Shown: one piece after another, positions 1-42,788 of the stretch
How positions within the stretch are numbered: the stretch's first letter is position 1
How the letters are laid out: each line of letters begins with the position of its first letter
Assembly: GCA_964355745.1 (NCBI GenBank)
Contig: CAYHEN010000002.1
Span: forward strand, 1-42,788
Length of the DNA stretch: 42,788 bases
Source: Candidatus Woesearchaeota archaeon
GTDB taxonomy: Archaea > Nanobdellota > Nanobdellia > Pacearchaeales > GW2011-AR1
Direction of reading: 5' to 3'
The notes under the pieces: generated by a model
The model's input: the letters and a program-made list of their open reading frames with translations, nothing else
Told to the model about the DNA's origin: nothing
The model's database searches: none
Program-made: the position numbers and the translations under genes

Positions 1-22
1 GGTTCAAATCCGGGCATCCCCA
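1..22 (+). tRNA. 3' fragment of a tRNA gene (T-arm and acceptor strand); isotype undeterminable
   Basis: GGTTCAAATCCGGG T-loop/arm followed by CATCCCC-A acceptor strand and discriminator; truncated by the window edge. Confidence 0.8.
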
Positions 23-42
23 TTCATAGTTAAATAAATAGA

Positions 43-109
43 CGAGCAAAGCGAGTTCAATTTTCGTCCTATGAACTTTGGTTCATATCTCGTCGAATTC
101 AGTGAAGCG
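43..109 (+). repeat. 67-nt structured element E1 ending exactly at the rpl37ae ATG
   Basis: CGAGCAAAGCGAG + 14 nt + hairpin TATGAAC-TTTG-GTTCATA + 22-nt tail; aligns without gaps to 358..424. Confidence 0.85.
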
Positions 110-337
110 ATGCCATCAAAATCAAAAAAAACAAAATCAGCAGGAAGATTCGGGGCAAGATACGGAAGAAAAGTAAGAGTTAAACTGGTAAATGTAGAGC
201 AAAAACAAAGGAAAAAACAAAAATGTCCTTACTGCAAAAAGCCAGGAGTCAAGAGGCTTTCAAAGGGCATATGGCACTGCAAGAAATGCGGCAAAAAATT
301 TGCATCAGATACATATTACTTAGAGGAGAATAAATGA
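110..337 (+). CDS. rpl37ae: 50S ribosomal protein L37ae (eL43)
   Basis: GRFGARYG motif and CPYC...WHCKKC zinc ribbon; probable start MPSK at 110 rather than 71. Confidence 0.97.
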   Translation: MPSKSKKTKSAGRFGARYGRKVRVKLVNVEQKQRKKQKCPYCKKPGVKRLSKGIWHCKKCGKKFASDTYYLEENK

Positions 338-357
338 TGATACATAAATTAAATAAA

Positions 358-424
358 CGAGCGAAGCGAGGCAAAGATAGATGCTTTTGCATTTATGCAA
401 AACCTTGTCGAACTCAATAACGCG
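358..424 (+). repeat. 67-nt structured element E2 ending exactly at the rpoP ATG
   Basis: CGAGCGAAGCGAG + 14 nt + hairpin TTTTGCA-TTTA-TGCAAAA + 22-nt tail similar to E1. Confidence 0.85.
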
Positions 425-562
425 ATGGTTGCGTACAAATGTTTCAAATGCGAGAAGAAAGTTATTTCTACAAATTTGGAAAAGCGGTTCGTCTGTCCTT
501 ATTGTGGAAGCAAGATTTTCTACAAGCCAAGAAGCAAGATAAAAAAAATTAAGGCAGAGTAA
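425..562 (+). CDS. rpoP: DNA-directed RNA polymerase subunit P (Rpo12), 45 aa, not in the ORF track
   Basis: MVAYKCFKCEKKVISTNLEKRFVCPYCGSKIFYKPRSKIKKIKAE; zinc ribbon; canonical position after rpl37ae. Confidence 0.95.
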   Translation: MVAYKCFKCEKKVISTNLEKRFVCPYCGSKIFYKPRSKIKKIKAE

Positions 563-613
563 TTCTAAAAAATGAAAAACAGAACATTTTTCAAAATCCT
601 CACTTCGTTACAA

Positions 614-654
614 CTCGTAACTCCGCTGGTATGGATTACACGCGAAATCGTTTG
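614..654 (-). repeat. degenerate GA-bracketed hairpin element (A5)
   Basis: minus strand AA-ACGATTTCGC-GT-GTAATCCATAC-CA-GCGGAGTTAC-GA-G; resembles 11391..11443 and 21746..21788. Confidence 0.7.
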
Positions 655-678
655 GATACAAAACAGGAGTTTTGCATA

Positions 679-996
679 ATGGACGAAACAAGATTACAAG
701 AGTTGCAGATTCTTGAGCAGAGATTGCAGAATTCAATTCTCCAGAAACAGGCTTTTCAGATGGAACTCGCAGAAACTAATTCTGCCCTGAAAGAAGTTGA
801 AAAATCAGGAGAAGAAGTTTTCAAAATAATCGGACAATTGATGATTAAGGCGGAAAAAGGAAAAATTCAGGAAGAATTGTTATCCAAGGAAAAAATTTTG
901 GAATTAAGGATAAAGACATTCGAGAAACAGGAGAATTCTTTAAGCGAACAAGTGGAAAAAATCAGAGACGAACTGACAAAATCCATGAAAAAGTAA
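679..996 (+). CDS. pfdB: prefoldin subunit beta
   Basis: coiled coil with central VFKIIGQLMI hairpin; start MDET at 679 has a GGAG SD; conserved gene order. Confidence 0.93.
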   Translation: MDETRLQELQILEQRLQNSILQKQAFQMELAETNSALKEVEKSGEEVFKIIGQLMIKAEKGKIQEELLSKEKILELRIKTFEKQENSLSEQVEKIRDELTKSMKK

Positions 997-1059
997 ATAT
1001 TAGGAAATATATAAAAAAAGTTACGAAATCTTTATAAATATATTATATCTAAAGTTGAT

Positions 1060-1452
1060 ATGGCATTCAACCTAAAAAAGATTTTTGGTGGCGCTCCAAA
1101 GGGAGAAGGCAGTGCAGAAGATTATTTAGAAATTGATTTGGATAAAGAGGAAAGAGAAGGGAAGGTTTTAGTGAAACTTTTTGTTTTGAAAAAATACGAA
1201 GATGTCAATACTATCCTTAATGTTTTAAGAGAGGGGTACACTATTGCTATAATAGATATAAAAGTTTTGAAATCAAAAGATCCTATTGAATTGAAGAGGG
1301 CTGTTTCAAAAATCAAAAAGACAGCAGACGCTCTTGAGGGAAATATTGCTGGTTTTGGAGAGAACTTGCTAATTGTTACTCCGCCATTTGCACAGATTCA
1401 AAGAGAAGCTACTCCTCAGGGTCCAGAGCCAAAGAGCAATAAATTCGATTAA
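1060..1452 (+). CDS. sepF: cell division protein SepF
   Basis: archaeal SepF pattern (DYLEID...LREGYTIAIIDI...LKRAVSKIK...GNIAGFGENLLIVTP); TTTATAAA box upstream. Confidence 0.9.
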   Translation: MAFNLKKIFGGAPKGEGSAEDYLEIDLDKEEREGKVLVKLFVLKKYEDVNTILNVLREGYTIAIIDIKVLKSKDPIELKRAVSKIKKTADALEGNIAGFGENLLIVTPPFAQIQREATPQGPEPKSNKFD

Positions 1453-1499
1453 TTCTTAATTTTAGTTAATTTTAAAAACAAGTTATTTTCTATCTTACA

Positions 1500-2117
1500 A
1501 TGAAAACCTTATTTATCCCTGTAAAAATCAATTCAGAAGTCAATGAAAGAAAAATACAATCTCTGAAACTTCCAGAAAGCATAGCAATTGCTTATTCAAT
1601 ACAATACAAGGATATTGCGTTTAAAATAAAAGAAATTTTGTCTAAGAGAAATGAAATAACAGAAATTGTTCAGGTTTTGGGGTGTAGCAAGCCGAAATTC
1701 TCTAAAAATACAAAAGCAATATTATTGATAAGTTCCGGAGAATTTCATGCGGTTTCTCTCGCATTTGAGACTAAACTGCCTATTTATATACTGGAATCCA
1801 GCAAGCTAAGAAAAATTTCAGATGAGGATGTGTATGCTTTTGAAAAACAAAAGTTTGCTTCTTACATGAAATTCCTCAACTCTGAAAAGGTTGGAATTTT
1901 AATTTCAACAAAGCCAGGACAGGAAAATCTGAAAAAAGCTATTGATATTCAGAAAAAACTGAAAGACAAGCAGTCCTATTTGTTTCTCAGCAACGAAATA
2001 GACACAAGACAATTCGAGAATTTTAATGGCATAGATGCATGGATTAATACCTCTTGCCCGCGAATGGATTTTGAGGGATTTGTGTTTAATATGGATGGTT
2101 TGAAGAACAAAAAATAA
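1500..2117 (+). CDS. dph2: diphthamide synthesis protein Dph2 (short form)
   Basis: QVLGC, GEFH, STKPGQ and NTSCPR motifs. Confidence 0.85.
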   Translation: MKTLFIPVKINSEVNERKIQSLKLPESIAIAYSIQYKDIAFKIKEILSKRNEITEIVQVLGCSKPKFSKNTKAILLISSGEFHAVSLAFETKLPIYILESSKLRKISDEDVYAFEKQKFASYMKFLNSEKVGILISTKPGQENLKKAIDIQKKLKDKQSYLFLSNEIDTRQFENFNGIDAWINTSCPRMDFEGFVFNMDGLKNKK

Positions 2118-2223
2118 ATCAAGAAATCTTTATCACCTCTTTTTATTATTTGATTATAAGCAACCAATTATATTTTTTCATTAACTAAATTAGTTATATC
2201 ACGTGCGCTTTAGCGCAGACATA

Positions 2224-2631
2224 TTAAACTCTCGCTAGTCCAAAAACGCTTTTCAATGCAACTATGATTGTTGCAGGCACAAACAATGCTAACAAGCAAG
2301 CAAATATTGTTTGTGCAGTGAAGCCTGCATCAATTCCGATAAGAGAACTTGTAACACTATCCATTCCAAACTTACTTACAATTACAATAATAGTGCTTGT
2401 TATTAAAAATGCCTGAGTATCTTTCCCCTTTGCATTTATAGCAGCTCCGACAACTAACCCAAGGATTACCAATACTAAGTAGATAAAATTGCTGTACTTC
2501 CTGACTATGGATAACGGAACCAAAATTGTCAGTATTCCGATGACTATTGCAATGACAACTCCAATAAAAAATACCCATGCACCAACAGAATTCTCCCTAG
2601 ACTTCATCACCATGTAATAATAGAATTGCAA
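2224..2631 (-). CDS. hypothetical integral membrane protein (about 4 TM)
   Basis: four hydrophobic segments; start probably a few codons downstream. Confidence 0.7.
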   Translation of the reverse strand: MQFYYYMVMKSRENSVGAWVFFIGVVIAIVIGILTILVPLSIVRKYSNFIYLVLVILGLVVGAAINAKGKDTQAFLITSTIIVIVSKFGMDSVTSSLIGIDAGFTAQTIFACLLALFVPATIIVALKSVFGLARV

Positions 2632-2733
2632 GAAATATATAAATCTTCTCCCAAATAAAAAAATCGATGGTTTAATCTATATTTTACAACACAAGAAACC
2701 TTATAAATCATCTTAACTGCAAAATGATTACAC

Positions 2734-4383
2734 ATGATAAACCAGACAAACAACAAATCATTAAGAGTTTTTGGATTGAGTGTATTAGTATTGTTCACTC
2801 TCTTGAGTTTTGCTGGTGCGGCAATAACTCTTACTCCAACTTCAGTGACTTTCAACAAGTTTGAACTAACTAAATCATTTACAATAACTACCGGTACTGA
2901 TAATACTACTCTTACTTTACCTACTACTGTTACAATTTCAGATAATCAAAATCCTGCTAATACTATAATAGTGACATTTGGTACCCCCGTTATAACAGGA
3001 ACCGCAAATCCAGGACCAAATACTACTAATTTAGATATAGGAGAGACTGCAACAATAACTGTTACTTCTACTCTTCCAAGTAATGATTTTACTTTCGGAA
3101 CTTTTTCAGCAACTGCCAATATAACTGCAAGTACAGACACAGCCGGTAAAGTTTTAACACTCAACTTCCAAAACTCACCAAATGAAGAAGCAGACAATGG
3201 AAATTTAAATATAGATGATGTTGATATTTCTGTTACTAACGGCTTTGGAGATGACACAGAATGGTTCCCATTAGATGAAATCAGAGTTAATGTTGATGTA
3301 AGCAATGATGCAAATGATGAAATGAGAAATATTGTTGTTGAATGGGGACTTTATGACAAGCAAAATACGAGATGGGTAATACAGGAAGAAGAAAGCGATT
3401 TTGACTTAGATGAAGATGATGGAAAAACATTGGAATTTTCTTTTATTCTTGACAACATGAACCGGATTGAAACTGATGGAGATTATGTGTTCTATGTATG
3501 GGCTACAGGAGATGATAAGGAAACTGATAACGAAACTTCAACTTTTTCTTCTTTGCCTATTGATATAGTTATTGACAGCCATTTTGTAGTCCTTGATTCC
3601 CTTGAGCTTGTAGGAACAGCTTCATGCGGTGATACAATTCAAGTTTCAGGAGAAGTTTGGAATATCGGAGATGATGATGAACAGGATGTTTATCTCAAGG
3701 TTTTCAACACACTATTAGGAATTTCACAGAGAGTAGATTTAGGAGATATAGACAGCCTTGAGTCTAAAGATTTGTTATTCAATATTGTTATTCCAGAAGA
3801 TGCAGAAGAAGGAAAATCTTATGATATAACTTTCTTAGTATATGATGACAGTGATGACATATTTGAAAACAGCAATGGAGATGAATCAGAATTCAGCCTT
3901 CCATTAAATATTGCACCAGGAAGCTGTTCAGCAGAAGTTCCTGTTGTAGTAACTGCTAGCTTAGAAACAGCAGCAAAAGCAGGAGAAGAATTCACTGTCA
4001 AGGCAACAGTAACCAACACAGCTTCAATAAAGAAAACCTTCATTTTTGAAGTAGGCGGATATACTGATTGGGCTACATTCGTTTCTGTAGACAAGCCAAG
4101 CTTGACTTTAGATGCAGGAAAATCAACAGAGGTTTTAATCAAGTTAAAGGCAAATGAAGGAGTTTCTGGAAGCAAGAACTTCAACATTGTTATGAAAGAA
4201 GGAAGCAAGGTTTTAACACAGCCAGTTTCAGTTTCAGTAGCAGGAAAAGGATTCAGCCTTACAGGATGGATTTCAGGATTGGGGCTTGGCGGAAATACTT
4301 ACTTATGGGCTATTGGAGCGTTGAATGTCCTTTTAGTCTTGATAATAATTGTGGTAGCAGTGAGAGTTGTCAGGAAGAAGTAA
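2734..4383 (+). CDS. secreted acidic surface (S-layer-like) glycoprotein with Ig/CARDB-like domains and C-terminal TM anchor
   Basis: signal peptide, D/E/T-rich beta segments, VWNIGDDDE CARDB-like motif, C-terminal TM then RVVRKK. Confidence 0.8.
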   Translation: MINQTNNKSLRVFGLSVLVLFTLLSFAGAAITLTPTSVTFNKFELTKSFTITTGTDNTTLTLPTTVTISDNQNPANTIIVTFGTPVITGTANPGPNTTNLDIGETATITVTSTLPSNDFTFGTFSATANITASTDTAGKVLTLNFQNSPNEEADNGNLNIDDVDISVTNGFGDDTEWFPLDEIRVNVDVSNDANDEMRNIVVEWGLYDKQNTRWVIQEEESDFDLDEDDGKTLEFSFILDNMNRIETDGDYVFYVWATGDDKETDNETSTFSSLPIDIVIDSHFVVLDSLELVGTASCGDTIQVSGEVWNIGDDDEQDVYLKVFNTLLGISQRVDLGDIDSLESKDLLFNIVIPEDAEEGKSYDITFLVYDDSDDIFENSNGDESEFSLPLNIAPGSCSAEVPVVVTASLETAAKAGEEFTVKATVTNTASIKKTFIFEVGGYTDWATFVSVDKPSLTLDAGKSTEVLIKLKANEGVSGSKNFNIVMKEGSKVLTQPVSVSVAGKGFSLTGWISGLGLGGNTYLWAIGALNVLLVLIIIVVAVRVVRKK

Positions 4384-4385
4384 AA

Positions 4386-5006
4386 TTATCTCCTCATTAA
4401 TTTATCATATATTTTCTGCCCGAATTTGGTTTCTTTTTCTAATCTCACAACCATTATTCCAATTATATAGCCAAGAAAAGCTCCTGTGAGAACATCACTA
4501 AAAAAATGTAGTCCAAGATAAACTCTTGAAAGAGCAATCAATACAGCAATTCCAATCCAGACTTTTTTTAATTTCGGGTATTGTTGTGAGAGAATTGGAA
4601 TTGCACAAAAAGCGAATAATGCATGAGAAGAAGGAAAAGAAAAATTCCATATGTTATGACTTGTTTCCTGCAAGCTCGGCAATAGAGAGATAATTCCTAA
4701 CTGAAAAGGCCTTAATCTTTGAATCATTACTTTCAGCATAAAGCTCACTGTAGCAGAAATTCCCAATGTAAGCCATAAAGGAAAAACCCATCTTCTTTTT
4801 TTGTCTCTCCAAACGAACAAGGCAGTAAGAACAAGAAATATTACTGCTTCTGAACTAATGAAAGTTATTAAAATAAAAAATTTATCCAAAATCCCATTTC
4901 TTAAAAGAGAAACTTCTCTGACAAGGATATTATCAAAATAAAAACTCACAAGAATTGCAAATATGACTATAATAGAAATGATAATTCCTTTATTTTTCCA
5001 CCTCAT
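4386..5006 (-). CDS. PAP2-family membrane phosphatase
   Basis: K-x6-RP, SFPSSH and SRVYLGLHFFSDV motifs. Confidence 0.93.
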   Translation of the reverse strand: MRWKNKGIIISIIVIFAILVSFYFDNILVREVSLLRNGILDKFFILITFISSEAVIFLVLTALFVWRDKKRRWVFPLWLTLGISATVSFMLKVMIQRLRPFQLGIISLLPSLQETSHNIWNFSFPSSHALFAFCAIPILSQQYPKLKKVWIGIAVLIALSRVYLGLHFFSDVLTGAFLGYIIGIMVVRLEKETKFGQKIYDKLMRR

Positions 5007-5054
5007 CCTTTTACAAATAAGAAATTATTTAAATATATTTCCACTTGGCTTTTT

Positions 5055-5612
5055 ATGAAAAGAGAGGTTAAAACTGTTTTTGATATTGTTCTTAGATATG
5101 TAATATTAATTTTAGTTGGTGTTTCAAACAGCGGAATTTTTTATCTTCTCTTTTCAGCCATTACCATTTATCCTGTTTATTTTCTGCTTAAATTCTTTTT
5201 TGATACTTCCTTGATGTATAACATAATAACAATCAATAATTCTGCAATAGAAATTATCAGGGCGTGTGTTGCAGGCTCTGCTTATTATCTGCTTTTGATA
5301 TTAAATTTATCTACAAGGGGAATAAATTTGAGAAAAAGAATTTTCATGTTACTCTTTTCTTTCTCATCTTTCTTAATTATAAATATATTGAGAATTTTCT
5401 TTTTGTCTATTTTGTTTGTTTCTGGAATTTCTTTTTTTGATGTAGCACATAAACTCTTTTGGTATGTGGGGAGTGTAGTTTTTGTCGTCGCTATCTGGTT
5501 TTTTAGTGTTAAAATATTCAAAATAAAGGAAATTCCAATCTATTCAGACATTGTCTTTTTGCTGAAATCAGGAAAAAAGGTTAAAAAAACCAAGAGTTCC
5601 AAGAAGTACTAA
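5055..5612 (+). CDS. archaeosortase/exosortase family protein (pacearchaeosortase-like)
   Basis: multi-TM; Cys (IIRACVAG), Arg (NILRI) and His (AHK) in exosortase-like spacing. Confidence 0.8.
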   Translation: MKREVKTVFDIVLRYVILILVGVSNSGIFYLLFSAITIYPVYFLLKFFFDTSLMYNIITINNSAIEIIRACVAGSAYYLLLILNLSTRGINLRKRIFMLLFSFSSFLIINILRIFFLSILFVSGISFFDVAHKLFWYVGSVVFVVAIWFFSVKIFKIKEIPIYSDIVFLLKSGKKVKKTKSSKKY

Positions 5613-6047
5613 TACCCCTGCAATTAACACTCCTAAGGATATTGCTAATATGCTTTTCCTTCTGTCTAAATCCAAGAGCCATGAGATCAAAACCCCACTC
5701 CACGCTCCTGTTGCAGGGAGAGGAATTGCAACAAACAATATCAAAGCCAGAAATCCCATAGAAGAATATTTTTTCTCAAATTTGTCTACCTTTTTCTGAA
5801 GTCTCTCCACATATTTATCAAAAAATCTTTTATAAAATTTGATGTTAAGAAATAAATGATGAAATCTGTCAAGAAAAAAGAAGGCAAGGAATATTGCAAG
5901 AATGTTTGTCATTACTATCAGCGGAAAAATCAAGGCAATAGGAATATTGTGCTGATTTGCGTAAATTATCGCTAACGGAAGTCCTCCTCTTAGTTCGCTT
6001 ATTGGAAATATGGAAAGAATAAGTGCATAGATGATTTTCAAATCCAT
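5568..6047 (-). CDS. COG2426 / small multidrug export family membrane protein
   Basis: PISELRGGLP and FVAIPLPATGAWSG motifs. Confidence 0.88.
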   Translation of the reverse strand: MDLKIIYALILSIFPISELRGGLPLAIIYANQHNIPIALIFPLIVMTNILAIFLAFFFLDRFHHLFLNIKFYKRFFDKYVERLQKKVDKFEKKYSSMGFLALILFVAIPLPATGAWSGVLISWLLDLDRRKSILAISLGVLIAGVLVLLGTLGFFNLFS

Positions 6048-6048
6048 T

Positions 6049-6765
6049 TTATTCTAATACCCGATTAGCTCTTATAAGGGTTTCAAGCATGAATTTTTCT
6101 GTTCCTTTTAAAATCTGGCAATTATTTGCATATATATTGTAACACCTAAGCCCGAATTGTTCCACTTTTGTTTCATTTCCTTCAAGTATGTTCAAATACA
6201 TATACCTTCCAGTAGCATCACAACTGGCATTTTCATCTTTTATCACGTTTACGTCAAGAACCTTGTATAGATTTACAATGTTTGCAAGTCCGATAATTCC
6301 GTCTCCGTCACAATTAAGCGAGTTTGTCATGTTCACAACCATATTGCTTTCCAGCAATAAATTACCATTAAAAGGCATAGTTTTCAAGGTTCTAGGGTCT
6401 TTTCTCAGATAGAAATTATAACTTGCTGCTGTTCCGTTATACATAACAGGCAGATATGTTTTGTAAAGAATTAATTTCCCCTCTTTTACAATTTCAAACT
6501 TAACTCCATTAACGTCAAAATGTTTCATAGAATTAATAATCATATAAACTGAAAAAAACATCAGGGCAAAACCAACCATGATAATGATTATATTTTTAAA
6601 AATTTTATTTTCCTTTTTAATCTGCTCTTGTGACGGGACTTCCTCTTTACTATCTTCTGTTGCATGTGTTTCTATTATCTTCTTTTCCCCATCTTTTTCA
6701 ACATCAAAAATTTCAGAAACCTGTTCTTTTTTCTTGGTTTCTTTCTCTCTTTTTTCCTTTTTCAT
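6049..6765 (-). CDS. hypothetical single-pass membrane protein
   Basis: charged N-terminus, one TM, Cys-containing outer domain; loosely similar to the next ORF. Confidence 0.7.
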   Translation of the reverse strand: MKKEKREKETKKKEQVSEIFDVEKDGEKKIIETHATEDSKEEVPSQEQIKKENKIFKNIIIIMVGFALMFFSVYMIINSMKHFDVNGVKFEIVKEGKLILYKTYLPVMYNGTAASYNFYLRKDPRTLKTMPFNGNLLLESNMVVNMTNSLNCDGDGIIGLANIVNLYKVLDVNVIKDENASCDATGRYMYLNILEGNETKVEQFGLRCYNIYANNCQILKGTEKFMLETLIRANRVLE

Positions 6766-6797
6766 CTTTTTTAGATTCCAAACTTAATTTATAAATT

Positions 6798-7376
6798 TTA
6801 TTGTGTTATTCCAGTTATTTCAAATAAAAATCCATCGCTGAGCTTTGTCAAATTGCCTATATTTCCCTGAATAAAAACACAATTTTCTCTCTGCCTTATT
6901 TCAGTGCTGTTGCTTTCTTTTATTATTATAAAATTGCTTTCGCAGGTTTTTACAGGAGAACTGCTTTCACATTTCTCTCCTGTTAAGCAGGCATCCTGCA
7001 CTCTTTCAACTATCCTGTTTTGATAGAATAAATTCCTGTAAATTTCTAGCGTTGCCTCTGTGCTTTCAGAATAAACATATAAGGGTTTTCCAGAATAACT
7101 GTTCAAAAGATTCAATTTGGAATTTACTTTTTCAGTTTCTTTTGGATTGTATATAAAAAAGAATTGGTAGTTTCCAATGTTTGCATTCCAAAATCCAGAC
7201 TGCTTTGTAAATTCAATTCCATTATAGATTATTTTTTCACTGCTTTCTTTTTGCTCTCTGCCAAATGCATAACCTAAAACACTCGCGAGCATGATAAGAA
7301 CCATCGCCCCGCCAATCAGGAACTGATTTCTTCTCCTTTTCCTGCCTTCTTCCTCTTTGGAAAGTATTCTTCGCAT
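6798..7376 (-). CDS. hypothetical membrane-anchored protein
   Basis: basic N-terminus, TM, YNGIEF motif, Cys-containing C-terminal domain; TATA upstream. Confidence 0.7.
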   Translation of the reverse strand: MRRILSKEEEGRKRRRNQFLIGGAMVLIMLASVLGYAFGREQKESSEKIIYNGIEFTKQSGFWNANIGNYQFFFIYNPKETEKVNSKLNLLNSYSGKPLYVYSESTEATLEIYRNLFYQNRIVERVQDACLTGEKCESSSPVKTCESNFIIIKESNSTEIRQRENCVFIQGNIGNLTKLSDGFLFEITGITQ

Positions 7377-7555
7377 GATTTAAAATAGAAATTATGACTT
7401 ATAAATTTACTCTCTCCCGCCACCATCTCCCAGCCATCCACCCTTAAAAAAACCTTAACTAATGAAGAAACCTCGCATTCGGTTAATATTAAATTTTTTG
7501 AAATACCTTGCGAATGAAATAAGCAACTATTTTTTAACAAACCTCCGAGTAAGAG

Positions 7556-7590
7556 ATAAAAAAAGAAAAAAAAAAGAAAAATAAAAAAAT
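7556..7590 (-). terminator. oligo-T archaeal terminator after the S-layer gene
   Basis: long T runs on the minus strand just past the stop codon at 7601. Confidence 0.65.
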
Positions 7591-7600
7591 TAATTTAGAT

Positions 7601-10174
7601 TTATGCAACTACAAGTTCAGCACTTGTTGCTGAAGTTCCCTTGTATTTCTTTCCTACAGCTATATCTGGAAGTTGCATCTTCAAGTAAGTAACAGCATTC
7701 TTAGTGTCATCAGCTTCATAACCAGCGACAATCAAAGCAACCGTACCAGTTGAGTAAGTGCTTGCTAAGCTTTGAATCAGGAATTGATTTGAACCAACGC
7801 CTGTCTTGTCTGTGAAGTCAGCACCACATCCAGCTCCTCCTAACAATGTAGAAGCAACTGAATTAATACAGCTTCCACCAATAACTACTAAGTTCTTACT
7901 GCTTACAGAGCTTACCTCAGAGTCTTTTACAAGAACATCTCCGAGCTGTGCTCCAGCAACACTAGTTGTACCTGCTGTAATGCTTGCGCCTATTGCGCTG
8001 AAAATTACGTCAAAGTACATCTGAGAATCTGGGTAATACAATGTAGCTAACCCATTCTGGTTAGTCCTATCCTCTTTAGTTGCAAAGATTCCGTATTTAT
8101 CTACAATATCTTTCTTGAAAGTGTCTGAACCAAGTGTAATCCAACCCGAATTCGAACCGTTGAAAACTGGATCTCCCATAGCCATCTGGGTAGTCCCTGT
8201 TGTTGTCAATGGAATACATACAAAATTTCCGAATGTTGAATCATCCCATTTCTTAGGTTCTAGATATAACAAAGCTGGTCCATTGTAAGTGTTGAAATTA
8301 CAAACAGGATTCGCTATTCCTACAACTTGTGTATAGTTTGTGTTAGCTGAAACCGCAGTAATATTCCATCTAATTCCATTCACCATAAGTATCTCTGAAA
8401 TATTACTCACTCCTGTTCCAGTAGTAGTTAATGTTGTTACTCCGTTTGGTAAAATTACAAGTGAATCATTTACAAGAACCGTTGAATTAGTAGTTGTCAA
8501 AAATGCAAGCCAACCACCACCACCCAACTTTATTCTTGGGAATAAAGTTCTGCTTCCAGTAGCACTCCATGTTATATTCACAGTAGTCCAAGCAGGATTA
8601 ACACTTAACGTGTATCCTGTTCCACCCCAAGCATTTACTTGTGCGTTAATATACGCATTACCTGCAGTGTTATTTGTTACTGTTATTGTTTGTGATTCTT
8701 GAGTTATAGCATCTGTAAGAGTAACAGTTCCTGTAAGTGCATCACCCTTGTTGTCCAAGCTGTCAACCTGAAGAATTGTTCCAGCATCTCCCTGGTTTAC
8801 AATAATCCAGTCGTTCAATACAGCAGGTTCTCCTTCAAGTACATGGATGATTCCTTTACCATTTGCGCTTGGCTGTGTTGAATGAGCCAATAAAGCCTGA
8901 ACAGCTGTTGTAGCAGTATTGTTATCATAAACATACTGTAACCTTTCTTCTCCAGCACTTCCTGCTCTTGCGCTTGTAAAAGTTACCCAAGCAGATTGTG
9001 TGTTACTGCTTCCTGCGTCTGCAATAATCTTTCCTCTGCTTGCAGAATCAAGAGTTGGAACCACATTTGCAAGTGCTACCTTTAATCCACCGAAAACAGG
9101 GTCTGTGAATGATTGTCCTAATGCGATAGAGTCATTCTGCGATTTAGCAGCAGCAACATTTACAGTAACTCCAGAAATTACTCCCCACCCAGCACCAGTT
9201 ATTGTTGCACTGGTACCTTGAATTGAGGTTTCATCAGCTCCTTTCTTTACTGTCTGTCCATTGACTAGCTTCAAACTGCTTGCTCCAACAATAAGTTCTG
9301 CTTGTCTTACATCTCCAGCATAAGCTGGGTGTATTATGTCTTTGATATAGACATTTATACCGCCTGCGAAAGCGTAGTTGCTTCCTTCTGTTACAGTCTT
9401 GCTTATTCCATCAACTTTTATTGTTGCGTGTGTAGTATCTGAAGTTGTTATTAAGTCTACAGTGTGAGCAGTTCCTCCAACATCAACGCTTATACTCTCT
9501 GCTCCAGAAACAGTTACTGTTGTACCAGAGCCATATAAGTAAAGAGTCGTGTTTGTTGAACTAGCACCAATTACATAATCCACTCCAAGTATTTTTATCT
9601 TTTGTCCCTGAACATTTGTTGTATCAGAAACATTAAGACTCTTAGTGAAACTTAGAGTGTAATTGTATAATGTTCCAGCAGTTGTAGTAGCATCAATATA
9701 TAATACTGGGTCATTTAAATCTCCTCCACTAGTTCCATAAGCAAGAGTTGCATGACCTACTTTGATAGTTTGTGTATAGCCATAAGCTGTTCCAGACAAA
9801 TCTGTAACTGTGCCACTTGCTAAAACGCTTCCTAGTTCAGTATAAGTCAAAGAAGGTATTGGTGAAAGTATAGCATCTGCATAGTAGAGCTTTCTGGTTG
9901 AAGTTGATAAAATTTTGCTATCTCCTCCACTAACAGTTGTAGCACTGCTACCTCCAGAACTCATATATGATTGTAGGTTAGCCTGAATATTTCCTGCCTG
10001 AACTAAGTCAAGAGAAGAAACACCAGAACCAGTACCATAAACAACTGCTACGTTTGCAGCTCCTCCACTCACGAATGGAGATGGATAACTAGCAGCAGCA
10101 GCAACGCCCATGGTCATTCCCATCATTAATGCACTAGCCGCAATTGCTGAGACTTTTCTAAAATTTAATCTCAT
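7601..10174 (-). CDS. major S-layer protein (Methanococcus/Thermococcus type)
   Basis: RKVSAIAASALM signal peptide, AVVYG...DLVQAGNI N-terminal and NLVVIGGSCINS...IVAGYEADDT C-terminal motifs; GGAGGT SD. Confidence 0.9.
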   Translation of the reverse strand: MRLNFRKVSAIAASALMMGMTMGVAAAASYPSPFVSGGAANVAVVYGTGSGVSSLDLVQAGNIQANLQSYMSSGGSSATTVSGGDSKILSTSTRKLYYADAILSPIPSLTYTELGSVLASGTVTDLSGTAYGYTQTIKVGHATLAYGTSGGDLNDPVLYIDATTTAGTLYNYTLSFTKSLNVSDTTNVQGQKIKILGVDYVIGASSTNTTLYLYGSGTTVTVSGAESISVDVGGTAHTVDLITTSDTTHATIKVDGISKTVTEGSNYAFAGGINVYIKDIIHPAYAGDVRQAELIVGASSLKLVNGQTVKKGADETSIQGTSATITGAGWGVISGVTVNVAAAKSQNDSIALGQSFTDPVFGGLKVALANVVPTLDSASRGKIIADAGSSNTQSAWVTFTSARAGSAGEERLQYVYDNNTATTAVQALLAHSTQPSANGKGIIHVLEGEPAVLNDWIIVNQGDAGTILQVDSLDNKGDALTGTVTLTDAITQESQTITVTNNTAGNAYINAQVNAWGGTGYTLSVNPAWTTVNITWSATGSRTLFPRIKLGGGGWLAFLTTTNSTVLVNDSLVILPNGVTTLTTTGTGVSNISEILMVNGIRWNITAVSANTNYTQVVGIANPVCNFNTYNGPALLYLEPKKWDDSTFGNFVCIPLTTTGTTQMAMGDPVFNGSNSGWITLGSDTFKKDIVDKYGIFATKEDRTNQNGLATLYYPDSQMYFDVIFSAIGASITAGTTSVAGAQLGDVLVKDSEVSSVSSKNLVVIGGSCINSVASTLLGGAGCGADFTDKTGVGSNQFLIQSLASTYSTGTVALIVAGYEADDTKNAVTYLKMQLPDIAVGKKYKGTSATSAELVVA

Positions 10175-10342
10175 CTATTTTTTAACCTCCTTTCAATTAT
10201 ATAAGTATGTTGTCTAAGACAACTTCCTCTCAACTAGGTGACATAGGGTAAATCATCCTGCTGAGATGAACATGAACTTTCTAACACCCTATTAGAACAC
10301 TCTCAACGAGTGCTATATTAAAAATCCGATTTCCTTTAAAAA
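10175..10342 (-). promoter_or_regulatory. S-layer promoter and long structured 5' leader
   Basis: TATA-like TTTAAA near 10335-10342; hairpins at 10297-10313, 10243-10249/10286-10292 and 10209-10223; SD at 10185-10190. Confidence 0.6.
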
Positions 10343-10584
10343 GCTTATTGTAATGTTTTACTCTTCTATATCAAAACTACCTATTTTTCCTATATTTATT
10401 TATAAAGGTTATGACATCACTATATTATGATTACACTTTTAGAGTGTTTCTAAAAGGTAGGAAAAGAAAGATTTATTAACATATGCTATTTATTTATAAT
10501 ATATTATTAAAAATAATATATAAGTAAGATATATATTATCAAGATATATAAATAAAAAAAACACATATTATCTAAAGGGGTAAA

Positions 10585-10929
10585 ATGACAACAAGAGAGA
10601 TAACAATAAAAGAGTCTAAAGGAGCATTTTCACTCTTCAAAAAATCCTCTAAAGGCAAAGAAGGGTATGATTTTTCAGGAATATCTGCCTTAAGGCAATT
10701 ATTGAATAATGAGAAAGCCAGGATTTTGAGTGTCATAAAAACAGAAAAACCTGCCTCTTTATACGATTTAGCTAAAAAGCTGAACAGGAGTTTTAAGTCA
10801 GTCCACGATGATATCAGACTTTTAGAGAGATTTGGCTTTATAGAACTCGTTGAAGAGAAAGTGAATAACAGGACAAGACACAAGCCTCATTTAATTGCAG
10901 ATACTATAACAATACATCTCAAGATTTAA
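10585..10929 (+). CDS. winged-HTH protein (HVO_A0114-like regulator/antitoxin)
   Basis: KPASLYDLAKKLNRSFKSVHDDIRLLERFGFI HTH. Confidence 0.8.
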   Translation: MTTREITIKESKGAFSLFKKSSKGKEGYDFSGISALRQLLNNEKARILSVIKTEKPASLYDLAKKLNRSFKSVHDDIRLLERFGFIELVEEKVNNRTRHKPHLIADTITIHLKI

Positions 10930-11474
10930 TAATAGACATTAAGCGAAACTTCATAATTATTGCCCCTCTTGGCGAAATCCTGAAATGCTCCTTTATAATT
11001 TCTTGTTTCATTTCCTTTTTTAAACAATAATCTTTCTTGCTCTCCAACACTTATGCTGAATTTATACCCTTTTACAGCGCTTTGTTCATTGATATTCCAC
11101 GCATTTTCTATTATTCCCTTTAAACTCTCATTGAGGATTTCGCAACTGTCTCTTTCATCAAGGCACTTTTCTTCTCTCTCACAAGCCACAATTAAATCCT
11201 GTATTGATAAAAATTCTATCTGATTCTCACACTCGCTCGTGTATTGCAATGCAGATTGTATAAAACTTTCTACTTCATAACTCTCAACAGCACTCTTGTC
11301 AGGACTTCTAAGCAAAAACCCAAGCAAAACCAGTAAAACCACTGAAACTATGACTACGATTACTACAAATCCCACCATTTCTTCTTGTCCCGAGCGATTT
11401 CGCGAGAGAGTCGGTTTAATCCAGTGACGAGCGAAGTCGCGAGCAGTTTTGATTTTATTTGTTTTTATTTTCAT
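10926..11474 (-). CDS. class III signal peptide (type IV pilin-like) protein
   Basis: RSG|QEEMVGFVVIVVIV hydrophobic stretch; start 11474 by ATGA overlap and GAGGAG SD. Confidence 0.8.
   Translation of the reverse strand: MKIKTNKIKTARDFARHWIKPTLSRNRSGQEEMVGFVVIVVIVSVVLLVLLGFLLRSPDKSAVESYEVESFIQSALQYTSECENQIEFLSIQDLIVACEREEKCLDERDSCEILNESLKGIIENAWNINEQSAVKGYKFSISVGEQERLLFKKGNETRNYKGAFQDFAKRGNNYEVSLNVYY
11391..11443 (+). repeat. GA-bracketed hairpin element A1, in-frame within a pilin leader
   Basis: C-GA-GCGATTTCGC-GA-(23 nt with TAATCCA)-GA-GCGAAGTCGC-GA-G. Confidence 0.85.
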
Positions 11475-12052
11475 GTTCTCTTCTCCTCTGAACTCACCAT
11501 AAGTCGTGCAAGTTCGCATTTATCATATATCATAATTCCATTTGATTCTTTTCTGCATAAGGAAACAAAATTAGAGATAGCAGGCAGAGTGTTCACGTCT
11601 TTGTCAAGAATATTCAAGATATCACAATCAGGATAGTTGCTCTCACTGCAAACGACATTTCCTTCGCTTGGATAAACTTTCCTTAATTCTATCTTTGCCA
11701 CTCTCCAGAGCTCTGAATCTTCGTCTACTCTGTACTTTAAAGCGATTAATTTGTCAAAATCAACACAGCTTGTTCTGCTACTCCCAAATGCATTTCCGCA
11801 TGAAAATTCAGGAGAATTCGCTAATTTAGAAACAAGGAGCATTGCATTCTGCTCTTCAAGATTAGTCGCTGTTTTCTTGACATTATACAATCTTATAGAC
11901 AAGAAGAAAATACCGACAAGTATGAATAAGAAAGTCACAGCTACAAGCATAAAAGTCATCTGCTGGATTTTCATTTGTGCCGAGCGACTTCGCGGAAGAC
12001 AGGCTCGTGATAAACGAGCGAAGTCGCGAGTTGTTTTTGTTATTTTTCTCAT
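11471..12052 (-). CDS. class III signal peptide (type IV pilin-like) protein
   Basis: RSA|QMKIQQMTFMLVAVTFLFILVGIFF; Cys-containing globular domain. Confidence 0.8.
   Translation of the reverse strand: MRKITKTTRDFARLSRACLPRSRSAQMKIQQMTFMLVAVTFLFILVGIFFLSIRLYNVKKTATNLEEQNAMLLVSKLANSPEFSCGNAFGSSRTSCVDFDKLIALKYRVDEDSELWRVAKIELRKVYPSEGNVVCSESNYPDCDILNILDKDVNTLPAISNFVSLCRKESNGIMIYDKCELARLMVSSEEKRT
11981..12030 (+). repeat. GA-bracketed hairpin element A2, in-frame within a pilin leader
   Basis: C-GA-GCGACTTCGC-GG-(20 nt)-GA-GCGAAGTCGC-GA-G, perfect 10-bp stem. Confidence 0.85.
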
Positions 12053-12067
12053 TTTTGATTCTTTTAT

Positions 12068-12153
12068 GCGATTTCCATCGGAGGCAGTTGGAGAAATCGC
12101 CCCAACACTACCGAAAAGGAAGGTTGATTGTCAAGGAAACCAAGGTTTCCTTG
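12068..12153. repeat. hairpin module B (second copy at 21685) plus palindrome CAAGGAAAC-CAAG-GTTTCCTTG
   Basis: GCGATTTC...GAAATCGC; about 60 bp aligns with 21685..21743. Confidence 0.8.
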
Positions 12154-12155
12154 CA

Positions 12156-13094
12156 TTACCATAACATGCAAATCCCCGCGTTATTTTTCTCTTCTATTAT
12201 GTCTGCTTTCATTTTGACTAAAGCCAAATGCTCAGAGCTTCTTAAACTTGAAGCCATGTCGCTTAATTCTTCCAAATCATTTCCAAGATTTTCTCCACAC
12301 CCTTTTTTCTTGGTAATCATTTCTTTATCCTTGTATAATAAGGAAATCTCCTTTACTCTCATCATCAACCTGTTCACTTGGCATTCATAAACATCCTTGT
12401 TTGAGAAAATCGCAGCATACATCAATGCTTTTGCATCTTCCCCAATCCCCGCGAAATACATGTTCTCTCCATCTTTTTCAACAACCCCTGAATCATAATC
12501 AACATTTATGTCACAATTTCCTCCACCAAAACAAACTTTTATTTCTTCTCCAGTGCACCACCCTTCAACCAGCAGGTTGCTCTGGTTTAAATCCAATATT
12601 TCTTCTTCTACATCATTTGGAGCGCTGATAAAACAATAAAAATCATTTGCAGAAGTCATGTAGATTAAATCAGTTATCTTGAAGGGAAATTGAAAAGGTT
12701 TTGAGAAAATGTAAAATTTTTTTCCTTCAATTTCTTCATCTGAGAAAATATATTTGTTATTGAAGAAGACATTTATATCTGTCTTAGTCCATTTGTTAAA
12801 ATTCTTTTGGTCTAATTGTATTATCTGTCTTCCAAAGCTGCCAAGCTCATCGCAACTATTATGAATTCTTGTCTCAGAAGGAATGCTTATAGAGGTTGTT
12901 TGACTTGATTCAAAGCTCGTTTCAAGAGGATTTAACAGGATTCCAATCTCTTTTCCTGTTTCAGCACTTATGATTTCTTTTTCTGTGCTTATCAATCTCG
13001 TGCTGAAATAAATAGCAAAAAATAAGATTATTGCTCCTGCAATCAATGCAAAAAGCCAACCAAAGGATATTTCTAAAGCACCTCTTTTAATCAT
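12156..13094 (-). CDS. class III signal peptide (pilin-like) protein
   Basis: MIKRG|ALEISFGWLFALIAGAIILFF. Confidence 0.8.
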   Translation of the reverse strand: MIKRGALEISFGWLFALIAGAIILFFAIYFSTRLISTEKEIISAETGKEIGILLNPLETSFESSQTTSISIPSETRIHNSCDELGSFGRQIIQLDQKNFNKWTKTDINVFFNNKYIFSDEEIEGKKFYIFSKPFQFPFKITDLIYMTSANDFYCFISAPNDVEEEILDLNQSNLLVEGWCTGEEIKVCFGGGNCDINVDYDSGVVEKDGENMYFAGIGEDAKALMYAAIFSNKDVYECQVNRLMMRVKEISLLYKDKEMITKKKGCGENLGNDLEELSDMASSLRSSEHLALVKMKADIIEEKNNAGICMLW

Positions 13095-13512
13095 TTTCCA
13101 AACCCCTTAGATATTTTTTAATTAAAATATGAATCATGTTTTTTATTTCCTTGATATTTTCCCTGGTTTCTTCTACTGAAATATCTTTGCCATAATAATT
13201 TATCGAATTTCTGATTTTTCTGAATCTGTCAAATTTTCTCGATAACGCTTCTTCTTCTAATTCTTTTAAAAAAGATGTAAATGCTTCATGTGAATAAATT
13301 TTATAACCCCTAATAGAGGAAATTGCTTCTAATATACTTCTTAAGACATCATAATAATTGGTCATTAGTTTCCTTGATGAACTTTTGTCTATCCCTAGTT
13401 TATCTAAGAATTTAAGATCTTCAATTGAATTTTTTAATAGCGATTTAGATAGAGATTTATCTATAGATGCTTTTCTTATAATTTCTTCCCTAATAAAATC
13501 TTTAAAATCCAT
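13087..13512 (-). CDS. HEPN-domain protein (toxin of an MNT-HEPN pair)
   Basis: helical HEPN pattern, YSHEA, RKIRNSINYYG; TAATG coupling to the upstream MNT gene. Confidence 0.78.
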   Translation of the reverse strand: MDFKDFIREEIIRKASIDKSLSKSLLKNSIEDLKFLDKLGIDKSSSRKLMTNYYDVLRSILEAISSIRGYKIYSHEAFTSFLKELEEEALSRKFDRFRKIRNSINYYGKDISVEETRENIKEIKNMIHILIKKYLRGLEND

Positions 13513-14051
13513 TAAAAAATCTCCCAAAATCCATAAAGTATTTTGCCATTAATGATATTATTCAATAACTCCGTATTTTTTATTTTCATTTTTTCTATTT
13601 CTTTTTTTGAATGGACAAATATCTGAATTTTATGTCCAAGTTTTTCCTCAAATTTTTTTAAGTTTATTTCTTTTTTTAACAGACTTAAAACGAATATGTC
13701 TATATCACTATTTTTTATATTTTCTGCTTTAGAAAAGCTCCCAAATAAAATTATTGCTTCTGGATGATTAAATTCCTGTGCAAGATACCCAATTAATCCA
13801 GACTCATATAATAGGTTTATATTATAATTTATCCTAAGCCTCTTAAACTTTTCATTACTTTCATCTGCCTTAAATATCAGATGATTCAATTTTCTCTCTG
13901 ATATCAAAATTTTCTCTTTTTCAAGTTTTTTTAGATGTTTGGATATTGTTGTTGGCGATTTTTTAAGGAGTTTTGATATTTGTCTTACATGAAATTCCTT
14001 CCCCGGTTCGCTAAAAAAGATCTCCAAGATATTGTTCATTTTAAAAGACAA
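13512..14051 (-). CDS. wHTH-fused minimal nucleotidyltransferase (MNT antitoxin)
   Basis: N-terminal HTH; GSFSKAENIKNSDID matches GS-x10-DxD. Confidence 0.88.
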   Translation of the reverse strand: MSFKMNNILEIFFSEPGKEFHVRQISKLLKKSPTTISKHLKKLEKEKILISERKLNHLIFKADESNEKFKRLRINYNINLLYESGLIGYLAQEFNHPEAIILFGSFSKAENIKNSDIDIFVLSLLKKEINLKKFEEKLGHKIQIFVHSKKEIEKMKIKNTELLNNIINGKILYGFWEIF

Positions 14052-14078
14052 TTGTCCAAAATAATATACAATTGTCCA
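14047..14078. promoter_or_regulatory. putative autoregulatory operator of the MNT-HEPN module
   Basis: two ACAATTGTCCA copies 20 bp apart, each with palindrome ACAATTGT, next to a TTTAAA box. Confidence 0.6.
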
Positions 14079-14117
14079 TTTTTAAATCTTTCTTTTCTGA
14101 AATCCTCAATTAACATT

Positions 14118-14567
14118 TTATCTCTCAACTCTCACAAGGCTCTCCCCATAGCCTTTTACTATTGTCAAGCTTACTTTTCCCTTGACATTCTGTATGCAGT
14201 AAGGGTCTTCATCTTTTGTAATCTTAGCAATATCTATATTCTCAATTAAATCTCCTTTTATCAAAGTGCTGGAAACAAATTCCAAATTCTGAAATTCATC
14301 GTCTTTAAAACATACTGCACTTACTTTATTTGGAAGAGGATATTTAATGTTCTGGCTTCCCTGAGAACTTTTCCACATTGTGTCAATATCTTGCTGAAAA
14401 TCTCTCAGGAAATTTTCAATCTGAATAGAATCCTGCAACTCGATAAATTTTGTTATAGCATAAAATCCAAATGCAATAAAAACAATTATTAATATGATAG
14501 AAAAAATCATGCCGAAAGATAAATTTAATTGTCCTTTATGATTTTTCATCTTCCTCTTTTTATTCAT
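14118..14567 (-). CDS. class III signal peptide (pilin-like) protein
   Basis: HKG|QLNLSFGMIFSIILIIVFIAFGF. Confidence 0.82.
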   Translation of the reverse strand: MNKKRKMKNHKGQLNLSFGMIFSIILIIVFIAFGFYAITKFIELQDSIQIENFLRDFQQDIDTMWKSSQGSQNIKYPLPNKVSAVCFKDDEFQNLEFVSSTLIKGDLIENIDIAKITKDEDPYCIQNVKGKVSLTIVKGYGESLVRVER

Positions 14568-14601
14568 AAATAGAAAAACAGAATGTAACTTATAAATTTT
14601 G

Positions 14602-14949
14602 TTAATCCAATGCCAAACTTATTTTTATAGCGAGATTAACCTTATTCATTAAATAAAAATCCAATGAACTTATTTTTTTTATTATTCTGGACTTATCAAT
14701 TGTTCTAATCTGATTTAATAGTATGGTAGAATCATTATTTAATTTTGAATCTTTTTTAGATAGAAAAACATTTGTTGGAAATTCTTTTGTAAATTTTTTT
14801 GAAGTCAATGACGCAACAATTGTTACAGGAGAATATTTATTGGATAAATCATTCTGAATTATTAAAACAGGTCTTATTCCTCCTTGCTCACTTCCTTCTA
14901 CTGGTTCTAAATTTGCAAGAAAAATATCTCCTCTCTTAATTTCTACCAT
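14602..14949 (-). CDS. mazF: MazF/PemK family endoribonuclease toxin
   Basis: RGDIFLANLEPVEGSEQGGIRPVLIIQND and QIRTIDKSR. Confidence 0.95.
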   Translation of the reverse strand: MVEIKRGDIFLANLEPVEGSEQGGIRPVLIIQNDLSNKYSPVTIVASLTSKKFTKEFPTNVFLSKKDSKLNNDSTILLNQIRTIDKSRIIKKISSLDFYLMNKVNLAIKISLALD

Positions 14950-15179
14950 TTTTCATCTTCTAATCCATCCATTAAAGTTCCTTCCCATTCTTTAGCTATT
15001 CTAAGACTCTCTTCAGCCATCTCTTTACATCCTTCAATAAGCAATTCTTTCTGCTCTCTTCTACATTTTTCAGCAGTTTTCATTAGAGTTAAAATAACAT
15101 CTTCATATGTCTCTTTTTTAGACTTCATCCTATCAAGAGCTTTTTTTACACTTTCATTAAGCTGAATTGTTGTAACCAT
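14943..15179 (-). CDS. RHH-type antitoxin
   Basis: TTIQL...ETYEDVI ribbon-helix-helix, acidic tail, overlaps mazF. Confidence 0.8.
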   Translation of the reverse strand: MVTTIQLNESVKKALDRMKSKKETYEDVILTLMKTAEKCRREQKELLIEGCKEMAEESLRIAKEWEGTLMDGLEDEKW

Positions 15180-15181
15180 AG

Positions 15182-15208
15182 AACTATAGAATTGCTATAG
15201 TTTATAAA
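15182..15208 (-). promoter_or_regulatory. MazEF operator and TATA box
   Basis: inverted repeat AACTATAG-N5-CTATAGTT adjoining TTTATAAA. Confidence 0.65.
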
Positions 15209-15392
15209 TTTTGTTAATACCCTTTTCCAACCTGTCTCTAATTTGTCTCGTGCTAAAGCACTCGAGATTTAATACTCTGTTAATAAAGAAGATGAAACTA
15301 TCTTATTAATATTAAACATATATGAAAATGTTGATTAGCTGATTATATCAATATCACGAGCCGAACATGGTGAGCAGAAATTTAGTTGGAAG

Positions 15393-15470
15393 ATTAAGCC
15401 GAGCGATTTCATGAGTATCGCGCCAAATTGTGAGCGAAGTCGTGAGTTAAAGAAACTGTAGGTTGTCTCG
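15393..15470 (+). repeat. GA-bracketed hairpin element A3 with conserved tail
   Basis: ATTAAGCC-GA-GCGATTTCAT-GA...GA-GCGAAGTCGT-GA-GTTAAAGAAACTGTAGGTTGTCTCG; matches 21739..21812. Confidence 0.85.
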
Positions 15471-15474
15471 CAAT

Positions 15475-17811
15475 CTAATAATCGCTTGGCCTTACAATTA
15501 TGCTGCAGCCATCAGGGGTTGGCTGATTTCCGAAATCATCCTGGCATTTTATATAGAAATTATTATCTGTGTTCCATTCTGTGAAATGATTTATGTTGTC
15601 AGAACTTGTCATAGCGATTCCATCATCAAAACTATAACTGCAGGAAGTTGTATCATAAACACACTCTGCTTCTTCGTTTGTTACTATCTTCAAACTTGCT
15701 CCTTCGTTGTATGCTCTGACAACTGCTGGAGAACTGAAATCAGTATCAACAACAAACTCTGTTGTTTCTGTATCGCAGTTTCCTCCTGAATCACAACACT
15801 CTATTGAATACCCGTAACTTCCTCTCGGAAGCCACAAATCTACTGAATGTTGATAAGAGTCTGTATTGGTAAATTTCCCCCTGCCTTGGGCTGCTGCTCT
15901 TTTTATAAAACAAGTTGCTTCTCCGTCTTTATATCCTGCAGAAGTTCTTGCTTGTACTGTGACTTTAACACTTTGTGTGGAATCTTTTATAACTGCTCCG
16001 CTTTTAGGAGTTACACTATCAATTACTAACGGCCTCGTTCCAATTAAAGTATATACATAAGACTGTGAATTAACTTGTCTATTAGTCTCTGGATCGTCTG
16101 GATCTTCATTATCATATTCTGGATGGCTGTTACACATGAAATAGAATTTATTTGCTGTCTGGTCTTTCAATCCGGTTAAGGTTGTTGTGCATTTGTAGAA
16201 CATATTCATATTGAATAATATAGCCTCTTCAGGAGTGTCTGCATCTGTGCAGTCCATTGTTTCTGTCATAGCTTCATAATCTTGGTCATTATGGCTCCAC
16301 TTACATTCAACGGGCTTGTCTAAATATACATCTATTCCAATTGATGTTGTTCCATATTGCACTGGCTTATTATTCTCAGGAGTAGTGAATTCTACTGTTG
16401 CAGCAGTGACATCTGGCGTGTCTTTTACGCAATATTTGAAAACAAATGTTCCATCATTTGCAAGGTCATTAGTGTTCATGCATCTTACAAATATTTCATA
16501 CTTTCCGTCTTCTCTGAATGGAATAGTCTGTCCTTCTAATAAGGCTATTCCCCAGTTATGCAATGAAGTAATTGTATGATCATACACAGAATATCCTGTA
16601 GTTAATTCTGGAATTTCTGTCATTTGTTGATAGGTCTCTGTTCTGTTTGTGCTGACTCTGCATTCTGCTAATTCATCTAAAGTCACTCCAAATGTCAATC
16701 TTGTAGCAGCACCAATACATCCATCTGTTGACGTCTTATCCTTTATTTCTACTCCTCTTTCAGAAGGAAGTGTTGTAGGTAATGGATCATATTTATACTT
16801 CTCTTCATCTAATGGCTCAAGCCAAGGACTTATTACTGGCGCAGTGTTATCATTTCTATTATGCCAATAACAAAATTTTTCATTTCTCAAAAACTGGCAT
16901 GATGCTCCCAAGCTCTCGCATTTATATCTATTGCATTCAAAATCTCCTTTATTACACTCCTCACAATTTGCTCCTTCTCCCTCTGGCTGCCAAGGATAAC
17001 ATGTGAATTTGTATTCATCAATTATGATGTTTAAGTCTCCAAATAATAAATATCCTAAAACAACTATTCCAGTAAGTATCAAAGCAGGAAGAGAAAATGA
17101 AAAGATCCAGATTTTAGTAAAAAGCCAAGTAGGAGCAGTAGCTCCTGCCAAAGAATACCCGTAAGAAACTAATGTTGCTACTGTTGATGCACTAAAATAA
17201 ACTATGCCTGTTGTCAATGCCAATCTACGAGCTGCTTCGGGATTTGCATCAAATAAACTCGCTATATATTTTGTTGCAGTATAAAGAGTAAATGCTGTTC
17301 CAAGATTACTTAATATTTGTAGTGCTGCGTTTCCAGTTGCTGACCAGAATCTTGTCCATGCTGCCTGTGCGGCTTTTTGTGCTGCTGCTGCCGCTGCGGG
17401 CTGTGTAGACGCTGCTGCCTCTGCTGCAGCAGCGTCGTATGCAGGAGTTGCTGGTACTCCTGCTTCAGAACTTGCTCCTGTTATATATTCTTCGGGAAAA
17501 GTCATTGGTGATGATGTCGGTGTCGGTGTTGCTGATGGCATAGGTGCTACTGTTCCCGATTCTGCTAGACCTGATGTAGGGGAAATAGCTCCTGCTCCTC
17601 CCGGAACAGTTACTATTTCTGCTTCTTCAATAATTTCTGGATTTTTCAATATTTCTTGCGCTTCTCGTCCCCCAGCACTCACCAATCTAAACTCTTCTCC
17701 AATAAGATAAGAAAAAGCAACAATGCTGATTACTAATACAAAAATCTCAAATATTGATAACTTTTTTTCTAATTTTCTTTTTTTATTATTTTCAATATCT
17801 CTTTTTATCAT
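15475..17811 (-). CDS. large membrane/surface protein: Ala/Pro/Thr-rich linker, hydrophobic helices, Cys-rich and Ig-like domains
   Basis: translation; CEECN...CNRYKCESLGASC; repeated C-x-W/Y beta modules. Confidence 0.75.
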   Translation of the reverse strand: MIKRDIENNKKRKLEKKLSIFEIFVLVISIVAFSYLIGEEFRLVSAGGREAQEILKNPEIIEEAEIVTVPGGAGAISPTSGLAESGTVAPMPSATPTPTSSPMTFPEEYITGASSEAGVPATPAYDAAAAEAAASTQPAAAAAAQKAAQAAWTRFWSATGNAALQILSNLGTAFTLYTATKYIASLFDANPEAARRLALTTGIVYFSASTVATLVSYGYSLAGATAPTWLFTKIWIFSFSLPALILTGIVVLGYLLFGDLNIIIDEYKFTCYPWQPEGEGANCEECNKGDFECNRYKCESLGASCQFLRNEKFCYWHNRNDNTAPVISPWLEPLDEEKYKYDPLPTTLPSERGVEIKDKTSTDGCIGAATRLTFGVTLDELAECRVSTNRTETYQQMTEIPELTTGYSVYDHTITSLHNWGIALLEGQTIPFREDGKYEIFVRCMNTNDLANDGTFVFKYCVKDTPDVTAATVEFTTPENNKPVQYGTTSIGIDVYLDKPVECKWSHNDQDYEAMTETMDCTDADTPEEAILFNMNMFYKCTTTLTGLKDQTANKFYFMCNSHPEYDNEDPDDPETNRQVNSQSYVYTLIGTRPLVIDSVTPKSGAVIKDSTQSVKVTVQARTSAGYKDGEATCFIKRAAAQGRGKFTNTDSYQHSVDLWLPRGSYGYSIECCDSGGNCDTETTEFVVDTDFSSPAVVRAYNEGASLKIVTNEEAECVYDTTSCSYSFDDGIAMTSSDNINHFTEWNTDNNFYIKCQDDFGNQPTPDGCSIIVRPSDY

Positions 17812-17812
17812 A

Positions 17813-19528
17813 TTAACCTATGTCTTTATCTATAGATAATGCGTTTTTTACATCTCCTTGTCTGTTAATATAATTCACTTTATTTCCGCAATCTCCTAAT
17901 GAATTGCAGATATCCATTAATTCTGCTGCCCAAGAATCTTCTGTACACTCGCAATTTTCTTTGCAATCTCCACTTGTACCTCCAGGTATTAATGTTTCAA
18001 GTATTGTTTTCCCCCTTACTACATAGCATGAAGTAGTTGCTGCAGCACAATCAGATATCACTCCTTCTGGTAGATTTCTATTAAATCCAGGAGGAAATAA
18101 AGGAACGCATGAACCCCATCCAGCATCTTCAGAGTCTTTAAGTATAGGAGCAGAATCCGCCAATTCCTCTGAAAAATCAAAATCTCCCTTTGATTTAGGC
18201 TCCCATCCAGAATAAGTCTTCCATTCACAATCCCTTACATCACTATTCTCACAATCTTCTTTAGTTGTTTGATCAACACAATCCTGCCAAACATTCACTT
18301 TGCAACCCGCATTTAAGAAATTTTCATCTTCATCTTTAATTTTATTATCATTTTCATCTACAACCCCATAAGTACAAATTTTCTGCCTTGTCATGCTTGT
18401 TGGATCACATGCATAAAAAATAACTTCCCCATTCATACATAATGCTTTGTAATCATTTGCTCCAGGAGTGTCCCAATTAGCTATCTTTGAGTCTGTCACA
18501 CACCAACTCTCTCCATGTCTTGGCTTTCCATTTTCATTACCCTCTTGAGGATAATTTCCAGTGTAATCAACACAGTCCAGATTCTTGCAGAAATTATCTC
18601 CAACTAATGTTCCTCCAACTATTTTCTCTCCTGTTTCTTTCTGTTTGCACATGCTTCCAGAAAGAAAATCACAATCCCCACATATTGCTGAATTTTTGTT
18701 TCCTTTTCCATCCCCGCATTTAGATCCTTGAATTTTTGTCCAATAATCCCAATAATCATTTGAACCAGCAGGGTCAGTGTCTTTATCTGCTCTTTTTGAA
18801 TCATAAATATTTGCTAAATTTCCGCAACCATCAATAAACCTGACATCATTTCTTTCATCGCACGAGGTTTTTTTCGTCGGAACACAATTTGTTCCTAAAT
18901 TCGGTGCAGAGCATAAAAATCCAGGATGAAATTCGACATCTGAAAGAGAGGAAATTCTTCCTTTATTCTGGCATTGTTGTCTTGTTGTTCGCTCACATGT
19001 TGTTATAAAATCTTTTGTATAAACACAAGCTCCTTCTGTTCCGGGATTTGCACTTGCCAAGCAAGTTAATTCATCTTTAATATTGGGACGATAACTCGTA
19101 TTTACTCCATAGTATGTTGACATTCTGCTACATGTAACTTTGGTTACAAATGCTGACTGACTTCCTATCAAACAACACCCTAATTGGCATTGGTCAAGTT
19201 CGCTCTTTGGTTTTTCATCCCAATCTCCACCAGCATTCTCACAAACTATTCTTGGTGTATTTGACATGCATATTCCATCTTGCTGAATTATACATGTTCC
19301 AGAATTACAAAAAGAAGTTGTGTCACAAGAAGCAGCGATAACATTCAATTCTTCTCCAGTTAAATGTGAAATTCCTGTTGCACATTTTGATTCACTATCT
19401 ACATTTTGACAATAGGCAGGATTAGCGCCTGTTGTTTTCTCACAGCAATATGTTGTTGCTGAGCCAATTCCAATTAAGAAAATTCCAAGAATTAATACTA
19501 AGCAAACCATTACCTCTTTCTTTATCAT
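17813..19528 (-). CDS. secreted very Cys-rich protein
   Basis: signal peptide from MIKKEV (ATGA overlap at 19525-19528); dozens of Cys including CC pairs. Confidence 0.78.
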   Translation of the reverse strand: MIKKEVMVCLVLILGIFLIGIGSATTYCCEKTTGANPAYCQNVDSESKCATGISHLTGEELNVIAASCDTTSFCNSGTCIIQQDGICMSNTPRIVCENAGGDWDEKPKSELDQCQLGCCLIGSQSAFVTKVTCSRMSTYYGVNTSYRPNIKDELTCLASANPGTEGACVYTKDFITTCERTTRQQCQNKGRISSLSDVEFHPGFLCSAPNLGTNCVPTKKTSCDERNDVRFIDGCGNLANIYDSKRADKDTDPAGSNDYWDYWTKIQGSKCGDGKGNKNSAICGDCDFLSGSMCKQKETGEKIVGGTLVGDNFCKNLDCVDYTGNYPQEGNENGKPRHGESWCVTDSKIANWDTPGANDYKALCMNGEVIFYACDPTSMTRQKICTYGVVDENDNKIKDEDENFLNAGCKVNVWQDCVDQTTKEDCENSDVRDCEWKTYSGWEPKSKGDFDFSEELADSAPILKDSEDAGWGSCVPLFPPGFNRNLPEGVISDCAAATTSCYVVRGKTILETLIPGGTSGDCKENCECTEDSWAAELMDICNSLGDCGNKVNYINRQGDVKNALSIDKDIG

Positions 19529-20307
19529 ATTATTGTTGATGTAGCATATCCTGCAGGCCAAACCTGGCTTCTGACAGCAAACTGTAATTTATCTCCTGTA
19601 TCTCTATTCGTTAAAATGTAAACTTTCCCTCCATCTCCATCGCCTAATCTTTCAACTTTCAAATGAGGATAATATGTCATATACGTTTGTGGTTCTGAAT
19701 CTCCATAAAGAGTTTCCCATTCTATAATGCTACTGGCAATTGCAGTTAATTCATAAAGATTATTGTTCAACATTACAACAAAAGAATCATAGCTTTGTGT
19801 GTCCTCCCCCTTCGTCAAAGTCAAGGAATAATCAAATGTTGAAACAATTCTTTGAGGAAACAATTCAATTCTCCTGTCTCCTGATTTCAAATCCACACTA
19901 TACCCTTTTTTCTCGTAACTACTCTTCAAAGAAGCAAAACAAAATTTAACACTCTCTTCTATTTCATTCTTTATCTCCAATTCAATATGTTGCTTTAATG
20001 CTGGTTGCTGAACAGTGCAAGGTTTGTAATATTCTGTTGTATAGCATAAATATTCAATTTTTTCATCTTTGTAAAGAATATAGTTCTCTGGATTTAAACT
20101 TCCTCCCTGGAGAGATAATTTATCTGCAATGTCTTTTATCTCATCTTCCAAGCATGTCTGAATGTATGAAGGAGGATTTTTTTCTTCTCCTCCCAAAGTT
20201 GATTTAATTTGTGGATAGAAACTATAAATTAGAAAAGCAAGAGCAACAATTATTATAGCAATAATAATGAAAATAGTAACTTGCCCCCTTTTCTCCCCTT
20301 TTTTCAT
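19525..20307 (-). CDS. class III signal peptide (pilin-like) protein
   Basis: KRG|QVTIFIIIAIIIVALAFLIYSF. Confidence 0.85.
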   Translation of the reverse strand: MKKGEKRGQVTIFIIIAIIIVALAFLIYSFYPQIKSTLGGEEKNPPSYIQTCLEDEIKDIADKLSLQGGSLNPENYILYKDEKIEYLCYTTEYYKPCTVQQPALKQHIELEIKNEIEESVKFCFASLKSSYEKKGYSVDLKSGDRRIELFPQRIVSTFDYSLTLTKGEDTQSYDSFVVMLNNNLYELTAIASSIIEWETLYGDSEPQTYMTYYPHLKVERLGDGDGGKVYILTNRDTGDKLQFAVRSQVWPAGYATSTII

Positions 20308-20411
20308 ATCTGTTTTAAGATATCTTTATTTATAAAGTTTAAGGAAATTCTTTGTCTTATTAATTTATCTCGCTGATGCTTGCAAATTACAAACAATAGA
20401 GGGAATATCAT

Positions 20412-20747
20412 TCAAGAAGATGTGTTCTGCTGAATATCTTTTATAATAATCCCTTTTTTCTTCCATACAAATTCATCCTCTTCAAATCTTCCGTTCCTGT
20501 TTTTATCTTCCTGCACAGCAATCAATTCAAAAGAAACAGTATCTTCTTCAGTTCCAATTATTTTATAATAATACCTTAAATCTTCTCTTTTATCTTTATC
20601 TGTATCATATCCTTCTGTAATAAAATTACCATAATTACGGACAATAAGGGTTTGATATCTTTCATAATCTTTTATATTATTGCCTAAAGAAGTGCATCCA
20701 ATAATTGTTCCTATTCCAGCAAGCGCTATTAATTTTTTTAATCTCAT
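20412..20747 (-). CDS. hypothetical lipoprotein
   Basis: MRLKKLIALAGIGTIIGC lipobox-like; DTDKD and DKNRNG loops. Confidence 0.6.
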   Translation of the reverse strand: MRLKKLIALAGIGTIIGCTSLGNNIKDYERYQTLIVRNYGNFITEGYDTDKDKREDLRYYYKIIGTEEDTVSFELIAVQEDKNRNGRFEEDEFVWKKKGIIIKDIQQNTSS

Positions 20748-20807
20748 TAAACAAAGATTATCCCCCCTTTTAATAAACATTGTGATATTTTATCCCTGTC
20801 ATCACTT

Positions 20808-20920
20808 TCGTGTCAGTCGTCTACTCAGACTGATGCTCATTTATGGATTATCTCGCATCAATCTTCTATTCGGACTAATACTCGTCACTGGATTAAATTG
20901 TCTCTCTCGTATTAGTCTTC
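20808..20920 (-). repeat. tandem GA-bracketed hairpins A6/A7 plus a fifth arm, downstream of PCNA
   Basis: five 10-mers each flanked by GA; AGACTAATAC/GTATTAGTCC and AGATTGATGC/GCATCAGTCT; both loops contain TAATCCA. Confidence 0.85.
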
Positions 20921-21637
20921 GGTCTCCACTCTCGGAGCGAGCAAGAAATTCAGCTCCATGTGTTCTGTCTTGATATCTATCTTTAAGGGATGGTCGTTAG
21001 CGAAATGCAACAAAGTTTTCTCGCATAGCTTTGCTCCCTTGAGGAATTTCTGGAGATATTCCAGACTGTATTTGGATTTGCATTCTTCTGCTTCTATCTT
21101 CGCTTCGTCTCCAGAAAATTCGCTTCTCGCAGAATTCAATCCTTTTGACTCAATAATAAATTCTCCCTTTTTTATTATGAAAGAACACGCGTCAGAAACA
21201 ACAATGCAATCTTCAATAGCAGAAATCAAATCCACAGAAGAAATTTCCACTCTTGTGCTGTAATCTAATGTAGGCATTTCTTTTTCCTGCCCCTCTACTT
21301 CAATTAAATTCAAGCCAAAGTTTCTTCTTATCTTGTCGATAACTTGAATGTTCAGAAAATTTTCTCTCTTTTCCAAAATTAAAGAAGTTGAGCTACTGCA
21401 TCTCCTCAGAATTCTCTTCAAACTGTCTAAGTTAATTCCCAAAACTTCGTTTCCTGTCTCAAACTGAGAAAACGCGCTTTTCGGAAGCCTGAATCTGACC
21501 ATTGCAACGTTCGCTGGGTCGATTGCAGTTATGCTCATGCCGAATTCACTAATCTTGATTCTCACTTCTGTAACTAACTCAGATATAACCTCTATTACTT
21601 TTGATAGCAAACTCGGGTCTTCTAATTTTACTAGCAT
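20912..21637 (-). CDS. pcn: DNA polymerase sliding clamp PCNA
   Basis: AIDPANVAMV, SKYSLEYL, FLLAPRVE motifs. Confidence 0.98.
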   Translation of the reverse strand: MLVKLEDPSLLSKVIEVISELVTEVRIKISEFGMSITAIDPANVAMVRFRLPKSAFSQFETGNEVLGINLDSLKRILRRCSSSTSLILEKRENFLNIQVIDKIRRNFGLNLIEVEGQEKEMPTLDYSTRVEISSVDLISAIEDCIVVSDACSFIIKKGEFIIESKGLNSARSEFSGDEAKIEAEECKSKYSLEYLQKFLKGAKLCEKTLLHFANDHPLKIDIKTEHMELNFLLAPRVETED

Positions 21638-21684
21638 ATTTATGGAAGTATTGTTCCTCTTTTAAGCATTATTGTTTTAGAGTT

Positions 21685-21812
21685 GCGATTTCCATCAGGG
21701 GCAGTTAGAGAAATCGCTCAACAGCGCCAAGAGGGAAAATTAAGCCGAGCAACTTTGCGTTTTAATCCATAATTAGCAAGGTTGCGAGTTAAGAAAACCG
21801 TAGGTTGTCTCG
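21685..21812 (+). repeat. composite element: module B + hairpin A4 + tail
   Basis: B matches 12068; A4 stem GCAACTTTGC/GCAAGGTTGC with TAATCCA loop; tail matches 15446..15470. Confidence 0.85.
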
Positions 21813-21851
21813 GATAGTAAGACTTTTAAACAAGATACATAAGATATTCTC

Positions 21852-22751
21852 ATGTTACTTGAGCAACTGGCAAAGAAACCAGAACTGAATATCGATTTTC
21901 ATAATCATCTTCATACTGGAAGTCTTTTAAGGCAACTAGAGAAACCCAAGAGCTTCAAAGAAGGGTTTAAGAATTTATTTTTAGAAGAAGGCTTTTCAAG
22001 CCTTGCAGGAATTTTTGACAGAGTAATGGAAACAGATTTAGACGGGCTTTATATTACAAATTCAAATTTAGATTCGAGATACGAAGACTGGACTTCCAAA
22101 GAGCAAATTGAAATTGCAATAAAAAATGGGTATGAAATAGAACAGGGAGGGTACTTCATCTTTTTTAAAAAAGATAATAAAGTTAAATTCTTAGGGAAAT
22201 CTCAAGAGGTTGCAACAATAAGGGGGCATTTTCTTTTTTCAGGAATAAAAAGAAACAAAAAGTTTTCTGACAGAAAACAACTGGAAGAAACACTGAGAGA
22301 AGCAAATGATGATGAGTTAAAAATTGCAGACCATCCTTACGCAAAACTAAAAGGACAAAATGGAATTATGGCAACCTCAAAAAACCAGAAAGAAGATGCA
22401 AAAAAAGTTGATGCGTTTGAAAGAAATGGAAATTTCTGTCTCCCTTTTTCATTTGCAAATTTGATAGCAATTAAAAATTCAGAAAAATATCACAAGCCAT
22501 TAGTCGCAGATTCAGACGGGCATCATCCAAGAGACATAGGAAAAACCTACAATATATTCAATTCCAAAGATTTAATTTACACCTCTGAAAGAGTATTTAG
22601 GGATTCAATAAATTATGCTGTCAGAAACAATAACTTTGAATGCAGATTCAGGCCAATTCCTTTTTGGAGAGTTTTCCATCACGCAATGATGATTGGGATA
22701 CATTATGTATTCGACAAATTCAAAGGAAGAGAAAAAGAAGGGGTGAAATAA
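21852..22751 (+). CDS. PHP-superfamily metal-dependent phosphoesterase-like protein
   Basis: IDFHNH, GH, DHPY and DSDGH motifs. Confidence 0.75.
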   Translation: MLLEQLAKKPELNIDFHNHLHTGSLLRQLEKPKSFKEGFKNLFLEEGFSSLAGIFDRVMETDLDGLYITNSNLDSRYEDWTSKEQIEIAIKNGYEIEQGGYFIFFKKDNKVKFLGKSQEVATIRGHFLFSGIKRNKKFSDRKQLEETLREANDDELKIADHPYAKLKGQNGIMATSKNQKEDAKKVDAFERNGNFCLPFSFANLIAIKNSEKYHKPLVADSDGHHPRDIGKTYNIFNSKDLIYTSERVFRDSINYAVRNNNFECRFRPIPFWRVFHHAMMIGIHYVFDKFKGREKEGVK

Positions 22752-22931
22752 TTACTATTAATTACTATCAGAAATAAAGTATAACAAATCTTAAAAAACT
22801 GCTTTCTTATGGTTGATAAATGGCTGAAAAGATAAAAGTAGATTTGCATAGGAAAAGCACAAAGTTAGCTTCCCTAAAACATTTTATTGATTTAAAAATA
22901 TTAAATAAGGTTTTTCCATTAAGGAGATAAA

Positions 22932-23858
22932 ATGAAACTCGGGGTTGTATCAAGAATAGGAGAATTTTCACAAGAGAATTGGCGAGGAGAGTTTGAAACT
23001 TTTGGGAAGAATGGGCAAGGAGCGAGTCATTTGGAATTAATTTCTAATTATCCTTACTTTGGGCCTGCAGATTACACAGAAGAGGACATAGGATTATTAA
23101 AAGAACTCGCAAGAAAAAACGAACTAAAACTTACGATTCACTTACTTCCCAACCAAAGGGGTCTGTCAAAAGAACTTTCAGAGAGTATATTTGATTCTCA
23201 AGAAAGAACTAAGGAATTTGTAGAACATCAAAAGAAGGTTTATTCTTCTTATAACATAGGAGCTTTAGACGGAAGAGTACGTAGAGAGAGCAGAAAAGAG
23301 ATATTGAGAACACTGGAAATGGCGAGAAAGCTTGGAGTGGAAGTAATAACAATTCATGGAGGAAGTTATACTGATGATAGAGAATTCCCAATAAACTTAG
23401 AGAGGGCGAGAAGAACACTGGAAGAAGTTAATCCGTATTTCACAGATGTAAAATTATGCGTAGAGAATCTTCCAACACTCGGACACGGAAATGACTTCAT
23501 AAGGGAGTTTCCAAAGCATATCGCAGATGTTCTATACCTTACAAAAGATTTGAATAATGTTGGCATTTGCCTTGATGTCGGGCATGCAAATGTTTCTGGA
23601 AGAGTATTATCTTTCTATGAAGCACTAAAAAAAACAGGCAAACTCTGGGATTTTCATTTGCATGACAATAAGGGAGATAAGGATGACCACCTTCAAGTCG
23701 GAGAAGGAAATGTTCCTTTTAGAGAGTTGTTTGAAGAATTAAAGAGAGATAATTATCAAGGAACGCTTTCCATAGAGCTTGACACCTGGTGCAGAAGAGA
23801 AATGCAGAAAGAAGAGAGAATCTTTGCATTGGATTATTTAAGAAGACTAATGAAATAA
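22932..23858 (+). CDS. sugar phosphate isomerase/epimerase (AP endonuclease 2-like TIM barrel)
   Basis: TIHGG, CVENL, CLDVGHA, HLHDN, DDHL, SIE motifs. Confidence 0.9.
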   Translation: MKLGVVSRIGEFSQENWRGEFETFGKNGQGASHLELISNYPYFGPADYTEEDIGLLKELARKNELKLTIHLLPNQRGLSKELSESIFDSQERTKEFVEHQKKVYSSYNIGALDGRVRRESRKEILRTLEMARKLGVEVITIHGGSYTDDREFPINLERARRTLEEVNPYFTDVKLCVENLPTLGHGNDFIREFPKHIADVLYLTKDLNNVGICLDVGHANVSGRVLSFYEALKKTGKLWDFHLHDNKGDKDDHLQVGEGNVPFRELFEELKRDNYQGTLSIELDTWCRREMQKEERIFALDYLRRLMK

Positions 23859-23900
23859 AATTATAACAAATAATATAAATGTATAGTTATAAATCTGTTA

Positions 23901-26612
23901 ATGGAAGAAAAGAAAGAGGAACTTTCTGCGTCTGCCTCTAAGGAGGACATTCGGAAGAGTGTAAGCGAGGAGAGGATAAGAAAGCTCACTCACTTGTATT
24001 ATTCCAAGCCAGAGATACAAAAAATTATATTTGATTTTTCGCAAAATCGTGAAATCTGTCCGAGATATTTTGAAGGTTTCGGCAGACGTCCTGACTCTTT
24101 GCAGTATGAATCAGATATTTTTGAGTTGGTGAAAAAAGGCGCGACTTCTTTCCATTGTTCAGAAGAACTTTGGTCTCAGCCACTAAGCTTGTCAACAAAC
24201 ATGGATGAAAAACAATTGAATGGACTGAGAACAGGATGGGACTTGATTTTGGATATTGACAGCAAATATATTGATTACAGCAAGATTTATGCAAAGATAA
24301 TAATCGAATTTTTGGAGTTTAGTGGTGTGAGGAATATAGGAGTGAAGTTTAGTGTTTCTGGAGATACTCCCATTTTGATAGAAAAAAAAGGAGAATTTTC
24401 TTTAATTTCTATTTTAGAAGCTGTAGAATATATAAAACAAAAGAAAGAATTAAAAGTTTTATCATTGGATAAATCAGGAAAAGTTAAGCTTTCAAAAATT
24501 TATGATTTTTTAGAACATAAGGATACAATCTATGAAATAATCCACTCACAAAGCACTATGCCTCTAAAAGTAACAGGACACCATTCTGTTTTTGTTTGGG
24601 ATATGGGAGATATAATCCAAAAGAAAGTTGAAGAATTAAAAAAAAGGGATTTTTTAATATCTTATAATTCAATAGAAAATCCCCTTGTAAAAAAAGATTT
24701 GAAAATAATTAACGAATTTGACTTTGGTAAAAATCAAAATTCTAAAAAATTAATAAAAAAAGAGATAATTGTAACAGAAGATTTAATGAGACTTATAGGT
24801 TATTTTTTAGCAGAAGGACATGTAACAAATATTATTAATCAGGTGGGTTTCACTTTCAATAAAAACGAGATTGAATATATAAACGATGTTAAAAGTTTAT
24901 TATTTTCATTAACAGGGAAAAAACTTTCTATAAGAAGTCCAAATTCAAACTCCGTTCAAATTCTAATTCACTCAAAAGAATGGGCTTCTTTTTTTGATAA
25001 TTTTTGCGGAAAGAAAAAGGATAAGCATATACCTGCCTTTGCTTTCAAAGCTTCAAGGGAACTTTTTTTAGAGTTGTTAAAAGGATACATTCGTGGAGAT
25101 GGATATAAAAAAGGAGAGTATGGGGTTGTTGTTAAATCTGTTTCAAAAAGATTGATTACAGAAATGATTTGGCTATGCAAATTAAATAATATTTCTTGTA
25201 ATTTGTCTTCGGAACAAAATAAACCCCATAAACTGCCTCAAGGAAATTTTTTCAAGGGAAGTTTAGTTTATTTGTTAAGAATACCCAAATCTGAATTAGT
25301 TAATTTAGAATTTCATAGAGAAAGAAATAAATTTTCTCCTTATGCTGGAGATAGAATTTTCCCTACAGACGGCTTAAAGGAAGTTTACAATCAGATAAAG
25401 CCTAAAATGTTTAATTCTCACCGAGCAGAACAGATGACTCTTAAAAAAGATGGAGCAAATCTTAATAGAATAAAAAAAGTTTTGGATTGGTTTGAAAAGT
25501 TTAAAGAGATAAATCCCGATAAAAACTCCCAGAAGATTCTGGATAATTATAAGAAATTATTTAATTCAGATATTTCTATCATCAAAATTAAAGATATTTC
25601 AAGAAAAGAAGAGGAATTAGTTTACGATATCTCTGTGGAAGAAACAGAATCTTTCTTTGGAAATTATTACCCTGTGCTTTTGCATAATTCCGGATCAAAA
25701 GGATTTCATATGATAATTCCATGTAAAGCTTTTCCAAAAGAAGTGAATCATGTTGAAACAAAAAACATGTTTCCAGAATGGGCAAGAATCCTTACAAAAT
25801 ATATTATAGAAAAAACCAAACCTAAATTAATAGAAGAGATTACAGAACTCTTTTCTCCAAACAAATACATAAGAGACAATACAGCACCAAAAGAGGTCAT
25901 GCCAGATTTAATTCTTGTTTCTCCACGCCATTTGTTCAGAATACCTTATTCTCTCCATGAAAAAACTGCATTAGCCAGCGTTGTTATCAACAAGAATAAA
26001 ATTTCTGATTTTCAATTGCGAGACGCTAATCCATTAAAAGCAGAGATAAAAGATTTTACTCCTGAATGCAAATCCGGAGAAGCAACAAGGCTTTTGATGC
26101 AGGCACTTGATTGGAGCAAAGAGACAAATCAGGGAGATAGTGAAAAGAGAAGCATAGAATACAAACCAATTCAAATAACAGACAAGTCTGAAAAGAATTA
26201 TCCTCCCTGCATTAAAAAAATTTTAAATGGCATGGCTGATGGAAAGAAAAGGGCTTTATTTGCTTTGCTGAATTTCTTCTGTTCAATTGCAATGGAAAAA
26301 GACGAGCTGGAAAAGATTTTGTATTCTTGGAATGAAAAGAATAATCCAAAACTTCACGAAGGATACATCAAATCTCAAATAGCATATGCAATAAAAAGAA
26401 AACCTGTTCTGCCTCCAAACTGCATGGAATTTTATCAGGGAATTTCTGTTTGCTATCCTGACGAACTCTGCAAGTTGATAAAAAATCCTGTTAATTATGT
26501 TGTGAAAAAAAATTTTCAGTCTAACAAATACAAAAGCGATTATGCATATGCATCACGAAGAACTGAAATAAAAAAACTAAAAACTAAGGATAATTTTAAA
26601 AACAACAATTGA
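23901..26612 (+). CDS. fused PriS-PriL DNA primase containing an intein
   Basis: WDLILDID (motif I), F|SGSKGFH (motif II), RIPYSLH (motif III); C-terminal PPC...PPNC...C...C Fe-S-type PriL domain. Confidence 0.92.
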   Translation: MEEKKEELSASASKEDIRKSVSEERIRKLTHLYYSKPEIQKIIFDFSQNREICPRYFEGFGRRPDSLQYESDIFELVKKGATSFHCSEELWSQPLSLSTNMDEKQLNGLRTGWDLILDIDSKYIDYSKIYAKIIIEFLEFSGVRNIGVKFSVSGDTPILIEKKGEFSLISILEAVEYIKQKKELKVLSLDKSGKVKLSKIYDFLEHKDTIYEIIHSQSTMPLKVTGHHSVFVWDMGDIIQKKVEELKKRDFLISYNSIENPLVKKDLKIINEFDFGKNQNSKKLIKKEIIVTEDLMRLIGYFLAEGHVTNIINQVGFTFNKNEIEYINDVKSLLFSLTGKKLSIRSPNSNSVQILIHSKEWASFFDNFCGKKKDKHIPAFAFKASRELFLELLKGYIRGDGYKKGEYGVVVKSVSKRLITEMIWLCKLNNISCNLSSEQNKPHKLPQGNFFKGSLVYLLRIPKSELVNLEFHRERNKFSPYAGDRIFPTDGLKEVYNQIKPKMFNSHRAEQMTLKKDGANLNRIKKVLDWFEKFKEINPDKNSQKILDNYKKLFNSDISIIKIKDISRKEEELVYDISVEETESFFGNYYPVLLHNSGSKGFHMIIPCKAFPKEVNHVETKNMFPEWARILTKYIIEKTKPKLIEEITELFSPNKYIRDNTAPKEVMPDLILVSPRHLFRIPYSLHEKTALASVVINKNKISDFQLRDANPLKAEIKDFTPECKSGEATRLLMQALDWSKETNQGDSEKRSIEYKPIQITDKSEKNYPPCIKKILNGMADGKKRALFALLNFFCSIAMEKDELEKILYSWNEKNNPKLHEGYIKSQIAYAIKRKPVLPPNCMEFYQGISVCYPDELCKLIKNPVNYVVKKNFQSNKYKSDYAYASRRTEIKKLKTKDNFKNNN
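24351..25688 (+). mobile_element. intein (446 aa) with LAGLIDADG homing endonuclease
   Basis: block A SVSGDTPILI, block B VTGHHSVF, LIGYFLAEG and LLKGYIRGDG, block F VYDISVE, terminal HN then Ser+1. Confidence 0.95.
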
Positions 26613-28384
26613 TTGTATTAAATATGAAAAAAAAGGGGATATTTTTTGCATTCTTGCTCATTTTAATTTGGTCAGCATTTCTTGTCACAGCGGCAAATCA
26701 GACTAATGCTGATGTGAAAGCTTATTCTTGTTTGGAAAATAAAGTAAAAGACCAATGTTCAACTCTGTCAACAGAAGAAAAAATTTTTTCTCTTCTTGCT
26801 ATTGAAAGATGCAAGACAGAAGTTCTTTCTGATTCTCTTGCAGATGAATGCTGGCCAGATGTTGGGTGCAAGATAAAAACAACAGCACAGGCAATTTTAG
26901 CTTTGAGACGCGTGAATACAGACACTGTAAAAGCAGAGAACTGGTTATTATCACAAAAAGCAAATTTCCCGGATATAGATTGGTTTTTGCAGGTTGAGGC
27001 TGGAAACAAAACCTCCTGCACTGCAACCTATTCTGGAAGTTCTTATTCTTTCACTCTAAACGAAGACAAGACAATAACAGGAGGTTCAGGAAGCTGTTTG
27101 AAAGTAGACAGCAATTATTGGCTTAAAATTTCTCCAAGCTGTTATGATTATGAACTCAAAATTTCATGCAGGAATTCTTTCCTGACTTCTTTGTTATACA
27201 AGAAAAAAACTTCTACAACTCTCTATGTTTCACAAAAAACAAATTCTGCATCAGGAGAGGGGAGCACGACAGAAAAAGTCAGCGCTTCCTGTTTTAAAGA
27301 AGGAAGCTCTTGCAATTATGAAGGAAGCCTGTGGGCTGCAATTGTCCTGAAATCAAGAGGACAGGATGTTTCTTCTTACATCCCTTACCTAGTTGCTATG
27401 GCAGATGAAAATTCCAAATATGTTCCAGAATCTTTCTTTTATTCTTTAACTAATAATTTCAGAGTAGATTTGCTTGCAAAGCAGAGTGAAAGCAAATGGT
27501 GGTTAGCGTCAGGAGACAAATTTTATGATACTGCTGTTGCTTTGCTTCCTTTCCAAAATGAACAACTGACAGAAAAAACAAATTCAAAAACATGGCTTAC
27601 AGAAGTTCAGGGAGAAGATGGATGCTGGCAGGGAAATATAAGAAATACCGCCTTTTTGCTGTATTCTTTATGGCCTAAAAAAACAACAGAAATTCCAACT
27701 GCAAAAGACTGCGAAGCTTCAGGATATAACTGCATGTCAAGTGCTTCTTGCTTGGACTCAGAAGGAAGTGTATTAACCGATTATACTGGCTGCTTCGGAA
27801 CAAATATTTGCTGTAGCAAAAAACAGCAAGTGGAAACCTGCTCTGAACAAAACGGAGAGTTGTGTGATTCTGATGAAGAATGTTTAGGAGGAAGCAGTGT
27901 TAGCGCATCTGATACTTCTGGAGGAAAAACTTGCTGTATAAGAGGAATATGTGGCATACAGGAAAGCTCAGAATGTGAGACACAAGGCGGGTTTTGCAAG
28001 AGCCTTTGTTCTGATGGAGAAGAATTTGCCTCTTATTCCTGCGTTTCTGGGAATTGCTGTGTTACAAAACAAAAAAGCAACCTATGGTTCATTATCCTTT
28101 TAGTAATTTTAATAATTCTGGTTGTAATAGGAATAATCTTCAGGAAGAAATTGAGAGAACTTTTCCTTAAATTCAAATCTAAATTCGGAAAAGGAAAGGG
28201 CAGAAAGCCAATAATAACAGGAGGACCAAGATTCCCGCCAACATCTTCACAAAGAGTTTATCCTGGAACAGTTCAGAGAAGAATCATTCAGCCACAAAGC
28301 AGAGCTCCTGTTCGTCGTCCAGCGCCTCAGGGCAAAAGCGAATTCGACGATGTTCTTAAAAAATTAAAAGAGATAGGAAAATAA
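26609..28384 (+). CDS. secreted protein with prenyltransferase/squalene-cyclase-like repeats, Cys-rich region, TM anchor and basic Pro-rich tail
   Basis: TAQAILAL, WLLSQ, QGEDGCW...TAFLL repeats; CC-containing modules; TM near C-terminus. Confidence 0.72.
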   Translation: MIVLNMKKKGIFFAFLLILIWSAFLVTAANQTNADVKAYSCLENKVKDQCSTLSTEEKIFSLLAIERCKTEVLSDSLADECWPDVGCKIKTTAQAILALRRVNTDTVKAENWLLSQKANFPDIDWFLQVEAGNKTSCTATYSGSSYSFTLNEDKTITGGSGSCLKVDSNYWLKISPSCYDYELKISCRNSFLTSLLYKKKTSTTLYVSQKTNSASGEGSTTEKVSASCFKEGSSCNYEGSLWAAIVLKSRGQDVSSYIPYLVAMADENSKYVPESFFYSLTNNFRVDLLAKQSESKWWLASGDKFYDTAVALLPFQNEQLTEKTNSKTWLTEVQGEDGCWQGNIRNTAFLLYSLWPKKTTEIPTAKDCEASGYNCMSSASCLDSEGSVLTDYTGCFGTNICCSKKQQVETCSEQNGELCDSDEECLGGSSVSASDTSGGKTCCIRGICGIQESSECETQGGFCKSLCSDGEEFASYSCVSGNCCVTKQKSNLWFIILLVILIILVVIGIIFRKKLRELFLKFKSKFGKGKGRKPIITGGPRFPPTSSQRVYPGTVQRRIIQPQSRAPVRRPAPQGKSEFDDVLKKLKEIGK

Positions 28385-28385
28385 G

Positions 28386-29660
28386 ATGAAAAAGCTTTTT
28401 CTAATTGCTTTTATAATCTTCTTATCTTTGTCGTTAGTTTCTGCAATTGAATTTAATTTGAAGGAAAATTTTCAGGTTGGAGAAACAATGATTACAAAAG
28501 TCTCTGGAAATTTTGTCACACAAATAACAAGAGACAATGTTTTTTTCTACAAGGAGCATGTCAGAATCCCAGTGGATTGGGGAATGGCAAAAATAAATGA
28601 CGAGTATTATATTTACGCTATTCTTTCTGGAAAAGAACAGGGAAATTATTCTATTTCTATTGAAGATATTCAGTACATGAAAGGAAACGAAATTATTGAA
28701 GATAAAATAGTAAGAAATTTTACAATAACAGGGGAAACAGCAGATTTTTCTTTAAATCCAGGAGTAGTTGTCAGCCCAGAAGATTTTTTTATTGAGGTTC
28801 AGAATTTAAAAGACAAACAGATTAGTCTAAATGTAAAAACCCAGAGTTCAAACAGTTCTGCAAGAGACATACTTGTTTCTTCAGGAGAAGCGAGTGCAAA
28901 GGAAATGTCTATTCCAGTTAAGTCAGGAGAAATAAAAAGGATATACTTTAAACTCGGAAATGGAAATCCCTCTTTTCAATTTATAGAATTAAAGACAGAA
29001 AATCTCACTTACGAACTTCCTGTTTACATTTCAACTGCCTCAACTGAAAGTGAAGCAGAATTCAGATTAGAGCCTTCAGAATTAATCTCATCAATTCCAA
29101 CAAATTCAATCACAAAGAGAACAATTTATTTGTATAACACTGGTGACAAAGAAATAAAGAACATTTCTTTTTCCCTCTCAGACGAGATAAAACCTTTTGT
29201 CAATCTCTCTGATTCCCATATTGACAAGTTAGAAGCAAAATCTAATTACCCTCTTGAAGTGTCTTTTTTTTCTGTAGGAGAAATTGAAGTTTCAGGAACT
29301 TTAAAGGCAAATCTCAATGAAGAAATTATGCTCTATTCCCAGATATCTCTGAAATTTTTAAGCAATTATATTCCTGTAAATGAAAGCAGCCAATCTTCTG
29401 TTAAAACATGCGCAGAGCTTGGAGGAAAAGTTTGCAGTTCTAATGAAAAATGCAGTCAGATGACTATTTATGCAAAAGATAATGTATGCTGTCCAGGAAC
29501 ATGTCAGTCAACAGGAAAAAAAAGTTCAGTGGGAACAATTATTGCAATAGTTATTTTTGTAGTTATAATAGGAGGACTGTTTTGGTTTTACAAAAAGAAA
29601 TACAAAAAGGCAAAAAAACCAGTTGATTTATTGAAGATAGCAAAAGGGAAAGAGAAATAA
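28386..29660 (+). CDS. secreted membrane-anchored protein with Ig-like and Cys-rich modules
   Basis: signal peptide, LYNTGD motif, TCAELGGKVC...CC module, TM plus Lys cluster. Confidence 0.72.
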   Translation: MKKLFLIAFIIFLSLSLVSAIEFNLKENFQVGETMITKVSGNFVTQITRDNVFFYKEHVRIPVDWGMAKINDEYYIYAILSGKEQGNYSISIEDIQYMKGNEIIEDKIVRNFTITGETADFSLNPGVVVSPEDFFIEVQNLKDKQISLNVKTQSSNSSARDILVSSGEASAKEMSIPVKSGEIKRIYFKLGNGNPSFQFIELKTENLTYELPVYISTASTESEAEFRLEPSELISSIPTNSITKRTIYLYNTGDKEIKNISFSLSDEIKPFVNLSDSHIDKLEAKSNYPLEVSFFSVGEIEVSGTLKANLNEEIMLYSQISLKFLSNYIPVNESSQSSVKTCAELGGKVCSSNEKCSQMTIYAKDNVCCPGTCQSTGKKSSVGTIIAIVIFVVIIGGLFWFYKKKYKKAKKPVDLLKIAKGKEK

Positions 29661-29664
29661 TTTT

Positions 29665-29883
29665 TTAAGCCATGACATTTAAATGTCTTCCAGAGTTATC
29701 ATACTCTATAATTTTTCCCTTAGAATTATATATCGGGTGAATTCTTTTTCTGTCCTCTTCTAATTTCTTCTGAAAAATTGCTTCTTGTGTTTCAGGAGCA
29801 ATTTTTCCCTGTTCCAGATTTTTTCTAATGTTTTCTTGAAAATATCCTGTATATTGAACAGCAGTTATAGAATCAATCGTCAT
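29665..29883 (-). CDS. hypothetical protein
   Basis: ORF coupled to the upstream gene. Confidence 0.55.
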   Translation of the reverse strand: MTIDSITAVQYTGYFQENIRKNLEQGKIAPETQEAIFQKKLEEDRKRIHPIYNSKGKIIEYDNSGRHLNVMA

Positions 29884-30424
29884 TTTTATTTTTCGCTCTC
29901 TTTGGTTTTTTTACTTTTTCTTTTTTTTCTTTAACCTCTTTCTTTACATTTTTCGTTTTGGAAAAATGTCCACTTCCTGCGGTTCCCCGCCCTTCTTCAC
30001 CAATAATAGTCTTCAATTGGTTTTCCAAAATCATTTTTTCTGTTTGTAGGATTCTTGCTATTTCTTCATATCCATGCAGCCTTCTTGTTAGTTCATTGAA
30101 TAAATCATTAAATCCTGCGTTAGATAATGTCAGATTTTGTGGGGAGAGAATTTCAACATGTGCAGGCATATACCTGAACATCAATATAGCGAGGGATAAA
30201 ATCTCCTCAACTTCAATCTCAACTTCCATAAAACTGGTGTAGAAATCTTTCTGCTCTTTTATAAGAACAGGCTCATTGATTCTTTTATCAATAATTTTAA
30301 CTCCTTTCTCTTCCCCAATCTGCTTTGCCAAGCTTTCAAGAGTTTCAACGAGGTGTTCAGGCGGTCTTCCCAGAACTTCTAAGACAAATATAGCATTTAT
30401 CTTTTTTCTCTCATCTAAATTCAT
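29873..30424 (-). CDS. conserved hypothetical archaeal protein
   Basis: EVLGRPPEH and YMPAHVEILSP; Lys-rich tail. Confidence 0.7.
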   Translation of the reverse strand: MNLDERKKINAIFVLEVLGRPPEHLVETLESLAKQIGEEKGVKIIDKRINEPVLIKEQKDFYTSFMEVEIEVEEILSLAILMFRYMPAHVEILSPQNLTLSNAGFNDLFNELTRRLHGYEEIARILQTEKMILENQLKTIIGEEGRGTAGSGHFSKTKNVKKEVKEKKEKVKKPKRAKNKNDD

Positions 30425-31130
30425 TTTCTTTCTTTCTCCTTAATGTTTTTAGCAAAAATAAAGCTCCAAAACCAATGCAGAAGCTCACAATTCCTGCAAG
30501 AGCCAAATTTCTTTTCAAAATTTCTTTGTTATCTTCGCTTTTTATATTTAACGCTATTGGAGCAAGAGTTATTGTTTTTGTTGTGCTTTTTGGAGAGGAT
30601 GTTGTGCTTCCAGAACTGCTTTTTGGTGGATTATTCGATGTTTCTTGCATTGTTGAATTGTCGTCTGTTTGTTCAGTAGTTTCATTGGTTGTTGGTTGTG
30701 TTTCTTCTTGGGTTTCTTCTAAACAATTATTCTCACTTCCTTTTGTAGAACTCATAAATTTCCAAGAGAAAGAACAAAACTGATGTGTAAGGTCGTCATT
30801 TTTAGAATCATCAAATAAATCGGTTTTATCAATAAGCTCTAAACCATTGTATAAAGAAATACTTTCATTGAAATTATCTAACCATTGTTTTGTAAAAGTA
30901 TAAACAAAGTATCCATTAAAAGTGTCATTTAAACTGATGTTTTTTCTATCCCCATTAATAATTATATATCCTTCAAGTGAAATTTCCCCATCATTATATA
31001 ATTCAATCCATTCATTTCCTGCATCTGTTCCGGCAGGATTCATCTCAATCTCATTTATTCTTAATGCTGAAACAGAAAGACACTGGAGAAATATCAAAAA
31101 GACAAAGATAAAAACCAACGCTCTCTTCAT
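30411..31130 (-). CDS. lamin tail domain surface protein
   Basis: signal peptide, INEIEMNP...EWIELYN, Thr/Ser linker, C-terminal TM. Confidence 0.85.
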   Translation of the reverse strand: MKRALVFIFVFLIFLQCLSVSALRINEIEMNPAGTDAGNEWIELYNDGEISLEGYIIINGDRKNISLNDTFNGYFVYTFTKQWLDNFNESISLYNGLELIDKTDLFDDSKNDDLTHQFCSFSWKFMSSTKGSENNCLEETQEETQPTTNETTEQTDDNSTMQETSNNPPKSSSGSTTSSPKSTTKTITLAPIALNIKSEDNKEILKRNLALAGIVSFCIGFGALFLLKTLRRKKENEFR

Positions 31131-31154
31131 GAAGAGAAAAGAAAGAGGGGATTT

Positions 31155-31451
31155 TTATTTTTTATTATACTTCACTTTAAAATCAATATATTCTATCTTG
31201 CCTTTTTCTTTTGATTTTCGTGCAACGAGTATTCTTGAAAATATCTTGTTCTCTAAAAGCCATATGCACTTTTCCTTCTCTTCTCTATCAAGCCAACCAT
31301 TTGCCTTGACTTCAACTCCAATGACTTCATATCCATTATCTTGTTTTCTGAACGTTATAAAATCTGGAAATCCGCCAGTATTCATCATTAAAGATTTTGT
31401 GAATGGATTAAACTTTGGTTTACATTGGACCAATTTGCCTCTTTTTGTCAT
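31155..31451 (-). CDS. C-terminal part of a split Hjc-like PD-(D/E)xK nuclease
   Basis: GFPDF and GVEVK catalytic motifs; GAGGT SD; ATGA overlap with the inserted ORF. Confidence 0.75.
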   Translation of the reverse strand: MTKRGKLVQCKPKFNPFTKSLMMNTGGFPDFITFRKQDNGYEVIGVEVKANGWLDREEKEKCIWLLENKIFSRILVARKSKEKGKIEYIDFKVKYNKK

Positions 31452-31600
31452 AAGCATACCTCGCTAATTTGTTTCTCAATTATATTAGGGTTATTTTGGA
31501 TATCCCTTTCCCAGAACCTCAAAACAATAAGTTTTAGCCTTATCCAATCTTTTTTCTTCTTCCCTTTATTTATTGGTATAAAACCTCTTTTAAAAGGCAT
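31448..31600 (-). mobile_element. 50-aa internally deleted homing-endonuclease-like ORF, not in the ORF track
   Basis: MPFKRGFIPINKGKKKKDWIRLKLIVLRFWERDIQNNPNIIEKQISEVCL: NUMOD3-like start joined to a Vsr/DUF559-like VLRFWExDI end; own GGAGG SD. Confidence 0.75.
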
Positions 31601-31601
31601 G

Positions 31602-31859
31602 TTATCCAACCCCCTCCTCAAAAACTACAGTACTGGTATTTTTAATAACAATCCATCCGTTTTTCTCAAGATCACTTCTTACTTTTCTCTCGAATCTTCC
31701 TCCAATAGCACGGCTTTTCTTTCCTCTTTTGACCTCAGATTTTTTCTTAGATTTTGGAATTCCTTTGTCATCCCAGGAAGTTTCATAATTACTTGGGTCT
31801 CCCGCTTCTCTAATTCTCTTCATAATCTCCTCTTCATGCTCTTTTTTGACTGTTTCCAT
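31602..31859 (-). CDS. N-terminal part of a split Hjc-like nuclease
   Basis: GGRFERKVRSDLEKNGWIV resembles the first helix/strand of Hjc. Confidence 0.72.
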   Translation of the reverse strand: METVKKEHEEEIMKRIREAGDPSNYETSWDDKGIPKSKKKSEVKRGKKSRAIGGRFERKVRSDLEKNGWIVIKNTSTVVFEEGVG

Positions 31860-31900
31860 AAAATTATTTAGAAAAAGAACTTTATATTTTTATTTGAGAA

Positions 31901-32341
31901 TTAATTTATTTTTTCTTCTATCCAGGTTTGTAATATTATGAATGTTATTGCCAAAATACTTATTATGCCTTTTATTGCAAGAAAAGAAGGGTTTTGAATG
32001 TTTATCTGAGGAAGGCTTAAAATTCCGGCAATTACTGCAACAGCCCCGACTATTAACATCGTAAGTTCCCCTAAGAGTTCAGGAGTTAGACCATCGATTT
32101 TAATATTTTTTAATTTCTTTAATGATGTTTCTAAAGTCAGTCCTATTCCCAATGTAATAAGCCATAAAGTTTCAATGTAATTATTTATTTTAACATAAAA
32201 TAAAGTTTCAAGAACAATACTCAAAAAACCGATTATACTAACAACCGAAAGCGCAATTACAAAACTTCTTGAAGCTTTATTTTTCTTAATCTCTTTATCA
32301 ATTTCTTTCTTATTTTTTTCACTCTCTTTTTTCTTTATCAC
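31901..32341 (-). CDS. hypothetical 4-TM membrane protein
   Basis: hydrophobic segments; GTG start. Confidence 0.65.
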   Translation of the reverse strand: MIKKKESEKNKKEIDKEIKKNKASRSFVIALSVVSIIGFLSIVLETLFYVKINNYIETLWLITLGIGLTLETSLKKLKNIKIDGLTPELLGELTMLIVGAVAVIAGILSLPQINIQNPSFLAIKGIISILAITFIILQTWIEEKIN

Positions 32342-32381
32342 CTTAATAGAAGATAATTTGGGTTTTTATATTTTATTTTTC

Positions 32382-32567
32382 TTACAAATCCCTACCCTGC
32401 AACGTCTTCCGCTTGTTTGTTTTTGCTCTTTCAATTGCATCTCTCAAAATGTTTTCGACTTTTCTTTCTAAGGCAGTTCCAACTTCGTCTGCAACACTTG
32501 AGATTACATTTTCCTTGTCAAGTTCTTTCACAACTTTTCTTATGTTTGATTTAACAATCAGCACCAT
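32382..32567 (-). CDS. small histone-fold protein (DUF1931-like)
   Basis: LIVKSNIR...AIERAKTNKRKTLQGRDL with RKT-x4-D motif and truncated alpha3. Confidence 0.8.
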   Translation of the reverse strand: MVLIVKSNIRKVVKELDKENVISSVADEVGTALERKVENILRDAIERAKTNKRKTLQGRDL

Positions 32568-32571
32568 TTTC

Positions 32572-34146
32572 TTATTTAACCTCTAAAAGTTTTTCAACTG
32601 TTTTATTCCCAAGAGCAAGCAAAAACATAGGCAAACGGGGGCCTGTGTCAGCATCTACCAGCATCTGATAAACATTTTTGAAAAAGCGTCTTTGTGCGAG
32701 TTTCTTTTCTTCTTCTTTCATCCCTGGTTTTTTTGGAATTTCATAAACAAAGGCAGTGAGTTTTTCTGTATCCATTTTCTTTTTCATTTGTTCTCCTAAT
32801 TTTATTATCTGCTCTTTTCCCTCTTGGTTCAGTTTTTTAAAATAATTAACATTTGGGGTTTTTCTTACTTTTATTTTCATTCCAGGGTTGAATCTTTCAA
32901 TCCACGCCTGTGATTTTTCCAGCCGAAGTTTCAGCATTTTTTCGTCATACTTCTGTTCAATTCTGTCATACATTTTTTTTAATTCAGAAAAATCTCCCTG
33001 AACAATCTGCCCAAAAGAAGCAATCTGTCTGAAGGAAATTCTTACTTTTGCTAAAGGCTTTTTTGTCTTTGAAAATTCTATTTCTCTCTTCTCTTCATTT
33101 GTAAGTCTTTCATTATAATAGTCTATTATTTTTTGATCAAATTCTTCATACTGCCTTATTATCTGCGAGTCAAAAAACAGCGTTATTGGCTTTAAGGGTT
33201 TGACTCTAGTGAAAATCCATCTCAATAATTCTGGTTCGTAAATTTCCAGCAAGTCTTTCGGAGAAATGCCTGTTCCCTTTGAACTCGACATCTTGAATGC
33301 TCCTTCAACTCCAACAAATCCATACCCTTGAAATAACGGAGGATTTATTCCGTAAATTTCTTTTGCAATCATTTTTGAAACATCATAACTTCCTCCTGGA
33401 GATGCATGGTCTTCTCCTCCTGGTTCAAAGCTAACATCCTCATATTTCCATCTCATTGCCCAATCAACTTTCCAGTCCAGTTTTCCAATATTCTTTTTTG
33501 ATATATCTACTTTTTCTCTTTGTCCACACTTGCAGTAATAAGTAACTTCATCGCCTTCATACTTTATTATTTTTGTATTAAGGTTGCTTTTACATTTTGT
33601 GCAGTAAATTTGCAATGGATAATAGTTTTCAATTCCCTCCTTACTCATGCCCTGTGTTTTGAATTTCGCGAGAATTTTTGCTATTTCCTTCCTCTTTTGC
33701 ATCGCGATTTTTATTCCTTCGTAATATTTGTTTTTCCTGTACATTTCTGTCTGATGAATAAATCTGATATCAATTCCCAATTCAGGCAAAACTTCTTCAA
33801 AATCTGCTTCAAAATGTTTTGCATAGGAATTATGGCATTTATAGGGGTCAGGAATCTCTGCCAGAGGCATTCCTAAATATACAGAAAAACTTTGGGGGAT
33901 ATTCGCAGGAATTTTTCTCAGTCTGTCAAACTCGTCCCAGGAGAAAATCAATTCTGCTTTGTACCCTTTGTCTTTAAGCGCTCTTCCAACCAAATCAATA
34001 GTAATAACATCTCTGAAATTCCCAATATGAACTGTTCCGGAGGGCGAAATCCCTGCAGCACATACAAATTTTTTCTTTTTTGGATTTAACGCGATTAATT
34101 TTTCAGCAATAGCATCTGCCCAATGCTTCTCATTTTCTTCAATCAT
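32572..34146 (-). CDS. lysS: lysine--tRNA ligase, class I
   Basis: GISPSGTVHIGN, WKVDWAMRW, KMSSSKG, GPRL. Confidence 0.97.
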   Translation of the reverse strand: MIEENEKHWADAIAEKLIALNPKKKKFVCAAGISPSGTVHIGNFRDVITIDLVGRALKDKGYKAELIFSWDEFDRLRKIPANIPQSFSVYLGMPLAEIPDPYKCHNSYAKHFEADFEEVLPELGIDIRFIHQTEMYRKNKYYEGIKIAMQKRKEIAKILAKFKTQGMSKEGIENYYPLQIYCTKCKSNLNTKIIKYEGDEVTYYCKCGQREKVDISKKNIGKLDWKVDWAMRWKYEDVSFEPGGEDHASPGGSYDVSKMIAKEIYGINPPLFQGYGFVGVEGAFKMSSSKGTGISPKDLLEIYEPELLRWIFTRVKPLKPITLFFDSQIIRQYEEFDQKIIDYYNERLTNEEKREIEFSKTKKPLAKVRISFRQIASFGQIVQGDFSELKKMYDRIEQKYDEKMLKLRLEKSQAWIERFNPGMKIKVRKTPNVNYFKKLNQEGKEQIIKLGEQMKKKMDTEKLTAFVYEIPKKPGMKEEEKKLAQRRFFKNVYQMLVDADTGPRLPMFLLALGNKTVEKLLEVK

Positions 34147-34185
34147 TACTTTTTCAATATTCCTTATCTTATAAAATTTTGTTTC

Positions 34186-34587
34186 TTATTTCCTATCCAA
34201 TTCCTCATTTAAGATTTCATCAACAATTCTCTGAAATCTGTCCCATCTTGAAATATGTTTATATTTTATTGACTTAAAATTCTCCTGCAGTTTTTGTACC
34301 TTGAGAAATAATTTCAATAATTCTTGTTTTCTAACTCTGTACTTCCCTAAAAGCTGATTGACAACTAATTCAGAATCAAGAAAACAAGTGATTTCTCCTT
34401 TTGTATACCTTGTTGCCAGCTCAAGCGCCTTAATCAGAGCTTCGTATTCTGCAATGTTGTTTGTAACGAGCTTTCCAATTTTAGCGCTGTATTTTGTGAG
34501 AATTTTTTCATTGTCTCTGACAATAACTCCAATTGCTCCTAATCCGGGATTTCCACGGCTTCCTCCATCTGAGTTGGTGTGTATCAC
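34186..34587 (-). CDS. rnhA: ribonuclease HI
   Basis: DGGSRGNPG, TNNIAEY, DSELVV. Confidence 0.93.
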   Translation of the reverse strand: MIHTNSDGGSRGNPGLGAIGVIVRDNEKILTKYSAKIGKLVTNNIAEYEALIKALELATRYTKGEITCFLDSELVVNQLLGKYRVRKQELLKLFLKVQKLQENFKSIKYKHISRWDRFQRIVDEILNEELDRK

Positions 34588-34704
34588 AAGTTAGAAAATG
34601 AAGAGGAGTTTTTATAATTTGTTTTTAATGAGAAAAGGATATACTAATAATATGCTTTCGATTAAAGAAATCTTTAAATAGGATTATAATGAGTCATCTA
34701 TACA

Positions 34705-35073
34705 ATGAGATTAGATACAGAACTTTTAAAGTCATATGTTGGAGGACAGCTTGAAGTTCAAAATCGTGGTGAAAAATATTTTTATAGAGGAGAAATAGCT
34801 GAAGCATCTGTTGAAAATAATGAGCTAAGAGTTAAACTGTCTTGGAATGCAAAAGGTGAGGGATTTCCACCAATACCTCATAAATGGGTTAAAGATAGTG
34901 CTCACTTAAATTATGTTGCAAGTTTAGAGATTTATGCTGTTTCTGATATTGGAGATGACAGAATCTGCCTTGATTCTTCAATTGTAGGGGAAACAGCTGT
35001 TCTATTTCCAAGAAATGGAAGCAAACTAGACCCATCAAAAGTAGAAGGATTTGTTCTTGAAAAAAAGAGTTAA
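34705..35073 (+). CDS. hypothetical protein
   Basis: ORF with TTTAAATA box upstream. Confidence 0.65.
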   Translation: MRLDTELLKSYVGGQLEVQNRGEKYFYRGEIAEASVENNELRVKLSWNAKGEGFPPIPHKWVKDSAHLNYVASLEIYAVSDIGDDRICLDSSIVGETAVLFPRNGSKLDPSKVEGFVLEKKS

Positions 35074-35087
35074 TTTTATTGTATAAA

Positions 35088-35363
35088 TCAAATATGCAAA
35101 ATCTTGAATTCTTTAAAGCCCTGAAATTTTTCTTCCTTAACTTCCACTTTTTCTATCTGTGAGTGCTTTGGCCCCTGCTTACATAAGTCAATCATCTTAT
35201 CAACATTATCGTTGTCTCCTTCAATAAAAACTTCAACTCTTCCATCTTCCAAATTTCTGACAAACCCTCTTAAGTTCTGCCTTTCTGCATTGTCTTTTAT
35301 AAACTGCCTAAAAAAAACCCCCTGAACAGTTCCTTCAATGTAGAGTCTTACCGCCTTTTTCAT
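35088..35363 (-). CDS. acyP: acylphosphatase
   Basis: GTVQGVFFR and GFVRNLEDGRVE. Confidence 0.95.
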   Translation of the reverse strand: MKKAVRLYIEGTVQGVFFRQFIKDNAERQNLRGFVRNLEDGRVEVFIEGDNDNVDKMIDLCKQGPKHSQIEKVEVKEEKFQGFKEFKILHI

Positions 35364-35432
35364 AAGAACATAAATCGCTTTGCATTATTAAAGATTTTGA
35401 TGTGGAATTCAAGGTTACAAGTTAAAGATAAA

Positions 35433-36014
35433 TTAAATTCCCCTTCGGTCTAGTTCGTTATTAACAACTGCAACTGTCTGCGAAGCAAAATACGTTCTAT
35501 TCCCAACAGAAACTAAATTTGACATTTCTTTTAACCTCTTTAATTCTTTTTTTGGAAGCCCTTCATGATCTCCCAATACAAAAATGCAATTTTTTCCAAT
35601 TTTTATTTTTCTTATGTCCTCCCCTCTTTTATCAAGTAAAAATATTTCTTTTCCTTCCTTGCTTAATTCTTCAATGACTTTTAGAAAACTTTTTTTCTCA
35701 ACAAAGCATCCTGGAAGAACCTCTGTCTTTTTTCCAGGTTTATATTTATACAAAATTTTTTTTATTAAGTTTCCTACATCTTTTTTGCTTATTTCTAGCT
35801 CGTCTTTTACCTGAATTTCTATGTGCTTTGGAGGATCAGGATTCCCATAAAATATAAAGTGAAATTTCATATCTTTTCTGAAACCGTGGGACAAAAATAC
35901 TCCCTGAATAAAACTATGGATTGCGATATCCATTCTCCCTGCTTTCATTAGCTCATTTGTGTTAAAATTTCCAGAAGTCCTTGCACTTTGAGAAAAATAA
36001 ACAAATTCACGCAT
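35433..36014 (-). CDS. trmY: tRNA (pseudouridine54-N1)-methyltransferase
   Basis: AGRMDI, FLSHGFR, FVLGDHEG, NELDR SPOUT motifs. Confidence 0.9.
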   Translation of the reverse strand: MREFVYFSQSARTSGNFNTNELMKAGRMDIAIHSFIQGVFLSHGFRKDMKFHFIFYGNPDPPKHIEIQVKDELEISKKDVGNLIKKILYKYKPGKKTEVLPGCFVEKKSFLKVIEELSKEGKEIFLLDKRGEDIRKIKIGKNCIFVLGDHEGLPKKELKRLKEMSNLVSVGNRTYFASQTVAVVNNELDRRGI

Positions 36015-36016
36015 GA

Positions 36017-36718
36017 CTAATCTCCATTATTCTTTTTAATTTCTTTTTTCAGTTCTTTATCTACTTGCCCTTTATGTTTTCTGCAGTAATATTCTATTTT
36101 GCTTGAGCGAGAGTGAGCTGGTTCATATTTCATCCCTTTAGACATGAGATTTCTTTCATGTAACTCATGCAACAGAACAAATTTAATTTCATCTGGTTCT
36201 ACATCATCATCAATCCATACCTCGTTTTTTGGAATAAAAGAATAAACATAACCGTGTCCACCTTCTGTGAAATCGAGGAAAAATAAACTTCTAACAGATT
36301 CTCCCCCAACTATCCAAACTTTGATTTTTTTTGTGCTGTATTTTTGAAGAAGATTTTTATGCACAGAATCTATTAATTTTTCAGGATATTTCCTTAATTT
36401 AATTCTTTTTTTCATTAATTTTGATTTTGCTCTTTCACTTTTTTCTTTTTGGTCTGCAATCTTTATCGCATCATCCTGCTTCATTCCTTTTGCTAAAAGC
36501 TTGTTAATCGTGAGCATAGAATTAATGTAGTATTTTTCCTCTCCTGAAATTCTTTCTTTGTCTATCCAAAACTCGTTTTTTGGAATAAAATTAAACAAAT
36601 AGCGCTGCCCAAAATTAGTGAATTCCTCATCCATATTTTTTCTTATGTATTCTCCATCAACTATAAAAACCTTGAACCCAGAAACTTCTGAAAATTTTTT
36701 AAGATAAGGCTTTTTCAT
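36017..36718 (-). CDS. internally duplicated protein with an HExxH motif in the second repeat
   Basis: two KV-x-IV-x-GE-x2-R...FT...FIPKNE-x-WID repeats; LLHELHE. Confidence 0.7.
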   Translation of the reverse strand: MKKPYLKKFSEVSGFKVFIVDGEYIRKNMDEEFTNFGQRYLFNFIPKNEFWIDKERISGEEKYYINSMLTINKLLAKGMKQDDAIKIADQKEKSERAKSKLMKKRIKLRKYPEKLIDSVHKNLLQKYSTKKIKVWIVGGESVRSLFFLDFTEGGHGYVYSFIPKNEVWIDDDVEPDEIKFVLLHELHERNLMSKGMKYEPAHSRSSKIEYYCRKHKGQVDKELKKEIKKNNGD

Positions 36719-36764
36719 TATAATAGAAAAAGAAATTCAATTATTAAAGCTTTTTATAATCAGA

Positions 36765-37109
36765 TTATTTTTTTATATTATTTTTTTCATCTAATATTAT
36801 TATCTTAGGTTTAATTCTTTCGGTTTTATTAGCATTAGCAAATGCCATTATCGTTACCCTATCTCCAACACAGCTATATCTGGCACCTGCACCATTGACA
36901 GCAATTATTCCAGAACCTGCCACACCTTTCATTACATATGTTTCATATCTGTTTCCATTTGTAAAATTTGCTACTAATACTTTTTCATATTCTACTATTC
37001 CAGCCTCTTTCATTAAATTTTCGTCGATAGTTATACTTCCTTCATATTCCAAATTTGCTTCTGTGATTCTTGCAGTATGAATTTTTGATTTTAATACAAA
37101 TATTTTCAT
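36765..37109 (-). CDS. panD: aspartate 1-decarboxylase (pyruvoyl-dependent)
   Basis: KSKIH, YEG|SITID autocleavage site, RYETY, NGAGAR. Confidence 0.93.
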   Translation of the reverse strand: MKIFVLKSKIHTARITEANLEYEGSITIDENLMKEAGIVEYEKVLVANFTNGNRYETYVMKGVAGSGIIAVNGAGARYSCVGDRVTIMAFANANKTERIKPKIIILDEKNNIKK

Positions 37110-37150
37110 AAATCAGATAGTGACTTGTCTTTTTTAAATAAATATGTTTT

Positions 37151-38005
37151 CTACTTTAAAGGTTGCAGAACAAATTCAGGACGGGCAAAAACATTTTTTT
37201 CATTTACTATTTTATACATACCGACAAACTGCTCTCCTGCAAATATACAGACAATTTTATTTTTTTCGGGTTCTTCTTTTTTTACCAGGAATTTGCTATC
37301 TATCGGAGCTCCGTGAAGAAGCTTGTCAACAAATTGTTTTTTGACTTCAAAAGAAGGATAAATCGTGCCTATTGTTTCTGCTGGAATAATCTTTTCTTTC
37401 AAATCTTTTTCATCAAATTGTTCTATGTCTCTCAATTGGACAGAATCTTTTTCTTGAAATATTCCTGCCCTTATCCTTCTTAATTTTGTCATATGCGCTC
37501 CAACACCGAGGCTTTCTCCTAAGTCATGAACTAATTTTCTTATGTAAGTCCCCCCTTGTACTTCTGTTCTGAATGTTACGTCTTTTCCATTTTTTTCAAT
37601 AAGGTGGAAAACTTTTATTTCTCTTTCTCTTTCTTGTCTTTTTACTCTTGAGCGAACAGGAGGAAGCTGCATAATTTTTCCTATGAAGCCTTTTTTGATT
37701 GCTTCTTTTGTCTTTTCCAGAGAAATATCTCCATGAATCTTCATTGTTCCTATGTACTCTTTGTCCTCTCCAAGAAAAAATCCTGTTAATTTGCATGCCC
37801 TGTTCAATGCAATAGGCAAAACTCCTGTAACCATGGGATCAAGAGTTCCAAAGTGGCTCGTTTTTCTTAATTTTAATTTTTTTCTTACGAAATCAGAGAC
37901 ATCAAAACTTGTCATGTTTTGTGGCTTGTCAATATTTATAATTCCAAATTCAAGAAGCTCTTTTGTTGATTTCTTTTCTTTTATTTTTTCAAGATTTATT
38001 TGCAT
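37151..38005 (-). CDS. cbf5: pseudouridine synthase Cbf5/TruB
   Basis: IDKP, HFGTLDP, GTYIRKL, LRRIRAG. Confidence 0.95.
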   Translation of the reverse strand: MQINLEKIKEKKSTKELLEFGIINIDKPQNMTSFDVSDFVRKKLKLRKTSHFGTLDPMVTGVLPIALNRACKLTGFFLGEDKEYIGTMKIHGDISLEKTKEAIKKGFIGKIMQLPPVRSRVKRQEREREIKVFHLIEKNGKDVTFRTEVQGGTYIRKLVHDLGESLGVGAHMTKLRRIRAGIFQEKDSVQLRDIEQFDEKDLKEKIIPAETIGTIYPSFEVKKQFVDKLLHGAPIDSKFLVKKEEPEKNKIVCIFAGEQFVGMYKIVNEKNVFARPEFVLQPLK

Positions 38006-38705
38006 TTTCTTCTTTTTCTCTTTTCATCTTTTCCTTTTTAATTTTTCTTAATTCTGTCATTTTCTCTGTCGCATAAGAAAATGCGTTTGGTTTCATGTTC
38101 AAGTGTATCAATATGAATTCTCTGACAGCAGTCCTGTTCTTTTTTCCTGCTTCTCTCAGCATCCAGCCAGCGGCTTTCTGAACATAAATATCTTTGTCAT
38201 AAATTAAATCCTCAGCCAGCCTTAATGTGAGTTCAATTTTATTTTTTTTGATTAAGGGATATGTAGAAACAATGCTAATTCTTCTAAACCAGGAGTTTTT
38301 GCTTTCGCTCATCTGTTTTATATCAGCCATTATTCTGATATCTTCTGCAAGAATAATTCCTAAAATATGGGAAGACAACTCATCAACATGATCCCAGGTT
38401 TTTGCTTTTTCAATTCTGTCTAACAAAAATTTCCAGACATATTGTGGTTGGGATTTTACATATCCCTCAAGAAGATACAAAGCAAAACTCATTTCTTCAT
38501 GATTTCCAGAATTCCAAAGTTCATCAAATAAATTCAATGCAGAATGAAATTCTAATTTTTTATACTCTTTAACTAATTTCCTTATGTCAGGAACTTTGAT
38601 TCCATAAAATTCATAAGGAGATTTCAGATATTTTTTATTAAATTCCGCCTTTTCCCAATTTCCTAATTTTTTTAACTCCTCTCTAATTTGTTCTATTTCT
38701 TCCAT
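37989..38705 (-). CDS. DNA alkylation repair protein (AlkD-like)
   Basis: YGIKVPDIR, TWDHVD, YVQKAAGWMLRE. Confidence 0.9.
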   Translation of the reverse strand: MEEIEQIREELKKLGNWEKAEFNKKYLKSPYEFYGIKVPDIRKLVKEYKKLEFHSALNLFDELWNSGNHEEMSFALYLLEGYVKSQPQYVWKFLLDRIEKAKTWDHVDELSSHILGIILAEDIRIMADIKQMSESKNSWFRRISIVSTYPLIKKNKIELTLRLAEDLIYDKDIYVQKAAGWMLREAGKKNRTAVREFILIHLNMKPNAFSYATEKMTELRKIKKEKMKREKEENANKS

Positions 38706-38826
38706 CTTAATCTCTTCTCCTAAGATTATGATGCATGAAAAAATTTATTTTTTCTTCTAACATAACTTGAAAAAAGAATTAATCTATAAAAACCTATTTC
38801 TCTTTGATTAATGAAAGTTATGTAAT

Positions 38827-39045
38827 CTATGGTCGTAATCTTCTACTTCTATGCCTGTGATAATAATATTCATGATAATGAGAATTTTTGTTATTTAAAT
38901 TTGCTTTTATTTTATCTAACCCTCCTTTCCTATGGACATTTTCAGCGTCCATTCTCCATCCGCAAGCTAAACATATAAATTTTTTCTTGGATATAAAGCG
39001 TCTTTGAATATATAGTTTTGAATTACAAACAGGACATTGTGCCAT
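38827..39045 (-). CDS. small zinc-ribbon protein
   Basis: CPVC...CLAC; TATA-like upstream. Confidence 0.6.
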   Translation of the reverse strand: MAQCPVCNSKLYIQRRFISKKKFICLACGWRMDAENVHRKGGLDKIKANLNNKNSHYHEYYYHRHRSRRLRP

Positions 39046-39082
39046 TATTTATCTAAGACATTCAAACTTAAAAATCTATTTA

Positions 39083-39667
39083 CTAACGTCCTCTGCCAGA
39101 TTGGTTATATCCTGTCCTCTGATTTTTCTCCTGTTTTGGAGACTGAACTTTTGTAGTGTGTTTCTCTTTTTTTGCAGCAGCCTTTTCCATTTCTGTTCCT
39201 GCTTCTACAACAGCTGCCTTGTTCTCTTTTTCTTCTTTCTTTTCAATTTTCTCTTCAATTTTTGGAACTTCTTCCTGCTCTGTCTTCTTTTCTTCTTTTT
39301 TCTTCTCTGCAATTTTCTTTGCCTGAGTTTCTACTTTTTCTTCTCTGAGTTTCTTGAATTTTATGTTTTGAGGCATGTCAACTGCTTTAACTTTTACAAT
39401 GTCGCCCTCTTTAACTGCCAGCACTTTTATTTTTGCAGGAGGATTTTTTATGCCTCTGTGCCATAATGTTTCATTGAGATATTTGTCAATTTTTATCTTG
39501 TCCAAATCCCTGTCTCTTATTTTCATGTGCCTTGCTAAAAATTCCTTCACTGCTTTTACTGCTTTACTTGTTCTCTTATATTTTGGAACAATTTTCCATC
39601 TGTGTCTTAATGGAATGATATATTCTCTCTCAATTTTTTCTGTTTTTATTTCTTTTTTTTCTGCCAT
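39083..39667 (-). CDS. rpl31e: 50S ribosomal protein L31e with long charged C-terminal extension
   Basis: EREYIIPLR, LNETLWHRGIKNPP; K/E-rich tail. Confidence 0.95.
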   Translation of the reverse strand: MAEKKEIKTEKIEREYIIPLRHRWKIVPKYKRTSKAVKAVKEFLARHMKIRDRDLDKIKIDKYLNETLWHRGIKNPPAKIKVLAVKEGDIVKVKAVDMPQNIKFKKLREEKVETQAKKIAEKKKEEKKTEQEEVPKIEEKIEKKEEKENKAAVVEAGTEMEKAAAKKEKHTTKVQSPKQEKNQRTGYNQSGRGR

Positions 39668-39671
39668 ATTC

Positions 39672-39875
39672 TTATCCTAGATGCCACTTCCTGATTTTTC
39701 TTGGTTTAATATGCAATTTTGTTCTTCTCCAACTCCTTCTATGTGAAGTTACTGCAGAAGGATGTATCTTTTTTCCCGCTCCAAACTTTTTTAACACAAC
39801 CCAAACAGGCGCCCACTTAGTCTGTCTCGCTTTCACAGCAAGCTTCGCTTTTTTTTCAGAATCTCTGCTGTTCAT
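39672..39875 (-). CDS. rpl39e: 50S ribosomal protein L39e
   Basis: APVWV and RRSWRRTKL; directly upstream of rpl31e. Confidence 0.9.
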   Translation of the reverse strand: MNSRDSEKKAKLAVKARQTKWAPVWVVLKKFGAGKKIHPSAVTSHRRSWRRTKLHIKPRKIRKWHLG

Positions 39876-40189
39876 GGCATTATCCTTTTTAATTTAATTC
39901 CTGATGATTCAATAAAGCTCTTTAAGCTCTTATGATTTTCTTCAAATGTTGTGCTTTTGAGAATTCCTTTTGGTCGGATTGTTAGCCTTTCTGCCATTTC
40001 ATGTGGAAGTCTTCCTCTTAGAACAATCTTCCCATAAGAATAATTCAACACAGAGCCCCCATCTCTTACTTTTTCTCTTATGTATCCTTTCTTCTCATCT
40101 TTTAATTTTGACATTAAATATTCTAATGTAGCAGGCTTGCCTTGTTCATCGTCTGCCCAATAATCAAAAGTCATTTTAATTAGCTCCAA
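39872..40189 (-). CDS. hypothetical protein
   Basis: ORF overlapping both neighbours. Confidence 0.6.
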   Translation of the reverse strand: MELIKMTFDYWADDEQGKPATLEYLMSKLKDEKKGYIREKVRDGGSVLNYSYGKIVLRGRLPHEMAERLTIRPKGILKSTTFEENHKSLKSFIESSGIKLKRIMP

Positions 40190-40379
40190 TTGTTTTTCCT
40201 TTTAATTTACTCTTTTTTATTGCGTCCAGTATTTTCTCGTATGCTTTTTTTGAGAACACGACTCTGGTAAATGGGAAATCATCCTTATCTGGAAATATCT
40301 TTGCATCTACATCGCCATTTTCATATTTATTGTATATGCAGATTCTTGCTCCATAATAGTCAAATGTTCTTTCAGTCAT
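40176..40379 (-). CDS. hypothetical protein
   Basis: ATGA-coupled to rps19e. Confidence 0.6.
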   Translation of the reverse strand: MTERTFDYYGARICIYNKYENGDVDAKIFPDKDDFPFTRVVFSKKAYEKILDAIKKSKLKGKTIGAN

Positions 40380-40816
40380 TCTAAATTCTCCAAAAATGAT
40401 TTTCCTTTTTCAGTCAGTTTTCTTCCAGGTCTTTTTTCTTTTGTTCCTTTAATTTCTTTGATTGTTTCTGTAAATCCTGCTTTGTCAGCTTGCTGAAGAA
40501 TTGTCCTTATTATTTTTCCTCCAGCCTTCATAAACCTCTCTGGTTTCATCCCTCTGTTCTTCTTACTACCATACCTAGTTCTAAGTCTGTTCACCCCTAC
40601 AATTCCTTTTTTGTAAATCTGTCTCAATATGCTTGCTGCTCTCTTATACCAAAAATCAACATCTTCTATAGGCCTCTCTTTGCTTGGGGAGGATTTGACA
40701 AATTTTGCCCATTCTGGCTCTTTAAATTCAGGAATGCTTTTCAAGGCTGATGCTAATTTTAGATTATATTCTTGAGGACTTAATTCATAAATCGAATTTT
40801 TTTCCATGTTAATCAT
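40376..40816 (-). CDS. rps19e: 30S ribosomal protein S19e
   Basis: PEWAKFVK, WYKRAASILR, GGKIIRTILQQ. Confidence 0.96.
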   Translation of the reverse strand: MINMEKNSIYELSPQEYNLKLASALKSIPEFKEPEWAKFVKSSPSKERPIEDVDFWYKRAASILRQIYKKGIVGVNRLRTRYGSKKNRGMKPERFMKAGGKIIRTILQQADKAGFTETIKEIKGTKEKRPGRKLTEKGKSFLENLE

Positions 40817-40862
40817 TCCTTCATTCTGGTTTATACGAATGAGACCGAAATTTATTAAGGTC

Positions 40863-40930
40863 TAAACGGAATTAGAACAGCTTGCGCTGTTTGATAAAAT
40901 CTTGAGAAAAAAGGGATTTATAAATGTTGG
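40863..40930. repeat. about 70-bp imperfect direct repeat, copy 1 (rps19e promoter/leader)
   Basis: TAAACGGAATTAGAACAGC...CTGTTTGATAAAAT...TTGAGAA...TTTATAAA. Confidence 0.85.
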
Positions 40931-40945
40931 GGGTTTTGGTTTTAA

Positions 40946-41251
40946 TTAAACATAAACTTCTTGTTCTATTCCATTTATAAACTTCCAATCTAATTCTAAT
41001 AATTGCTTAACAGCAGGGTTATTCGTATTAAGCTTGTATAAATCAGATTTACCAACTCTTCTGGTTTTTATAACAATATTATTCCTTTCTAAATTATTCC
41101 AAAAAGTCTGGAGAGTAGAATAACCAACCCCTGAGTTTTTTGCTATTTCTGTTAAAGGATAATCAAATAACTGAAAAGTTATAAGGAAATCTAAAACTTT
41201 CATTACAGGGTTGTTTCCAAAGATTTCTATAAATGCACTTTCGTTTGTCAT
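40946..41251 (-). CDS. winged-HTH protein
   Basis: YPLTEIAKNSGVGYSTL...TRRVGKSDLYKLN. Confidence 0.8.
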   Translation of the reverse strand: MTNESAFIEIFGNNPVMKVLDFLITFQLFDYPLTEIAKNSGVGYSTLQTFWNNLERNNIVIKTRRVGKSDLYKLNTNNPAVKQLLELDWKFINGIEQEVYV

Positions 41252-41349
41252 ATTGTTGTAGTTGTACTTGTAGTATTTAAATGTTTCTATTAATGTTTTT
41301 ATATTACAAAAATAGGAATATTTAAATATTATTTCTAATTCTTTATTTT

Positions 41350-41625
41350 ATGGATTTTAATAATGAAGATAAAATTAAAGCAACCATCTTATATCATCTA
41401 AGAAGAAAAAAGGTTATTGGTGGTGTCCATACTCCTTTTGATACAATTACAAAAGGATTTCCATCTCATTTAGGAAAAGATATTAAGAAGATTGCTGAAG
41501 AACTTATTAGAAAAGGATACATTCTGAAAAAAACTACAAATTATGGGTTGCATATTCATTTGAACAAAGATAAATTGAAAGAGATTGAGGAATTTATTAA
41601 GAAAGTTCTTGGATACGAATTTTAA
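41350..41625 (+). CDS. small basic hypothetical protein
   Basis: ORF divergent from the HTH gene, TTTAAATA upstream. Confidence 0.65.
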   Translation: MDFNNEDKIKATILYHLRRKKVIGGVHTPFDTITKGFPSHLGKDIKKIAEELIRKGYILKKTTNYGLHIHLNKDKLKEIEEFIKKVLGYEF

Positions 41626-41695
41626 ACAGAATTAGAACAGCCTAAACTGTTTGATAAAATTAATTTTGAGAAGAAAGAGGTTTATAAAAGTTTGG
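41623..41695. repeat. about 70-bp imperfect direct repeat, copy 2
   Basis: aligns with 40863..40930. Confidence 0.85.
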
Positions 41696-41712
41696 TATTA
41701 AAGGTAATTTGG

Positions 41713-42264
41713 TTATTTTTTTAATAATAAAAATCCTACCAAACCAACAATGAAAAACAATATTCCTAATAAACCAGAGGTTGTTTTTGTTAAATTTAAA
41801 ACTATATTTCCTGTTGCTGTTAATGAATTAATACCCAATATAATTCCTCCAGAAATAAACAAAATACTAAACTTCATTGCAAGGTTTTTTCTCCCCCAAA
41901 CCCCTTTAGTATAATCTCTTTTTTGATTAGCAATTTCTCTAGGAAGAAAATATTCCTTTTCCGGACGTCTGCTGAAAGCAAATGGATTCTCTCCTATTAA
42001 TTTTCCGCCGGTTTTTTTTAATTGGCTAACGCGATAATGGTTAGCAATCTCTTTTGGCACATCTACAAATAGAATTTTGCCCGAGGGATATTCATTTTTA
42101 ATATACCATTCAGCTTCTTTTAAGTCATCAGTGAACCAACGACCACTAGCTTCTACATTTCTTTGATATTCTAAGGTTTGTTTTACCCAACTAGGAGCAG
42201 GAACACCTTCTTTACTGTCTCCTTTGCCTTCTGCACGGTATAATCTTATAATCTTTTTTACCAT
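41713..42264 (-). CDS. protein with an ADP-ribosyltransferase-like N-terminal motif pattern and two C-terminal TM helices
   Basis: RLYRAEG, GRWFT, EKEY; TM-TGNIV-TM C-terminus. Confidence 0.55.
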   Translation of the reverse strand: MVKKIIRLYRAEGKGDSKEGVPAPSWVKQTLEYQRNVEASGRWFTDDLKEAEWYIKNEYPSGKILFVDVPKEIANHYRVSQLKKTGGKLIGENPFAFSRRPEKEYFLPREIANQKRDYTKGVWGRKNLAMKFSILFISGGIILGINSLTATGNIVLNLTKTTSGLLGILFFIVGLVGFLLLKK

Positions 42265-42265
42265 T

Positions 42266-42788
42266 TTATATCTCTTTCTTATAACTGACAGAAGTCGGAG
42301 CTTCTCCGCCGTGCCATGTGAATCTCGGACGAACTCTCACAGGAAAAATTCTCTCTGAATTATCATCCAAGACTATTGCACTTCCTTTTAACGAAGGAAG
42401 TTCATTCATGTAAGTGCTTATTCCCTGCAGAAGATAATTCTGCATAATATAATTCAATGCTTCCAAATCTGGCTGGCTTGTAACCCTATGAGAAATTACA
42501 ATGTCTGATTGTGTCATAACATCTCTGTGAATCTGTCCTGGTTGCTGTGTTGCAAGAACAAGAGAAATTCCTGGCTGTCGTCCTTCTCTCAGCAACTGCA
42601 CAAGAGCATCTGTTGCAGCAGTTTTGCTGTTTAGTGGAAGAAATTCGTGCGCTTCATCTATAAAAATCCAAATCAAAGGATTTTCTTTTTTTTCTGAAAC
42701 AAAAGAGATATTAATTCCTCTTGAAACAGATTCTATTTCTTCTTTTTTTCTGGAATCCATTCTTTGATTAAAAATTTTTCTTGAGACC
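42266..42788 (-). CDS. HerA/FtsK-family ATPase, C-terminal part (5' end outside window)
   Basis: IFIDEAH Walker B, REGRQPG, LATQQP; frame open to the window edge. Confidence 0.88.
   Translation of the reverse strand, partial: VSRKIFNQRMDSRKKEEIESVSRGINISFVSEKKENPLIWIFIDEAHEFLPLNSKTAATDALVQLLREGRQPGISLVLATQQPGQIHRDVMTQSDIVISHRVTSQPDLEALNYIMQNYLLQGISTYMNELPSLKGSAIVLDDNSERIFPVRVRPRFTWHGGEAPTSVSYKKEI

Follow-up and report, generated by a model that had tools for sequence, protein, structure and literature searches.

Leaderless mRNAs dominate in many archaea, and to our knowledge little has been established about how genes gain leaders. IS200/IS605 palindrome-associated elements and the REP/RAYT systems are short hairpin-bearing repeats. 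Putative mobile promoters, mostly bacterial, are by definition located between -150 and -50 (Nijveen et al. 2012, PMC3575422). In Haloferax, the 5' UTR of HVO_1309 contains an intron of 46 nt (Schwarz et al. 2020, PMC7714728).

We have analyzed two structured elements that abut the start codons of rpl37ae and rpoP in an archaeal genome. The evidence assembled here suggests that they are probably copies of a lineage-restricted, modular and movable 5' leader cassette that would act as a sense RNA. The lineage consists of a few tiny groundwater archaea whose genes are otherwise mostly leaderless.

The two elements and the genes they precede

The window, by which we mean the whole stretch of 42,788 nt that was analyzed, is the start of contig C2 in a genome assembly of 792 kb (57 contigs, 32.5% G+C). 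The features around the two elements are as follows.

1..24, plus strand: 3' end of a cut tRNA gene, with T arm GGTTCAAATCC and acceptor strand; the contig start truncates the gene
30..42, plus strand: A/T-rich left part of copy 1, TTAAATAAATAGA
43..55, plus strand: hairpin 1 (the 'head') of copy 1, CGAGCAAAGCGAG; 5 paired positions and a 3-nt loop
56..69, plus strand: linker of copy 1, TTCAATTTTCGTCC, diverged from (G/A)CAAWTTTCGATGC
70..87, plus strand: hairpin 2 of copy 1, TATGAAC TTTG GTTCATA
88..109, plus strand: conserved 22-nt tail of copy 1, TCTCGTCGAATTCAGTGAAGCG, ending at the ATG
110..337, plus strand: rpl37ae, 75 codons and stop; PF01780
345..357, plus strand: A/T-rich left part of copy 2, TAAATTAAATAAA
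358..370, plus strand: hairpin 1 (head) of copy 2, CGAGCGAAGCGAG
371..384, plus strand: linker of copy 2, GCAAAGATAGATGC
385..402, plus strand: hairpin 2 of copy 2, TTTTGCA TTTA TGCAAAA
403..424, plus strand: conserved tail of copy 2, CCTTGTCGAACTCAATAACGCG, ending at the ATG
425..562, plus strand: rpoP, 45 codons and stop; its position after rpl37ae is kept at 30 of 30 loci
572..679, plus strand: segment between rpoP and prefoldin beta, starting ATGAAAAAC; the cassette site is empty here

The preliminary description of this DNA had reported two 67-nt elements that align without gaps and abut the two start codons, and this is confirmed. Positions 43-109 and 358-424 are identical at 40 of 67 positions (head 12/13, linker 5/14, hairpin 7/18, tail 16/22), and each element ends at the ATG lying directly 3' of it, at 110-112 for rpl37ae and 425-427 for rpoP. 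When the first element is compared with all window 67-mers on either strand, 358-424 is the top ungapped match; the next best scores 34, with a mean of 17.5 and sd of 3.5 over the 67-mers of both strands. A scan of the window for the 13-mer that forms the head, allowing up to 2 mismatches, gave three matches against 0.42 expected, of which the two exact ones are the two elements. The A/T-rich stretches 5' of the elements (30-42 and 345-357) are also common to both. This left part is shared with other head-type copies and likely belongs to the cassette; a similar stretch, ATAAATAGA, forms the left flank of the copy before the RNase J gene in G016, a relative of the same genus, and resembles TTAAATAAATAGA of the window.

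The product of rpl37ae matches Ribosomal_L37ae (PF01780) with 82.8 bits. That of rpoP has RNA polymerase subunit P as its top NCBIfam match at E 5e-12, which is under the curated cut-off, so the name rests on this best match together with the conserved order tRNA, rpl37ae, rpoP, prefoldin beta, found at 30 of 30 related loci. The cut tRNA at 1..24 is presumably tRNA-Pro, going by the anticodon loop of the relatives' genes. No Rfam family reached its gathering score in a scan of the whole window and ARAGORN called no tRNA there, the one cut by the contig start included; the idea that the leader is tRNA-like or a known RNA fold was accordingly dropped.

Copies, empty sites and a shared module

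Searches of the 792-kb genome with nhmmer and pattern scans recovered three full copies and three with other first hairpins. These six sense copies precede the genes for L37Ae, RpoP, RNase J, S10, L44e and an unnamed 274-aa protein. The third full copy is that of RNase J on contig C3 (E 1.7e-23 in the profile search), whilst the copies with other hairpins are those of S10 (C8), L44e (C19) and the 274-aa protein (C6). All six bear the tail and lie 0 nt from the ATG, except that of L44e at 1 nt. The exact 13-mer occurs four times in the genome, a head-plus-linker piece is present on C10, and degenerate or head-only copies on C32, C28 and C52 lie away from an ATG.

A covariance model of the element (R1) detects it in 3 of the 17 genomes of the genus, this one included, with seven matches here, three in G016 and two in G012 (one of these weak and inside a coding region). 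Among 101 genomes sampled from the taxonomic family at one per genus, three were positive, namely this one, G024 and G129. The sense copies of G016 end at the ATG of the RNase J gene and at that of a gene for a 38-aa basic protein, which is without a Pfam or NCBIfam match and which we take to be L41e; the sense copy of G129 ends at the ATG of the TBP gene (PF00352, 191.9 bits).

Metagenomes were scanned with a tail pattern from which the ATG was omitted. The scan returned 38 loci, 18 of them GC-rich coding sequence without the layout of the element and 20 AT-rich with the full layout; of the latter, 18 precede genes, 16 of them with the ATG at 0 nt and two with it at +1, and the other two are in RNase P RNA. 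Four of the 18 gene-preceding copies repeat sequences already counted. The genes that Pfam or NCBIfam names encode L44e (seven contigs), S10, L31e, S6e, S15, ProRS and a metallophosphoesterase, the others being unnamed. One copy-bearing database record is titled Candidatus Pacearchaeota. Simpler patterns discriminated poorly: a 14-nt pattern with 1 mismatch was noisy in the relatives, its reversed-pattern controls giving up to 4 hits per genome, and a 22-nt degenerate pattern run over genome contigs matched mostly GC-rich bacterial coding sequence, with 1 of 80 among the matches listed being AT-rich and genuine.

This gives 24 distinct sense copies, comprising six in this genome, four in three relatives and 14 on metagenome contigs. 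The distance from the end of the element to the ATG is 0 nt in 21 of them and 1 nt in three, and the downstream genes are mostly informational (L37Ae, RpoP, RNase J, S10, L44e, L41e, L31e, S6e, S15, TBP, ProRS). Taken over these copies, the cassette is shown always to end at a start codon, mostly that of a highly expressed informational gene. The preliminary description had named two findings that would tell against a mobile or regulatory cassette at start codons, the lack of further copies and a random placement relative to the ATG. Neither was seen: copies exist elsewhere in the genome, in three relatives and in metagenomes, and no sense copy lies further than 1 nt from its ATG. Further copies, this placement and the empty sites described below all argue for such a cassette. 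Its suggestion that the element might itself supply the start codon fares less well, as 10 of the 24 copies have an ATG at both edges (ATGGC for S10, ATGGA for RNase J) and a supplied ATG is then indistinguishable from a duplicated one.

Comparison of the rpl37ae-rpoP junction between relatives, put forward earlier as a check, reveals empty sites. Twelve of 16 congeners have a spacer of 1-14 nt, as against 87 nt here; longer spacers are found in G012 (35 nt), G004 (72 nt) and, as plain A/T-rich sequence of 89 nt, in G002 and G005. In most relatives the rpl37ae ATG follows the tRNA by ~20-30 nt, and in metagenome contigs of related organisms both elements are bridged, window position 24 being separated from 110, and 322 from 425, by 17-19 different nucleotides. 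These contigs are DNA, and none of the sequencing runs listed as containing window 1-3000 was RNA. Judged by these junctions, both window copies are shown to be insertions. The converse is seen further downstream, where G012 carries a 68-nt cassette copy exactly before an ATG matching window position 572, a site that is empty here. The frame that opens at 572 has 35 codons here versus 21 in G012, there is a 41-nt length difference, and it is doubtful that this short frame is a gene. The clearest case is S10, for which 12 of the 14 loci in the genus read TTTTTAAA, ~22 nt and ATGAC without the element. Here the order is TTTATAAA, 21 nt, ATG, hairpin 1, linker, hairpin 2, tail and ATGGCA, with the left-edge ATG in the same place as the gene ATG of the genus loci, and G016 has hairpin 1 and linker only (37 nt).

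Over 67 nt, identity is 0.90 between the RpoP copy and the RNase J copy of this genome (G000). It is 0.71 when the RNase J copies of G000 and G016 are compared, and 0.85 for the L37Ae copy of G000 with the G016 RNase J copy, a resemblance that takes in the left flank ATAAATAGA. Unrelated loci within one genome thus carry more similar copies than orthologous loci do. Comparison of loci and of relatives shows that the cassette DNA is present or absent between close relatives and has been copied between unrelated loci. Rearranged copies also occur: at metagenome locus L273 a second module is nested within the loop of hairpin 2, the L44e copy of this genome looks like such a nest after deletion, and at L258 a partial tail is followed directly by a new cassette. 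Because it is absent from 14 of the 17 genus genomes, the cassette is, on this distribution, dispensable.

Part of the cassette is found again in stable RNAs. In the tRNA-Lys(UUU) gene at C15:11341-11458 the 41-nt intron consists, over its whole length, of hairpin 2 and tail in reverse complement, with 18 of 22 tail positions alike, and the intron ends form a plausible bulge-helix-bulge (ARAGORN intron and fold; motif identified by eye). The tRNA-Lys introns of G004, G008 and partly G016 have the 5' motif of this module in common, and most congeners' tRNA-Lys genes match without an intron. P15 is a plain hairpin of 11-14 nt in 18 of the 23 RNase P RNAs compared (2 were unparsed and 1 over-read). 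Inserts there of ~47 nt, again the reverse complement of hairpin 2 plus tail, occur only in G016 and in G024, which belongs to another genus; the RNase P RNA of this genome has no P15 insert. By these matches, hairpin 2 plus tail is a separate module of ~41-48 nt that also sits inside the hairpin loops of stable RNAs in the opposite orientation. The insertions in tRNA-Lys, RNase P and L273 place it in hairpin loops in each case (anticodon, P15 and hairpin 2, respectively). CGAT(G) flanks the module in many copies; it may be a target duplication or may simply belong to a helix that is predicted there. Introns of other families in this genome recur outside called tRNA genes, for example at window 12106-12138.

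Structure, transcription and alternative readings

The full layout is an A/T-rich left part, hairpin 1, the linker (G/A)CAAWTTTCGATGC, hairpin 2, a 22-nt tail consisting of YCTYGTCGAAYTCA plus 8 nt, and the ATG. Sense-strand folding energies against shuffles are unremarkable on their own (z = -0.28 for 43-109 and -2.06 for 358-424), and the case for structure therefore rests on covariation across copies.

Hairpin 1, which in the window is the 13-mer CGAGCRAAGCGAG, varies in sequence by locus and always keeps its pairing. It reads TGAATTAAATTCA in the L44e copy, GCTGAAAT..ATTTCGGC in the S10 copy, CTTGCAAT TT ATTGCAAG in the C6 copy, TGAGT TT ACTCA before the 38-aa basic protein of G016 and TAAATC AAA GATTTA before TBP in G129. 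In the head at 43..55, positions 2/12 are G.A and positions 3/11 are A.G. The variant CGAACGAAGTGAG, found in C32, C28, G012 and L282, replaces G-C by A-T, and in TTCACGAAGTGAG (L258) both G.A positions have become standard pairs, making all five pairs standard. Because these variants are compensatory we read the 13-mer as a hairpin, and on their evidence that hairpin is real, with G.A at paired positions. The sequence d(GCGAAGC) is an unusually stable DNA mini-hairpin. The preliminary description named GCGAAGC; in the first copy the sequence is GCAAAGC. Two other interpretations of the 13-mer were rejected. As coding sequence, it yields RAKR when read in certain frames and at C10 falls within an open one, but CGAACGAAGTGAG has TGA in that frame; and a kink-turn or L7Ae site, suggested by the tandem G.A pairs, is at odds with the lack of a bulge and with the standard pairs that replace G.A in TTCACGAAGTGAG of L258.

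The arms of hairpin 2 differ between the two window copies, TATGAAC/GTTCATA in one and TTTTGCA/TGCAAAA in the other, yet pair perfectly in both, as had been noted, and the TTTR loops earlier reported are TTTG and TTTA. Across copies the arms are of at least six sequence types. A stem of at least 6 bp ends 0-1 nt before the tail in 12 of 13 copies, with 2 exceptions at 6 nt; 14.5% of random 28-mers of this genome reach a 6-bp stem. For the RpoP and RNase J copies of G000 the script chose a competing 8-bp hairpin 6 nt before the tail (in the window, ATAGATGC TTTT GCATTTAT at 377-396), and their true hairpin-2 stems, of 7 and 6 bp, abut the tail. Hairpins at the L44e loci change on both arms, for example to TTCTGAAAT/ATTTCAGAA in L286. 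The model-fitted alignment has only 72% of its cells paired, a weak figure that reflects misaligned register between stems differing in length, and pairing was judged per copy instead. Assessed in this way, both hairpins are shown to covary, pairing being kept as sequence changes. In several copies the linker is in addition complementary to the 5' half of the tail (UUCGAUG with UGUCGAA) and could form a helix enclosing hairpin 2, which is predicted to leave the last 12-14 nt and the AUG unpaired.

Tails at seven L44e loci have an identity of 0.87 versus 0.58 at third positions of same-residue codons, in a comparison of 21 non-independent pairs from proteins that differ. By this measure the tail is shown to evolve more slowly than synonymous sites, and its likeness could come partly from repeated copying between loci rather than from selection. 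A Shine-Dalgarno motif is absent from the tail of most copies. Pairing of the tail with 16S rRNA was discounted, the best complement being 7 nt and the 3' end being the usual GGATCACCTCCT in the congeners, which were used for this comparison as this assembly is without an SSU gene. For a bulge-helix-bulge at the leader borders, or for cleavage at CG|AUG that would restore a leaderless mRNA, no supporting structure was found.

Of the 565 ORFs in this genome that have 150 codons or more, 95 show a TTTAWA beginning exactly 29 nt upstream of the ATG and 35 show one beginning 27 nt upstream. The promoter consensus of the genome is A-rich from -36 to -32, has TTTAWAAA from -29 to -22 and a T at -1, and Shine-Dalgarno-like words give only a small peak near -14. 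These counts show the usual gene of this genome to have the geometry predicted of a leaderless mRNA, with TATA 29 nt before the ATG; with this spacing the cassette puts 55-80 nt between promoter and ATG. A position weight matrix built from the genome's promoters (true-site median 12.3; 99.9% of background below 7.2) finds strong upstream promoters, scoring 12-14.5, for 11 of 24 scanned copies, with predicted starts mostly 2-12 nt before hairpin 1 (18 nt for RNase J in G016) and, for S10 and RNase J in G016, exactly on the left-edge ATG. The head-type copies, both window ones included, score 0.8-3.9 and have no strong canonical promoter; at 30..42 the score is 1.2, a weak match to the genome's TATA model. 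The sole TATA-like sequence of these copies touches the 13-mer, placing the start just after it, and inclusion of hairpin 1 in the RNA may differ between copies.

As a movable 5' leader, the cassette would act as RNA in the sense orientation, with hairpin 1 at or near the 5' end. Linker and 5' half of the tail would form the helix around hairpin 2 (UUCGAUG with UGUCGAA), and the last 12-14 nt and the AUG would stay single-stranded. Our best guess is that it would serve as a portable expression module, combining protection of the 5' end with a defined initiation region that has no Shine-Dalgarno sequence.

We consider more tentatively, and as rather improbable, that the cassette is a mobile element homing to start codons. 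Such an element would insert at the first base of genes and turn leaderless into leadered ones, and its complement in a tRNA intron or RNase P RNA could act on all leaders. The first base is the transcription start in leaderless genes, and entry would perhaps be via single-stranded DNA at very active promoters and in hairpin loops.

Three further readings are each unlikely. The first is that the cassette works at the DNA level as a promoter, with the A/T-rich part as its TATA box and the 13-mer, between TATA and start, as an operator or melting element. Every head-type copy does have a TTAAATAA-like sequence ending 0-4 nt upstream of the head, and a 29-nt spacing would put starts just past the head, at about window 58-62 and 377; the rpoP copy would give an internal promoter. 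The scores of 0.8-3.9 for the A/T-rich part are nevertheless difficult to reconcile with a median of 12.3 under the genome's own model, other copies have strong promoters further upstream, and a hairpin 1 that varies yet pairs is a poor fit to one DNA-binding protein.

The second supposes that a left AUG at the old leaderless start loads ribosomes, which meet a T(A/G)A stop 4 nt before the gene's AUG and restart. Consistent with this, six of the 10 copies with a left ATG open frames of 23-32 codons that stop at -7 despite differing hairpin lengths, T(A/G)A stands at that tail position in 16 of 24 copies, and the promoter model puts the S10 and G016 RNase J starts at the left ATG. In the window, ATG ATG at 334-339 (uATGs at -91 and -88) opens a frame of 27-28 codons that stops at TAA 418-420. 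Such a mechanism is harder to hold for the 14 of 24 copies without a left ATG, many of which have ATA there, and for the eight of 24 tails without a stop at that position; the S10 and L267 frames stop earlier, that of L41e runs on, and the counts come from related copies and are non-independent.

A purely selfish, non-autonomous element with two subterminal hairpins, which a Y1 transposase would move as single-stranded DNA in the manner of IS200/IS605 and which would persist only where harmless (before an ATG or in the loops of stable RNAs), is similarly improbable. Two hairpins with conserved flanks, presence and absence between relatives, and insertions into hairpin loops (P15 in two genera, hairpin 2 of L273, the tRNA anticodon) would all suit such an element, and this genome, the one richest in copies, has one Y1 (IS200-type) gene at C22:546-893 (85.6 bits). 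However, Y1 was found in only six of 41 relatives and not in the copy-holding G012, G016 and G024 (85-92% complete), the hairpins beside the Y1 gene, GCCGAG ATA CTCGGC and CTCGGGC TTT AGCCCGAG, are unlike those of the cassette, and no constant 4-5 nt target lies beside the element, whose flanks are variable (on the bottom strand CAT at mRNA copies and TTA, CCT or GGT in stable RNAs). Conservation of the tail beyond synonymous sites at orthologous loci and the 0-nt junction in 21 of 24 copies would also be left unexplained. The differing hairpins and the lack of a constant target motif speak against derivation from an IS200/IS605 element. No consistent target-site duplication accounts for the movement, no terminal inverted repeats are present (the left end and tail are not complementary and the hairpins are internal), and no longer, autonomous element with cassette ends was found in the genome; the latter two findings speak against a MITE.

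We think it quite unlikely that the leader is a cis-regulatory target of a trans-acting antisense RNA, the tRNA-Lys(UUU) intron here and the RNase P insert in G016 and G024, tuning translation of ribosomal and polymerase genes. The tRNA-Lys intron and the P15 inserts of G016 and G024 are indeed complementary to hairpin 2 and the 22 nt before the AUG; the G016 insert would form 14 consecutive pairs with the RNase J leader (1 G.U wobble, 13 identical positions), and this genome and G016 each hold one antisense and several sense copies. In yeast, free tRNA introns are reported in a preprint to lower complementary mRNAs (10.1101/2025.11.19.689297). Against this, common descent alone gives complementarity with no need of function, and the intron-leader mismatches in this genome are A.C or C.A, not wobble. 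Moreover, sense copies were found without antisense ones in G012 and G129 and the reverse in G024, and related tRNA-Lys introns occur in G004 and G008, both of which are without leader copies.

Chance similarity or simple local duplication is virtually impossible and was refuted, for although the two copies are 315 nt apart in one operon, further ones are carried by five more contigs of this genome, by relatives and by metagenome sequences, and similarity follows neither distance nor locus.

Relation to known systems

A literature search, covering part of the literature, found no description of such an element. If the leader reading is right, a structured leader without a Shine-Dalgarno sequence has been placed base-exact before core expression genes, and repeatedly so in close relatives. 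The empty sites that are still visible form a natural before/after series for the effects of a leader on stability and initiation. Through the module that mRNA leaders have in common with a tRNA intron and with RNase P RNA, small mobile sequences are connected to substrates of RNA processing in reduced genomes of the DPANN type.

The cassette resembles putative mobile promoters, and promoter-bearing repeats such as Correia, ERIC and REPIN (PMC3575422), in being closely similar non-coding sequence before unrelated genes, in its patchy occurrence between relatives and in possibly having a regulatory RNA structure. With an identity of 0.90 over 67 nt, its RpoP and RNase J copies lie within the range of at least 80% over at least 50 nt before non-paralogous genes that is used to recognize mobile promoters (Matus-Garcia, Nijveen and van Passel 2012). 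Unlike them, the cassette is archaeal, reaches exactly to the ATG, would convert leaderless into leadered genes, and has a module that recurs in a tRNA intron and in RNase P RNA.

With IS200/IS605 and REP/RAYT the cassette has its hairpins in common, loops or single-stranded DNA are plausible targets, and a Y1 gene is present in this genome. It differs in having no constant target motif and in that the flanks of the transposase gene are different; Y1 was moreover not found in three of the four copy-holding relatives (G012, G016 and G024, with G129 outside that search).

As with archaeal bulge-helix-bulge introns, the 41-nt module makes up a whole tRNA-Lys intron with a plausible motif at its ends, and the Haloferax HVO_1309 intron (PMC7714728) shows that a spliced element of comparable length can occur in the 5' UTR of an archaeal gene. 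The leader copies, in contrast, are in the opposite orientation, and no such motif was found at their borders.

Finally, the cassette is like the leader RNAs of ribosomal proteins in being a structured and conserved leader with covarying stems before ribosomal protein genes. It departs from them in that one motif serves many genes (TBP, RNase J and ProRS among them) with no Rfam match, and in being present or absent between species of one genus.

Leader structure and promoter geometry

In G000, the source genome, promoter geometry is very sharp: a TTTAWA motif starts exactly 29 nt upstream of the ATG in 95 of the 565 long ORFs of the whole genome and 27 nt upstream in a further 35, with an A-rich stretch preceding it at -36 to -32 and a T at -1. 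Such sharp spacing between motif and start codon implies, at the level of sequence, that the majority of mRNAs would carry no leader.

The cassette copies preceding rpoP and RNase J (the latter on contig C3) form a sub-family in which an 8-bp hairpin, ATAGATGC TTTT GCATTTAT (window 377-396 in the rpoP copy), competes with hairpin 2 of the cassette. Because the two hairpins are mutually exclusive, a two-state leader structure is possible in this sub-family. The head, the 13-mer forming hairpin 1 of one type of cassette, also lies within a single continuous open frame:

G000:C10:2432-2464 (-), 13-mer followed by ACAAATTTAG, the frame reading ...DKFRAKRDKFRSIKMAIDSS...

This copy may be an in-frame insertion, or the true gene start may be the next ATG.

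Variable segments around rpl37ae and rpoP

The segment between rpoP and the prefoldin beta gene (window 572-679) was observed, among 30 loci compared, only in G000 and its relative G012; its length differs by 41 nt between these two, and it is variable in metagenome contigs (609 joined to 654). It is doubtful that the short ORF within it is a gene. Between the tRNA gene and rpl37ae, four loci in relatives (L040, L042, L036 and L045, in G004, G013, G003 and G007 respectively) carry different hairpin inserts unrelated to the cassette, for example GCACGAGTGC mini-hairpins and CTTTTTCGAAAGAAAAAG. Hairpins resembling these inserts are found in the tRNA-Lys introns of G016 and G029.

GC-rich hairpins and tRNA-intron modules

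The preliminary description referred to a larger family, by which the following repeats, as hairpins of the GCGAAG type, are probably meant:

Window 11990-12060 (-), intergenic, GC-rich inverted repeats CTCGCGACTTCGCTCG ... CCGCGAAGTCGCTCGG

Hairpins (GCCGAG ATA CTCGGC and CTCGGGC TTT AGCCCGAG) also flank a transposase gene:

G000:C22:546-893 (-), solo IS200-type Y1 transposase gene, 136 codons

Introns of tRNA-Arg, Gln, Glu, Val, Ser and Lys have modules in common, such as GAACCNAGGTTCC followed by a CCTCC-like sequence, which recur at sites where ARAGORN calls no tRNA:

Window 12027-12180 (-), intron-module site, with no Rfam match
C8:941, C24:4185, C11:12027, C31:227 and C6:18374, further intron-module sites

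These recurrences may mark overlooked tRNA genes that contain introns, or they may form a further movable module.

Follow-up and report, generated by a model that had tools for sequence, protein, structure and literature searches.

A dispersed hairpin family of a Woesearchaeota archaeon that looks like a small mobile element and bears on the origin of archaeal tRNA introns

Hairpin copies and their neighbouring genes

The DNA analysed here, referred to as the window, is a stretch of 42,788 nt (CAYHEN010000002.1:1-42788, GCA_964355745.1) from a Candidatus Woesearchaeota archaeon, a tiny archaeon from groundwater whose 792-kb genome (G000) is 85.5% complete. It contains a PCNA gene and two ORFs encoding small proteins that matched no Pfam or NCBIfam family, the second having an N-terminal layout similar to that of the first (Table 1). 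The seven hairpins that the initial annotation had described in this stretch were all confirmed in place, and they are exactly the matches of the R1 covariance model on the contig.

Table 1. Hairpin copies and associated genes in the window.
Feature	Position	Strand	Details
Family copy	615-653	-	R1 E 3e-7; short loop with the TAATCCA 7-mer; outer 5' bracket degenerate
Family copy	11392-11442	+	R1 E 4e-14; long loop
Family copy	11982-12029	+	R1 match; loop type dominant in relatives
Family copy	15401-15445	+	R1 E 2e-7
Family copy	20825-20866	-	R1 match; second of a tandem pair, 3 nt after copy 20870-20920
Family copy	20870-20920	-	R1 match; sense to PCNA, first of the tandem pair
Family copy	21747-21787	+	R1 E 6e-11
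PCNA gene	20912-21637	-	Pfam PCNA_N and PCNA_C; 3' end overlapped by copy 20870-20920
Small protein, signal-peptide-like N-terminus	10926-11519	-	Leader hosts copy 11392
Second small protein, similar N-terminal layout	11471-12052	-	Leader hosts copy 11982

The copies occupy diverse surroundings. Copy 615-653(-) is located upstream of, and divergent from, a prefoldin gene (Pfam prefoldin match, 631-996), and its GA strand folds at -9.4 kcal/mol versus -5.9 kcal/mol for the complement. Copy 11392(+) is placed antisense and in frame, as a 54-nt unit with zero stops, between the Lys-rich start and the hydrophobic segment of its host protein, and 22 nt without the element stand in place of 11385-11463 in a relative's contig. 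Copy 11982(+) is likewise antisense and in frame (51-nt unit); in the relative G007, the apparent counterpart of its host ORF has a pair of tandem units in this place. Copy 15401(+) is intergenic, flanked by a VapB-like antitoxin gene and a 778-aa ORF, both on the (-) strand and both antisense to it. Copy 20825-20866(-) has a 5' arm that repeats the PCNA-end sequence in the form found in another relative, G010. Finally, copy 21747(+) is found where PCNA and a PHP-domain gene diverge, sense to the latter; in the contigs of close relatives (two runs), 28 nt replace 21720-21791 and retain just the last few bases of the element. Placement both sense and antisense to genes, as initially reported, was confirmed.

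Architecture, folding strand and distribution of the family

A strict descriptor of the family, consisting of GA, 10 nt, GA, a loop of 8–40 nt, GA, 10 complementary nt and GA with at most one mismatch, gave 9 hits in the 792-kb genome, in excess of the mean of 0.75 (maximum 4) in 20 dinucleotide shuffles. When the descriptor was relaxed to one outer GA, 25 hits were obtained versus 12.05 in shuffles, and without any outer GA the count was 90 versus 90.5, indicating that the loose form alone occurs at chance level. The covariation of the stems proposed in the initial annotation was borne out on 18 copies: 95.6% of the stem cells are paired versus 75.5% after shuffling (0 of 500 shuffles match), pairing drops to 27–44% when the partner arm is slid, and double-sided changes are found in all 10 of the 10 stem pairs. 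The result was repeated with 24 copies from an independent genome, G013 (96.7% of cells paired versus 81.6%).

The GA dinucleotides, claimed to bracket both arms, kept their place only on the outer side, where they are near-constant (36/40 and 35/40), the inner ones being degenerate (22/40 and 23/40); all four are intact in only 17 of 40 copies. What is near-invariant is a single A or G abutting each arm end (39, 35, 40 and 37 of 40). Across the 40 copies, the element borders read CC plus GA on the 5' side and GA plus G on the 3' side. The TAATCCA 7-mer, correctly described as present in five of the seven window loops, occurs in 20 of 40 loops genome-wide.

The 400 stem cells of the 40 copies comprise 304 Watson-Crick pairs, 62 G.U, 11 A.C and 23 others, in agreement with the claim that deviations are mostly wobbles pairing on one strand; since G.U exceeds A.C by 62 to 11, only the GA strand folds. 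Consistently, folding energies make this the more stable strand in five of six window copies. In G013, U.G is the majority state at three stem pairs (17–21 of 24 copies); such pairing is costlier in DNA than in RNA. The covariation and the G.U excess back the view that a single-stranded structure is under selection.

Scanning the genome and its relatives with the covariance model revealed a family restricted in its clade and patchy in copy number. Among 61 genomes (61–98% complete), 16 carry the family and 45 do not. There are 40 copies in G000, 1–34 in 12 of 16 congeners and none in the other four; matches were found in 3 of 20 other genera of the same family, and in none of 24 genomes from other families of the order. 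The copy-rich congeners are G003 (34), G010 (26), G004 (23) and G013 (20, with 24 copies in the covariation analysis). The four copy-free congeners are 82–87% complete, so the family is not essential.

Some sites are filled and others empty, the behaviour of a dispersed repeat. Empty sites, whose existence was to be checked, include orthologous and near-isogenic ones and were found at the PCNA 3' end, at 11392 and 21747, at tRNA-Gln(CUG) and at a pilin-like gene; comparing empty with filled sites in the pilin leaders and at 21747 showed no target-site duplication. On contig C19, one copy is nested in the loop of another, directly after TAATCC, and a second repeat module is found inside loops in both orientations. 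Tandem pairs in G000 are separated by a 3-nt gap in all four cases, and G010 and G007 contain arrays with a period of 51. A profile scan for half-sites in G000 returned 70 solo matches versus about 62 by chance and no pair enclosing an ORF; within this 85.5% complete genome, neither an autonomous parent nor far-apart half-sites were found.

Host niches and rival explanations

Three copies in G000 constitute entire tRNA introns, in tRNA-Gln, tRNA-Glu and tRNA-Arg (aragorn). They are situated at the canonical position 37/38, and for these three copies only, removal restores a complete tRNA. The exons of tRNA-Gln(CUG) are identical in G000 and G013, and the 73-nt hairpin intron is present in G000 only. 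Introns at one position differ or are missing between congeners, and in neighbouring species other small repeat families make up the introns at this position. In minimum-energy folds, the anticodon loop is predicted to pair with the 3' end of the element in a 3–4 bp helix, beside which lie the splice sites, with 2–3 nt unpaired on either side. Furthermore, 11 of 40 copies in G000 and 11 of 24 in G013 lie at most 150 nt from a tRNA gene (about 0.8 and 0.6 expected), and 9/11 and 10/11 of them, respectively, are on the strand of the tRNA.

At the PCNA gene, the final codons of the gene, its stop codon (20912-20914) and the next 3 nt serve as the 5' bracket and arm of copy 20870-20920(-). The same arrangement is found in G016, G010 and G007, and the 3' arm fits each species' own stop codon, tracking TAA, TAG or TGA across the four species. 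PCNA orthologs occur in 14 of 16 congeners (66–90% identity); of 15 orthologous loci, 10 have an empty site at the 3' end, while the site is filled in 4 genomes and decayed in G012, and the gene tree is too poorly resolved for counting gains. This tracking looks like long-term selection on the structure or like a mechanism that copies the flank, and it counts against a simple selfish insert, because such an insert predicts neither reading. The initial annotation had mentioned neither the link to tRNAs nor the copies that form whole introns, lie in frame in leaders or include a stop codon.

The tRNA link, together with the intron, leader and stop-codon copies, makes a role at the RNA level harder to dismiss. 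The main rival explanation, which we regard as rather unlikely, is that the hairpins are structured small-RNA genes or modules, candidates for a kink-turn or K-loop-like particle with a putative L7Ae-type partner, riding on tRNA transcription and processing (as intron or 3' trailer) and on mRNA 3' ends; leader and other antisense copies would then be by-products of gene duplication. Such RNAs would fit the tandem G.A-type closures at both helix ends, the strong G.U excess with its majority state at three pairs, the same-strand association with tRNAs, the three whole introns and the way in which, in four species, compensatory change follows the PCNA stop codon. The niches (tRNA intron, just 3' of tRNAs, gene ends) also resemble those reported for the box C/D RNAs of Nanoarchaeum equitans, namely a tRNA intron, tRNA-sRNA dicistrons and gene ends. 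However, no Rfam family matched, whether at the gathering cutoff or with E relaxed to 1; there is no box C/D consensus and no free 12-nt guides, as the would-be guides pair together; and a kink-turn requires a canonical stem, which is not formed by the flanks. Moreover, the loops are unconserved between subfamilies and tolerate insertions, 4 of the 16 other congeners are copy-free, and at least five G000 copies lie antisense within coding leaders.

The initial annotation had favoured a single-stranded DNA role, for instance REP-like or as the substrate of an HUH/Y1 nuclease; spelled out, the hairpins would be REP-like elements mobilised by a RAYT or an IS200/IS605 TnpA. Strand-specific hairpins accord with this proposal, as does oriented insertion after a short preferred flank with no target duplication, which is the behaviour of IS200/IS605. 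Additionally, G000 encodes one intact Y1 transposase, outside the window (C22:546-893, 85.6 bits). However, the hairpins flanking this tnpA are not members of the family (zero R1 matches on C22), and no GTAG or CGTC tag is present at the flanks of the copies. The expected co-occurrence failed: searched as PF01797 in the 61 genomes, whose completeness of 61–98% limits any absence, Y1 was found in 4 of 16 carriers versus 10 of 45 non-carriers. Within the genus it is present in G000 and G008 only and was not found in the copy-rich G003, G010, G004 and G013, the last assembled in 5 contigs and 88% complete. These observations render the proposal very improbable. None of Y1 transposase, tyrosine recombinase, reverse transcriptase and Cas1 co-occurs with the family, and the lack of a matching transposase suggests that the copies are mobilised by an enzyme yet to be recognised or by the machinery of the host.

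Most tRNA-proximal copies are embedded in a duplicated version of the 3' end of that same tRNA. An exact copy of this end follows 5 of 37 tRNA genes in G000 and 11 of 36 in G013, and never precedes one; a hairpin stands between the 3' end and its duplicate in 4 of 5 and 7 of 11 cases, at the T-loop/T-stem junction of the duplicate. The duplicate after tRNA-Leu on C19 is uninterrupted, and in the homologous context on C20 it is split by the hairpin. This arrangement would also suit recombination sites or scars of tRNA-targeting integrative elements, left by a tyrosine recombinase crossing over in the T-loop, the hairpin not being an element itself. We hold that explanation to be still less credible, since a tyrosine recombinase was not found in the copy-rich G003 and G013 and is present in 2 of 4 copy-free genomes, some duplicates carry no hairpin, the majority of copies are not at tRNAs, and many different elements would be required because every duplicate matches its own tRNA only.

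Five copies in G000 are located in leaders, and all five have lengths divisible by 3, are open and run antisense; lengths divisible by 3 are found in 19 of the 35 remaining copies. Leader units obeying the same frame rule occur in G010 (3+1), G007 (2) and G003 (1). As read from the sequence alone, the leader units measure 45, 51 or 54 nt and contain zero stops. In G010, proteins resembling that encoded by ORF 10926-11519(-) show sub-threshold Pilin_N matches starting directly after the element block, and in the pilin-like gene that follows PCNA the element is present in G003 only. A function at the protein level, with a repeated Arg-rich module of signal-peptide leaders and an incidental DNA palindrome, would explain in-frame, open, tandem 17-residue units placed exactly N-terminal to a Pilin_N-like segment, but it can be practically discounted, given that the same sequence occurs in tRNA introns, tRNA trailers and intergenic DNA and with stops in frame (e.g. 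copy 20870), that the stem covariation is unneeded for protein coding and that orthologous leaders exist without the element.

A candidate mobile element and its relation to known systems

The explanation that we prefer, with confidence evenly balanced between acceptance and doubt, is that the hairpins are copies of a palindromic element specific to this lineage, which is non-autonomous, multiplies by duplication and acts as a single strand. It would survive only at sites that tolerate it and would be a supplier of tRNA introns. In its favour stand the patchy copy number within one clade, the filled and empty sites, the nesting and arrays, the open frame of the leader copies, the copy-free congeners and the strand-specific stem. 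We infer mobility as the cause of the filled and empty sites, a single-stranded intermediate and a target preference of the element. The conserved and presumably recognised part would be the 10-bp stem with a purine-purine juxtaposition (G.A type) closing either end, and the GA strand alone would be active or selected. The loop may be free cargo, differing by subfamily and taking in other small repeats and further copies. New copies would arise by oriented insertion, often after CC and in many cases after AATCC, a sequence also present in the 3' half of a T-loop, as well as by tandem duplication with a fixed 3-nt linker. They would persist only where harmless: as BHB-compatible introns at tRNA position 37/38, within duplicated tRNA 3' ends that have no function, between genes, at the ends of genes, and in signal-peptide (pilin-like) proteins, whose positively charged leader would accept an Arg-rich insert of 15–18 residues in a single orientation and frame.

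The strand bias at tRNAs and the U.G majority count against such an element, because both fit an RNA role, and presence or absence could partly reflect hairpin-mediated deletion instead of gain. The lack of target-site duplication at the examined empty sites, of an autonomous parent in G000 and of co-occurrence with any of the four classical mobilising enzyme families tells against it as well. A bolder version, unlikely in our estimation, is that the hairpin spreads without a dedicated transposase, through ubiquitous host nucleic-acid enzymes acting on the folded single strand, and is a direct and still-active source of tRNA introns. In its boldest form, proposed because of the stop-codon-matching arms at PCNA, the 3' arm would be templated from the host flank at insertion, which, if true, would constitute a new insertion mechanism.

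The RPE of Rickettsia and the MJRE of Methanocaldococcus jannaschii are short palindromic dispersed repeats without a transposase of their own, found between genes and in frame within them. The present family shares all these traits, and its ORF copies keep the frame open in G000, G010, G007 and G003 (5, 3+1, 2 and 1). It differs in its tie to tRNA genes and supply of whole tRNA introns, in its purine-purine stem closures and G.U-rich stems, and in having its coding copies specifically in cleavable leaders; no relation in sequence to either group is expected. REP/BIME elements and IS200/IS605 miniatures likewise consist of many strand-specific imperfect hairpins with possible roles at mRNA 3' ends and no target duplication, and the hairpins described here have the same strand-specific imperfect form, as seen from their G.U excess and covariation. 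Their compensatory stem variation, however, far exceeds that known from REPs; they have no co-occurring Y1 and no GTAG/CGTC head, and they are not confined to extragenic DNA. In a passage of PMC3733652, two REP superfamilies are defined by the GTAG or CGTC tag. Membership among MITEs is not supported by any target-site duplication, none being seen at the examined pairs, and the long tRNA 3'-end duplicates also occur hairpin-free; membership among integron attC sites is not supported either, a tyrosine recombinase not being found in the copy-rich G003 and G013 and the arrays having 3-nt linkers rather than cassettes.

Like box C/D sRNAs, the hairpins contain two G.A-closed motifs about one helical turn apart, but they lack the C/D consensus and any Rfam match and their 10-nt segments pair together; a C'-like heptamer is seen in some loops only, and the GA dinucleotides are the sole part of the boxes that is kept. 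Three copies resemble archaeal BHB tRNA introns as complete introns at 37/38 with a predicted short helix between bulges, whereas most copies are outside tRNAs, where no exon is available to form a BHB with them. Transposition of tRNA introns has reportedly been proposed in a study of Thermoproteales. According to the abstract of a 2026 preprint, the route by which archaeal tRNA introns arrive remains open. The family looks like a new small mobile element bearing on this origin: as it forms a whole intron in one species and none in the identical tRNA gene of a congener, intron origin becomes testable within one small clade, and the leader and stop-codon copies illustrate how selfish or structural DNA finds room in a very small genome (about 0.6–0.8 Mb).

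Architecture and covariation of the hairpin family

The assembly of the genome under study, G000, comprises 792 kb in 57 contigs, with 32.5% G+C and 85.5% completeness; the window forms part of its contig C2 and encodes the archaeal markers PCNA, prefoldin and S-layer genes. The seven hairpins reported by the initial annotation, built as GA-arm-GA-loop-GA-arm-GA with 10-nt arms, were all confirmed by direct reading and by a generic hairpin finder. Their frequency exceeded that of dinucleotide-preserving shuffles (n=20), the strict architecture occurring nine times in the genome against a mean of 0.75 and a maximum of 4. Loosening the pattern to one outer GA gave 25 occurrences against 12.05 in the shuffles, and removing the outer GA requirement gave 90 against 90.5. 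Since the loose pattern occurs at chance level and the strict one above it, the signal comes from a real family and not from the loose pattern.

Locations of GA-hairpin copies in the window and of a second repeat module
Feature	Location	Strand	Basis
GA-hairpin copy	615-653	-	GA-to-GA limits, hairpin finder
GA-hairpin copy	11392-11442	+	GA-to-GA limits, hairpin finder
GA-hairpin copy	11982-12029	+	GA-to-GA limits, hairpin finder
GA-hairpin copy	15401-15445	+	GA-to-GA limits, hairpin finder
GA-hairpin copy	20825-20866	-	GA-to-GA limits, hairpin finder
GA-hairpin copy	20870-20920	-	GA-to-GA limits, hairpin finder
GA-hairpin copy	21747-21787	+	GA-to-GA limits, hairpin finder
Second ~30-nt module	G000 C31:229-263, C6:18351-18398, C13:10461-10485		
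Second ~30-nt module	G013:C3, 10 places; G010, 7 places		

Eighteen copies fell into register unaided on alignment, and the stem covariation that had been proposed was borne out: 95.6% of the cells were paired, compared with 75.5% when partners were shuffled (0 of 500 shuffles reached 95.6%), pairing dropped to 27–44% once the partners were slid, and two-sided changes were present at 10 of 10 stem pairs. A covariance model made from this alignment returned 40 matches in G000 at a genome cut-off of E up to 1 (34 with E below 0.01), and the matches on the contig of the window were exactly the same seven hairpins. In an independent congener, G013, the 24 matches on a 623-kb contig had 96.7% of stem cells paired, against 81.6% after shuffling. 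An imperfect family-like hairpin seen by eye at about 21655–21705, on the minus strand, is absent from the model matches.

Among the 40 G000 copies, the outer GA brackets are retained in 36 and 35, against 22 and 23 for the inner brackets, and all four occur together in 17; a single purine adjoining each arm end is almost constant (39, 35, 40 and 37 copies). The stem cells comprise 304 Watson-Crick, 62 G.U, 11 A.C and 23 other combinations, and the three central pairs of the G013 stems are U.G in 17–21 of 24 copies. Predicted stability was higher for the strand that reads with GA brackets than for its complement in five of the six window copies tested. Given the large excess of G.U over A.C and the higher predicted stability of the GA strand, one strand is the folding strand, and from this asymmetry it follows that recognition or selection acts on a single strand. 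A kink-turn at the outer bracket was ruled out, as the flanks show no pairing, and so was mimicry of a T-arm by the loop, in which the four variable bases before the conserved word do not covary with it.

The loops fall into several unrelated types. The 7-mer TAATCCA, which the initial annotation had noted in most window loops, is present in half of the genome copies (20/40). One long loop type consists of a hairpin with a second, independent module of ~30 nt nested inside. This module, in which a stretch resembling the 3' end of 16S rRNA comes after a small hairpin, also occurs alone in spacers, inside a G013 tRNA intron and in the opposite orientation within other GA-hairpin loops. One GA hairpin is itself nested in the loop of another, directly behind the first six bases of the 7-mer; the gap between adjacent copies is 3 nt in four of four cases, and relatives carry arrays with a 51-nt period. 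Copies 15401 and 21747 are alike over ~25 more bases on the 3' side (15446–15475, 21788–21815) and a few on the 5' side, and by this sequence likeness may belong to a longer composite subfamily, of which a third partial relative lies at C3:43712–43769 of G000.

Distribution and genomic sites of the copies

In 12 of the 16 congeneric genomes besides G000, the covariance model detected between 1 and 34 copies at E up to 0.001. Beyond the genus, it detected the hairpin in 3 out of 20 genomes representing other genera of the taxonomic family and in none of 24 genomes representing the order's other families. Empty orthologous sites, a point raised in the initial annotation, were indeed found: at the PCNA end in 10 of 15 loci, the PCNA C-terminus being identical or almost identical across them all; at tRNA-Gln(CUG) of G013; and at two window positions, where contigs from public DNA runs have 22 nt without hairpin instead of 11385–11463 and 28 nt without hairpin instead of 21720–21791. 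One strand of the 623-kb G013 contig holds 19 of its 24 copies; the cumulative GC skew of this contig climbs monotonically and tracks gene orientation, with no replichore definable.

Copies cluster around tRNA genes. Within 150 nt of a tRNA called by aragorn lie 11 of 40 copies in G000 (~0.8 by random placement, maximum 6) and 11 of 24 in G013 (~0.6, maximum 4; 2000 trials each), of which 9/11 and 10/11, respectively, are on the strand of the tRNA. Downstream of ten G013 tRNA genes, the order is a spacer, a degenerate copy of the gene's own T-arm, the hairpin and an exact copy of its own acceptor 3' strand. An exact copy of the last 10 nt of the tRNA is located downstream of 5 of 37 tRNAs in G000 and 11 of 36 in G013, and upstream of none; the hairpin lies between the two 3'-end copies in 4/5 and 7/11 cases, and uninterrupted duplicates also occur. 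The duplicates, of 10 or more bases and within 260 nt of the tRNA, were observed on G000 contigs C9, C12, C19, C20 and C21 and at 11 tRNAs of G013:C3, and an inverted T-arm copy often precedes them.

Three copies constitute the whole introns of tRNA-Gln(CUG), tRNA-Glu(UUC) and tRNA-Arg(UCG) in G000. The exons of tRNA-Gln(CUG) are identical to those of the intronless G013 gene, and G013 tRNA-Glu and tRNA-Arg have unrelated introns at the position used by the hairpin introns of G000. In the predicted folds of the three precursors, the 3' end of the element pairs with the anticodon loop and the splice sites lie beside short bulges, an arrangement that by fold prediction, without a formal score, would resemble the bulge-helix-bulge motif of archaeal tRNA splice sites. 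RNase P RNA was found in the genome, so tRNA 5' ends are made ordinarily. One of the two G013 introns is a member of a third palindromic repeat family, which forms the introns of tRNA-Arg(UCG) and tRNA-Phe (G013:C3 200585–200727, 410368–410514) and also occurs downstream of PCNA in G008 (locus L046). Several small repeat families occupy tRNA introns in this genus. At G000 C48:4045–4151, G013:C3 147615–147753 and 200585–200727 and locus L083 of G016, aragorn assigned Stop(tta), SeC(tca) and Pyl(cta); rather than suppressor tRNAs, these seem to be intron-bearing tRNAs, probably for Gln and Arg, whose anticodons were misread.

In the signal-peptide-like leaders of small proteins, five G000 copies run antisense and in frame; each is preceded in the protein by a short start rich in Lys/Arg and followed by a hydrophobic segment. 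Such leader units, of 45, 51 or 54 nt, also occur in G010 (three in tandem and one single), G007 (two) and G003 (one); in G000, the length is divisible by 3 in 5/5 leader copies versus 19/35 others. The two leader proteins of the window matched no family in Pfam or NCBIfam. The label pilin-like rests on sequence features, because Pilin_N (cutoff 25.2 bits) gave only sub-threshold matches, of 19 and 14.6 bits, for a pair of G010 proteins whose N-terminal layout is similar; the match begins at residue 61 in the protein with three units and at residue 7 in the neighbouring gene, of similar layout and without a unit. G000 encodes a Peptidase_A24 homologue; this sole above-cutoff match to the prepilin peptidase family is separated by ~1.2 kb from two identical hairpins in tandem (C31:1153–1494 and C31:2680–2770).

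At the end of PCNA, the last codons and the stop codon serve as the 5' bracket and arm of copy 20870. The same layout is present in G016, G010 and G007, where the 3' arm matches the gene's own TAA, TGA or TAG and the following bases, and the hairpin has decayed in G012. A PCNA gene tree, meant for counting gains at this site, left 7 of 12 inner branches unresolved and grouped the filled G007 with the empty G003 and G004 (support 96/93). In the leader of the gene after PCNA, G004 (locus L048) has a short perfect, almost loopless palindrome where G003 has a full element; it could be a collapsed copy or a precursor. Upstream of PCNA, 21640–21850 contains copy 21747 and the imperfect hairpin at about 21655–21705 and is a synteny break, with a different neighbouring gene and no promoter-like block common to 13 relatives.

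Origin of the family and relation to known repeats

The simplest joint account, to which we give an even chance, is that the hairpins are copies of a palindromic element that is small, duplicative and non-autonomous and is filtered by host tolerance. It draws together the patchy, clade-limited copy number, the empty orthologous sites, the nesting, the fixed-linker arrays, the unconstrained loops and the restriction of surviving copies to introns, pseudo-tRNA ends, leaders, gene ends and spacers. Three points escape this account: which enzyme mobilises the element, why the arms at PCNA track the stop codon and why the stems prefer U.G. Together with the bias of nearby copies to the tRNA strand, they keep alive a possible, though rather unlikely, alternative in which tRNA and mRNA transcripts would serve to express the hairpin as a structured small RNA.

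Regarding an enzyme, all genomes are incomplete, and a missing gene is reported as not found rather than absent. Of the 17 genomes of the genus, 13 carry the family, and a tyrosine recombinase was detected in 9 of these and in 2 of the 4 others; it was not found in G003 or G013. In the same set, a reverse transcriptase was found in two genomes and Cas1 solely in a non-carrier. A half-site scan of G000 for an autonomous parent gave nothing beyond chance. The single Y1 transposase of G000 is an intact gene in an IS200-like unit (C22:480–1110), flanked on each side by a GC-rich hairpin unrelated to the family. The initial annotation's proposal that the hairpins are HUH/Y1 substrates is most improbable: of 61 genomes, 16 are carriers, and Y1 was found in 4 of them, against 10 of the 45 without the family.

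Rfam gave no match, either for the window at gathering score or for 16 hairpin loci at E up to 1, and no description of this family was found among the searched papers. Phage records gave no match to the copy region 11380–11455. The particular value of the family is that it bears on how archaeal tRNA introns arrive, a question that a 2026 preprint leaves open. Closest in behaviour are REP elements, the in-frame palindromic repeats reportedly present in Rickettsia and in Methanocaldococcus, and the mobile tRNA introns proposed for Thermoproteales, none of which shares the defining combination of the GA hairpin family.

Follow-up and report, generated by a model that had tools for sequence, protein, structure and literature searches.

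A palindromic repeat family related to tRNA introns lies in frame beside predicted cleavage sites of archaeal class III signal peptides

Two adjacent genes, named here g1 and g2, are located on the minus strand of the 42,788-nt window, i.e. the whole stretch of DNA that was analyzed. Both encode proteins with a class III signal peptide, defined as a short basic leader, a small residue (G, A or S) at position -1 and about 20 hydrophobic residues starting at +1. The window contains three other class III-like genes. These features are listed below, with ↓ marking predicted cleavage sites.

10926..11474, minus strand: g1, class III signal-peptide protein of 182 aa; predicted mature N-terminus QEEMVGF..., then a hydrophobic helix
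11385..11390, minus strand: predicted cleavage site of g1, GGA (Gly -1, 11388-11390) and CAA (Gln +1, 11385-11387), aligned with orthologue leaders ...K[GA]↓QEEM
11471..12052, minus strand: g2, class III signal-peptide protein of 193 aa; predicted mature N-terminus QMKIQQMTFML...
11975..11980, minus strand: predicted cleavage site of g2, GCA (Ala -1) and CAA (Gln +1)
12156..13094, minus strand: class III-like gene without an element (MIKRG↓ALEISF)
14118..14567, minus strand: class III-like gene without an element (..KNHKG↓QLNLSF; leader MNKKRKMKNHKG)
19525..20307, minus strand: class III-like gene without an element (MKKGEKRG↓QVTIF)

The class III features were found in both gene families, orthologues included (...K[GA]↓QEEMVGF and ...K[GA]↓Q[ML]KIQQM, each followed by hydrophobic residues). 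Gene g1 is present in 90 of 100 family genomes, and the adjacent g1-g2 pair likewise in 90/100; residues Q30, E31, E32, G35 and F36 of g1 are invariant among 28 sequences. The start codon of g1 is likely the ATG at 11474, which overlaps the g2 stop codon (ATGA), rather than the ATG at 11519; orthologues show this coupling of start and stop as well. In the AF2 model of g1 (mean pLDDT 86.9), a long N-terminal helix is combined with an alpha/beta head; the helix (residues 30-56) begins at Gln +1, and the leader is predicted to be disordered (residues 1-29, pLDDT 51-55). A Foldseek search of the PDB with this model gave nothing at E≤0.001, the best rows being weak matches to ribosomal uS3. Profile searches of the element-bearing genes, which included PF07790 and TIGR02537, gave no Pfam or NCBIfam match for g1, g2, pB and pC; pA (C3:16411..16950) alone passed TIGR02537 (32.6 bits, cut-off 20). 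A loose class III regular expression gave 59 matches in the genome, mostly ordinary membrane proteins, and missed pC; the number of about 16 class III genes is a rough, hand-picked one. The genome also contains a gene for an A24 prepilin/preflagellin peptidase (C31:1153-1494; PF01478, 39.2 bits, above cut-off), and a weak FlaK_Arch match was found too.

The leaders of g1 and g2 each contain a GC-rich hairpin repeat, A1 and A2 respectively, inserted in frame and in antisense orientation, after residue -2 and directly before the Gly/Ala at -1. Thus, ORF 10926..11519 (minus strand) translates as ...MKIKTNKIKT-ARDFARHWIKPTLSRNRS-G↓QEEMVGF and ORF 11471..12052 (minus strand) as MRKITKT-TRDFARLSRACLPRSRS-A↓QMKIQQ. 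The units and their hairpin cores are as follows.

11391..11447, minus strand: inserted unit A1, 57 nt, 19 codons (TARDFARHWIKPTLSRNRS), in frame in the g1 leader according to the codon table
11392..11443, plus strand: A1 hairpin core on the element-sense strand, GA-GCGATTTCGC ... GCGAAGTCGC-GA-G, with a-type loop ..GTCGGTTTAATCCAGTGAC..
11981..12031, minus strand: inserted unit A2, 51 nt, 17 codons (TRDFARLSRACLPRSRS), in frame in the g2 leader according to the codon table
11982..12030, plus strand: A2 hairpin core, perfect 10-bp stem GCGACTTCGC/GCGAAGTCGC

The original prediction had placed hairpin elements here from the sequence of the window alone, and A1 and A2 are indeed present at that position with the translations given for them. 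They have a common orientation and phase, each stops one codon ahead of G↓Q or A↓Q, and the leaders of the three other class III-like genes are short, all as had been described. Three aspects did not form part of that prediction: the antisense orientation relative to the mRNA, the membership of a tRNA-intron repeat family, and the use of one exact junction. In A1, as in A2, the paired arms form a 10-bp stem (GCGATTTCGC/GCGAAGTCGC), and the window has 4 matches to the arm motif CGAGCGAAGTCGCGAG when up to 3 mismatches are allowed, versus 0 in 100 shuffles. Predicted folding energies are -19.6 kcal/mol on the plus strand versus -14.6 on the mRNA strand for A1, and -24.8 versus -19.1 kcal/mol for A2. 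Independent Logan contigs of two runs span A2 and agree with it fully. At A1 the Logan contigs break within the repeat, yet either unique flank continues into half an element. A joint that "goes back 56" (X2) and depth peaks over the elements probably stem from other repeat copies, and were left out of the evidence.

Alignment of orthologous N-termini, proposed with the original prediction as a way to define empty sites, revealed that most leaders are short, for example MKNKKG↓QEEF; the long leader is thus not common to all orthologues. Units are lacking from 15 g1 and 17 g2 leaders in 17 genomes of other genera, and from 8 g1 and 10 g2 leaders at 11 loci within the genus; the site of A2 is unoccupied in 10 of 11 genus orthologues. 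A further comparison is provided by a contig of run X4, which comes from another study and is about 90% identical. It has 22 nt in place of the 79 nt at 11385-11463, and therefore lacks exactly the 57 nt of A1, its leader reading MKINQKSKRA↓QEEM. Since orthologues and this close relative do not have them, the units are insertions, and the sites are polymorphic. Comparison of occupied and empty sites showed no target-site duplication. In two other genera the terminal ..KRS of a unit directly adjoins Gln +1 and so supplies residue -1, and G015 probably keeps a remnant of a unit (..FVSSKRS↓Q).

Insertion into leaders is not restricted to g1 and g2. A second locus of the same genome, C3, has three further units in two more leaders, which read MEKKYSKH-[18 aa][17 aa]-G↓LSTIV and MKRGKN-[15 aa]-G↓QVWIE. 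Across 17 genus genomes, 17 units were found in 11 of the 62 gene copies, which belong to five families. All 17 lie between residues -2 and -1, in one orientation and one frame, and the junction is exactly the same in the 11 occupied genes. All leader units are free of stop codons and in frame, and they are concentrated in leaders far above the share that leaders have in coding sequence. Occupancy is patchy and differs among close relatives. An occupied leader has from one to three units, with four different loop types in the genus. Some tandem copies are identical (in G108, G109 and G101), and one unit of G101 has its loop inverted relative to the arms. G111 contains an element-like sequence upstream of an intact short leader, MGKKG↓Q.

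A1 and A2 are members of a family of small palindromic, probably mobile repeats of 42-72 nt, in which two CGAGCGAnnTCGCGAG-like arms surround a variable loop. About 30 copies are present in this genome, and the family is widespread in this archaeal genus, whose genomes are small and DPANN-like; when both loci were used as BLAST queries, at least 9 of the 16 remaining genus genomes gave element-length matches elsewhere than at these loci. Its copies are found in coding and non-coding DNA alike, including a nested copy, one within another, at C19:3372-3464. Introns of tRNA-Gln, tRNA-Glu and tRNA-Arg consist of the family arms and a c-type core. A 42-nt unit is also present in frame in a conserved 250-aa protein that is not a pilin (C14), and its 14 residues are absent from 15/15 other aligned orthologues. 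The latter insertion has the same orientation as those in leaders, and an A^GGA junction, without any pilin context. Outside A1 and A2, the window contains the following elements.

603..641, minus strand: b-type copy, antisense, upstream of the prefoldin gene 631..996
12060..12165, minus strand: intergenic element upstream of g2 in gene sense, ..GGAAACCTTGGTTTCCTTGACAATCAACCTTCC.. plus a GCGATTTC..GAAATCGC hairpin
15399..15446, plus strand: family copy, 29 nt downstream of a gene for a 778-aa protein
20825..20925, minus strand: two adjacent copies with different stems, b-like (20825-20866) and a-like (20871-20925)
21745..21787, plus strand: b-type copy between the PCNA gene and a PHP-domain gene

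The a-like copy at 20871-20925 has the stem GGACTAATAC/GTATTAGTC and includes the PCNA stop codon. The element at 12060..12165 resembles, by eye, the intron sequences that ARAGORN gives for tRNA-Ser(TGA) and tRNA-Val(GAC) of this genome, and its repeat D8 has a second copy at 21651-21717. Within the window, ARAGORN found no tRNA and Rfam at gathering scores no family. A scan with exact 16-mers gave at least 120 matches in genome contigs, mostly of GC-rich bacteria, and 10 in viral contigs, which is the chance level and uninformative on distribution.

The stem of the family shows compensatory changes. Among 18 copies, G·U pairs outnumber A·C by 30 to 4; the strand with the G·U pairs is the one complementary to the pilin mRNAs, and in 5/5 leader copies the mRNA strand gives the weaker hairpin. 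The G·U bias shows that the hairpin is maintained on the antisense strand, and hints at a role at the level of RNA or single-stranded DNA that goes beyond that of a neutral passenger. Many non-coding copies share with the leader units a length divisible by three (42, 51 and 54 nt), and hence length alone is no proof of selection by translation.

Several observations bear on whether the units are translated. The codon tables of g1 and g2 show no in-frame ATG, GTG or TTG from the units to the cleavage site. Species with an element retain G/A-QEEM, encoded by GGA CAA GAA GAA, GCA CAA GAA GAA, GGA CAG GAG GAA or GGG CAA GAG GAA. This invariance of QEE..GF in the face of synonymous variation argues that translation begins upstream, and contradicts the possibility, considered in the original prediction, that the true starts lie downstream and the elements are untranslated. 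The Ser at -2 and Arg at -3, which had been noted as deviating from the usual Lys/Arg at -2, are indeed there; as a concern about processing they lose weight, since relatives have RSG↓Q, KSG↓Q and KSG↓L in leaders without an element. Together with the A24 peptidase gene and the disorder of the leader in the AF2 model, such leaders make processing of the enlarged leader by this peptidase plausible.

In our view these results are probably best explained by a mobile palindromic element, similar to the Rickettsia palindromic elements (RPEs), that is translated and tolerated in a leader that is discarded. Elements would enter an A^G(G/C) junction, always in the same orientation; in class III signal peptides, the Lys/Arg-type codon (-2) and the Gly/Ala codon (-1) meet at this junction. 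Being multiples of three without a stop in frame, the units would be translated as 15-24 additional residues (T-R/P-D-...-R-N-R-S). The basic ..RNRS tail of the unit would, together with the native Gly/Ala, mimic natural cleavage sites of this lineage, so that an A24-family prepilin peptidase would remove the entire enlarged leader. If the whole leader is removed the mature protein is unchanged, and the insertion would be nearly neutral. The leader would then be a refuge, selected out of many insertions, and its occupation would not point to a function. The "safe haven" originally suggested fits all the comparative data, i.e. the units are insertions, in frame, stop-free and enriched in leaders; the discarding of the leader, its other component, is probable. 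Besides the G·U bias and the absence of both a target-site duplication and a linked transposase, a further point runs against this explanation: the shared junction is only weakly defined in DNA (A^G[GC]). Selection alone would equally permit other positions in the leader, and a targeting or gene-conversion step is therefore needed.

No transposase could be linked to the family, and no autonomous element with matching ends was found. We considered a Y1 (IS200-like) transposase as mobilizer. The sole Y1 gene of this genome (Y1_Tnp, C22:546-893) is flanked by different, unique hairpins. Since its end hairpins are unrelated to the family and Y1 is found in 2 of 17 genus genomes, which are 75-92% complete, this candidate was rejected as unsupported.

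It is rather unlikely, though worth weighing, that the units have been co-opted. The longer leader could tune prepilin processing or export, or the unit could act at the RNA level: as a post-start hairpin slowing translation, via an antisense transcript or a K-turn-like protein-binding site, or through pairing of excised tRNA-intron RNA with the copies in pilin mRNAs. Co-option is in line with the single junction of the 11 occupied genes, with the ..KRS that supplies residue -1 in two other genera and the probable remnant kept in G015, and with the stem covariation and G·U bias, which indicate structural selection on one strand. A K-turn consists of a canonical stem, a 3-nt bulge and tandem sheared G·A pairs leading into a second stem, and is bound by L7Ae. 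The helix base of the units has tandem GA (C-GA-stem...stem-GA-G) beside a 3-nt CCC bulge and is, judged by its sequence, K-turn-like; in A1 the pattern is ..UUGU-CCC-GA-stem...stem-GA-GCAG.., and the flanks of A2 pair less well. A function is difficult to reconcile, however, with the patchy occupancy (11/62) and the ~90% identical contig without A1, or with copy numbers varying from 1 to 3 and differing loop types. Identical units in non-coding DNA and in an unrelated protein, the weaker hairpin on the mRNA strand in all five leader copies and the lack of an Rfam match also argue against it.

Alternatively, a single leader may have gained a unit, after which gene conversion or template switching carried cassettes of leader plus unit to other class III genes, using the short shared sequence at the cleavage site (AAR AAR ↓ GSN CAR). 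The invariable site, orientation and frame and the absence of target duplication would be expected in that case; the identical tandem units of G108, G109 and G101 suggest slippage or recombination, and the inverted loop of G101 points to recombination between arms. We nevertheless regard this route as improbable, because leaders contain at least four loop sub-families, each of which is present in non-coding DNA too, because the insertion in the C14 protein has the same orientation and A^GGA junction without pilin context, and because the shared flanks comprise a few bases only. With similarly low probability, a tRNA-intron-derived mobile hairpin could home to the Lys^Gly/Ala junction of prepilin cleavage sites and now possibly act as a control module of surface-filament proteins. 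Pairing between excised, perhaps circular, tRNA-intron RNAs and the antisense copies in pilin mRNAs may couple tRNA splicing to pilin expression, or the extended ..RNRS-G leader may gate cleavage by the A24 peptidase.

The kinship with tRNA introns raises the question whether the units are bulge-helix-bulge (BHB) introns, removed from the pilin mRNAs by the tRNA splicing endonuclease and a ligase, in which case the real leaders would be short. Family arms and core do form genuine tRNA introns in this genome, EndA is present, and excision of a multiple of three would be frame-neutral, giving MKIKTNKIK-G↓Q. With relaxed settings our BHB scan was too permissive in AT-rich DNA (hundreds of weak candidates), and it was used with tRNA controls and for element-bracketing candidates only. 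It recovered a canonical hBHBh' at tRNA-Gln and tRNA-Val and a near-canonical one at tRNA-Glu. Among the rows listed, on the other hand, the mRNA-strand candidates around A1 and A2 all had H=3 with weak helices, and none combined a 4-bp central helix with a flanking helix; the opposite strand has weak candidates at 11390-11445 and 11980-12032 (H=4, h'=3). The leader units are antisense to the intron orientation, a reverse-complemented BHB would presumably have its bulges on the wrong side of the central helix, and G·U pairs of the stem become C·A mismatches in the mRNA, all of which makes splicing very improbable. Finally, a Met soon after either cleavage site and the element-like sequence of G111, which shows that a 5' UTR location is possible, would suit translation from downstream starts (MVGF.., MKIQQ..), which would place the units in the 5' UTR and make a relic of the Met-Lys-rich stretch upstream, but this is highly improbable given that element-free orthologues retain these Mets as well (QEEMVGF, QMKIQQM), that the preceding G/A, Q, E and E are conserved with synonymous changes in element-bearing species, that the upstream ATG is in frame and stop-free across all 17 genus units, and that g1 has its ATG coupled to the stop codon of g2.

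The preferred explanation, a translated and tolerated mobile palindrome, can be compared with several known systems. REP/BIME-RAYT systems and IS200/IS605-derived palindromes are characterized by imperfect palindromes, G·T/G·U pairs on one strand, insertion in a specific orientation and the absence of a terminal duplication. The family resembles them in these four features, and the genome has one Y1 gene. In contrast to REP/RAYT, that gene has unrelated, unique flanking hairpins and is not co-distributed with the family (2/17 genus genomes); unlike REP/BIME, copies extend beyond extragenic DNA and have no conserved GTAG-like 5' tetranucleotide. As with MITEs, the family is small, non-coding and multicopy, with inverted-repeat arms and nested and tandem copies, but it has neither a target-site duplication nor an autonomous partner with matching ends, and therefore does not qualify as a MITE. 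ERIC/RU within ORFs represents a single case in a Sec-type signal sequence, whereas here insertion is recurrent at the class III junction, in five gene families and several species. Fujishima et al. in 2010 reportedly proposed transposition of tRNA introns among tRNA genes. The likeness to BHB introns lies in the c-type core and arms that form three tRNA introns here; the leader copies differ in being antisense, without a BHB on the mRNA strand among the rows listed, and behave as translated insertions. Protein genes of archaea are known to contain introns (PMC2738675), and BHB introns include the cbf5 pre-mRNA intron of Crenarchaeota. RPEs are short palindromic repeats for which insertion-free orthologues are known (PMC10969869). 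Both RPEs and this family are short palindromes with orthologues that lack the insertion, and the leader units and the C14 insertion are RPE-like in being in frame, stop-free and absent from orthologues, which defines a functional class and not a sequence family. The present family differs from RPEs in being archaeal, shorter (42-72 nt versus ~150 bp) and unrelated in sequence, and in also forming tRNA introns; it is found at one class III junction in one orientation, whereas RPEs are found at surface loops of assorted enzymes. In a literature search, which covered sources other than subscription journals and supplements, we found no description of hairpin units in pilin leaders.

Rickettsia is the main known source of selfish palindromes that persist within genes because they are translated, and comparable behavior now appears in ultrasmall archaea. 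The new aspects are the kinship with tRNA introns and the repeated use of one precise junction in a peptide that is probably cut off. The units constitute a natural test of which sequences upstream of its cut a prepilin peptidase tolerates, and they account for "pilin" leaders of excessive length, which class III predictors based on motifs may overlook. They also offer a tractable case for studying how archaeal tRNA introns and dispersed repeats relate and move.

The minus-strand reading frames 10926..11519 (translation MRTCTTYGEFRGEENMKIKTNKIKTARDFARHWIKPTLSRNRSGQEEMVGFVV...) and 11471..12052 (translation MRKITKTTRDFARLSRACLPRSRSAQMKIQQMTFML...) encode two adjacent proteins with class III, pilin-type signal peptides, g1 and g2, and each leader contains a GC-rich hairpin unit. 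On the plus strand the unit in g1, A1, reads CCGAGCGATTTCGCG-loop-CGAGCGAAGTCGCGAG and the one in g2, A2, reads CCGAGCGACTTCGCG-loop-CGAGCGAAGTCGCGAG. The arms are conspicuous because the G+C content of the window is only 26-39%, and the window has four occurrences of the arm motif, versus zero in 100 shuffles. Counted in codons, the inserted units are:

11391-11447, minus strand, A1, 57 nt
11981-12031, minus strand, A2, 51 nt

Both are followed by a single Gly or Ala codon and then by Gln. The translations, the plus-strand arms and the codon count confirm the original prediction that hairpin elements lie in-frame within two adjacent pilin-like leaders. Gene g1 likely starts at the ATG at 11474, which overlaps the stop codon of the upstream gene as ATGA; this stop-start coupling is also present in orthologues, and g1 and g2 form a conserved pair that is adjacent in 90 of 100 sampled family genomes.

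Neither g1 nor g2 matched Pfam or NCBIfam models, and Foldseek found no solved relative; it is thus from the class III signal-peptide pattern that the term pilin-like is taken. The AlphaFold2 model of g1 (mean pLDDT 86.9) shows a long helix (residues 30-56) that starts at Gln +1 and is followed by an alpha/beta head at the end, while residues 1-29 have a pLDDT of 51-55. Residues Q30, E31, E32, G35 and F36 are invariant in 28 aligned g1 proteins, which differ in length only on the N-terminal side of these residues. The neighbouring paralogue family pA, on contig C3, passes TIGR02537, and the genome encodes an A24-family peptidase that would cut off the enlarged leader. Ser at -2 with Arg at -3, taken before as an anomaly, is not confined to unit-bearing leaders: element-free leaders of relatives can likewise have Ser at -2 and Arg or Lys at -3 (LNRSG|Q, FSKSG|Q, RKKSG|Q and KKKSG|L; | marks the predicted cleavage site). 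The row of class III genes is broken by two toxin-antitoxin-like pairs (13087-14051 and 14602-15179), one consisting of a nucleotidyltransferase/HTH gene and its partner and the other of MazF/PemK and a VapB-like antitoxin. The window also harbours another type of in-frame selfish element, an intein with a LAGLIDADG domain that interrupts a fused small/large primase gene (23901-26612).

A second locus of the same genome (C3:16411-18174) contains three class III genes, of the families pA, pB and pC, two of which carry units:

C3 leader with two units, MEKKYSKH-[TRDPARHWIKRSLSRNRS][THDSACILRALTPRNRS]-G|LSTIVITV
C3 leader with one unit, MKRGKN-[TSDFAKYKGDMRNRS]-G|QVWIETV

A survey of the genus covered 62 copies of the five gene families (g1 11, g2 11, pA 10, pB 12 and pC 13, plus the 5 of the present genome, G000). 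Eleven of the 62 copies bear units, 17 in total (G000 5, G101 6, G108 2, G103 1, G109 2 and G111 1). All 17 are located between residue -2 and the Gly or Ala at -1, in identical orientation and frame and without a stop codon, and their translations start with T/A-R/P/H/S-D and finish with R-N/S-R-S. Leader units are 45, 51, 54, 57 or 72 nt long and have four loop types. Identical tandem units are present in G108 and G109, and G101 contains an array of three of which the last two are identical. In two other genera (G037 and G098) two related units each lie directly against Gln +1, and the last Ser of the unit therefore occupies -1; judged by sequence, ..FVSSKRS|Q of G015 looks like a unit remnant. 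A common hairpin-like sequence outside the CGAGCG family (..TTTAAAAGTGTGSTCACG..) is present in or before the g2 leader of G111 and G103.

Most orthologous leaders are short, rather than all sharing a long one. In 22 loci retrieved for 17 genomes outside the genus they are mostly short and basic and end with Gly, Ala or Ser (for example MKNKKG|QEEF, MRKNKKA|QEEM, MKIKTKA|QEEML and MVKNRKA|QLKIQQ), after which the mature N-terminus is invariant. Within the genus, represented by 16 other species, we read 11 g1/g2 loci: seven g1 leaders are short (including MKMNKKA|Q, MINKKA|Q and MRDKLA|Q), another is long but shows no recognisable unit and the remaining three have units, and the g2 junction is free of a unit in 10 of 11 loci. 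A contig from a sequencing run of a different study, with flanks ~90% identical to the window, has 22 other letters between 11384 and 11464 versus 79 in the window; the difference, 57 nt, equals A1 exactly in length, and the leader of this contig, read with the window flanks, is MKINQKSKRA|QEEMVGF. The match ends at 11978, 3 bases before the A2 unit (2 before the conserved C preceding A2), which is compatible with, but no proof of, absence of A2. At the level of sequence, these comparisons indicate that the leader units are insertions. The g2 leader of G083 contains a run of N with a duplicated ..IKMRKA.. on either side, which suggests an assembly gap at the place of unit insertion.

The 792 kb genome (57 contigs) contains ~30 copies of this repeat family outside tRNA genes, with sub-families distinguished by their loops:

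sub-family a, loop ..AGAGAGTCGGTTTAATCCAGTGAC..
sub-family b, loop ..TGTAATCCATA..
sub-family c, loop ..ATAAGAACCGAGGTTCCTAATACCTCCTAT...

In tRNA-Gln(CTG), tRNA-Glu(TTC) and tRNA-Arg(TCG), the intron is made up of the c core and the same arms. Element-length BLAST matches, with the two loci as queries, occur elsewhere in at least nine other genus genomes. A b copy is nested in the loop of an a copy at C19:3372-3464, as part of a tandem of a b copy and this a copy directly 3' of tRNA-Val(GAC) (C19:3372-3509). Seven b copies lie antisense within a conserved ~110-nt unit just 5' of start codons:

window 603-641, antisense b copy
C1:59787-59825, antisense b copy
C5:18889-18927, antisense b copy
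C6:17027-17067, antisense b copy
C13:6972-7010, antisense b copy
C24:8844-8882, antisense b copy
C28:3877-3915, antisense b copy

This ~110-nt unit ends in ..GGATACAAAAYCAGGAGNTTTTGCATA-ATG, precedes unrelated genes (prefoldin in the window) and is possibly a cassette, repeated in the genome, that serves as promoter or 5' UTR. At C14:13092-13130 a linker within a conserved 250-aa protein contains, in frame, a 42-nt b unit (TSNLASMDYTQSRS). As in the leaders, the same orientation is used and, here too, GGA is the next codon; the 14 residues of the unit are missing from each of the 15 other aligned genus orthologues. A sense c-type copy is present in the C-terminal low-complexity part of a 274-aa ORF (C6:18325-18397; ..ASDFAIRTKVPNTPHEYPVTTRVRRQ..). 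Two window copies (15399-15470 and 21745-21812) have a common 3' extension, GTTAARRAAACYGTAGGTTGTCTCG, unseen at other copies, and two adjoining copies downstream of PCNA (20825-20925) have stems unlike the consensus; because the PCNA stop codon lies inside the second, the C-terminal residues of PCNA may be element-derived. An element like the introns of tRNA-Ser(TGA) and tRNA-Val(GAC) fills the spacer between a 312-aa class III gene and g2 (12060-12165, minus strand, sense to the genes), and a partial second copy lies upstream of the b copy at 21745 (21651-21717); thus, dispersed relatives of several different tRNA introns exist.

Read antisense, almost every copy, whether in coding or non-coding DNA, has A at one border and G(G/C) at the opposite border, these being bases of the target or of the element. 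Exactly this junction arises where a Gly or Ala codon comes after a Lys codon, and a unit of a multiple of three nucleotides entering it in fixed orientation would read T-R-D-...-R-N-R-S. In the most likely reading, the 15-24 added residues would be harmful at most such junctions in proteins but harmless in a discarded leader. By a rough, hand-picked count the genome has ~16 class III genes, and leaders therefore make up less than 0.1% of codons; despite this, five of the genome's seven in-ORF units lie in them (six of the seven were compared with orthologues).

The main fact that such a passenger model leaves unexplained is that the hairpin favours one strand. For the 10-bp stem, 18 copies are in good register; on the element-sense ('CGAG') strand they show 30 G·U pairs versus 4 A·C mismatches. 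Changes on both sides of the stem affect at least five of its ten positions, such as position 3 (G-C/A-T) and position 8 (C-G/T-A). It is thus on a single strand, in RNA or single-stranded DNA, that the hairpin is kept. In one copy a b-type loop is enclosed by an entirely different stem. The maintained strand is the sense strand in tRNA genes and antisense to the mRNA in all leader copies, and in each of the five leader copies of G000 it is predicted to fold more stably than the mRNA strand, the difference being 3.1 to 6.6 kcal/mol. At its base the helix (C-GA-stem...stem-GA-G), next to a CCC bulge, has a K-turn-like sequence. That the units were co-opted for a regulatory role is possible but unlikely.

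Target duplication was not seen at the units. Spread among leaders by gene conversion appears quite improbable. A Y1 transposase was rejected as an unsupported candidate mobiliser, being a single gene with unrelated ends (CTCGGGC-TAAA-GCCCGAG and GCCGAG-TAT-CTCGGC) found in only 2 of 17 genus genomes:

C22:484-1012, IS200-like element, Y1 transposase (~137 aa) between two unique perfect hairpins

Splicing of the units from mRNA is very improbable. Our scan for bulge-helix-bulge (BHB) motifs recovered the helix-bulge-helix-bulge-helix in canonical form where splice sites are annotated in tRNA-Gln and tRNA-Val, and in near-canonical form at tRNA-Glu. Around A1 and A2, no bracketing BHB with a complete central helix was present on the mRNA strand among the matches listed, which argues against splicing, and the plus strand gave weak candidates only. 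In the reverse complement of a BHB, the bulges would be wrongly placed relative to the central helix, on its other side, and such a structure would be no substrate. The sole splicing endonuclease gene encodes a single 174-aa unit that matches TIGR00324 end to end. As to the tRNA genes themselves, the 'tRNA-Stop(tta)' with intron called by ARAGORN at C48:4045-4151 has a body nearly identical to tRNA-Gln(CTG) and is probably tRNA-Gln(TTG) with a mis-placed intron call, not a suppressor. A different conserved hairpin, GAGCATRTTCGCG...GCGAGYGTGCGAA, which as written is on the strand opposite to the tRNA genes, lies directly 5' of tRNA-Leu/tRNA-Lys genes (C1:57914-57965, C3:36-87 and C15:11297-11340) and is perhaps a leader or promoter element that these tRNA genes have in common.

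Translation from starts downstream of the units is hardly credible: in g1 and g2 the stretch from unit to cleavage site contains no in-frame start codon, and unit-bearing species retain G/A-Q-E-E with synonymous differences. Together with the coupling of the g1 start to the g2 stop, this supports translation through the units.

In-frame insertions that are translated have their closest functional analogue in the Rickettsia palindromic element, which is inserted in-frame into many genes and translated (PMC10969869). An enterobacterial repeat is described as forming part of one predicted signal peptide (PMC2759123), and introns in archaeal protein genes are known for cbf5 (PMC2738675). Leader insertions are absent from the searched passages of a 2026 survey that covers archaeal type IV filament systems (PMC13705601), and in the full-text literature we found nothing on hairpin repeats in class III leaders or on dispersed tRNA-intron relatives in DPANN genomes. 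On the basis of this comparison, we regard the leader units as in-frame palindromic elements of an archaeal kind, related to tRNA introns and with specificity for a single junction.

Follow-up and report, generated by a model that had tools for sequence, protein, structure and literature searches.

A single family of short hairpin repeats, in one genus of tiny, Woesearchaeota-like groundwater archaea, is the source of introns in tRNA genes, of hairpins between genes and of in-frame inserts in proteins; it behaves like a small non-autonomous repeat that enters its sites as a whole unit. The window analysed here (42,788 nt, contig 2 of a 792-kb genome in 57 contigs, with 33% G+C and 85.5% completeness) holds ordinary units of this family and, at the end of its PCNA gene, a tandem pair of units whose outer stems repeat the last bases of that gene. 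For the PCNA locus we put at about one half the probability that two tandem units and one leftover arm of a short, non-autonomous hairpin repeat lie there, with arms rebuilt by template switching. The family and its link to the gain of tRNA introns are a more important result than the PCNA stem itself.

Anatomy of the hairpin pair at the PCNA gene end

Read on the minus strand, positions 20920 to 20808 consist of the series GA, arm, GA, loop, GA, inverted arm, GA, run through twice and followed by a single third arm (Table 1). The gene at whose end the series lies is recognizable as PCNA by profile search (PCNA_N, 1.7e-15, and PCNA_C, 5.3e-06), and PCNA orthologues were found in 14 of 16 congeners. 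A first-pass annotation, made from the letters of the window, had noted that the first arm overlaps the last PCNA codons and that four more GA-flanked 10-mers follow as alternately inverted variants of it; both observations are correct, since X1 takes in the stop codon, and rcX1, X2, rcX2 and X3 were all located. The loop of the first hairpin (which it labelled A6) had been said to agree at 20 of 23 positions with that of another unit (A1), and this too holds: the two differ by three mismatches, the second loop lying at 11406-11428 (+), and they are the only two matches in the window, none of 100 shuffles giving any.

Table 1. Features of the PCNA gene end and of other family units in the window; positions are those of the window, and minus-strand features at the PCNA gene end are given in reading direction.
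Feature	Position	Strand	Remarks
PCNA gene	20912..21637	-	241 aa, ends ..LLAPRVETED; ORF list and translation; stop TAA = 20914-20912
Opening GA	20920-20919	-	part of a PCNA Glu codon
Arm X1 (unit 1)	20918-20909	-	outer 7 nt = last PCNA bases and stop; inner 3 nt past the stop
Loop module a	20906-20884	-	23 nt, GA on either side
Arm rcX1	20881-20872	-	X1 inverted, 9/10 pairs
Linker GAATAGA	20871-20865	-	collinear with the GAGTAGA linker of ordinary-arm tandem arrays (contig 3 array compared)
Arm X2 (unit 2)	20864-20855	-	second direct copy of the PCNA end; in-frame TGA 20860-20858
Loop module b2	20852-20839	-	14 nt, contains TAATCCA, GA on either side
Arm rcX2	20836-20827	-	X2 inverted, 10/10 pairs including one G.U
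Linker GAGTAGA, lone third direct arm copy X3 and closing GA	20826-20808	-	
X3	20819-20810	-	no inverted partner; in-frame TGA 20815-20813
Closing GA	20809-20808	-	
Ordinary unit, loop a (A1)	11392..11442	+	antisense and in frame in the signal-peptide region of prepilin-like gene 10926..11519
Ordinary unit, e-like loop	11982..12029	+	antisense, N-terminal region of the next prepilin-like gene
Ordinary unit, loop f	15401..15445	+	intergenic
Ordinary unit, b-like loop with TAATCCA	21747..21787	+	between PCNA and the next gene
Decayed b-type unit	615..653	-	8/10 stem pairs

The TGA triplets of X2 and X3 are in frame with the PCNA stop, 54 and 99 nt downstream of it, the two units having periods of 54 and 45 nt and forming a 45-nt direct repeat with 72% identity. 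The real PCNA end of a congener, G010 (numbers of this form denote congeners, and G000 the present genome), has the same 10 nt as X2, and the b2 loop type is also seen with ordinary arms in G012. A short segment thus recurs in direct, inverted and direct orientation within about 100 nt (X1, rcX1, X2, rcX2, X3), and the order X, rcX, X' is found likewise in G016, G012 and G010. The minus strand of 121 nt folds into two hairpins at -24.7 kcal/mol (z = -3.93, none of 200 shuffles being as stable), the plus strand of the same 121 nt giving z = -2.09 with 6 of 200 shuffles as stable. The window holds 20 copies of the motif TAATCCA where 9.9 would be expected; none of 100 shuffles reaches 20, and only a few of the copies sit in hairpins.

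An independent Logan contig of 662 nt spans 20731-21392 with zero differences, and the hairpin pair is therefore not a misassembly peculiar to this genome bin. Among the DNA sequencing contigs aligned to the PCNA locus no hairpin-less allele was seen; the contig of one relative matches PCNA up to 20914 and diverges beyond.

A family of hairpin repeats with fixed arms

An ordinary unit consists of C-GA, a 10-bp arm (consensus GCGAYTTCRC), a loop module, the complementary arm and GA-G, the arm GCGAYTTCRC pairing with GYGRRRTCGC. Units are 45-72 nt long, often a multiple of three, and follow one another in tandem with a period of 48-54 nt; their 10-bp arms are inverted repeats, as are the terminal repeats of MITEs, and at least six types of loop module occur on the ordinary stem (labelled a, b, b2, c, d, e and f). 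The genome contains 60 hairpins of the form GA-N10-..-N10'-GA in which 9 or 10 of the 10 pairs are made, compared with 30.2 +/- 5.4 for 20 shuffles. A degenerate pattern of the unit matches 15 times in this genome and 1-22 times per genome in 12 of 16 congeners (22 units in G010, 17 in G003); beyond the genus it finds matches in one of 20 other genera of the same taxonomic family and in none of 24 genomes of other families, and a reversed control pattern finds none anywhere.

The stems of 60 distinct units covary. In 53 of them the bases outside the outer GA pair (C-G in 43, T-A in 7, T.G in 3); stem position 7 shows C-G in 53 units and T-A in the other 7, and position 8 shows G-C in 41 and A-T in 16; the central positions 4, 5 and 6 are T.G in 41, 39 and 28 units respectively, and with this G.U/G.T middle only one strand can fold. 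Among the loops, a 15-nt core of loop a is present in six copies in the genome, five of them on the ordinary stem, and a 13-nt core is invariant in these six copies, in three of four copies in G016 (the fourth is one base off) and at 19 metagenome loci, several of which are the same loci as this genome's own. Pairing within loop a (GUC with GAC) shows no covariation among the copies. At two places in G010 (contig 5, 61401-61469, and contig 9, 35209-35277) the core of d, the loop of the tRNA introns, stands reversed between ordinary arms, as if loops could flip there.

Both units behind PCNA have the framework of this family: GA at all four stem ends, arms of 10 nt, loop modules also found in other units (a and b2), and linkers of the GARTA type, all collinear with the ordinary order CGA, 10 nt, loop, 10 nt, GARTA, GA, next arm. 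Their arms depart from the family's arm sequence (GYRAYTTYRY / GYRRDRYYRB), being of the type AGAYTRA: the inner 3 bp of the stems are family-type (CAC/GTG and TGC/GCA), and the outer 7 bp are the PCNA end. The first-pass annotation had suggested that arms are not carried as fixed terminal repeats and may instead be templated from the local target. The second part stands at the PCNA locus, where the arm derives from the PCNA end, and fails as a general property of the element, as does the first part: the arms are fixed in 30 of the 32 e-loop hairpins of the genus (33 pattern matches less one chance match without a hairpin), the two exceptions being PCNA sites, in five of the six a-loop units of this genome, and at all 19 metagenome loci. 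With arms fixed in those e-loop hairpins and in every other a-loop copy, target-derived arms are not the rule of the family.

The PCNA site among congeners

Across 16 orthologous loci the PCNA protein ends in ETED* at 10, ETDD* at five and EEND* at one, and in nine genomes a plain AT-rich spacer follows the stop. As this end is common to hairpin-less genomes, the last codons are ancestral and were not donated by the element; the opposite possibility raised in the first-pass annotation, that the element brought in the stop region, is ruled out by the ETED*/ETDD* terminus at 15 of the 16 loci. Its proposal to look for a pre-existing arm at empty orthologous sites was borne out as well, the PCNA-overlapping AGAYTRA part being present in nine genomes with no hairpin behind it.

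Four congeners (G016, G010, G012 and G007) have a hairpin at the same place, with a 5' arm that is the PCNA end. The loop is of type e in G016, G010 and G012 and of another type in G007, and the stem is degenerate in G012. The 3' arm tracks the stop codon, with TTA opposite TAA or TGA (TAA/TTA in G000 and G016) and CTA opposite TAG in G007. A further direct copy of the PCNA end follows after a linker in G000, G016, G012 and G010, and in G012 the downstream copy is a 9-mer that agrees at every base with the real PCNA end of G010. The stem, which had been called new, is unique within this genome, where each arm occurs exactly once in 792 kb and none recurs at unrelated loci; it is not new in a wider sense, as the same site-specific stem stands behind PCNA in the four congeners and its inner 3 bp are those of the family. 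The PCNA tree groups the five genomes with hairpins in a single clade (support 88/95) that also takes in four empty ones; of the tree's 12 inner branches 7 are open, and within the clade it does not separate one gain from several.

Empty and filled sites, and units in protein-coding genes

The 5' flank of a unit usually ends in CC, and about half of the units are antisense to the surrounding genes. At a site upstream of a prepilin-like gene, the one that holds A1 in this genome, four genomes are filled and 11 empty; the empty ones lack the entire unit with its two arms, and a comparison of the 11 empty (..GTCC^TTT..) with the four filled genomes reveals no visible target-site duplication. The PCNA site has a direct target copy of about 9 nt that is not seen elsewhere.

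Units also lie in frame and free of stops inside protein-coding genes, as Rickettsia palindromic elements do. In the two prepilin-like genes of the window, 10926-11519 (-) and 11471-12052 (-), they are translated antisense and in frame within the charged leader, just ahead of the G/A-Q motif, and the reading frame is open through the unit at all four filled signal-peptide sites; at such leaders, ORF callers would wrongly extend or truncate genes. In metagenome relatives, aIF5B contains one to three units of 16-17 codons each, in frame after NKIDNISGW and open at five of five loci (L148, L152, L157, L162 and L165); the aIF5B of this genome (contig 8) has none.

The b-type units on contigs 1, 5, 13, 24 and 28 and at 615-653 (-) of the window have conserved flanks of more than 30 nt which, on the opposite strand, read as the Shine-Dalgarno sequence and ATG of unrelated housekeeping genes, the unit lying antisense in their leaders. 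A reading of the b-type units as small proteins was rejected: the frame through the hairpin varies between copies.

Units as tRNA introns and at tRNA ends

Homologous units of 70-73 nt occupy the canonical intron position of tRNA-Arg, tRNA-Gln and tRNA-Glu genes. In the tRNA-Gln(CUG) gene of this genome (contig 10, 17548-17693, minus strand; locus L218/L221) the unit is a 73-nt canonical intron, and from sequence and fold it can be drawn as helix, 3-nt bulge, 4 bp, 3-nt bulge and helix. The exons are contiguous in eight congeners, at 97-100% identity to the exons here (identical in the three intron-less sequences inspected), and in G003 the position is taken by an unrelated intron of 44 nt, a pattern that looks like recent, repeated intron gain. 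The genome encodes the splicing endonuclease EndA as well as RtcB, and ARAGORN reports 23 tRNA genes without its intron option and 38 with it.

That related units are genuine tRNA introns, together with the presence of EndA and RtcB, raises the question of whether the hairpins behind PCNA are themselves bulge-helix-bulge introns, cut from the PCNA transcript by the tRNA splicing endonuclease; were 54 or 99 nt excised from one direct copy to another, the protein would still end in E-D-stop. We regard this as extremely improbable. The succession helix, 3-nt bulge, 4-bp helix, 3-nt bulge cannot be formed with the flanks at the PCNA site (by folding and inspection), where plain hairpins fold instead, in contrast to the tRNA-Gln unit, and the first copy has a stop of its own, so that splicing is not needed.

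Several other arrangements were seen around tRNA genes. Introns of Ser, Val and Lys tRNAs have in common with the d loop a module GAACC..GGTTC..ACCTCC. Units of c type lie antisense 2-3 nt upstream of tRNA-Leu and tRNA-Lys (contig 1, ~57914-57963, plus strand; contig 15, ~11290-11340, minus strand), with a third copy at a contig edge (contig 3, ~36-85, plus strand). An array directly after tRNA-Val on contig 19 (~3372-3520, minus strand) has a b-type unit nested within the loop of an a-type unit. Units of a type occur directly after tRNA 3' ends or within partial copies of them. These partial copies repeat the T-loop and 3' end of a local tRNA, either 8-100 nt downstream of the real tRNA or apart from it (contig 21, ~3330-3450; contig 20, ~10930-11100; contig 24, ~4184; contig 11, ~12026; loci L003, L009, L153 and L163); a unit interrupts them immediately behind ..TCC, an inverted T-loop copy stands in front of them, and their spacers share a small hairpin with a TGAAAA loop. 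In G016 (locus L003, 1585-1961, plus strand) a hairpin unit and a partial copy of a tRNA-Phe 3' end are followed, some 40 nt further on, by the gene for an archaeal RNase P RNA.

Candidate functions and mobilizing enzymes

Searches against Rfam gave nothing at the gathering threshold for the whole window, matches at chance level only for 20700-21000, and for eight hairpin loci only tRNAs and one RNase P RNA. A K-turn was rejected on inspection, as GA comes 0, 2 or 4 nt behind the stem and not 3, and a box C/D RNA likewise, there being no Rfam match above chance. A CRISPR-like reading, with the arms as palindromic repeat and the loops as spacers, fails because the would-be spacers are a few conserved families common to several species.

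Strictly conserved loops and maintained pairing could mean a function of some kind. The units might act as single-stranded RNA elements, for instance as binding sites of a genus-specific protein or as processing signals, those behind PCNA being 3'-UTR or intercistronic regulators in which selection keeps the stem and the loops are kept for recognition. The strand-specific G.U pairing and the covariation (which extends to the pair beyond GA), the invariant or nearly invariant 13-nt core of loop a across this genome, G016 and the 19 metagenome loci, the change in the 3' arm that compensates for the stop codon and the stable fold (z = -3.93) would all agree with such a role. We nevertheless think it unlikely, given that around half of the units are antisense to surrounding genes and that units are translated in frame within proteins, that copy number ranges from 0 to 22 among congeners (with none by pattern in 4 of 16), that orthologous sites can be occupied or empty and differ in their loops, and that neither an Rfam match nor a drawable K-turn with the standard 3-nt bulge was obtained.

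As to mobility, short imperfect palindromes that fold on one strand, lie in clusters and have a conserved flanking motif recall REP/BIME- or PATE-like elements, which an IS200/IS605-type (Y1, RAYT-like) transposase moves in single-stranded form, and this genome does possess one Y1_Tnp gene (contig 22, 522-932, minus strand; locus L167), a single IS200-like gene whose own flanking hairpins are unrelated to the family. Yet only 2 of the 17 genomes have Y1_Tnp, compared with 13 that have the hairpins, and G010 and G003 lack the gene; together with the different sequence of the hairpins beside the transposase, this led us to reject the IS200/RAYT link, and movement by such an enzyme is very unlikely. 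Reverse transcriptase (RVT_1) was not found in this ~85%-complete genome, so that the Y1_Tnp and RVT_1 searches yielded no mobilizing enzyme, and viral contigs gave no match to the a-loop and e-loop patterns.

Origin of the PCNA hairpins

Under the reading we prefer, insertion of a family unit followed by template switching, units would arrive whole, usually just after ..CC, and would persist where they are harmless: between genes, at tRNA ends, in frame in tolerant parts of proteins, and in anticodon loops, from which they could be removed as bulge-helix-bulge introns. One unit may have landed two codons before the PCNA stop (..ACC^GAA GAY TRA), the point after ACC being suggested by collinearity and by the ..CC^ preference at other sites. 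An ordinary unit at that point would put about ten foreign residues in place of the C-terminal E-D. The outer 7 bp of the present 5' arm are instead a copy of the displaced PCNA end, with which the protein still ends in E-D-stop, and those of the 3' arm an inverted copy, and the displaced end itself remains downstream. Template switching during replication, of the kind that corrects quasi-palindromes and yields direct-inverted-direct triplications, would have rebuilt the arms and restored the frame, and selection on the PCNA terminus would have kept the product. Later loop exchange, or re-insertion and duplication of units, could then account for the loops of today, which are a and b2 in this genome, e in three congeners and a further type in the fourth. 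The hairpins would, on this account, need no function of their own at this locus. The first-pass annotation had likewise invoked fold-back or template switching, with which the direct, inverted and direct arrangement of the PCNA end is compatible.

Against the preferred reading, no intermediate allele, with an ordinary-armed unit at the PCNA site, was seen, and the replacement of both outer arm halves needs at least two events. The open branches of the PCNA tree, the failure of the Y1_Tnp and RVT_1 searches to yield a mobilizing enzyme, and the strict conservation of loops and pairing weigh against it as well. Moreover, four different loops on the special stem imply either that loops were exchanged despite having hardly any homology beside them or that the arms were made anew several times, and these four loops are explained equally well or better by target-templated insertion at the PCNA site. 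In that alternative, which concerns the PCNA site only, fold-back priming or template switching would accompany each insertion, such that repeated insertions of different loops receive the same stem and leave a ladder of displaced copies (X1, X2 and X3). It would account for the four loop types on one site-specific stem in five genomes, for the three in-frame direct copies of the PCNA end found here with two inverted copies between them, and for the identity of X2 with the real PCNA end of G010, as expected of an older displaced terminus; the inverted T-loop copy that abuts a direct copy at five loci, in the partial tRNA 3'-end copies near a-units, is of a similar kind. We hold it to be unlikely all the same, because arms are fixed elsewhere (30 of 32 e-loop hairpins and all other a-loop copies) and the whole unit is missing at empty sites, because a mechanism that templates arms should act at many sites and not at one, and because the PCNA site has the family's sequence in both linkers and in the inner 3 bp of the stem.

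Implications

The PCNA locus offers a rare case in which an insertion at the end of an essential gene has seemingly been repaired by copying the displaced codons, and it shows how stems can be rebuilt from local sequence. More broadly, with filled and empty orthologous sites at hand, intron gain, the ..CC insertion preference and the fate of units in essential genes can be compared within a few genomes. For annotation, the units create false N-terminal extensions and hide tRNA genes.

A 2026 Asgard preprint treats the route by which archaeal tRNA introns arrive as open. We tentatively raise a proposal that we ourselves think improbable: the units may be an active source of archaeal tRNA introns, an enzyme-less mobile element copied by host replication or repair through template switching, with the PCNA end caught in the act of using target sequence for a stem. 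If this were true, the fate of a unit would depend on its landing site, a spliceable intron resulting in an anticodon loop and a peptide insert where it falls in frame, and bulge-helix-bulge introns would have a concrete and testable route of arrival.

Comparison with known systems

In the literature searched on DPANN archaea and Woesearchaeota we found no specific description of such elements, and several known systems resemble them in part. REP/BIME elements with RAYT, and MITEs, are also small, non-autonomous, clustered repeats that form hairpins; unlike these, the present units have no linked Y1 transposase, show no visible target-site duplication at the filled and empty site, and bring their GA flanks as part of the element.

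The Rickettsia palindromic elements (RPEs), as described in PMC1779305, are likewise short palindromic repeats of a reduced genome that occur both between genes and in frame within them, and different RPE families are reported there to proliferate in different lineages. RPEs are bacterial and 100-150 bp long, whereas the units here are archaeal and 45-72 nt long, combine a fixed 10-bp stem with interchangeable loops, and also serve as tRNA introns. RPEs are not known to have a transposase of their own.

In Thermoproteales, similar intron sequences in different tRNA species have been read as intron transposition (PMC4033280), and the homologous 70-73 nt introns in tRNA-Arg, -Gln and -Glu, with a tRNA-Gln intron missing from eight congeners, form a comparable picture. 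The difference is that the stem and loop modules described here are also found between genes, inside proteins and behind PCNA; the literature searched contained no report of intron-type modules that occur outside tRNA genes as well.

Finally, template switching is described as both creating and repairing stems (PMC8794818), and small inverted triplications as arising from replication errors and being removed by slippage (PMC13334657). Like the products so described, the PCNA site has a direct, inverted and direct segment, with both sides of the stem changing together. What would set it apart is that the switch took place on an inserted repeat unit, that the copied segment is only 7-10 nt long, and that a loop of the family lies between the first direct copy and the inverted one.

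Follow-up and report, generated by a model that had tools for sequence, protein, structure and literature searches.

The window analysed here (the whole stretch of 42,788 nucleotides from a Candidatus Woesearchaeota archaeon, contig CAYHEN010000002.1) carries on its minus strand a small nuclease gene in two pieces, between which lies a 50-codon mini-ORF. The question raised by the locus is whether the two pieces still make an enzyme and by which route, or whether the gene is dead. An earlier note on this DNA had described a Hjc-like nuclease gene split by a homing-endonuclease (HEG) remnant and had offered a split two-chain enzyme, an mRNA intron or ribosomal bypassing as mechanisms. The best explanation, with a probability of about 0.6, is a HEG-split, relic-bearing nuclease gene that would encode a two-chain enzyme.

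The split locus and its nuclease family

The features of the locus are listed in Table 1. The N-half and the C-half share one frame (31859-31457 = 402 nt), as the earlier note had held, and several in-frame stops lie between them. The TAA of the N-half ends one base before the ATG of the relic, and the second ATG of the C-half overlaps the TGA of the mini-ORF as ATGA. Deletion of 31604..31437 (168 nt) joins FEEGVG to KLVQCK, in agreement with uninterrupted relatives (e.g. ...EFKEGKGRLIPCKPKF and ...DFEEKKLVKCKPKF); the protein proposed earlier is thus plausible, but its junction is one of several in-frame junctions of equally good fit.

Table 1. Positions of the features of the split nuclease locus in the window.
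Feature	Position	Strand	Description
N-half ORF	31859-31602	minus	85 aa + TAA; C-terminal ...VVFEEGVG, then GGA-TAA
N-half content			N-terminal extension, helix with conserved G-x-R-F-E-x-K-V-R motif, first two strands
N-half catalytic Glu57	31691-31689	minus	
SD-like GGAGG	31617-31613	minus	within last N-half codons, 12 nt before mini-ORF ATG
Inserted DNA, approximate	31437-31604	minus	about 153-168 nt; borders uncertain by a few codons
Mini-ORF	31600 (ATG) to 31448	minus	50 aa; TGA at 31450-31448; MPFKRGFIPINKGKKKKDW...VLRFWERDIQNNPNIIEKQISEVCL
Mini-ORF head	31600-31532	minus	residues 1-23; NUMOD3 + DUF559 HEG profile
Mini-ORF tail	31528-31457	minus	residues 25-48; same NUMOD3 + DUF559 HEG profile
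SD-like GAGGT	31462-31458	minus	relic-tail codons E-V, 6 nt before second C-half ATG
C-half ORF	31457 (first ATG) or 31451 (second ATG) to 31155	minus	100 or 98 aa
C-half motifs			G-F-P-D-F and E-V-K
C-half catalytic residues	D30, 31364-31362; E47, 31313-31311; K49, 31307-31305	minus	numbered from 31451
Junction-covering contigs	30900-31583; 31219-31543, 31519-31852		X1 record 1; X2 records 9 and 11

A chimeric join in the assembly, which is fragmented (57 contigs), could have placed the insert in the gene artificially. Against this, unitig-level contigs from two public runs (possibly the window's own source and so not independent) match across the two junctions with 0 mismatches. In these runs no contig was found that joins the N-half to the C-half across the insert. 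None of the runs listed as holders of the stretch is an RNA run. Protein collections contain sequences identical to the N-half, the relic and the C-half, on 2-3 contigs, and a near-identical variant of the C-half (P0006) is present in another assembly; the same architecture occurs in many other assemblies. An artefact is therefore highly improbable.

Relatives carry the gene as one ORF: matches to the N-half and the C-half were contiguous and in one frame in 29/29 loci, and the single-ORF state was found in 74/80 fetched genome loci and 70/80 fetched metagenome loci, with a length of about 135-190 codons in most relatives. Uninterrupted orthologues, for which the earlier note had proposed a search, thus exist, and most homologues are not natively two genes. 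An E...D...E-x-K pattern is formed by E25, D83, E100 and K102, none of which varies among 82 sequences. For an AF2 model of an uninterrupted relative (P0004, mean pLDDT 89.1), Hjc chains were the top Foldseek matches (E 3e-3, probability 1.00), and VIA against Hjc structures gave Z of 8.2-8.7 and rmsd of 2.4-2.7 A over 85-86 residues. Structures of a tRNA-splicing endonuclease, RPA0323 and VRR-NUC lay within 1 Z unit of Hjc (VRR_NUC 4qbn, Z 7.6), so that the fold by itself is not specific to Hjc. By the modelled fold, the gene encodes a PD-(D/E)xK nuclease with a Hjc-like fold.

At the level of sequence families no match to Pfam Hjc (PF01870) was found for either half, for two uninterrupted relatives or at the locus in a whole-genome scan, and when the 82-row family alignment was compared by hhalign with a single canonical Hjc from this archaeal family, the probability was 1.6%. 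The VRR-NUC (PF08774) cut-off of 23.8 bits was narrowly missed by both the C-half (22.2) and an uninterrupted relative (21.8); one database protein (P0063) carries a precomputed PF08774 label. A PDB sequence search with the family profile returned nothing meaningful.

The phyletic distribution was examined in 201 genomes of the archaeal family, which are related and hence not independent samples. The C-half was matched in 97 of them and canonical Hjc (PF01870) in 96, with both in 1 (G053) and neither in 9; the two nucleases are almost mutually exclusive across the family. In the window's own genome (85.5% complete) no canonical Hjc match above the cut-off was obtained by the whole-genome PF01870 scan; one weak match was rejected as Hjc, its locus being a HicB/HicA pair. 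This near-exclusive distribution is an indirect hint that the family may cleave four-way junctions as a dimer. The term Hjc-like, as used in the earlier note, is thus apt for the fold and the phyletic pattern and not for membership of Pfam Hjc. Within this large archaeal family, a nuclease family that lacks annotation appears to take the place of Hjc in roughly half of the genomes.

The insert and the homing endonucleases at the site

The mini-ORF corresponds to the first 23 and the last ~24 residues of a NUMOD3 + DUF559 HEG of 222-238 aa. A HEG profile made from 8 full-length alleles was searched against the six-frame ORFs (at least 30 aa; 11,847 in number) of the window's genome, and the mini-ORF was the top match with E 2.7e-7. 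It aligned to profile positions 1-23 (head, 19.9 bits, Met1 common) and 203-226 (tail, 12.0 bits), and positions 24-202 (~179, including the catalytic core) are absent from it through an in-frame deletion. No Pfam match was found in the mini-ORF. Searched against 1.84 billion representatives, it returned itself and one repeat protein matching LLRRWERDP by chance, and against 401 genomes of the family it gave weak matches only, two of which led to full-length HEG alleles. From its alignment the mini-ORF is judged to be a relic and not an active member of the HEG family, and the NUMOD3-like head, the Vsr/DUF559-like tail and the missing catalytic middle recognised in the earlier note were all recovered by the profile.

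Full-length endonuclease alleles, as predicted earlier, were found at the same site. The NUMOD3 + DUF559 type is present in G325, G288 and G376 (same genus), in two further genome loci (L088, L113) and in four metagenome loci (L159, L163, L200, L209), with Pfam DUF559 scores of 43.8 and 38.9 bits (cut-off 20.6). The same site is occupied by an HNH + NUMOD3 HEG in L079 and L161, and by a third type (distant PD-(D/E)xK) in L097, L179, L203 and L207. Split loci made up 6/80 of the genome loci and 7-10/80 of the metagenome loci. In the window's genus the gene is uninterrupted in 6 genomes, carries a full HEG in 1 and was not found in 1, besides the window's own genome; in a quick tree (97 columns) the window's C-half falls in a 24-row clade (SH-aLRT 97) together with split alleles from other genera, and not with the 6 genus mates. 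Patchy occurrence of this kind, at a single site in a conserved gene and outside an intron or intein, is that of a free-standing HEG.

A second mini-relic allele was not found among the 160 fetched loci. Two candidates (L228 and L217), with 96-102 extra in-frame nt at the site, were rejected as relics since these are open loop expansions. A repeated MITE-like element was likewise rejected, the insert being single copy in the window's genome (57 contigs, 85.5% complete) with no terminal inverted repeats found, and an intein was rejected on account of the several stops in the host frame across the insert. One 42-nt match to the insert (C3:34089-34132) lies inside a 432-codon ORF and reads as chance.

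The site itself lies between the second and the third strand, which leaves the catalytic Glu in the N-half and the Asp and Glu-x-Lys in the C-half. In the AF2 model (mean pLDDT 89.1) it falls in a low-confidence loop (residues 49-57), with length differences of over 30 residues between uninterrupted relatives (L228, L217), and the halves carry only ~3-8 extra residues at the break. These data show the following history: a free-standing NUMOD3 + DUF559/Vsr-like HEG inserted in the codons of a variable surface loop and thereby split the nuclease gene into an N-half and a C-half, and a later in-frame internal deletion in this genome reduced the HEG to a 50-codon head-plus-tail relic that lacks the catalytic core.

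Routes from the split gene to a protein

A single-chain protein would be restored if the insert were cut from the mRNA at a relaxed bulge-helix-bulge (BHB), through the splicing endonuclease and ligase of archaea, or by another splicing route. DPANN-type splicing endonucleases are permissive, the halves lie in one frame here, and a helix between the insert junctions could bring them together. The earlier note had counted about 17 pairs in this helix. The pairing exists, with 15-16 pairs (in the minimum-energy fold 7 + 8 pairs round a 4x5 internal loop and one isolated pair), but it does not exceed chance: the duplex reached -17.9 kcal/mol against -13.7 +/- 3.0 for shuffles (z -1.39), 10% of 300 shuffles were as good, and the whole-region fold gave z -0.37. 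Nor was it found in 13 other split alleles (z -0.63 to +1.39), and it was rejected as a conserved structure.

The helix has a 4x5 internal loop and not 3-nt bulges 4 bp apart, and a scan of all cut-site pairs round both junctions in 4 alleles returned no BHB that was homologous in position and would restore the frame, the best-scoring pairs lying elsewhere; the absence of a canonical BHB reported earlier was confirmed by this exhaustive scan. No Rfam intron family was detected in window positions 31050-31950 or in 5 split alleles, where only sub-threshold chance matches occurred; these were SNORD75 and psbA 3'UTR models, the latter at 31098-31165, a hairpin which lies downstream of the gene. 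In full-length alleles the insert is taken up by the HEG ORF, so that a ribozyme would find no space in it, and the halves are in different frames. All 18 split alleles examined have an ATG at the same position of the C-half, which would be needless for a spliced exon. Repair at the RNA level is therefore very improbable.

Translational bypassing as in T4 gene 60 was considered because the N-half does end in GGA-TAA, as had been pointed out. The codon and stop at the end of the N-half are AUU-UAG, GCC-UAA and AAA-UAG in three other alleles, however, and the C-half resumes with AGA GGC AAA, so that no matching GGA landing codon precedes it. A bypassing ribosome would have to cross 153-168 nt in the window's gene and, in full-length alleles, about 670-690 nt, compared with about 50 nt in gene 60, and the relic ORF has its own start in another frame. 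Bypassing is thus barely conceivable. As no BHB, Rfam intron, conserved junction helix or conserved take-off codon was found, neither splicing nor bypassing is supported, and of the three mechanisms first offered the split two-chain enzyme is the one that fits the comparative data.

Translation of the C-half as a separate chain is suggested by the position of the N-half TAA next to the relic ATG, by the ATGA overlap and by the GAGGT word. The ATGA is present at the C-half start in 16/18 split alleles. An SD-like word at -12 to -9 of the C-half was found in 10/18 split alleles and is missing from the other 8, and 3 other alleles have GAGG-type words at the equivalent codons of the N-half. Both SD sites claimed in the earlier note, one for the mini-ORF and one which the insert gives to the C-half, are present together with the ATGA start; the SD argument is nevertheless weak, since SD-like words are uncommon before the window's genes (7/41 ORFs vs 7.9% of random windows).

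The alternative that the nuclease was inactivated by the split or by the later endonuclease collapse, with the ORFs open only because these events are recent, was weighed against the conservation of the halves. Among 16 N-halves of split alleles, F56, E57, V60, R61, L64, E65, G68 and W69 are invariant and W74 is kept in all 15 others; the window has N in place of W74, differs also at the next conserved N, and has the most diverged core of the set (identity to other split alleles 0.53-0.60 vs 0.57-0.76 among the others). These changes could reflect relaxed selection on the window's N-half, although the same I-K-N is found in an uninterrupted relative (L228). The window retains all catalytic residues. 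No variation was seen at G27, F28, P29, D30, E47 and K49 among 29 C-half-only proteins; E-A-R takes the place of E-x-K in one split allele (L097). A decayed second copy with a HEG fragment and 3 TAA in another genome (G074:C11, L075) demonstrates that split alleles can die.

NG86 dN/dS between split alleles, for pairs with unsaturated dS, was 0.05-0.16 for the N-half, 0.08-0.15 for the HEG and 0.06-0.21 for the C-half (0.05, 0.08 and 0.09, respectively, for L097/L179), and the comparison of the window with L054 gave 0.16 (N) and 0.14 (C) at dS of about 2. The dS between the window and its nearest DNA relatives is saturated or nearly so, and the dN/dS check suggested earlier therefore shows purifying selection for the split class generally (0.05-0.21) and not for the window's allele after the endonuclease collapse. 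Inactivation also has to be reconciled with three adjacent ORFs of 85, 50 and 98 codons that are all open at 33.5% G+C, and with a genome in which no canonical Hjc was found as a stand-in, in a family of near mutual exclusion. A pseudogene is on balance unlikely, though it is the rival to be taken most seriously.

The two-chain structure prediction recommended in the earlier note was passed, if weakly. The predicted N-half/C-half complex scored 0.42 and the best of 3 controls 0.00, with at least 61% of contacts shared between runs and partner pLDDT of at least 60. The mark applied is reached by 58/80 solved complexes and 2/110 mismatched pairs, and scores at 0.60 or under comprise 7 of the 80 solved complexes and both passing mismatches; halves of a Hjc-like fold may also pass through likeness to solved structures. 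With split alleles in which both halves are open, the catalytic residues are kept and dN/dS is 0.05-0.21, a two-chain enzyme whose C-half starts at the ATGA overlap with the relic is considered most likely from the sequences compared. One transcript would carry all three ORFs, the C-half would be made by re-initiation or from its own SD, and the two chains would join non-covalently into a working resolvase-like nuclease, in the manner of phage proteins whose genes are interrupted by mobE or mobA. The relic would no longer cut DNA and may persist because it carries the start signals of the C-half and destroys the endonuclease target site.

A wider and more doubtful proposal is that the split genes of DPANN archaea are generally produced by HEG cassettes. 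Insertion would supply the upstream half with a stop and the downstream half with an SD and an ATG, so that an important resolvase-type gene, once invaded, could become a working two-chain enzyme; after decay of the HEG, the head-plus-tail mini-ORF might be kept by selection as a translational bridge and, with the target site destroyed, as a scar against re-invasion.

Comparison with known systems

No paper on this nuclease family, its split or a HEG-made split gene in archaea was found in the literature searched, the scope of which excluded subscription journals and supplements. With Hjc (PDB 1hh1, 2wcw, 2eo0, 4tkd) the family shares the PD-(D/E)xK fold, the E...D...E-x-K pattern and a similar size, and its phyletic pattern is complementary to that of Hjc; it differs in extra strands, in a variable hairpin between motif I and the Asp and, in many alleles, in a 45-residue N-terminal extension.

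Nanoarchaeota and other DPANN are marked by split protein genes, mostly discussed as by-products of genome reduction, and the passages covered of that source name no mobile element for such splits (PMC6349945). As in those cases, the present organism is a small-genome archaeon in which a single gene of its relatives exists as two ORFs; unlike them, as far as those passages go, the splitting agent is identifiable and the halves are still adjacent. Three stages are seen at one site, namely a gene without interruption, a gene that carries one of three types of endonuclease and a gene in which only a relic is left; together with the purifying selection on the halves of the split class they open the origin of a split gene to direct test. 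The locus shows one concrete route to split genes in these organisms.

The closest parallel is in phages, where, according to the parts of the reports used here, Aeh1 nrdA is split by the free-standing HNH endonuclease gene mobE and its two products assemble (Crona et al. 2010, PMC3045599; PMC2988022), and T4 nrdA and mobE overlap at UAAUGA (Edgell et al. 2010, PMC2988022). Here too a free-standing HEG inside a conserved enzyme gene leaves two ORFs with predicted separate products, the start and stop codons of the host gene and of the endonuclease overlap (ATGA here, UAAUGA in T4), and the short terminal residues at the break stem from the insertion. In contrast to Aeh1, as described in those parts, the host is an archaeal chromosome and not a phage, the gene hit encodes a small Hjc-like nuclease and not ribonucleotide reductase, and the endonuclease is of the NUMOD3 + DUF559/Vsr-like type (HNH and a third type at the site elsewhere) and has shrunk to a 50-codon relic, while the assembly of the chains is here a prediction. 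In the same source (PMC2988022, in part) the T4 topoisomerase gene is split by mobA and gene 43 is split in Aeromonas phages 25 and 44RR; as here, the break lies in a region important for function. The 44RR gene has only untranslated intercistronic sequence and no endonuclease, and so parallels a split that has outlived its endonuclease. The present case differs from these, within what that part describes, in being archaeal and in a relic that is still an ORF with a recognisable head and tail. The locus is a variant of gene fission as known from phage mobE/nrdA, and the paradigm is thereby extended to cellular archaeal chromosomes.

Architecture of the locus and native form of the nuclease gene

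The N-half and the C-half of the nuclease gene are read in a common frame with several stops between them, as seen from the translation of the window, and the mini-ORF lies in between. The coordinates, the translations, the GGA-TAA end of the N-half, the SD-like words and the ATGA overlap reported in an earlier note on this DNA were all borne out when the sequence was re-read; GAGGT is made up of the relic's E-V codons and ATGA of its stop codon. Both junctions were spanned without mismatch by contigs from two public runs (possibly the window's own source), and none of these contigs joined the N-half to the C-half across the insert. The window's genome comprises 792 kb in 57 contigs and is estimated to be 85.5% complete. 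The related loci are recorded under the labels Nanoarchaeota, Pacearchaeota or Woesearchaeota archaeon. The hairpin downstream of the C-half is probably terminator-like; it gave a sub-threshold match to plastid psbA 3'UTR models in Rfam (26.1 bits, gathering score 56.8).

Features of the locus and of related sites (window positions, unless a genome, G, or fetched locus, L, is named; G000 is the window's own genome)
Feature	Position	Strand	Remarks
N-half ORF	31859-31602	minus	85 codons; end ...VVFEEGVG, GGA, TAA
Mini-ORF (relic)	ATG 31600, TGA 31450-31448	minus	50 codons; starts 1 base past N-half stop
C-half ORF	31451-31155	minus	98 codons; ATG overlaps mini-ORF TGA as ATGA
Alternative C-half start	ATG 31457	minus	in frame, two codons upstream; gives 100 codons
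Palindromic hairpin	31098-31165		directly downstream of C-half; spans next gene's start
Class I lysyl-tRNA synthetase gene	32575-34146	minus	
RNase H / RVT_3-like ORF	34189-34587	minus	adjoins the synthetase gene
Primase-intein ORF	23901-26612	plus	903 codons; DNA primase small- and large-subunit, intein splicing and LAGLIDADG domains (Pfam)
GIY-YIG + NUMOD3 endonuclease gene	G000:C17:5930-6691 = L253:1931-2662	minus	free-standing
HicB/HicA-like small ORF pair	G000:C45 (L238:1211-1698)		site of weak PF01870 match
Decayed second copy of split gene	L075 (G074:C11:51100-54384), ~1107-2175		N-half match, endonuclease fragment (residues 29-113), C-half fragment with 3 TAA

The C-half was matched in 97 of the 201 genomes of the window's taxonomic family. 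The matches of the two halves abutted in the same frame, within one ORF about 135-190 codons long, at all 29 loci fetched from the family search, and the same arrangement was found at 74 of 80 loci on one-genome-per-species contigs and at 70 of 80 metagenome loci. Within the window's genus, the gene was uninterrupted in six genomes, split by a full-length endonuclease gene in one and not found in another (86% complete). As judged from these homologues, the host gene is natively one gene. The loop at the break varies by more than 30 residues in length among uninterrupted relatives, and two of these, the metagenome loci L228 and L217, carry 96-102 additional nucleotides, in frame, precisely at the point of insertion. 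A 121-residue protein from another assembly (P0006) agrees with the window's C-half at each of about 76 residues, past which all similarity ends; strain variation, a rearrangement or a chimeric contig could account for it.

Origin of the insert and recurrence of the split

The mini-ORF is single-copy in the window's genome. It had no Pfam or NCBIfam match, and a comparison with 1.84 billion representatives yielded nothing significant beyond the mini-ORF itself and one chance repeat protein. When 401 family genomes were searched in six frames, the matches were all weak; two of them were the N-termini of ORFs of 231-238 residues, located at the same position between the N-half and the C-half of the same nuclease gene. 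These ORFs start with MPF(R/K)K..IP.NKGKKK and end with ...(V/I)(I/L)RFWE.EI....C..KILE; DUF559 was scored at 43.8 and 38.9 bits (cut-off 20.6), NUMOD3 and Vsr weakly. With a profile of eight full-length alleles (two rows identical; locus L163 not included), the mini-ORF was the top match among 11,847 six-frame ORFs of the window's genome (E 2.7e-7). Profile positions 1-23 aligned to its residues 1-23 and positions 203-226 to its residues 25-48; about 179 positions, including the Cys-rich segment, the NUMOD3 repeats and the E-C-D-G-D...H core, are lacking. Because only the head and tail of the profile are matched, the mini-ORF is an in-frame internal-deletion derivative of the full-length endonuclease, in agreement with the proposed remnant without a catalytic middle.

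Full-length DUF559-type alleles occupy the site in genomes G325, G288 and G376 and in loci L088, L113, L159, L163, L200 and L209 (L113 and L209 being identical), and L158 holds the tail of such an endonuclease at a contig end. At the same site, an HNH + NUMOD3 endonuclease gene was found in L079 and L161 (Pfam HNH 24.8 bits against 21.4, NUMOD3 21.0 against 20.4). In L097, L179, L203 and L207 the site is taken by a third type, which has NUMOD3-like repeats and, below threshold, matches to PD-(D/E)xK. Among 43 C-half relatives fetched from the best 120 in the database, 29 (the window's own included) were C-half-only proteins of 93-105 residues, all beginning with M-x-x-G-(K/R)-(L/I/M) exactly at the C-half start; two N-half-only proteins are on record. 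The comparison of alleles shows that the split is recurrent and the insertion site a hot spot. No second relic-type allele was found among 160 fetched loci. L075 carries a decayed copy of the split gene; a different contig of that genome retains an intact one.

For the C-half region, a quick tree (89 rows, 97 columns, SH-aLRT only) took in 26 of the 74 uninterrupted loci from one-genome-per-species contigs and seven C-half-only proteins, with locus L052 left out. The window's C-half was placed in a 24-row clade (SH-aLRT 97) that also includes the majority of DUF559- and HNH-type split alleles, along with a few uninterrupted alleles of the C-K-P-K-F type; the six genus mates with an uninterrupted gene fell in a different clade (SH-aLRT 96) and the one carrying a full endonuclease in a third (SH-aLRT 95). 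L097 and L179 differ less in the endonuclease (dS 0.61) than in its flanks (dS 1.26 and 1.56), and the window's N-half is 73% identical to the database protein P0124 overall and 55% in the core beside the break. These patterns are consistent with homing in which the flanks were co-converted, an alignment this short being no proof. The primase-intein ORF is a second homing-type element of the window, of the protein-splicing kind. Elsewhere in the genome, the GIY-YIG endonuclease gene (GIY-YIG 44.4 bits, NUMOD3 100.9 bits) is flanked by ORFs without Pfam match.

Expression and function of the split gene

Joining of the halves at the RNA level or by the ribosome, as an mRNA intron or gene-60-type bypassing, is highly improbable. 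The earlier note had found no canonical bulge-helix-bulge, and an exhaustive helix-bulge-helix-bulge-helix scan of both junctions in four alleles likewise gave only chance-level candidates at non-homologous positions. The junction helix it described is present; it contains a 4x5 internal loop, 10% of shuffles equal it, and 13 other alleles lack it. Rfam revealed no intron family in the window region or five split alleles. Where the endonuclease is full-length, the two halves differ in frame and its ORF takes up the whole insert. The GGA ahead of the N-half stop is not conserved, and a GGA landing codon is lacking.

With the points for and against function weighed, the window's split gene is considered to work probably as a two-chain enzyme (probability roughly 0.6). 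The break lies in a low-confidence loop between strands two and three of the AlphaFold2 model (residues 49-57 of P0004, the closest uninterrupted relative). G-F-P-D and E-x-K are kept in 29/29 C-halves, and F-E, V-R, L-E and G-W in 16/16 N-halves. Nei-Gojobori dN/dS among split alleles was 0.05-0.16 for N-halves, 0.08-0.15 for endonucleases and 0.06-0.21 for C-halves, over pairs with unsaturated dS only, many saturated pairs being excluded. In each of the 18 split alleles examined, the C-half has an ATG at the corresponding position; it reads ATGA in 16 and has a GAGG-type word 9-12 nt upstream in 10. Weak support came from the predicted complex of N-half residues 40-85 and the C-half (score 0.42, best control 0.00; run-to-run contact agreement at least 61%, partner pLDDT at least 60); in the benchmark, scores up to 0.60 came from 7 of the 80 solved complexes and from both mismatched pairs that passed, and the pass may be explained by likeness to solved Hjc folds. 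That the window's gene is a young pseudogene is a less likely reading, to which three features point: its N-half, alone among the 16 split N-halves compared, is without the W of the K-W-x-N motif, its N-half core has diverged further than any other in the set, and SD-like words are scarce before the window's genes (7 of 41 ORFs). Against it, I-K-N instead of K-W also occurs in one uninterrupted relative (L228).

Relation to Hjc and to known split genes

The description of the nuclease as Hjc-like held for the fold and failed for Pfam Hjc membership by sequence. The AlphaFold2 model of P0004, built from an 82-row alignment, was confident (pLDDT 89.1), and its top Foldseek matches in the PDB were archaeal Hjc resolvases (E 3e-3, probability 1.00, TM 0.40-0.54). 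VIA-align against Hjc gave Z 8.2-8.7 and rmsd 2.4-2.7 A over 85-86 residues, with tRNA-splicing endonuclease, RPA0323 and VRR-NUC domains within about 1 Z unit of Hjc. An E...D...E-x-K pattern is invariant across the family alignment. By sequence, hhalign of the family against one canonical Hjc gave a probability of 1.6%, a PDB search with the family profile gave no match, and Pfam matched the C-half only to VRR_NUC, at 22.2 bits (below the cut-off of 23.8). Canonical Hjc (PF01870) was above cut-off in 96 of the same 201 family genomes; when this list was compared by hand with that of the 97 genomes carrying the nuclease, both genes were present only in G053 and neither in 9, the related genomes not being independent and absence from incomplete ones being no proof. 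This near-exclusive spread suggests that the nuclease family, which is not annotated, takes the place of Hjc in roughly half the archaeal family. The window's genome (85.5% complete) had no PF01870 match above cut-off; a weak one was rejected, as it falls on the HicB/HicA pair.

In the literature covered (supplements outside the scope), no description of an endonuclease-split nuclease gene in archaea was found. Split genes are known in DPANN archaea, with no tie to mobile elements drawn in the part of that source consulted (PMC6349945), and the text of a fusion/fission survey (PMC11237513) likewise makes no mention of homing. Among known systems, the nearest is found in phages, where genes are split by free-standing endonuclease genes. 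Aeh1 nrdA is split by mobE into two chains that assemble and require the insertion-made tails (PMC3045599); the T4 topoisomerase gene is split by mobA, and gene 43 is split in Aeromonas phages, the split persisting without an endonuclease in 44RR (PMC2988022). As in these phage cases, a host gene is broken by a free-standing endonuclease gene; in contrast to them, the broken gene lies in an archaeal chromosome and encodes an Hjc-like nuclease, other endonuclease families are involved, three at one site, and one allele, that of the window, is frozen at the relic stage.
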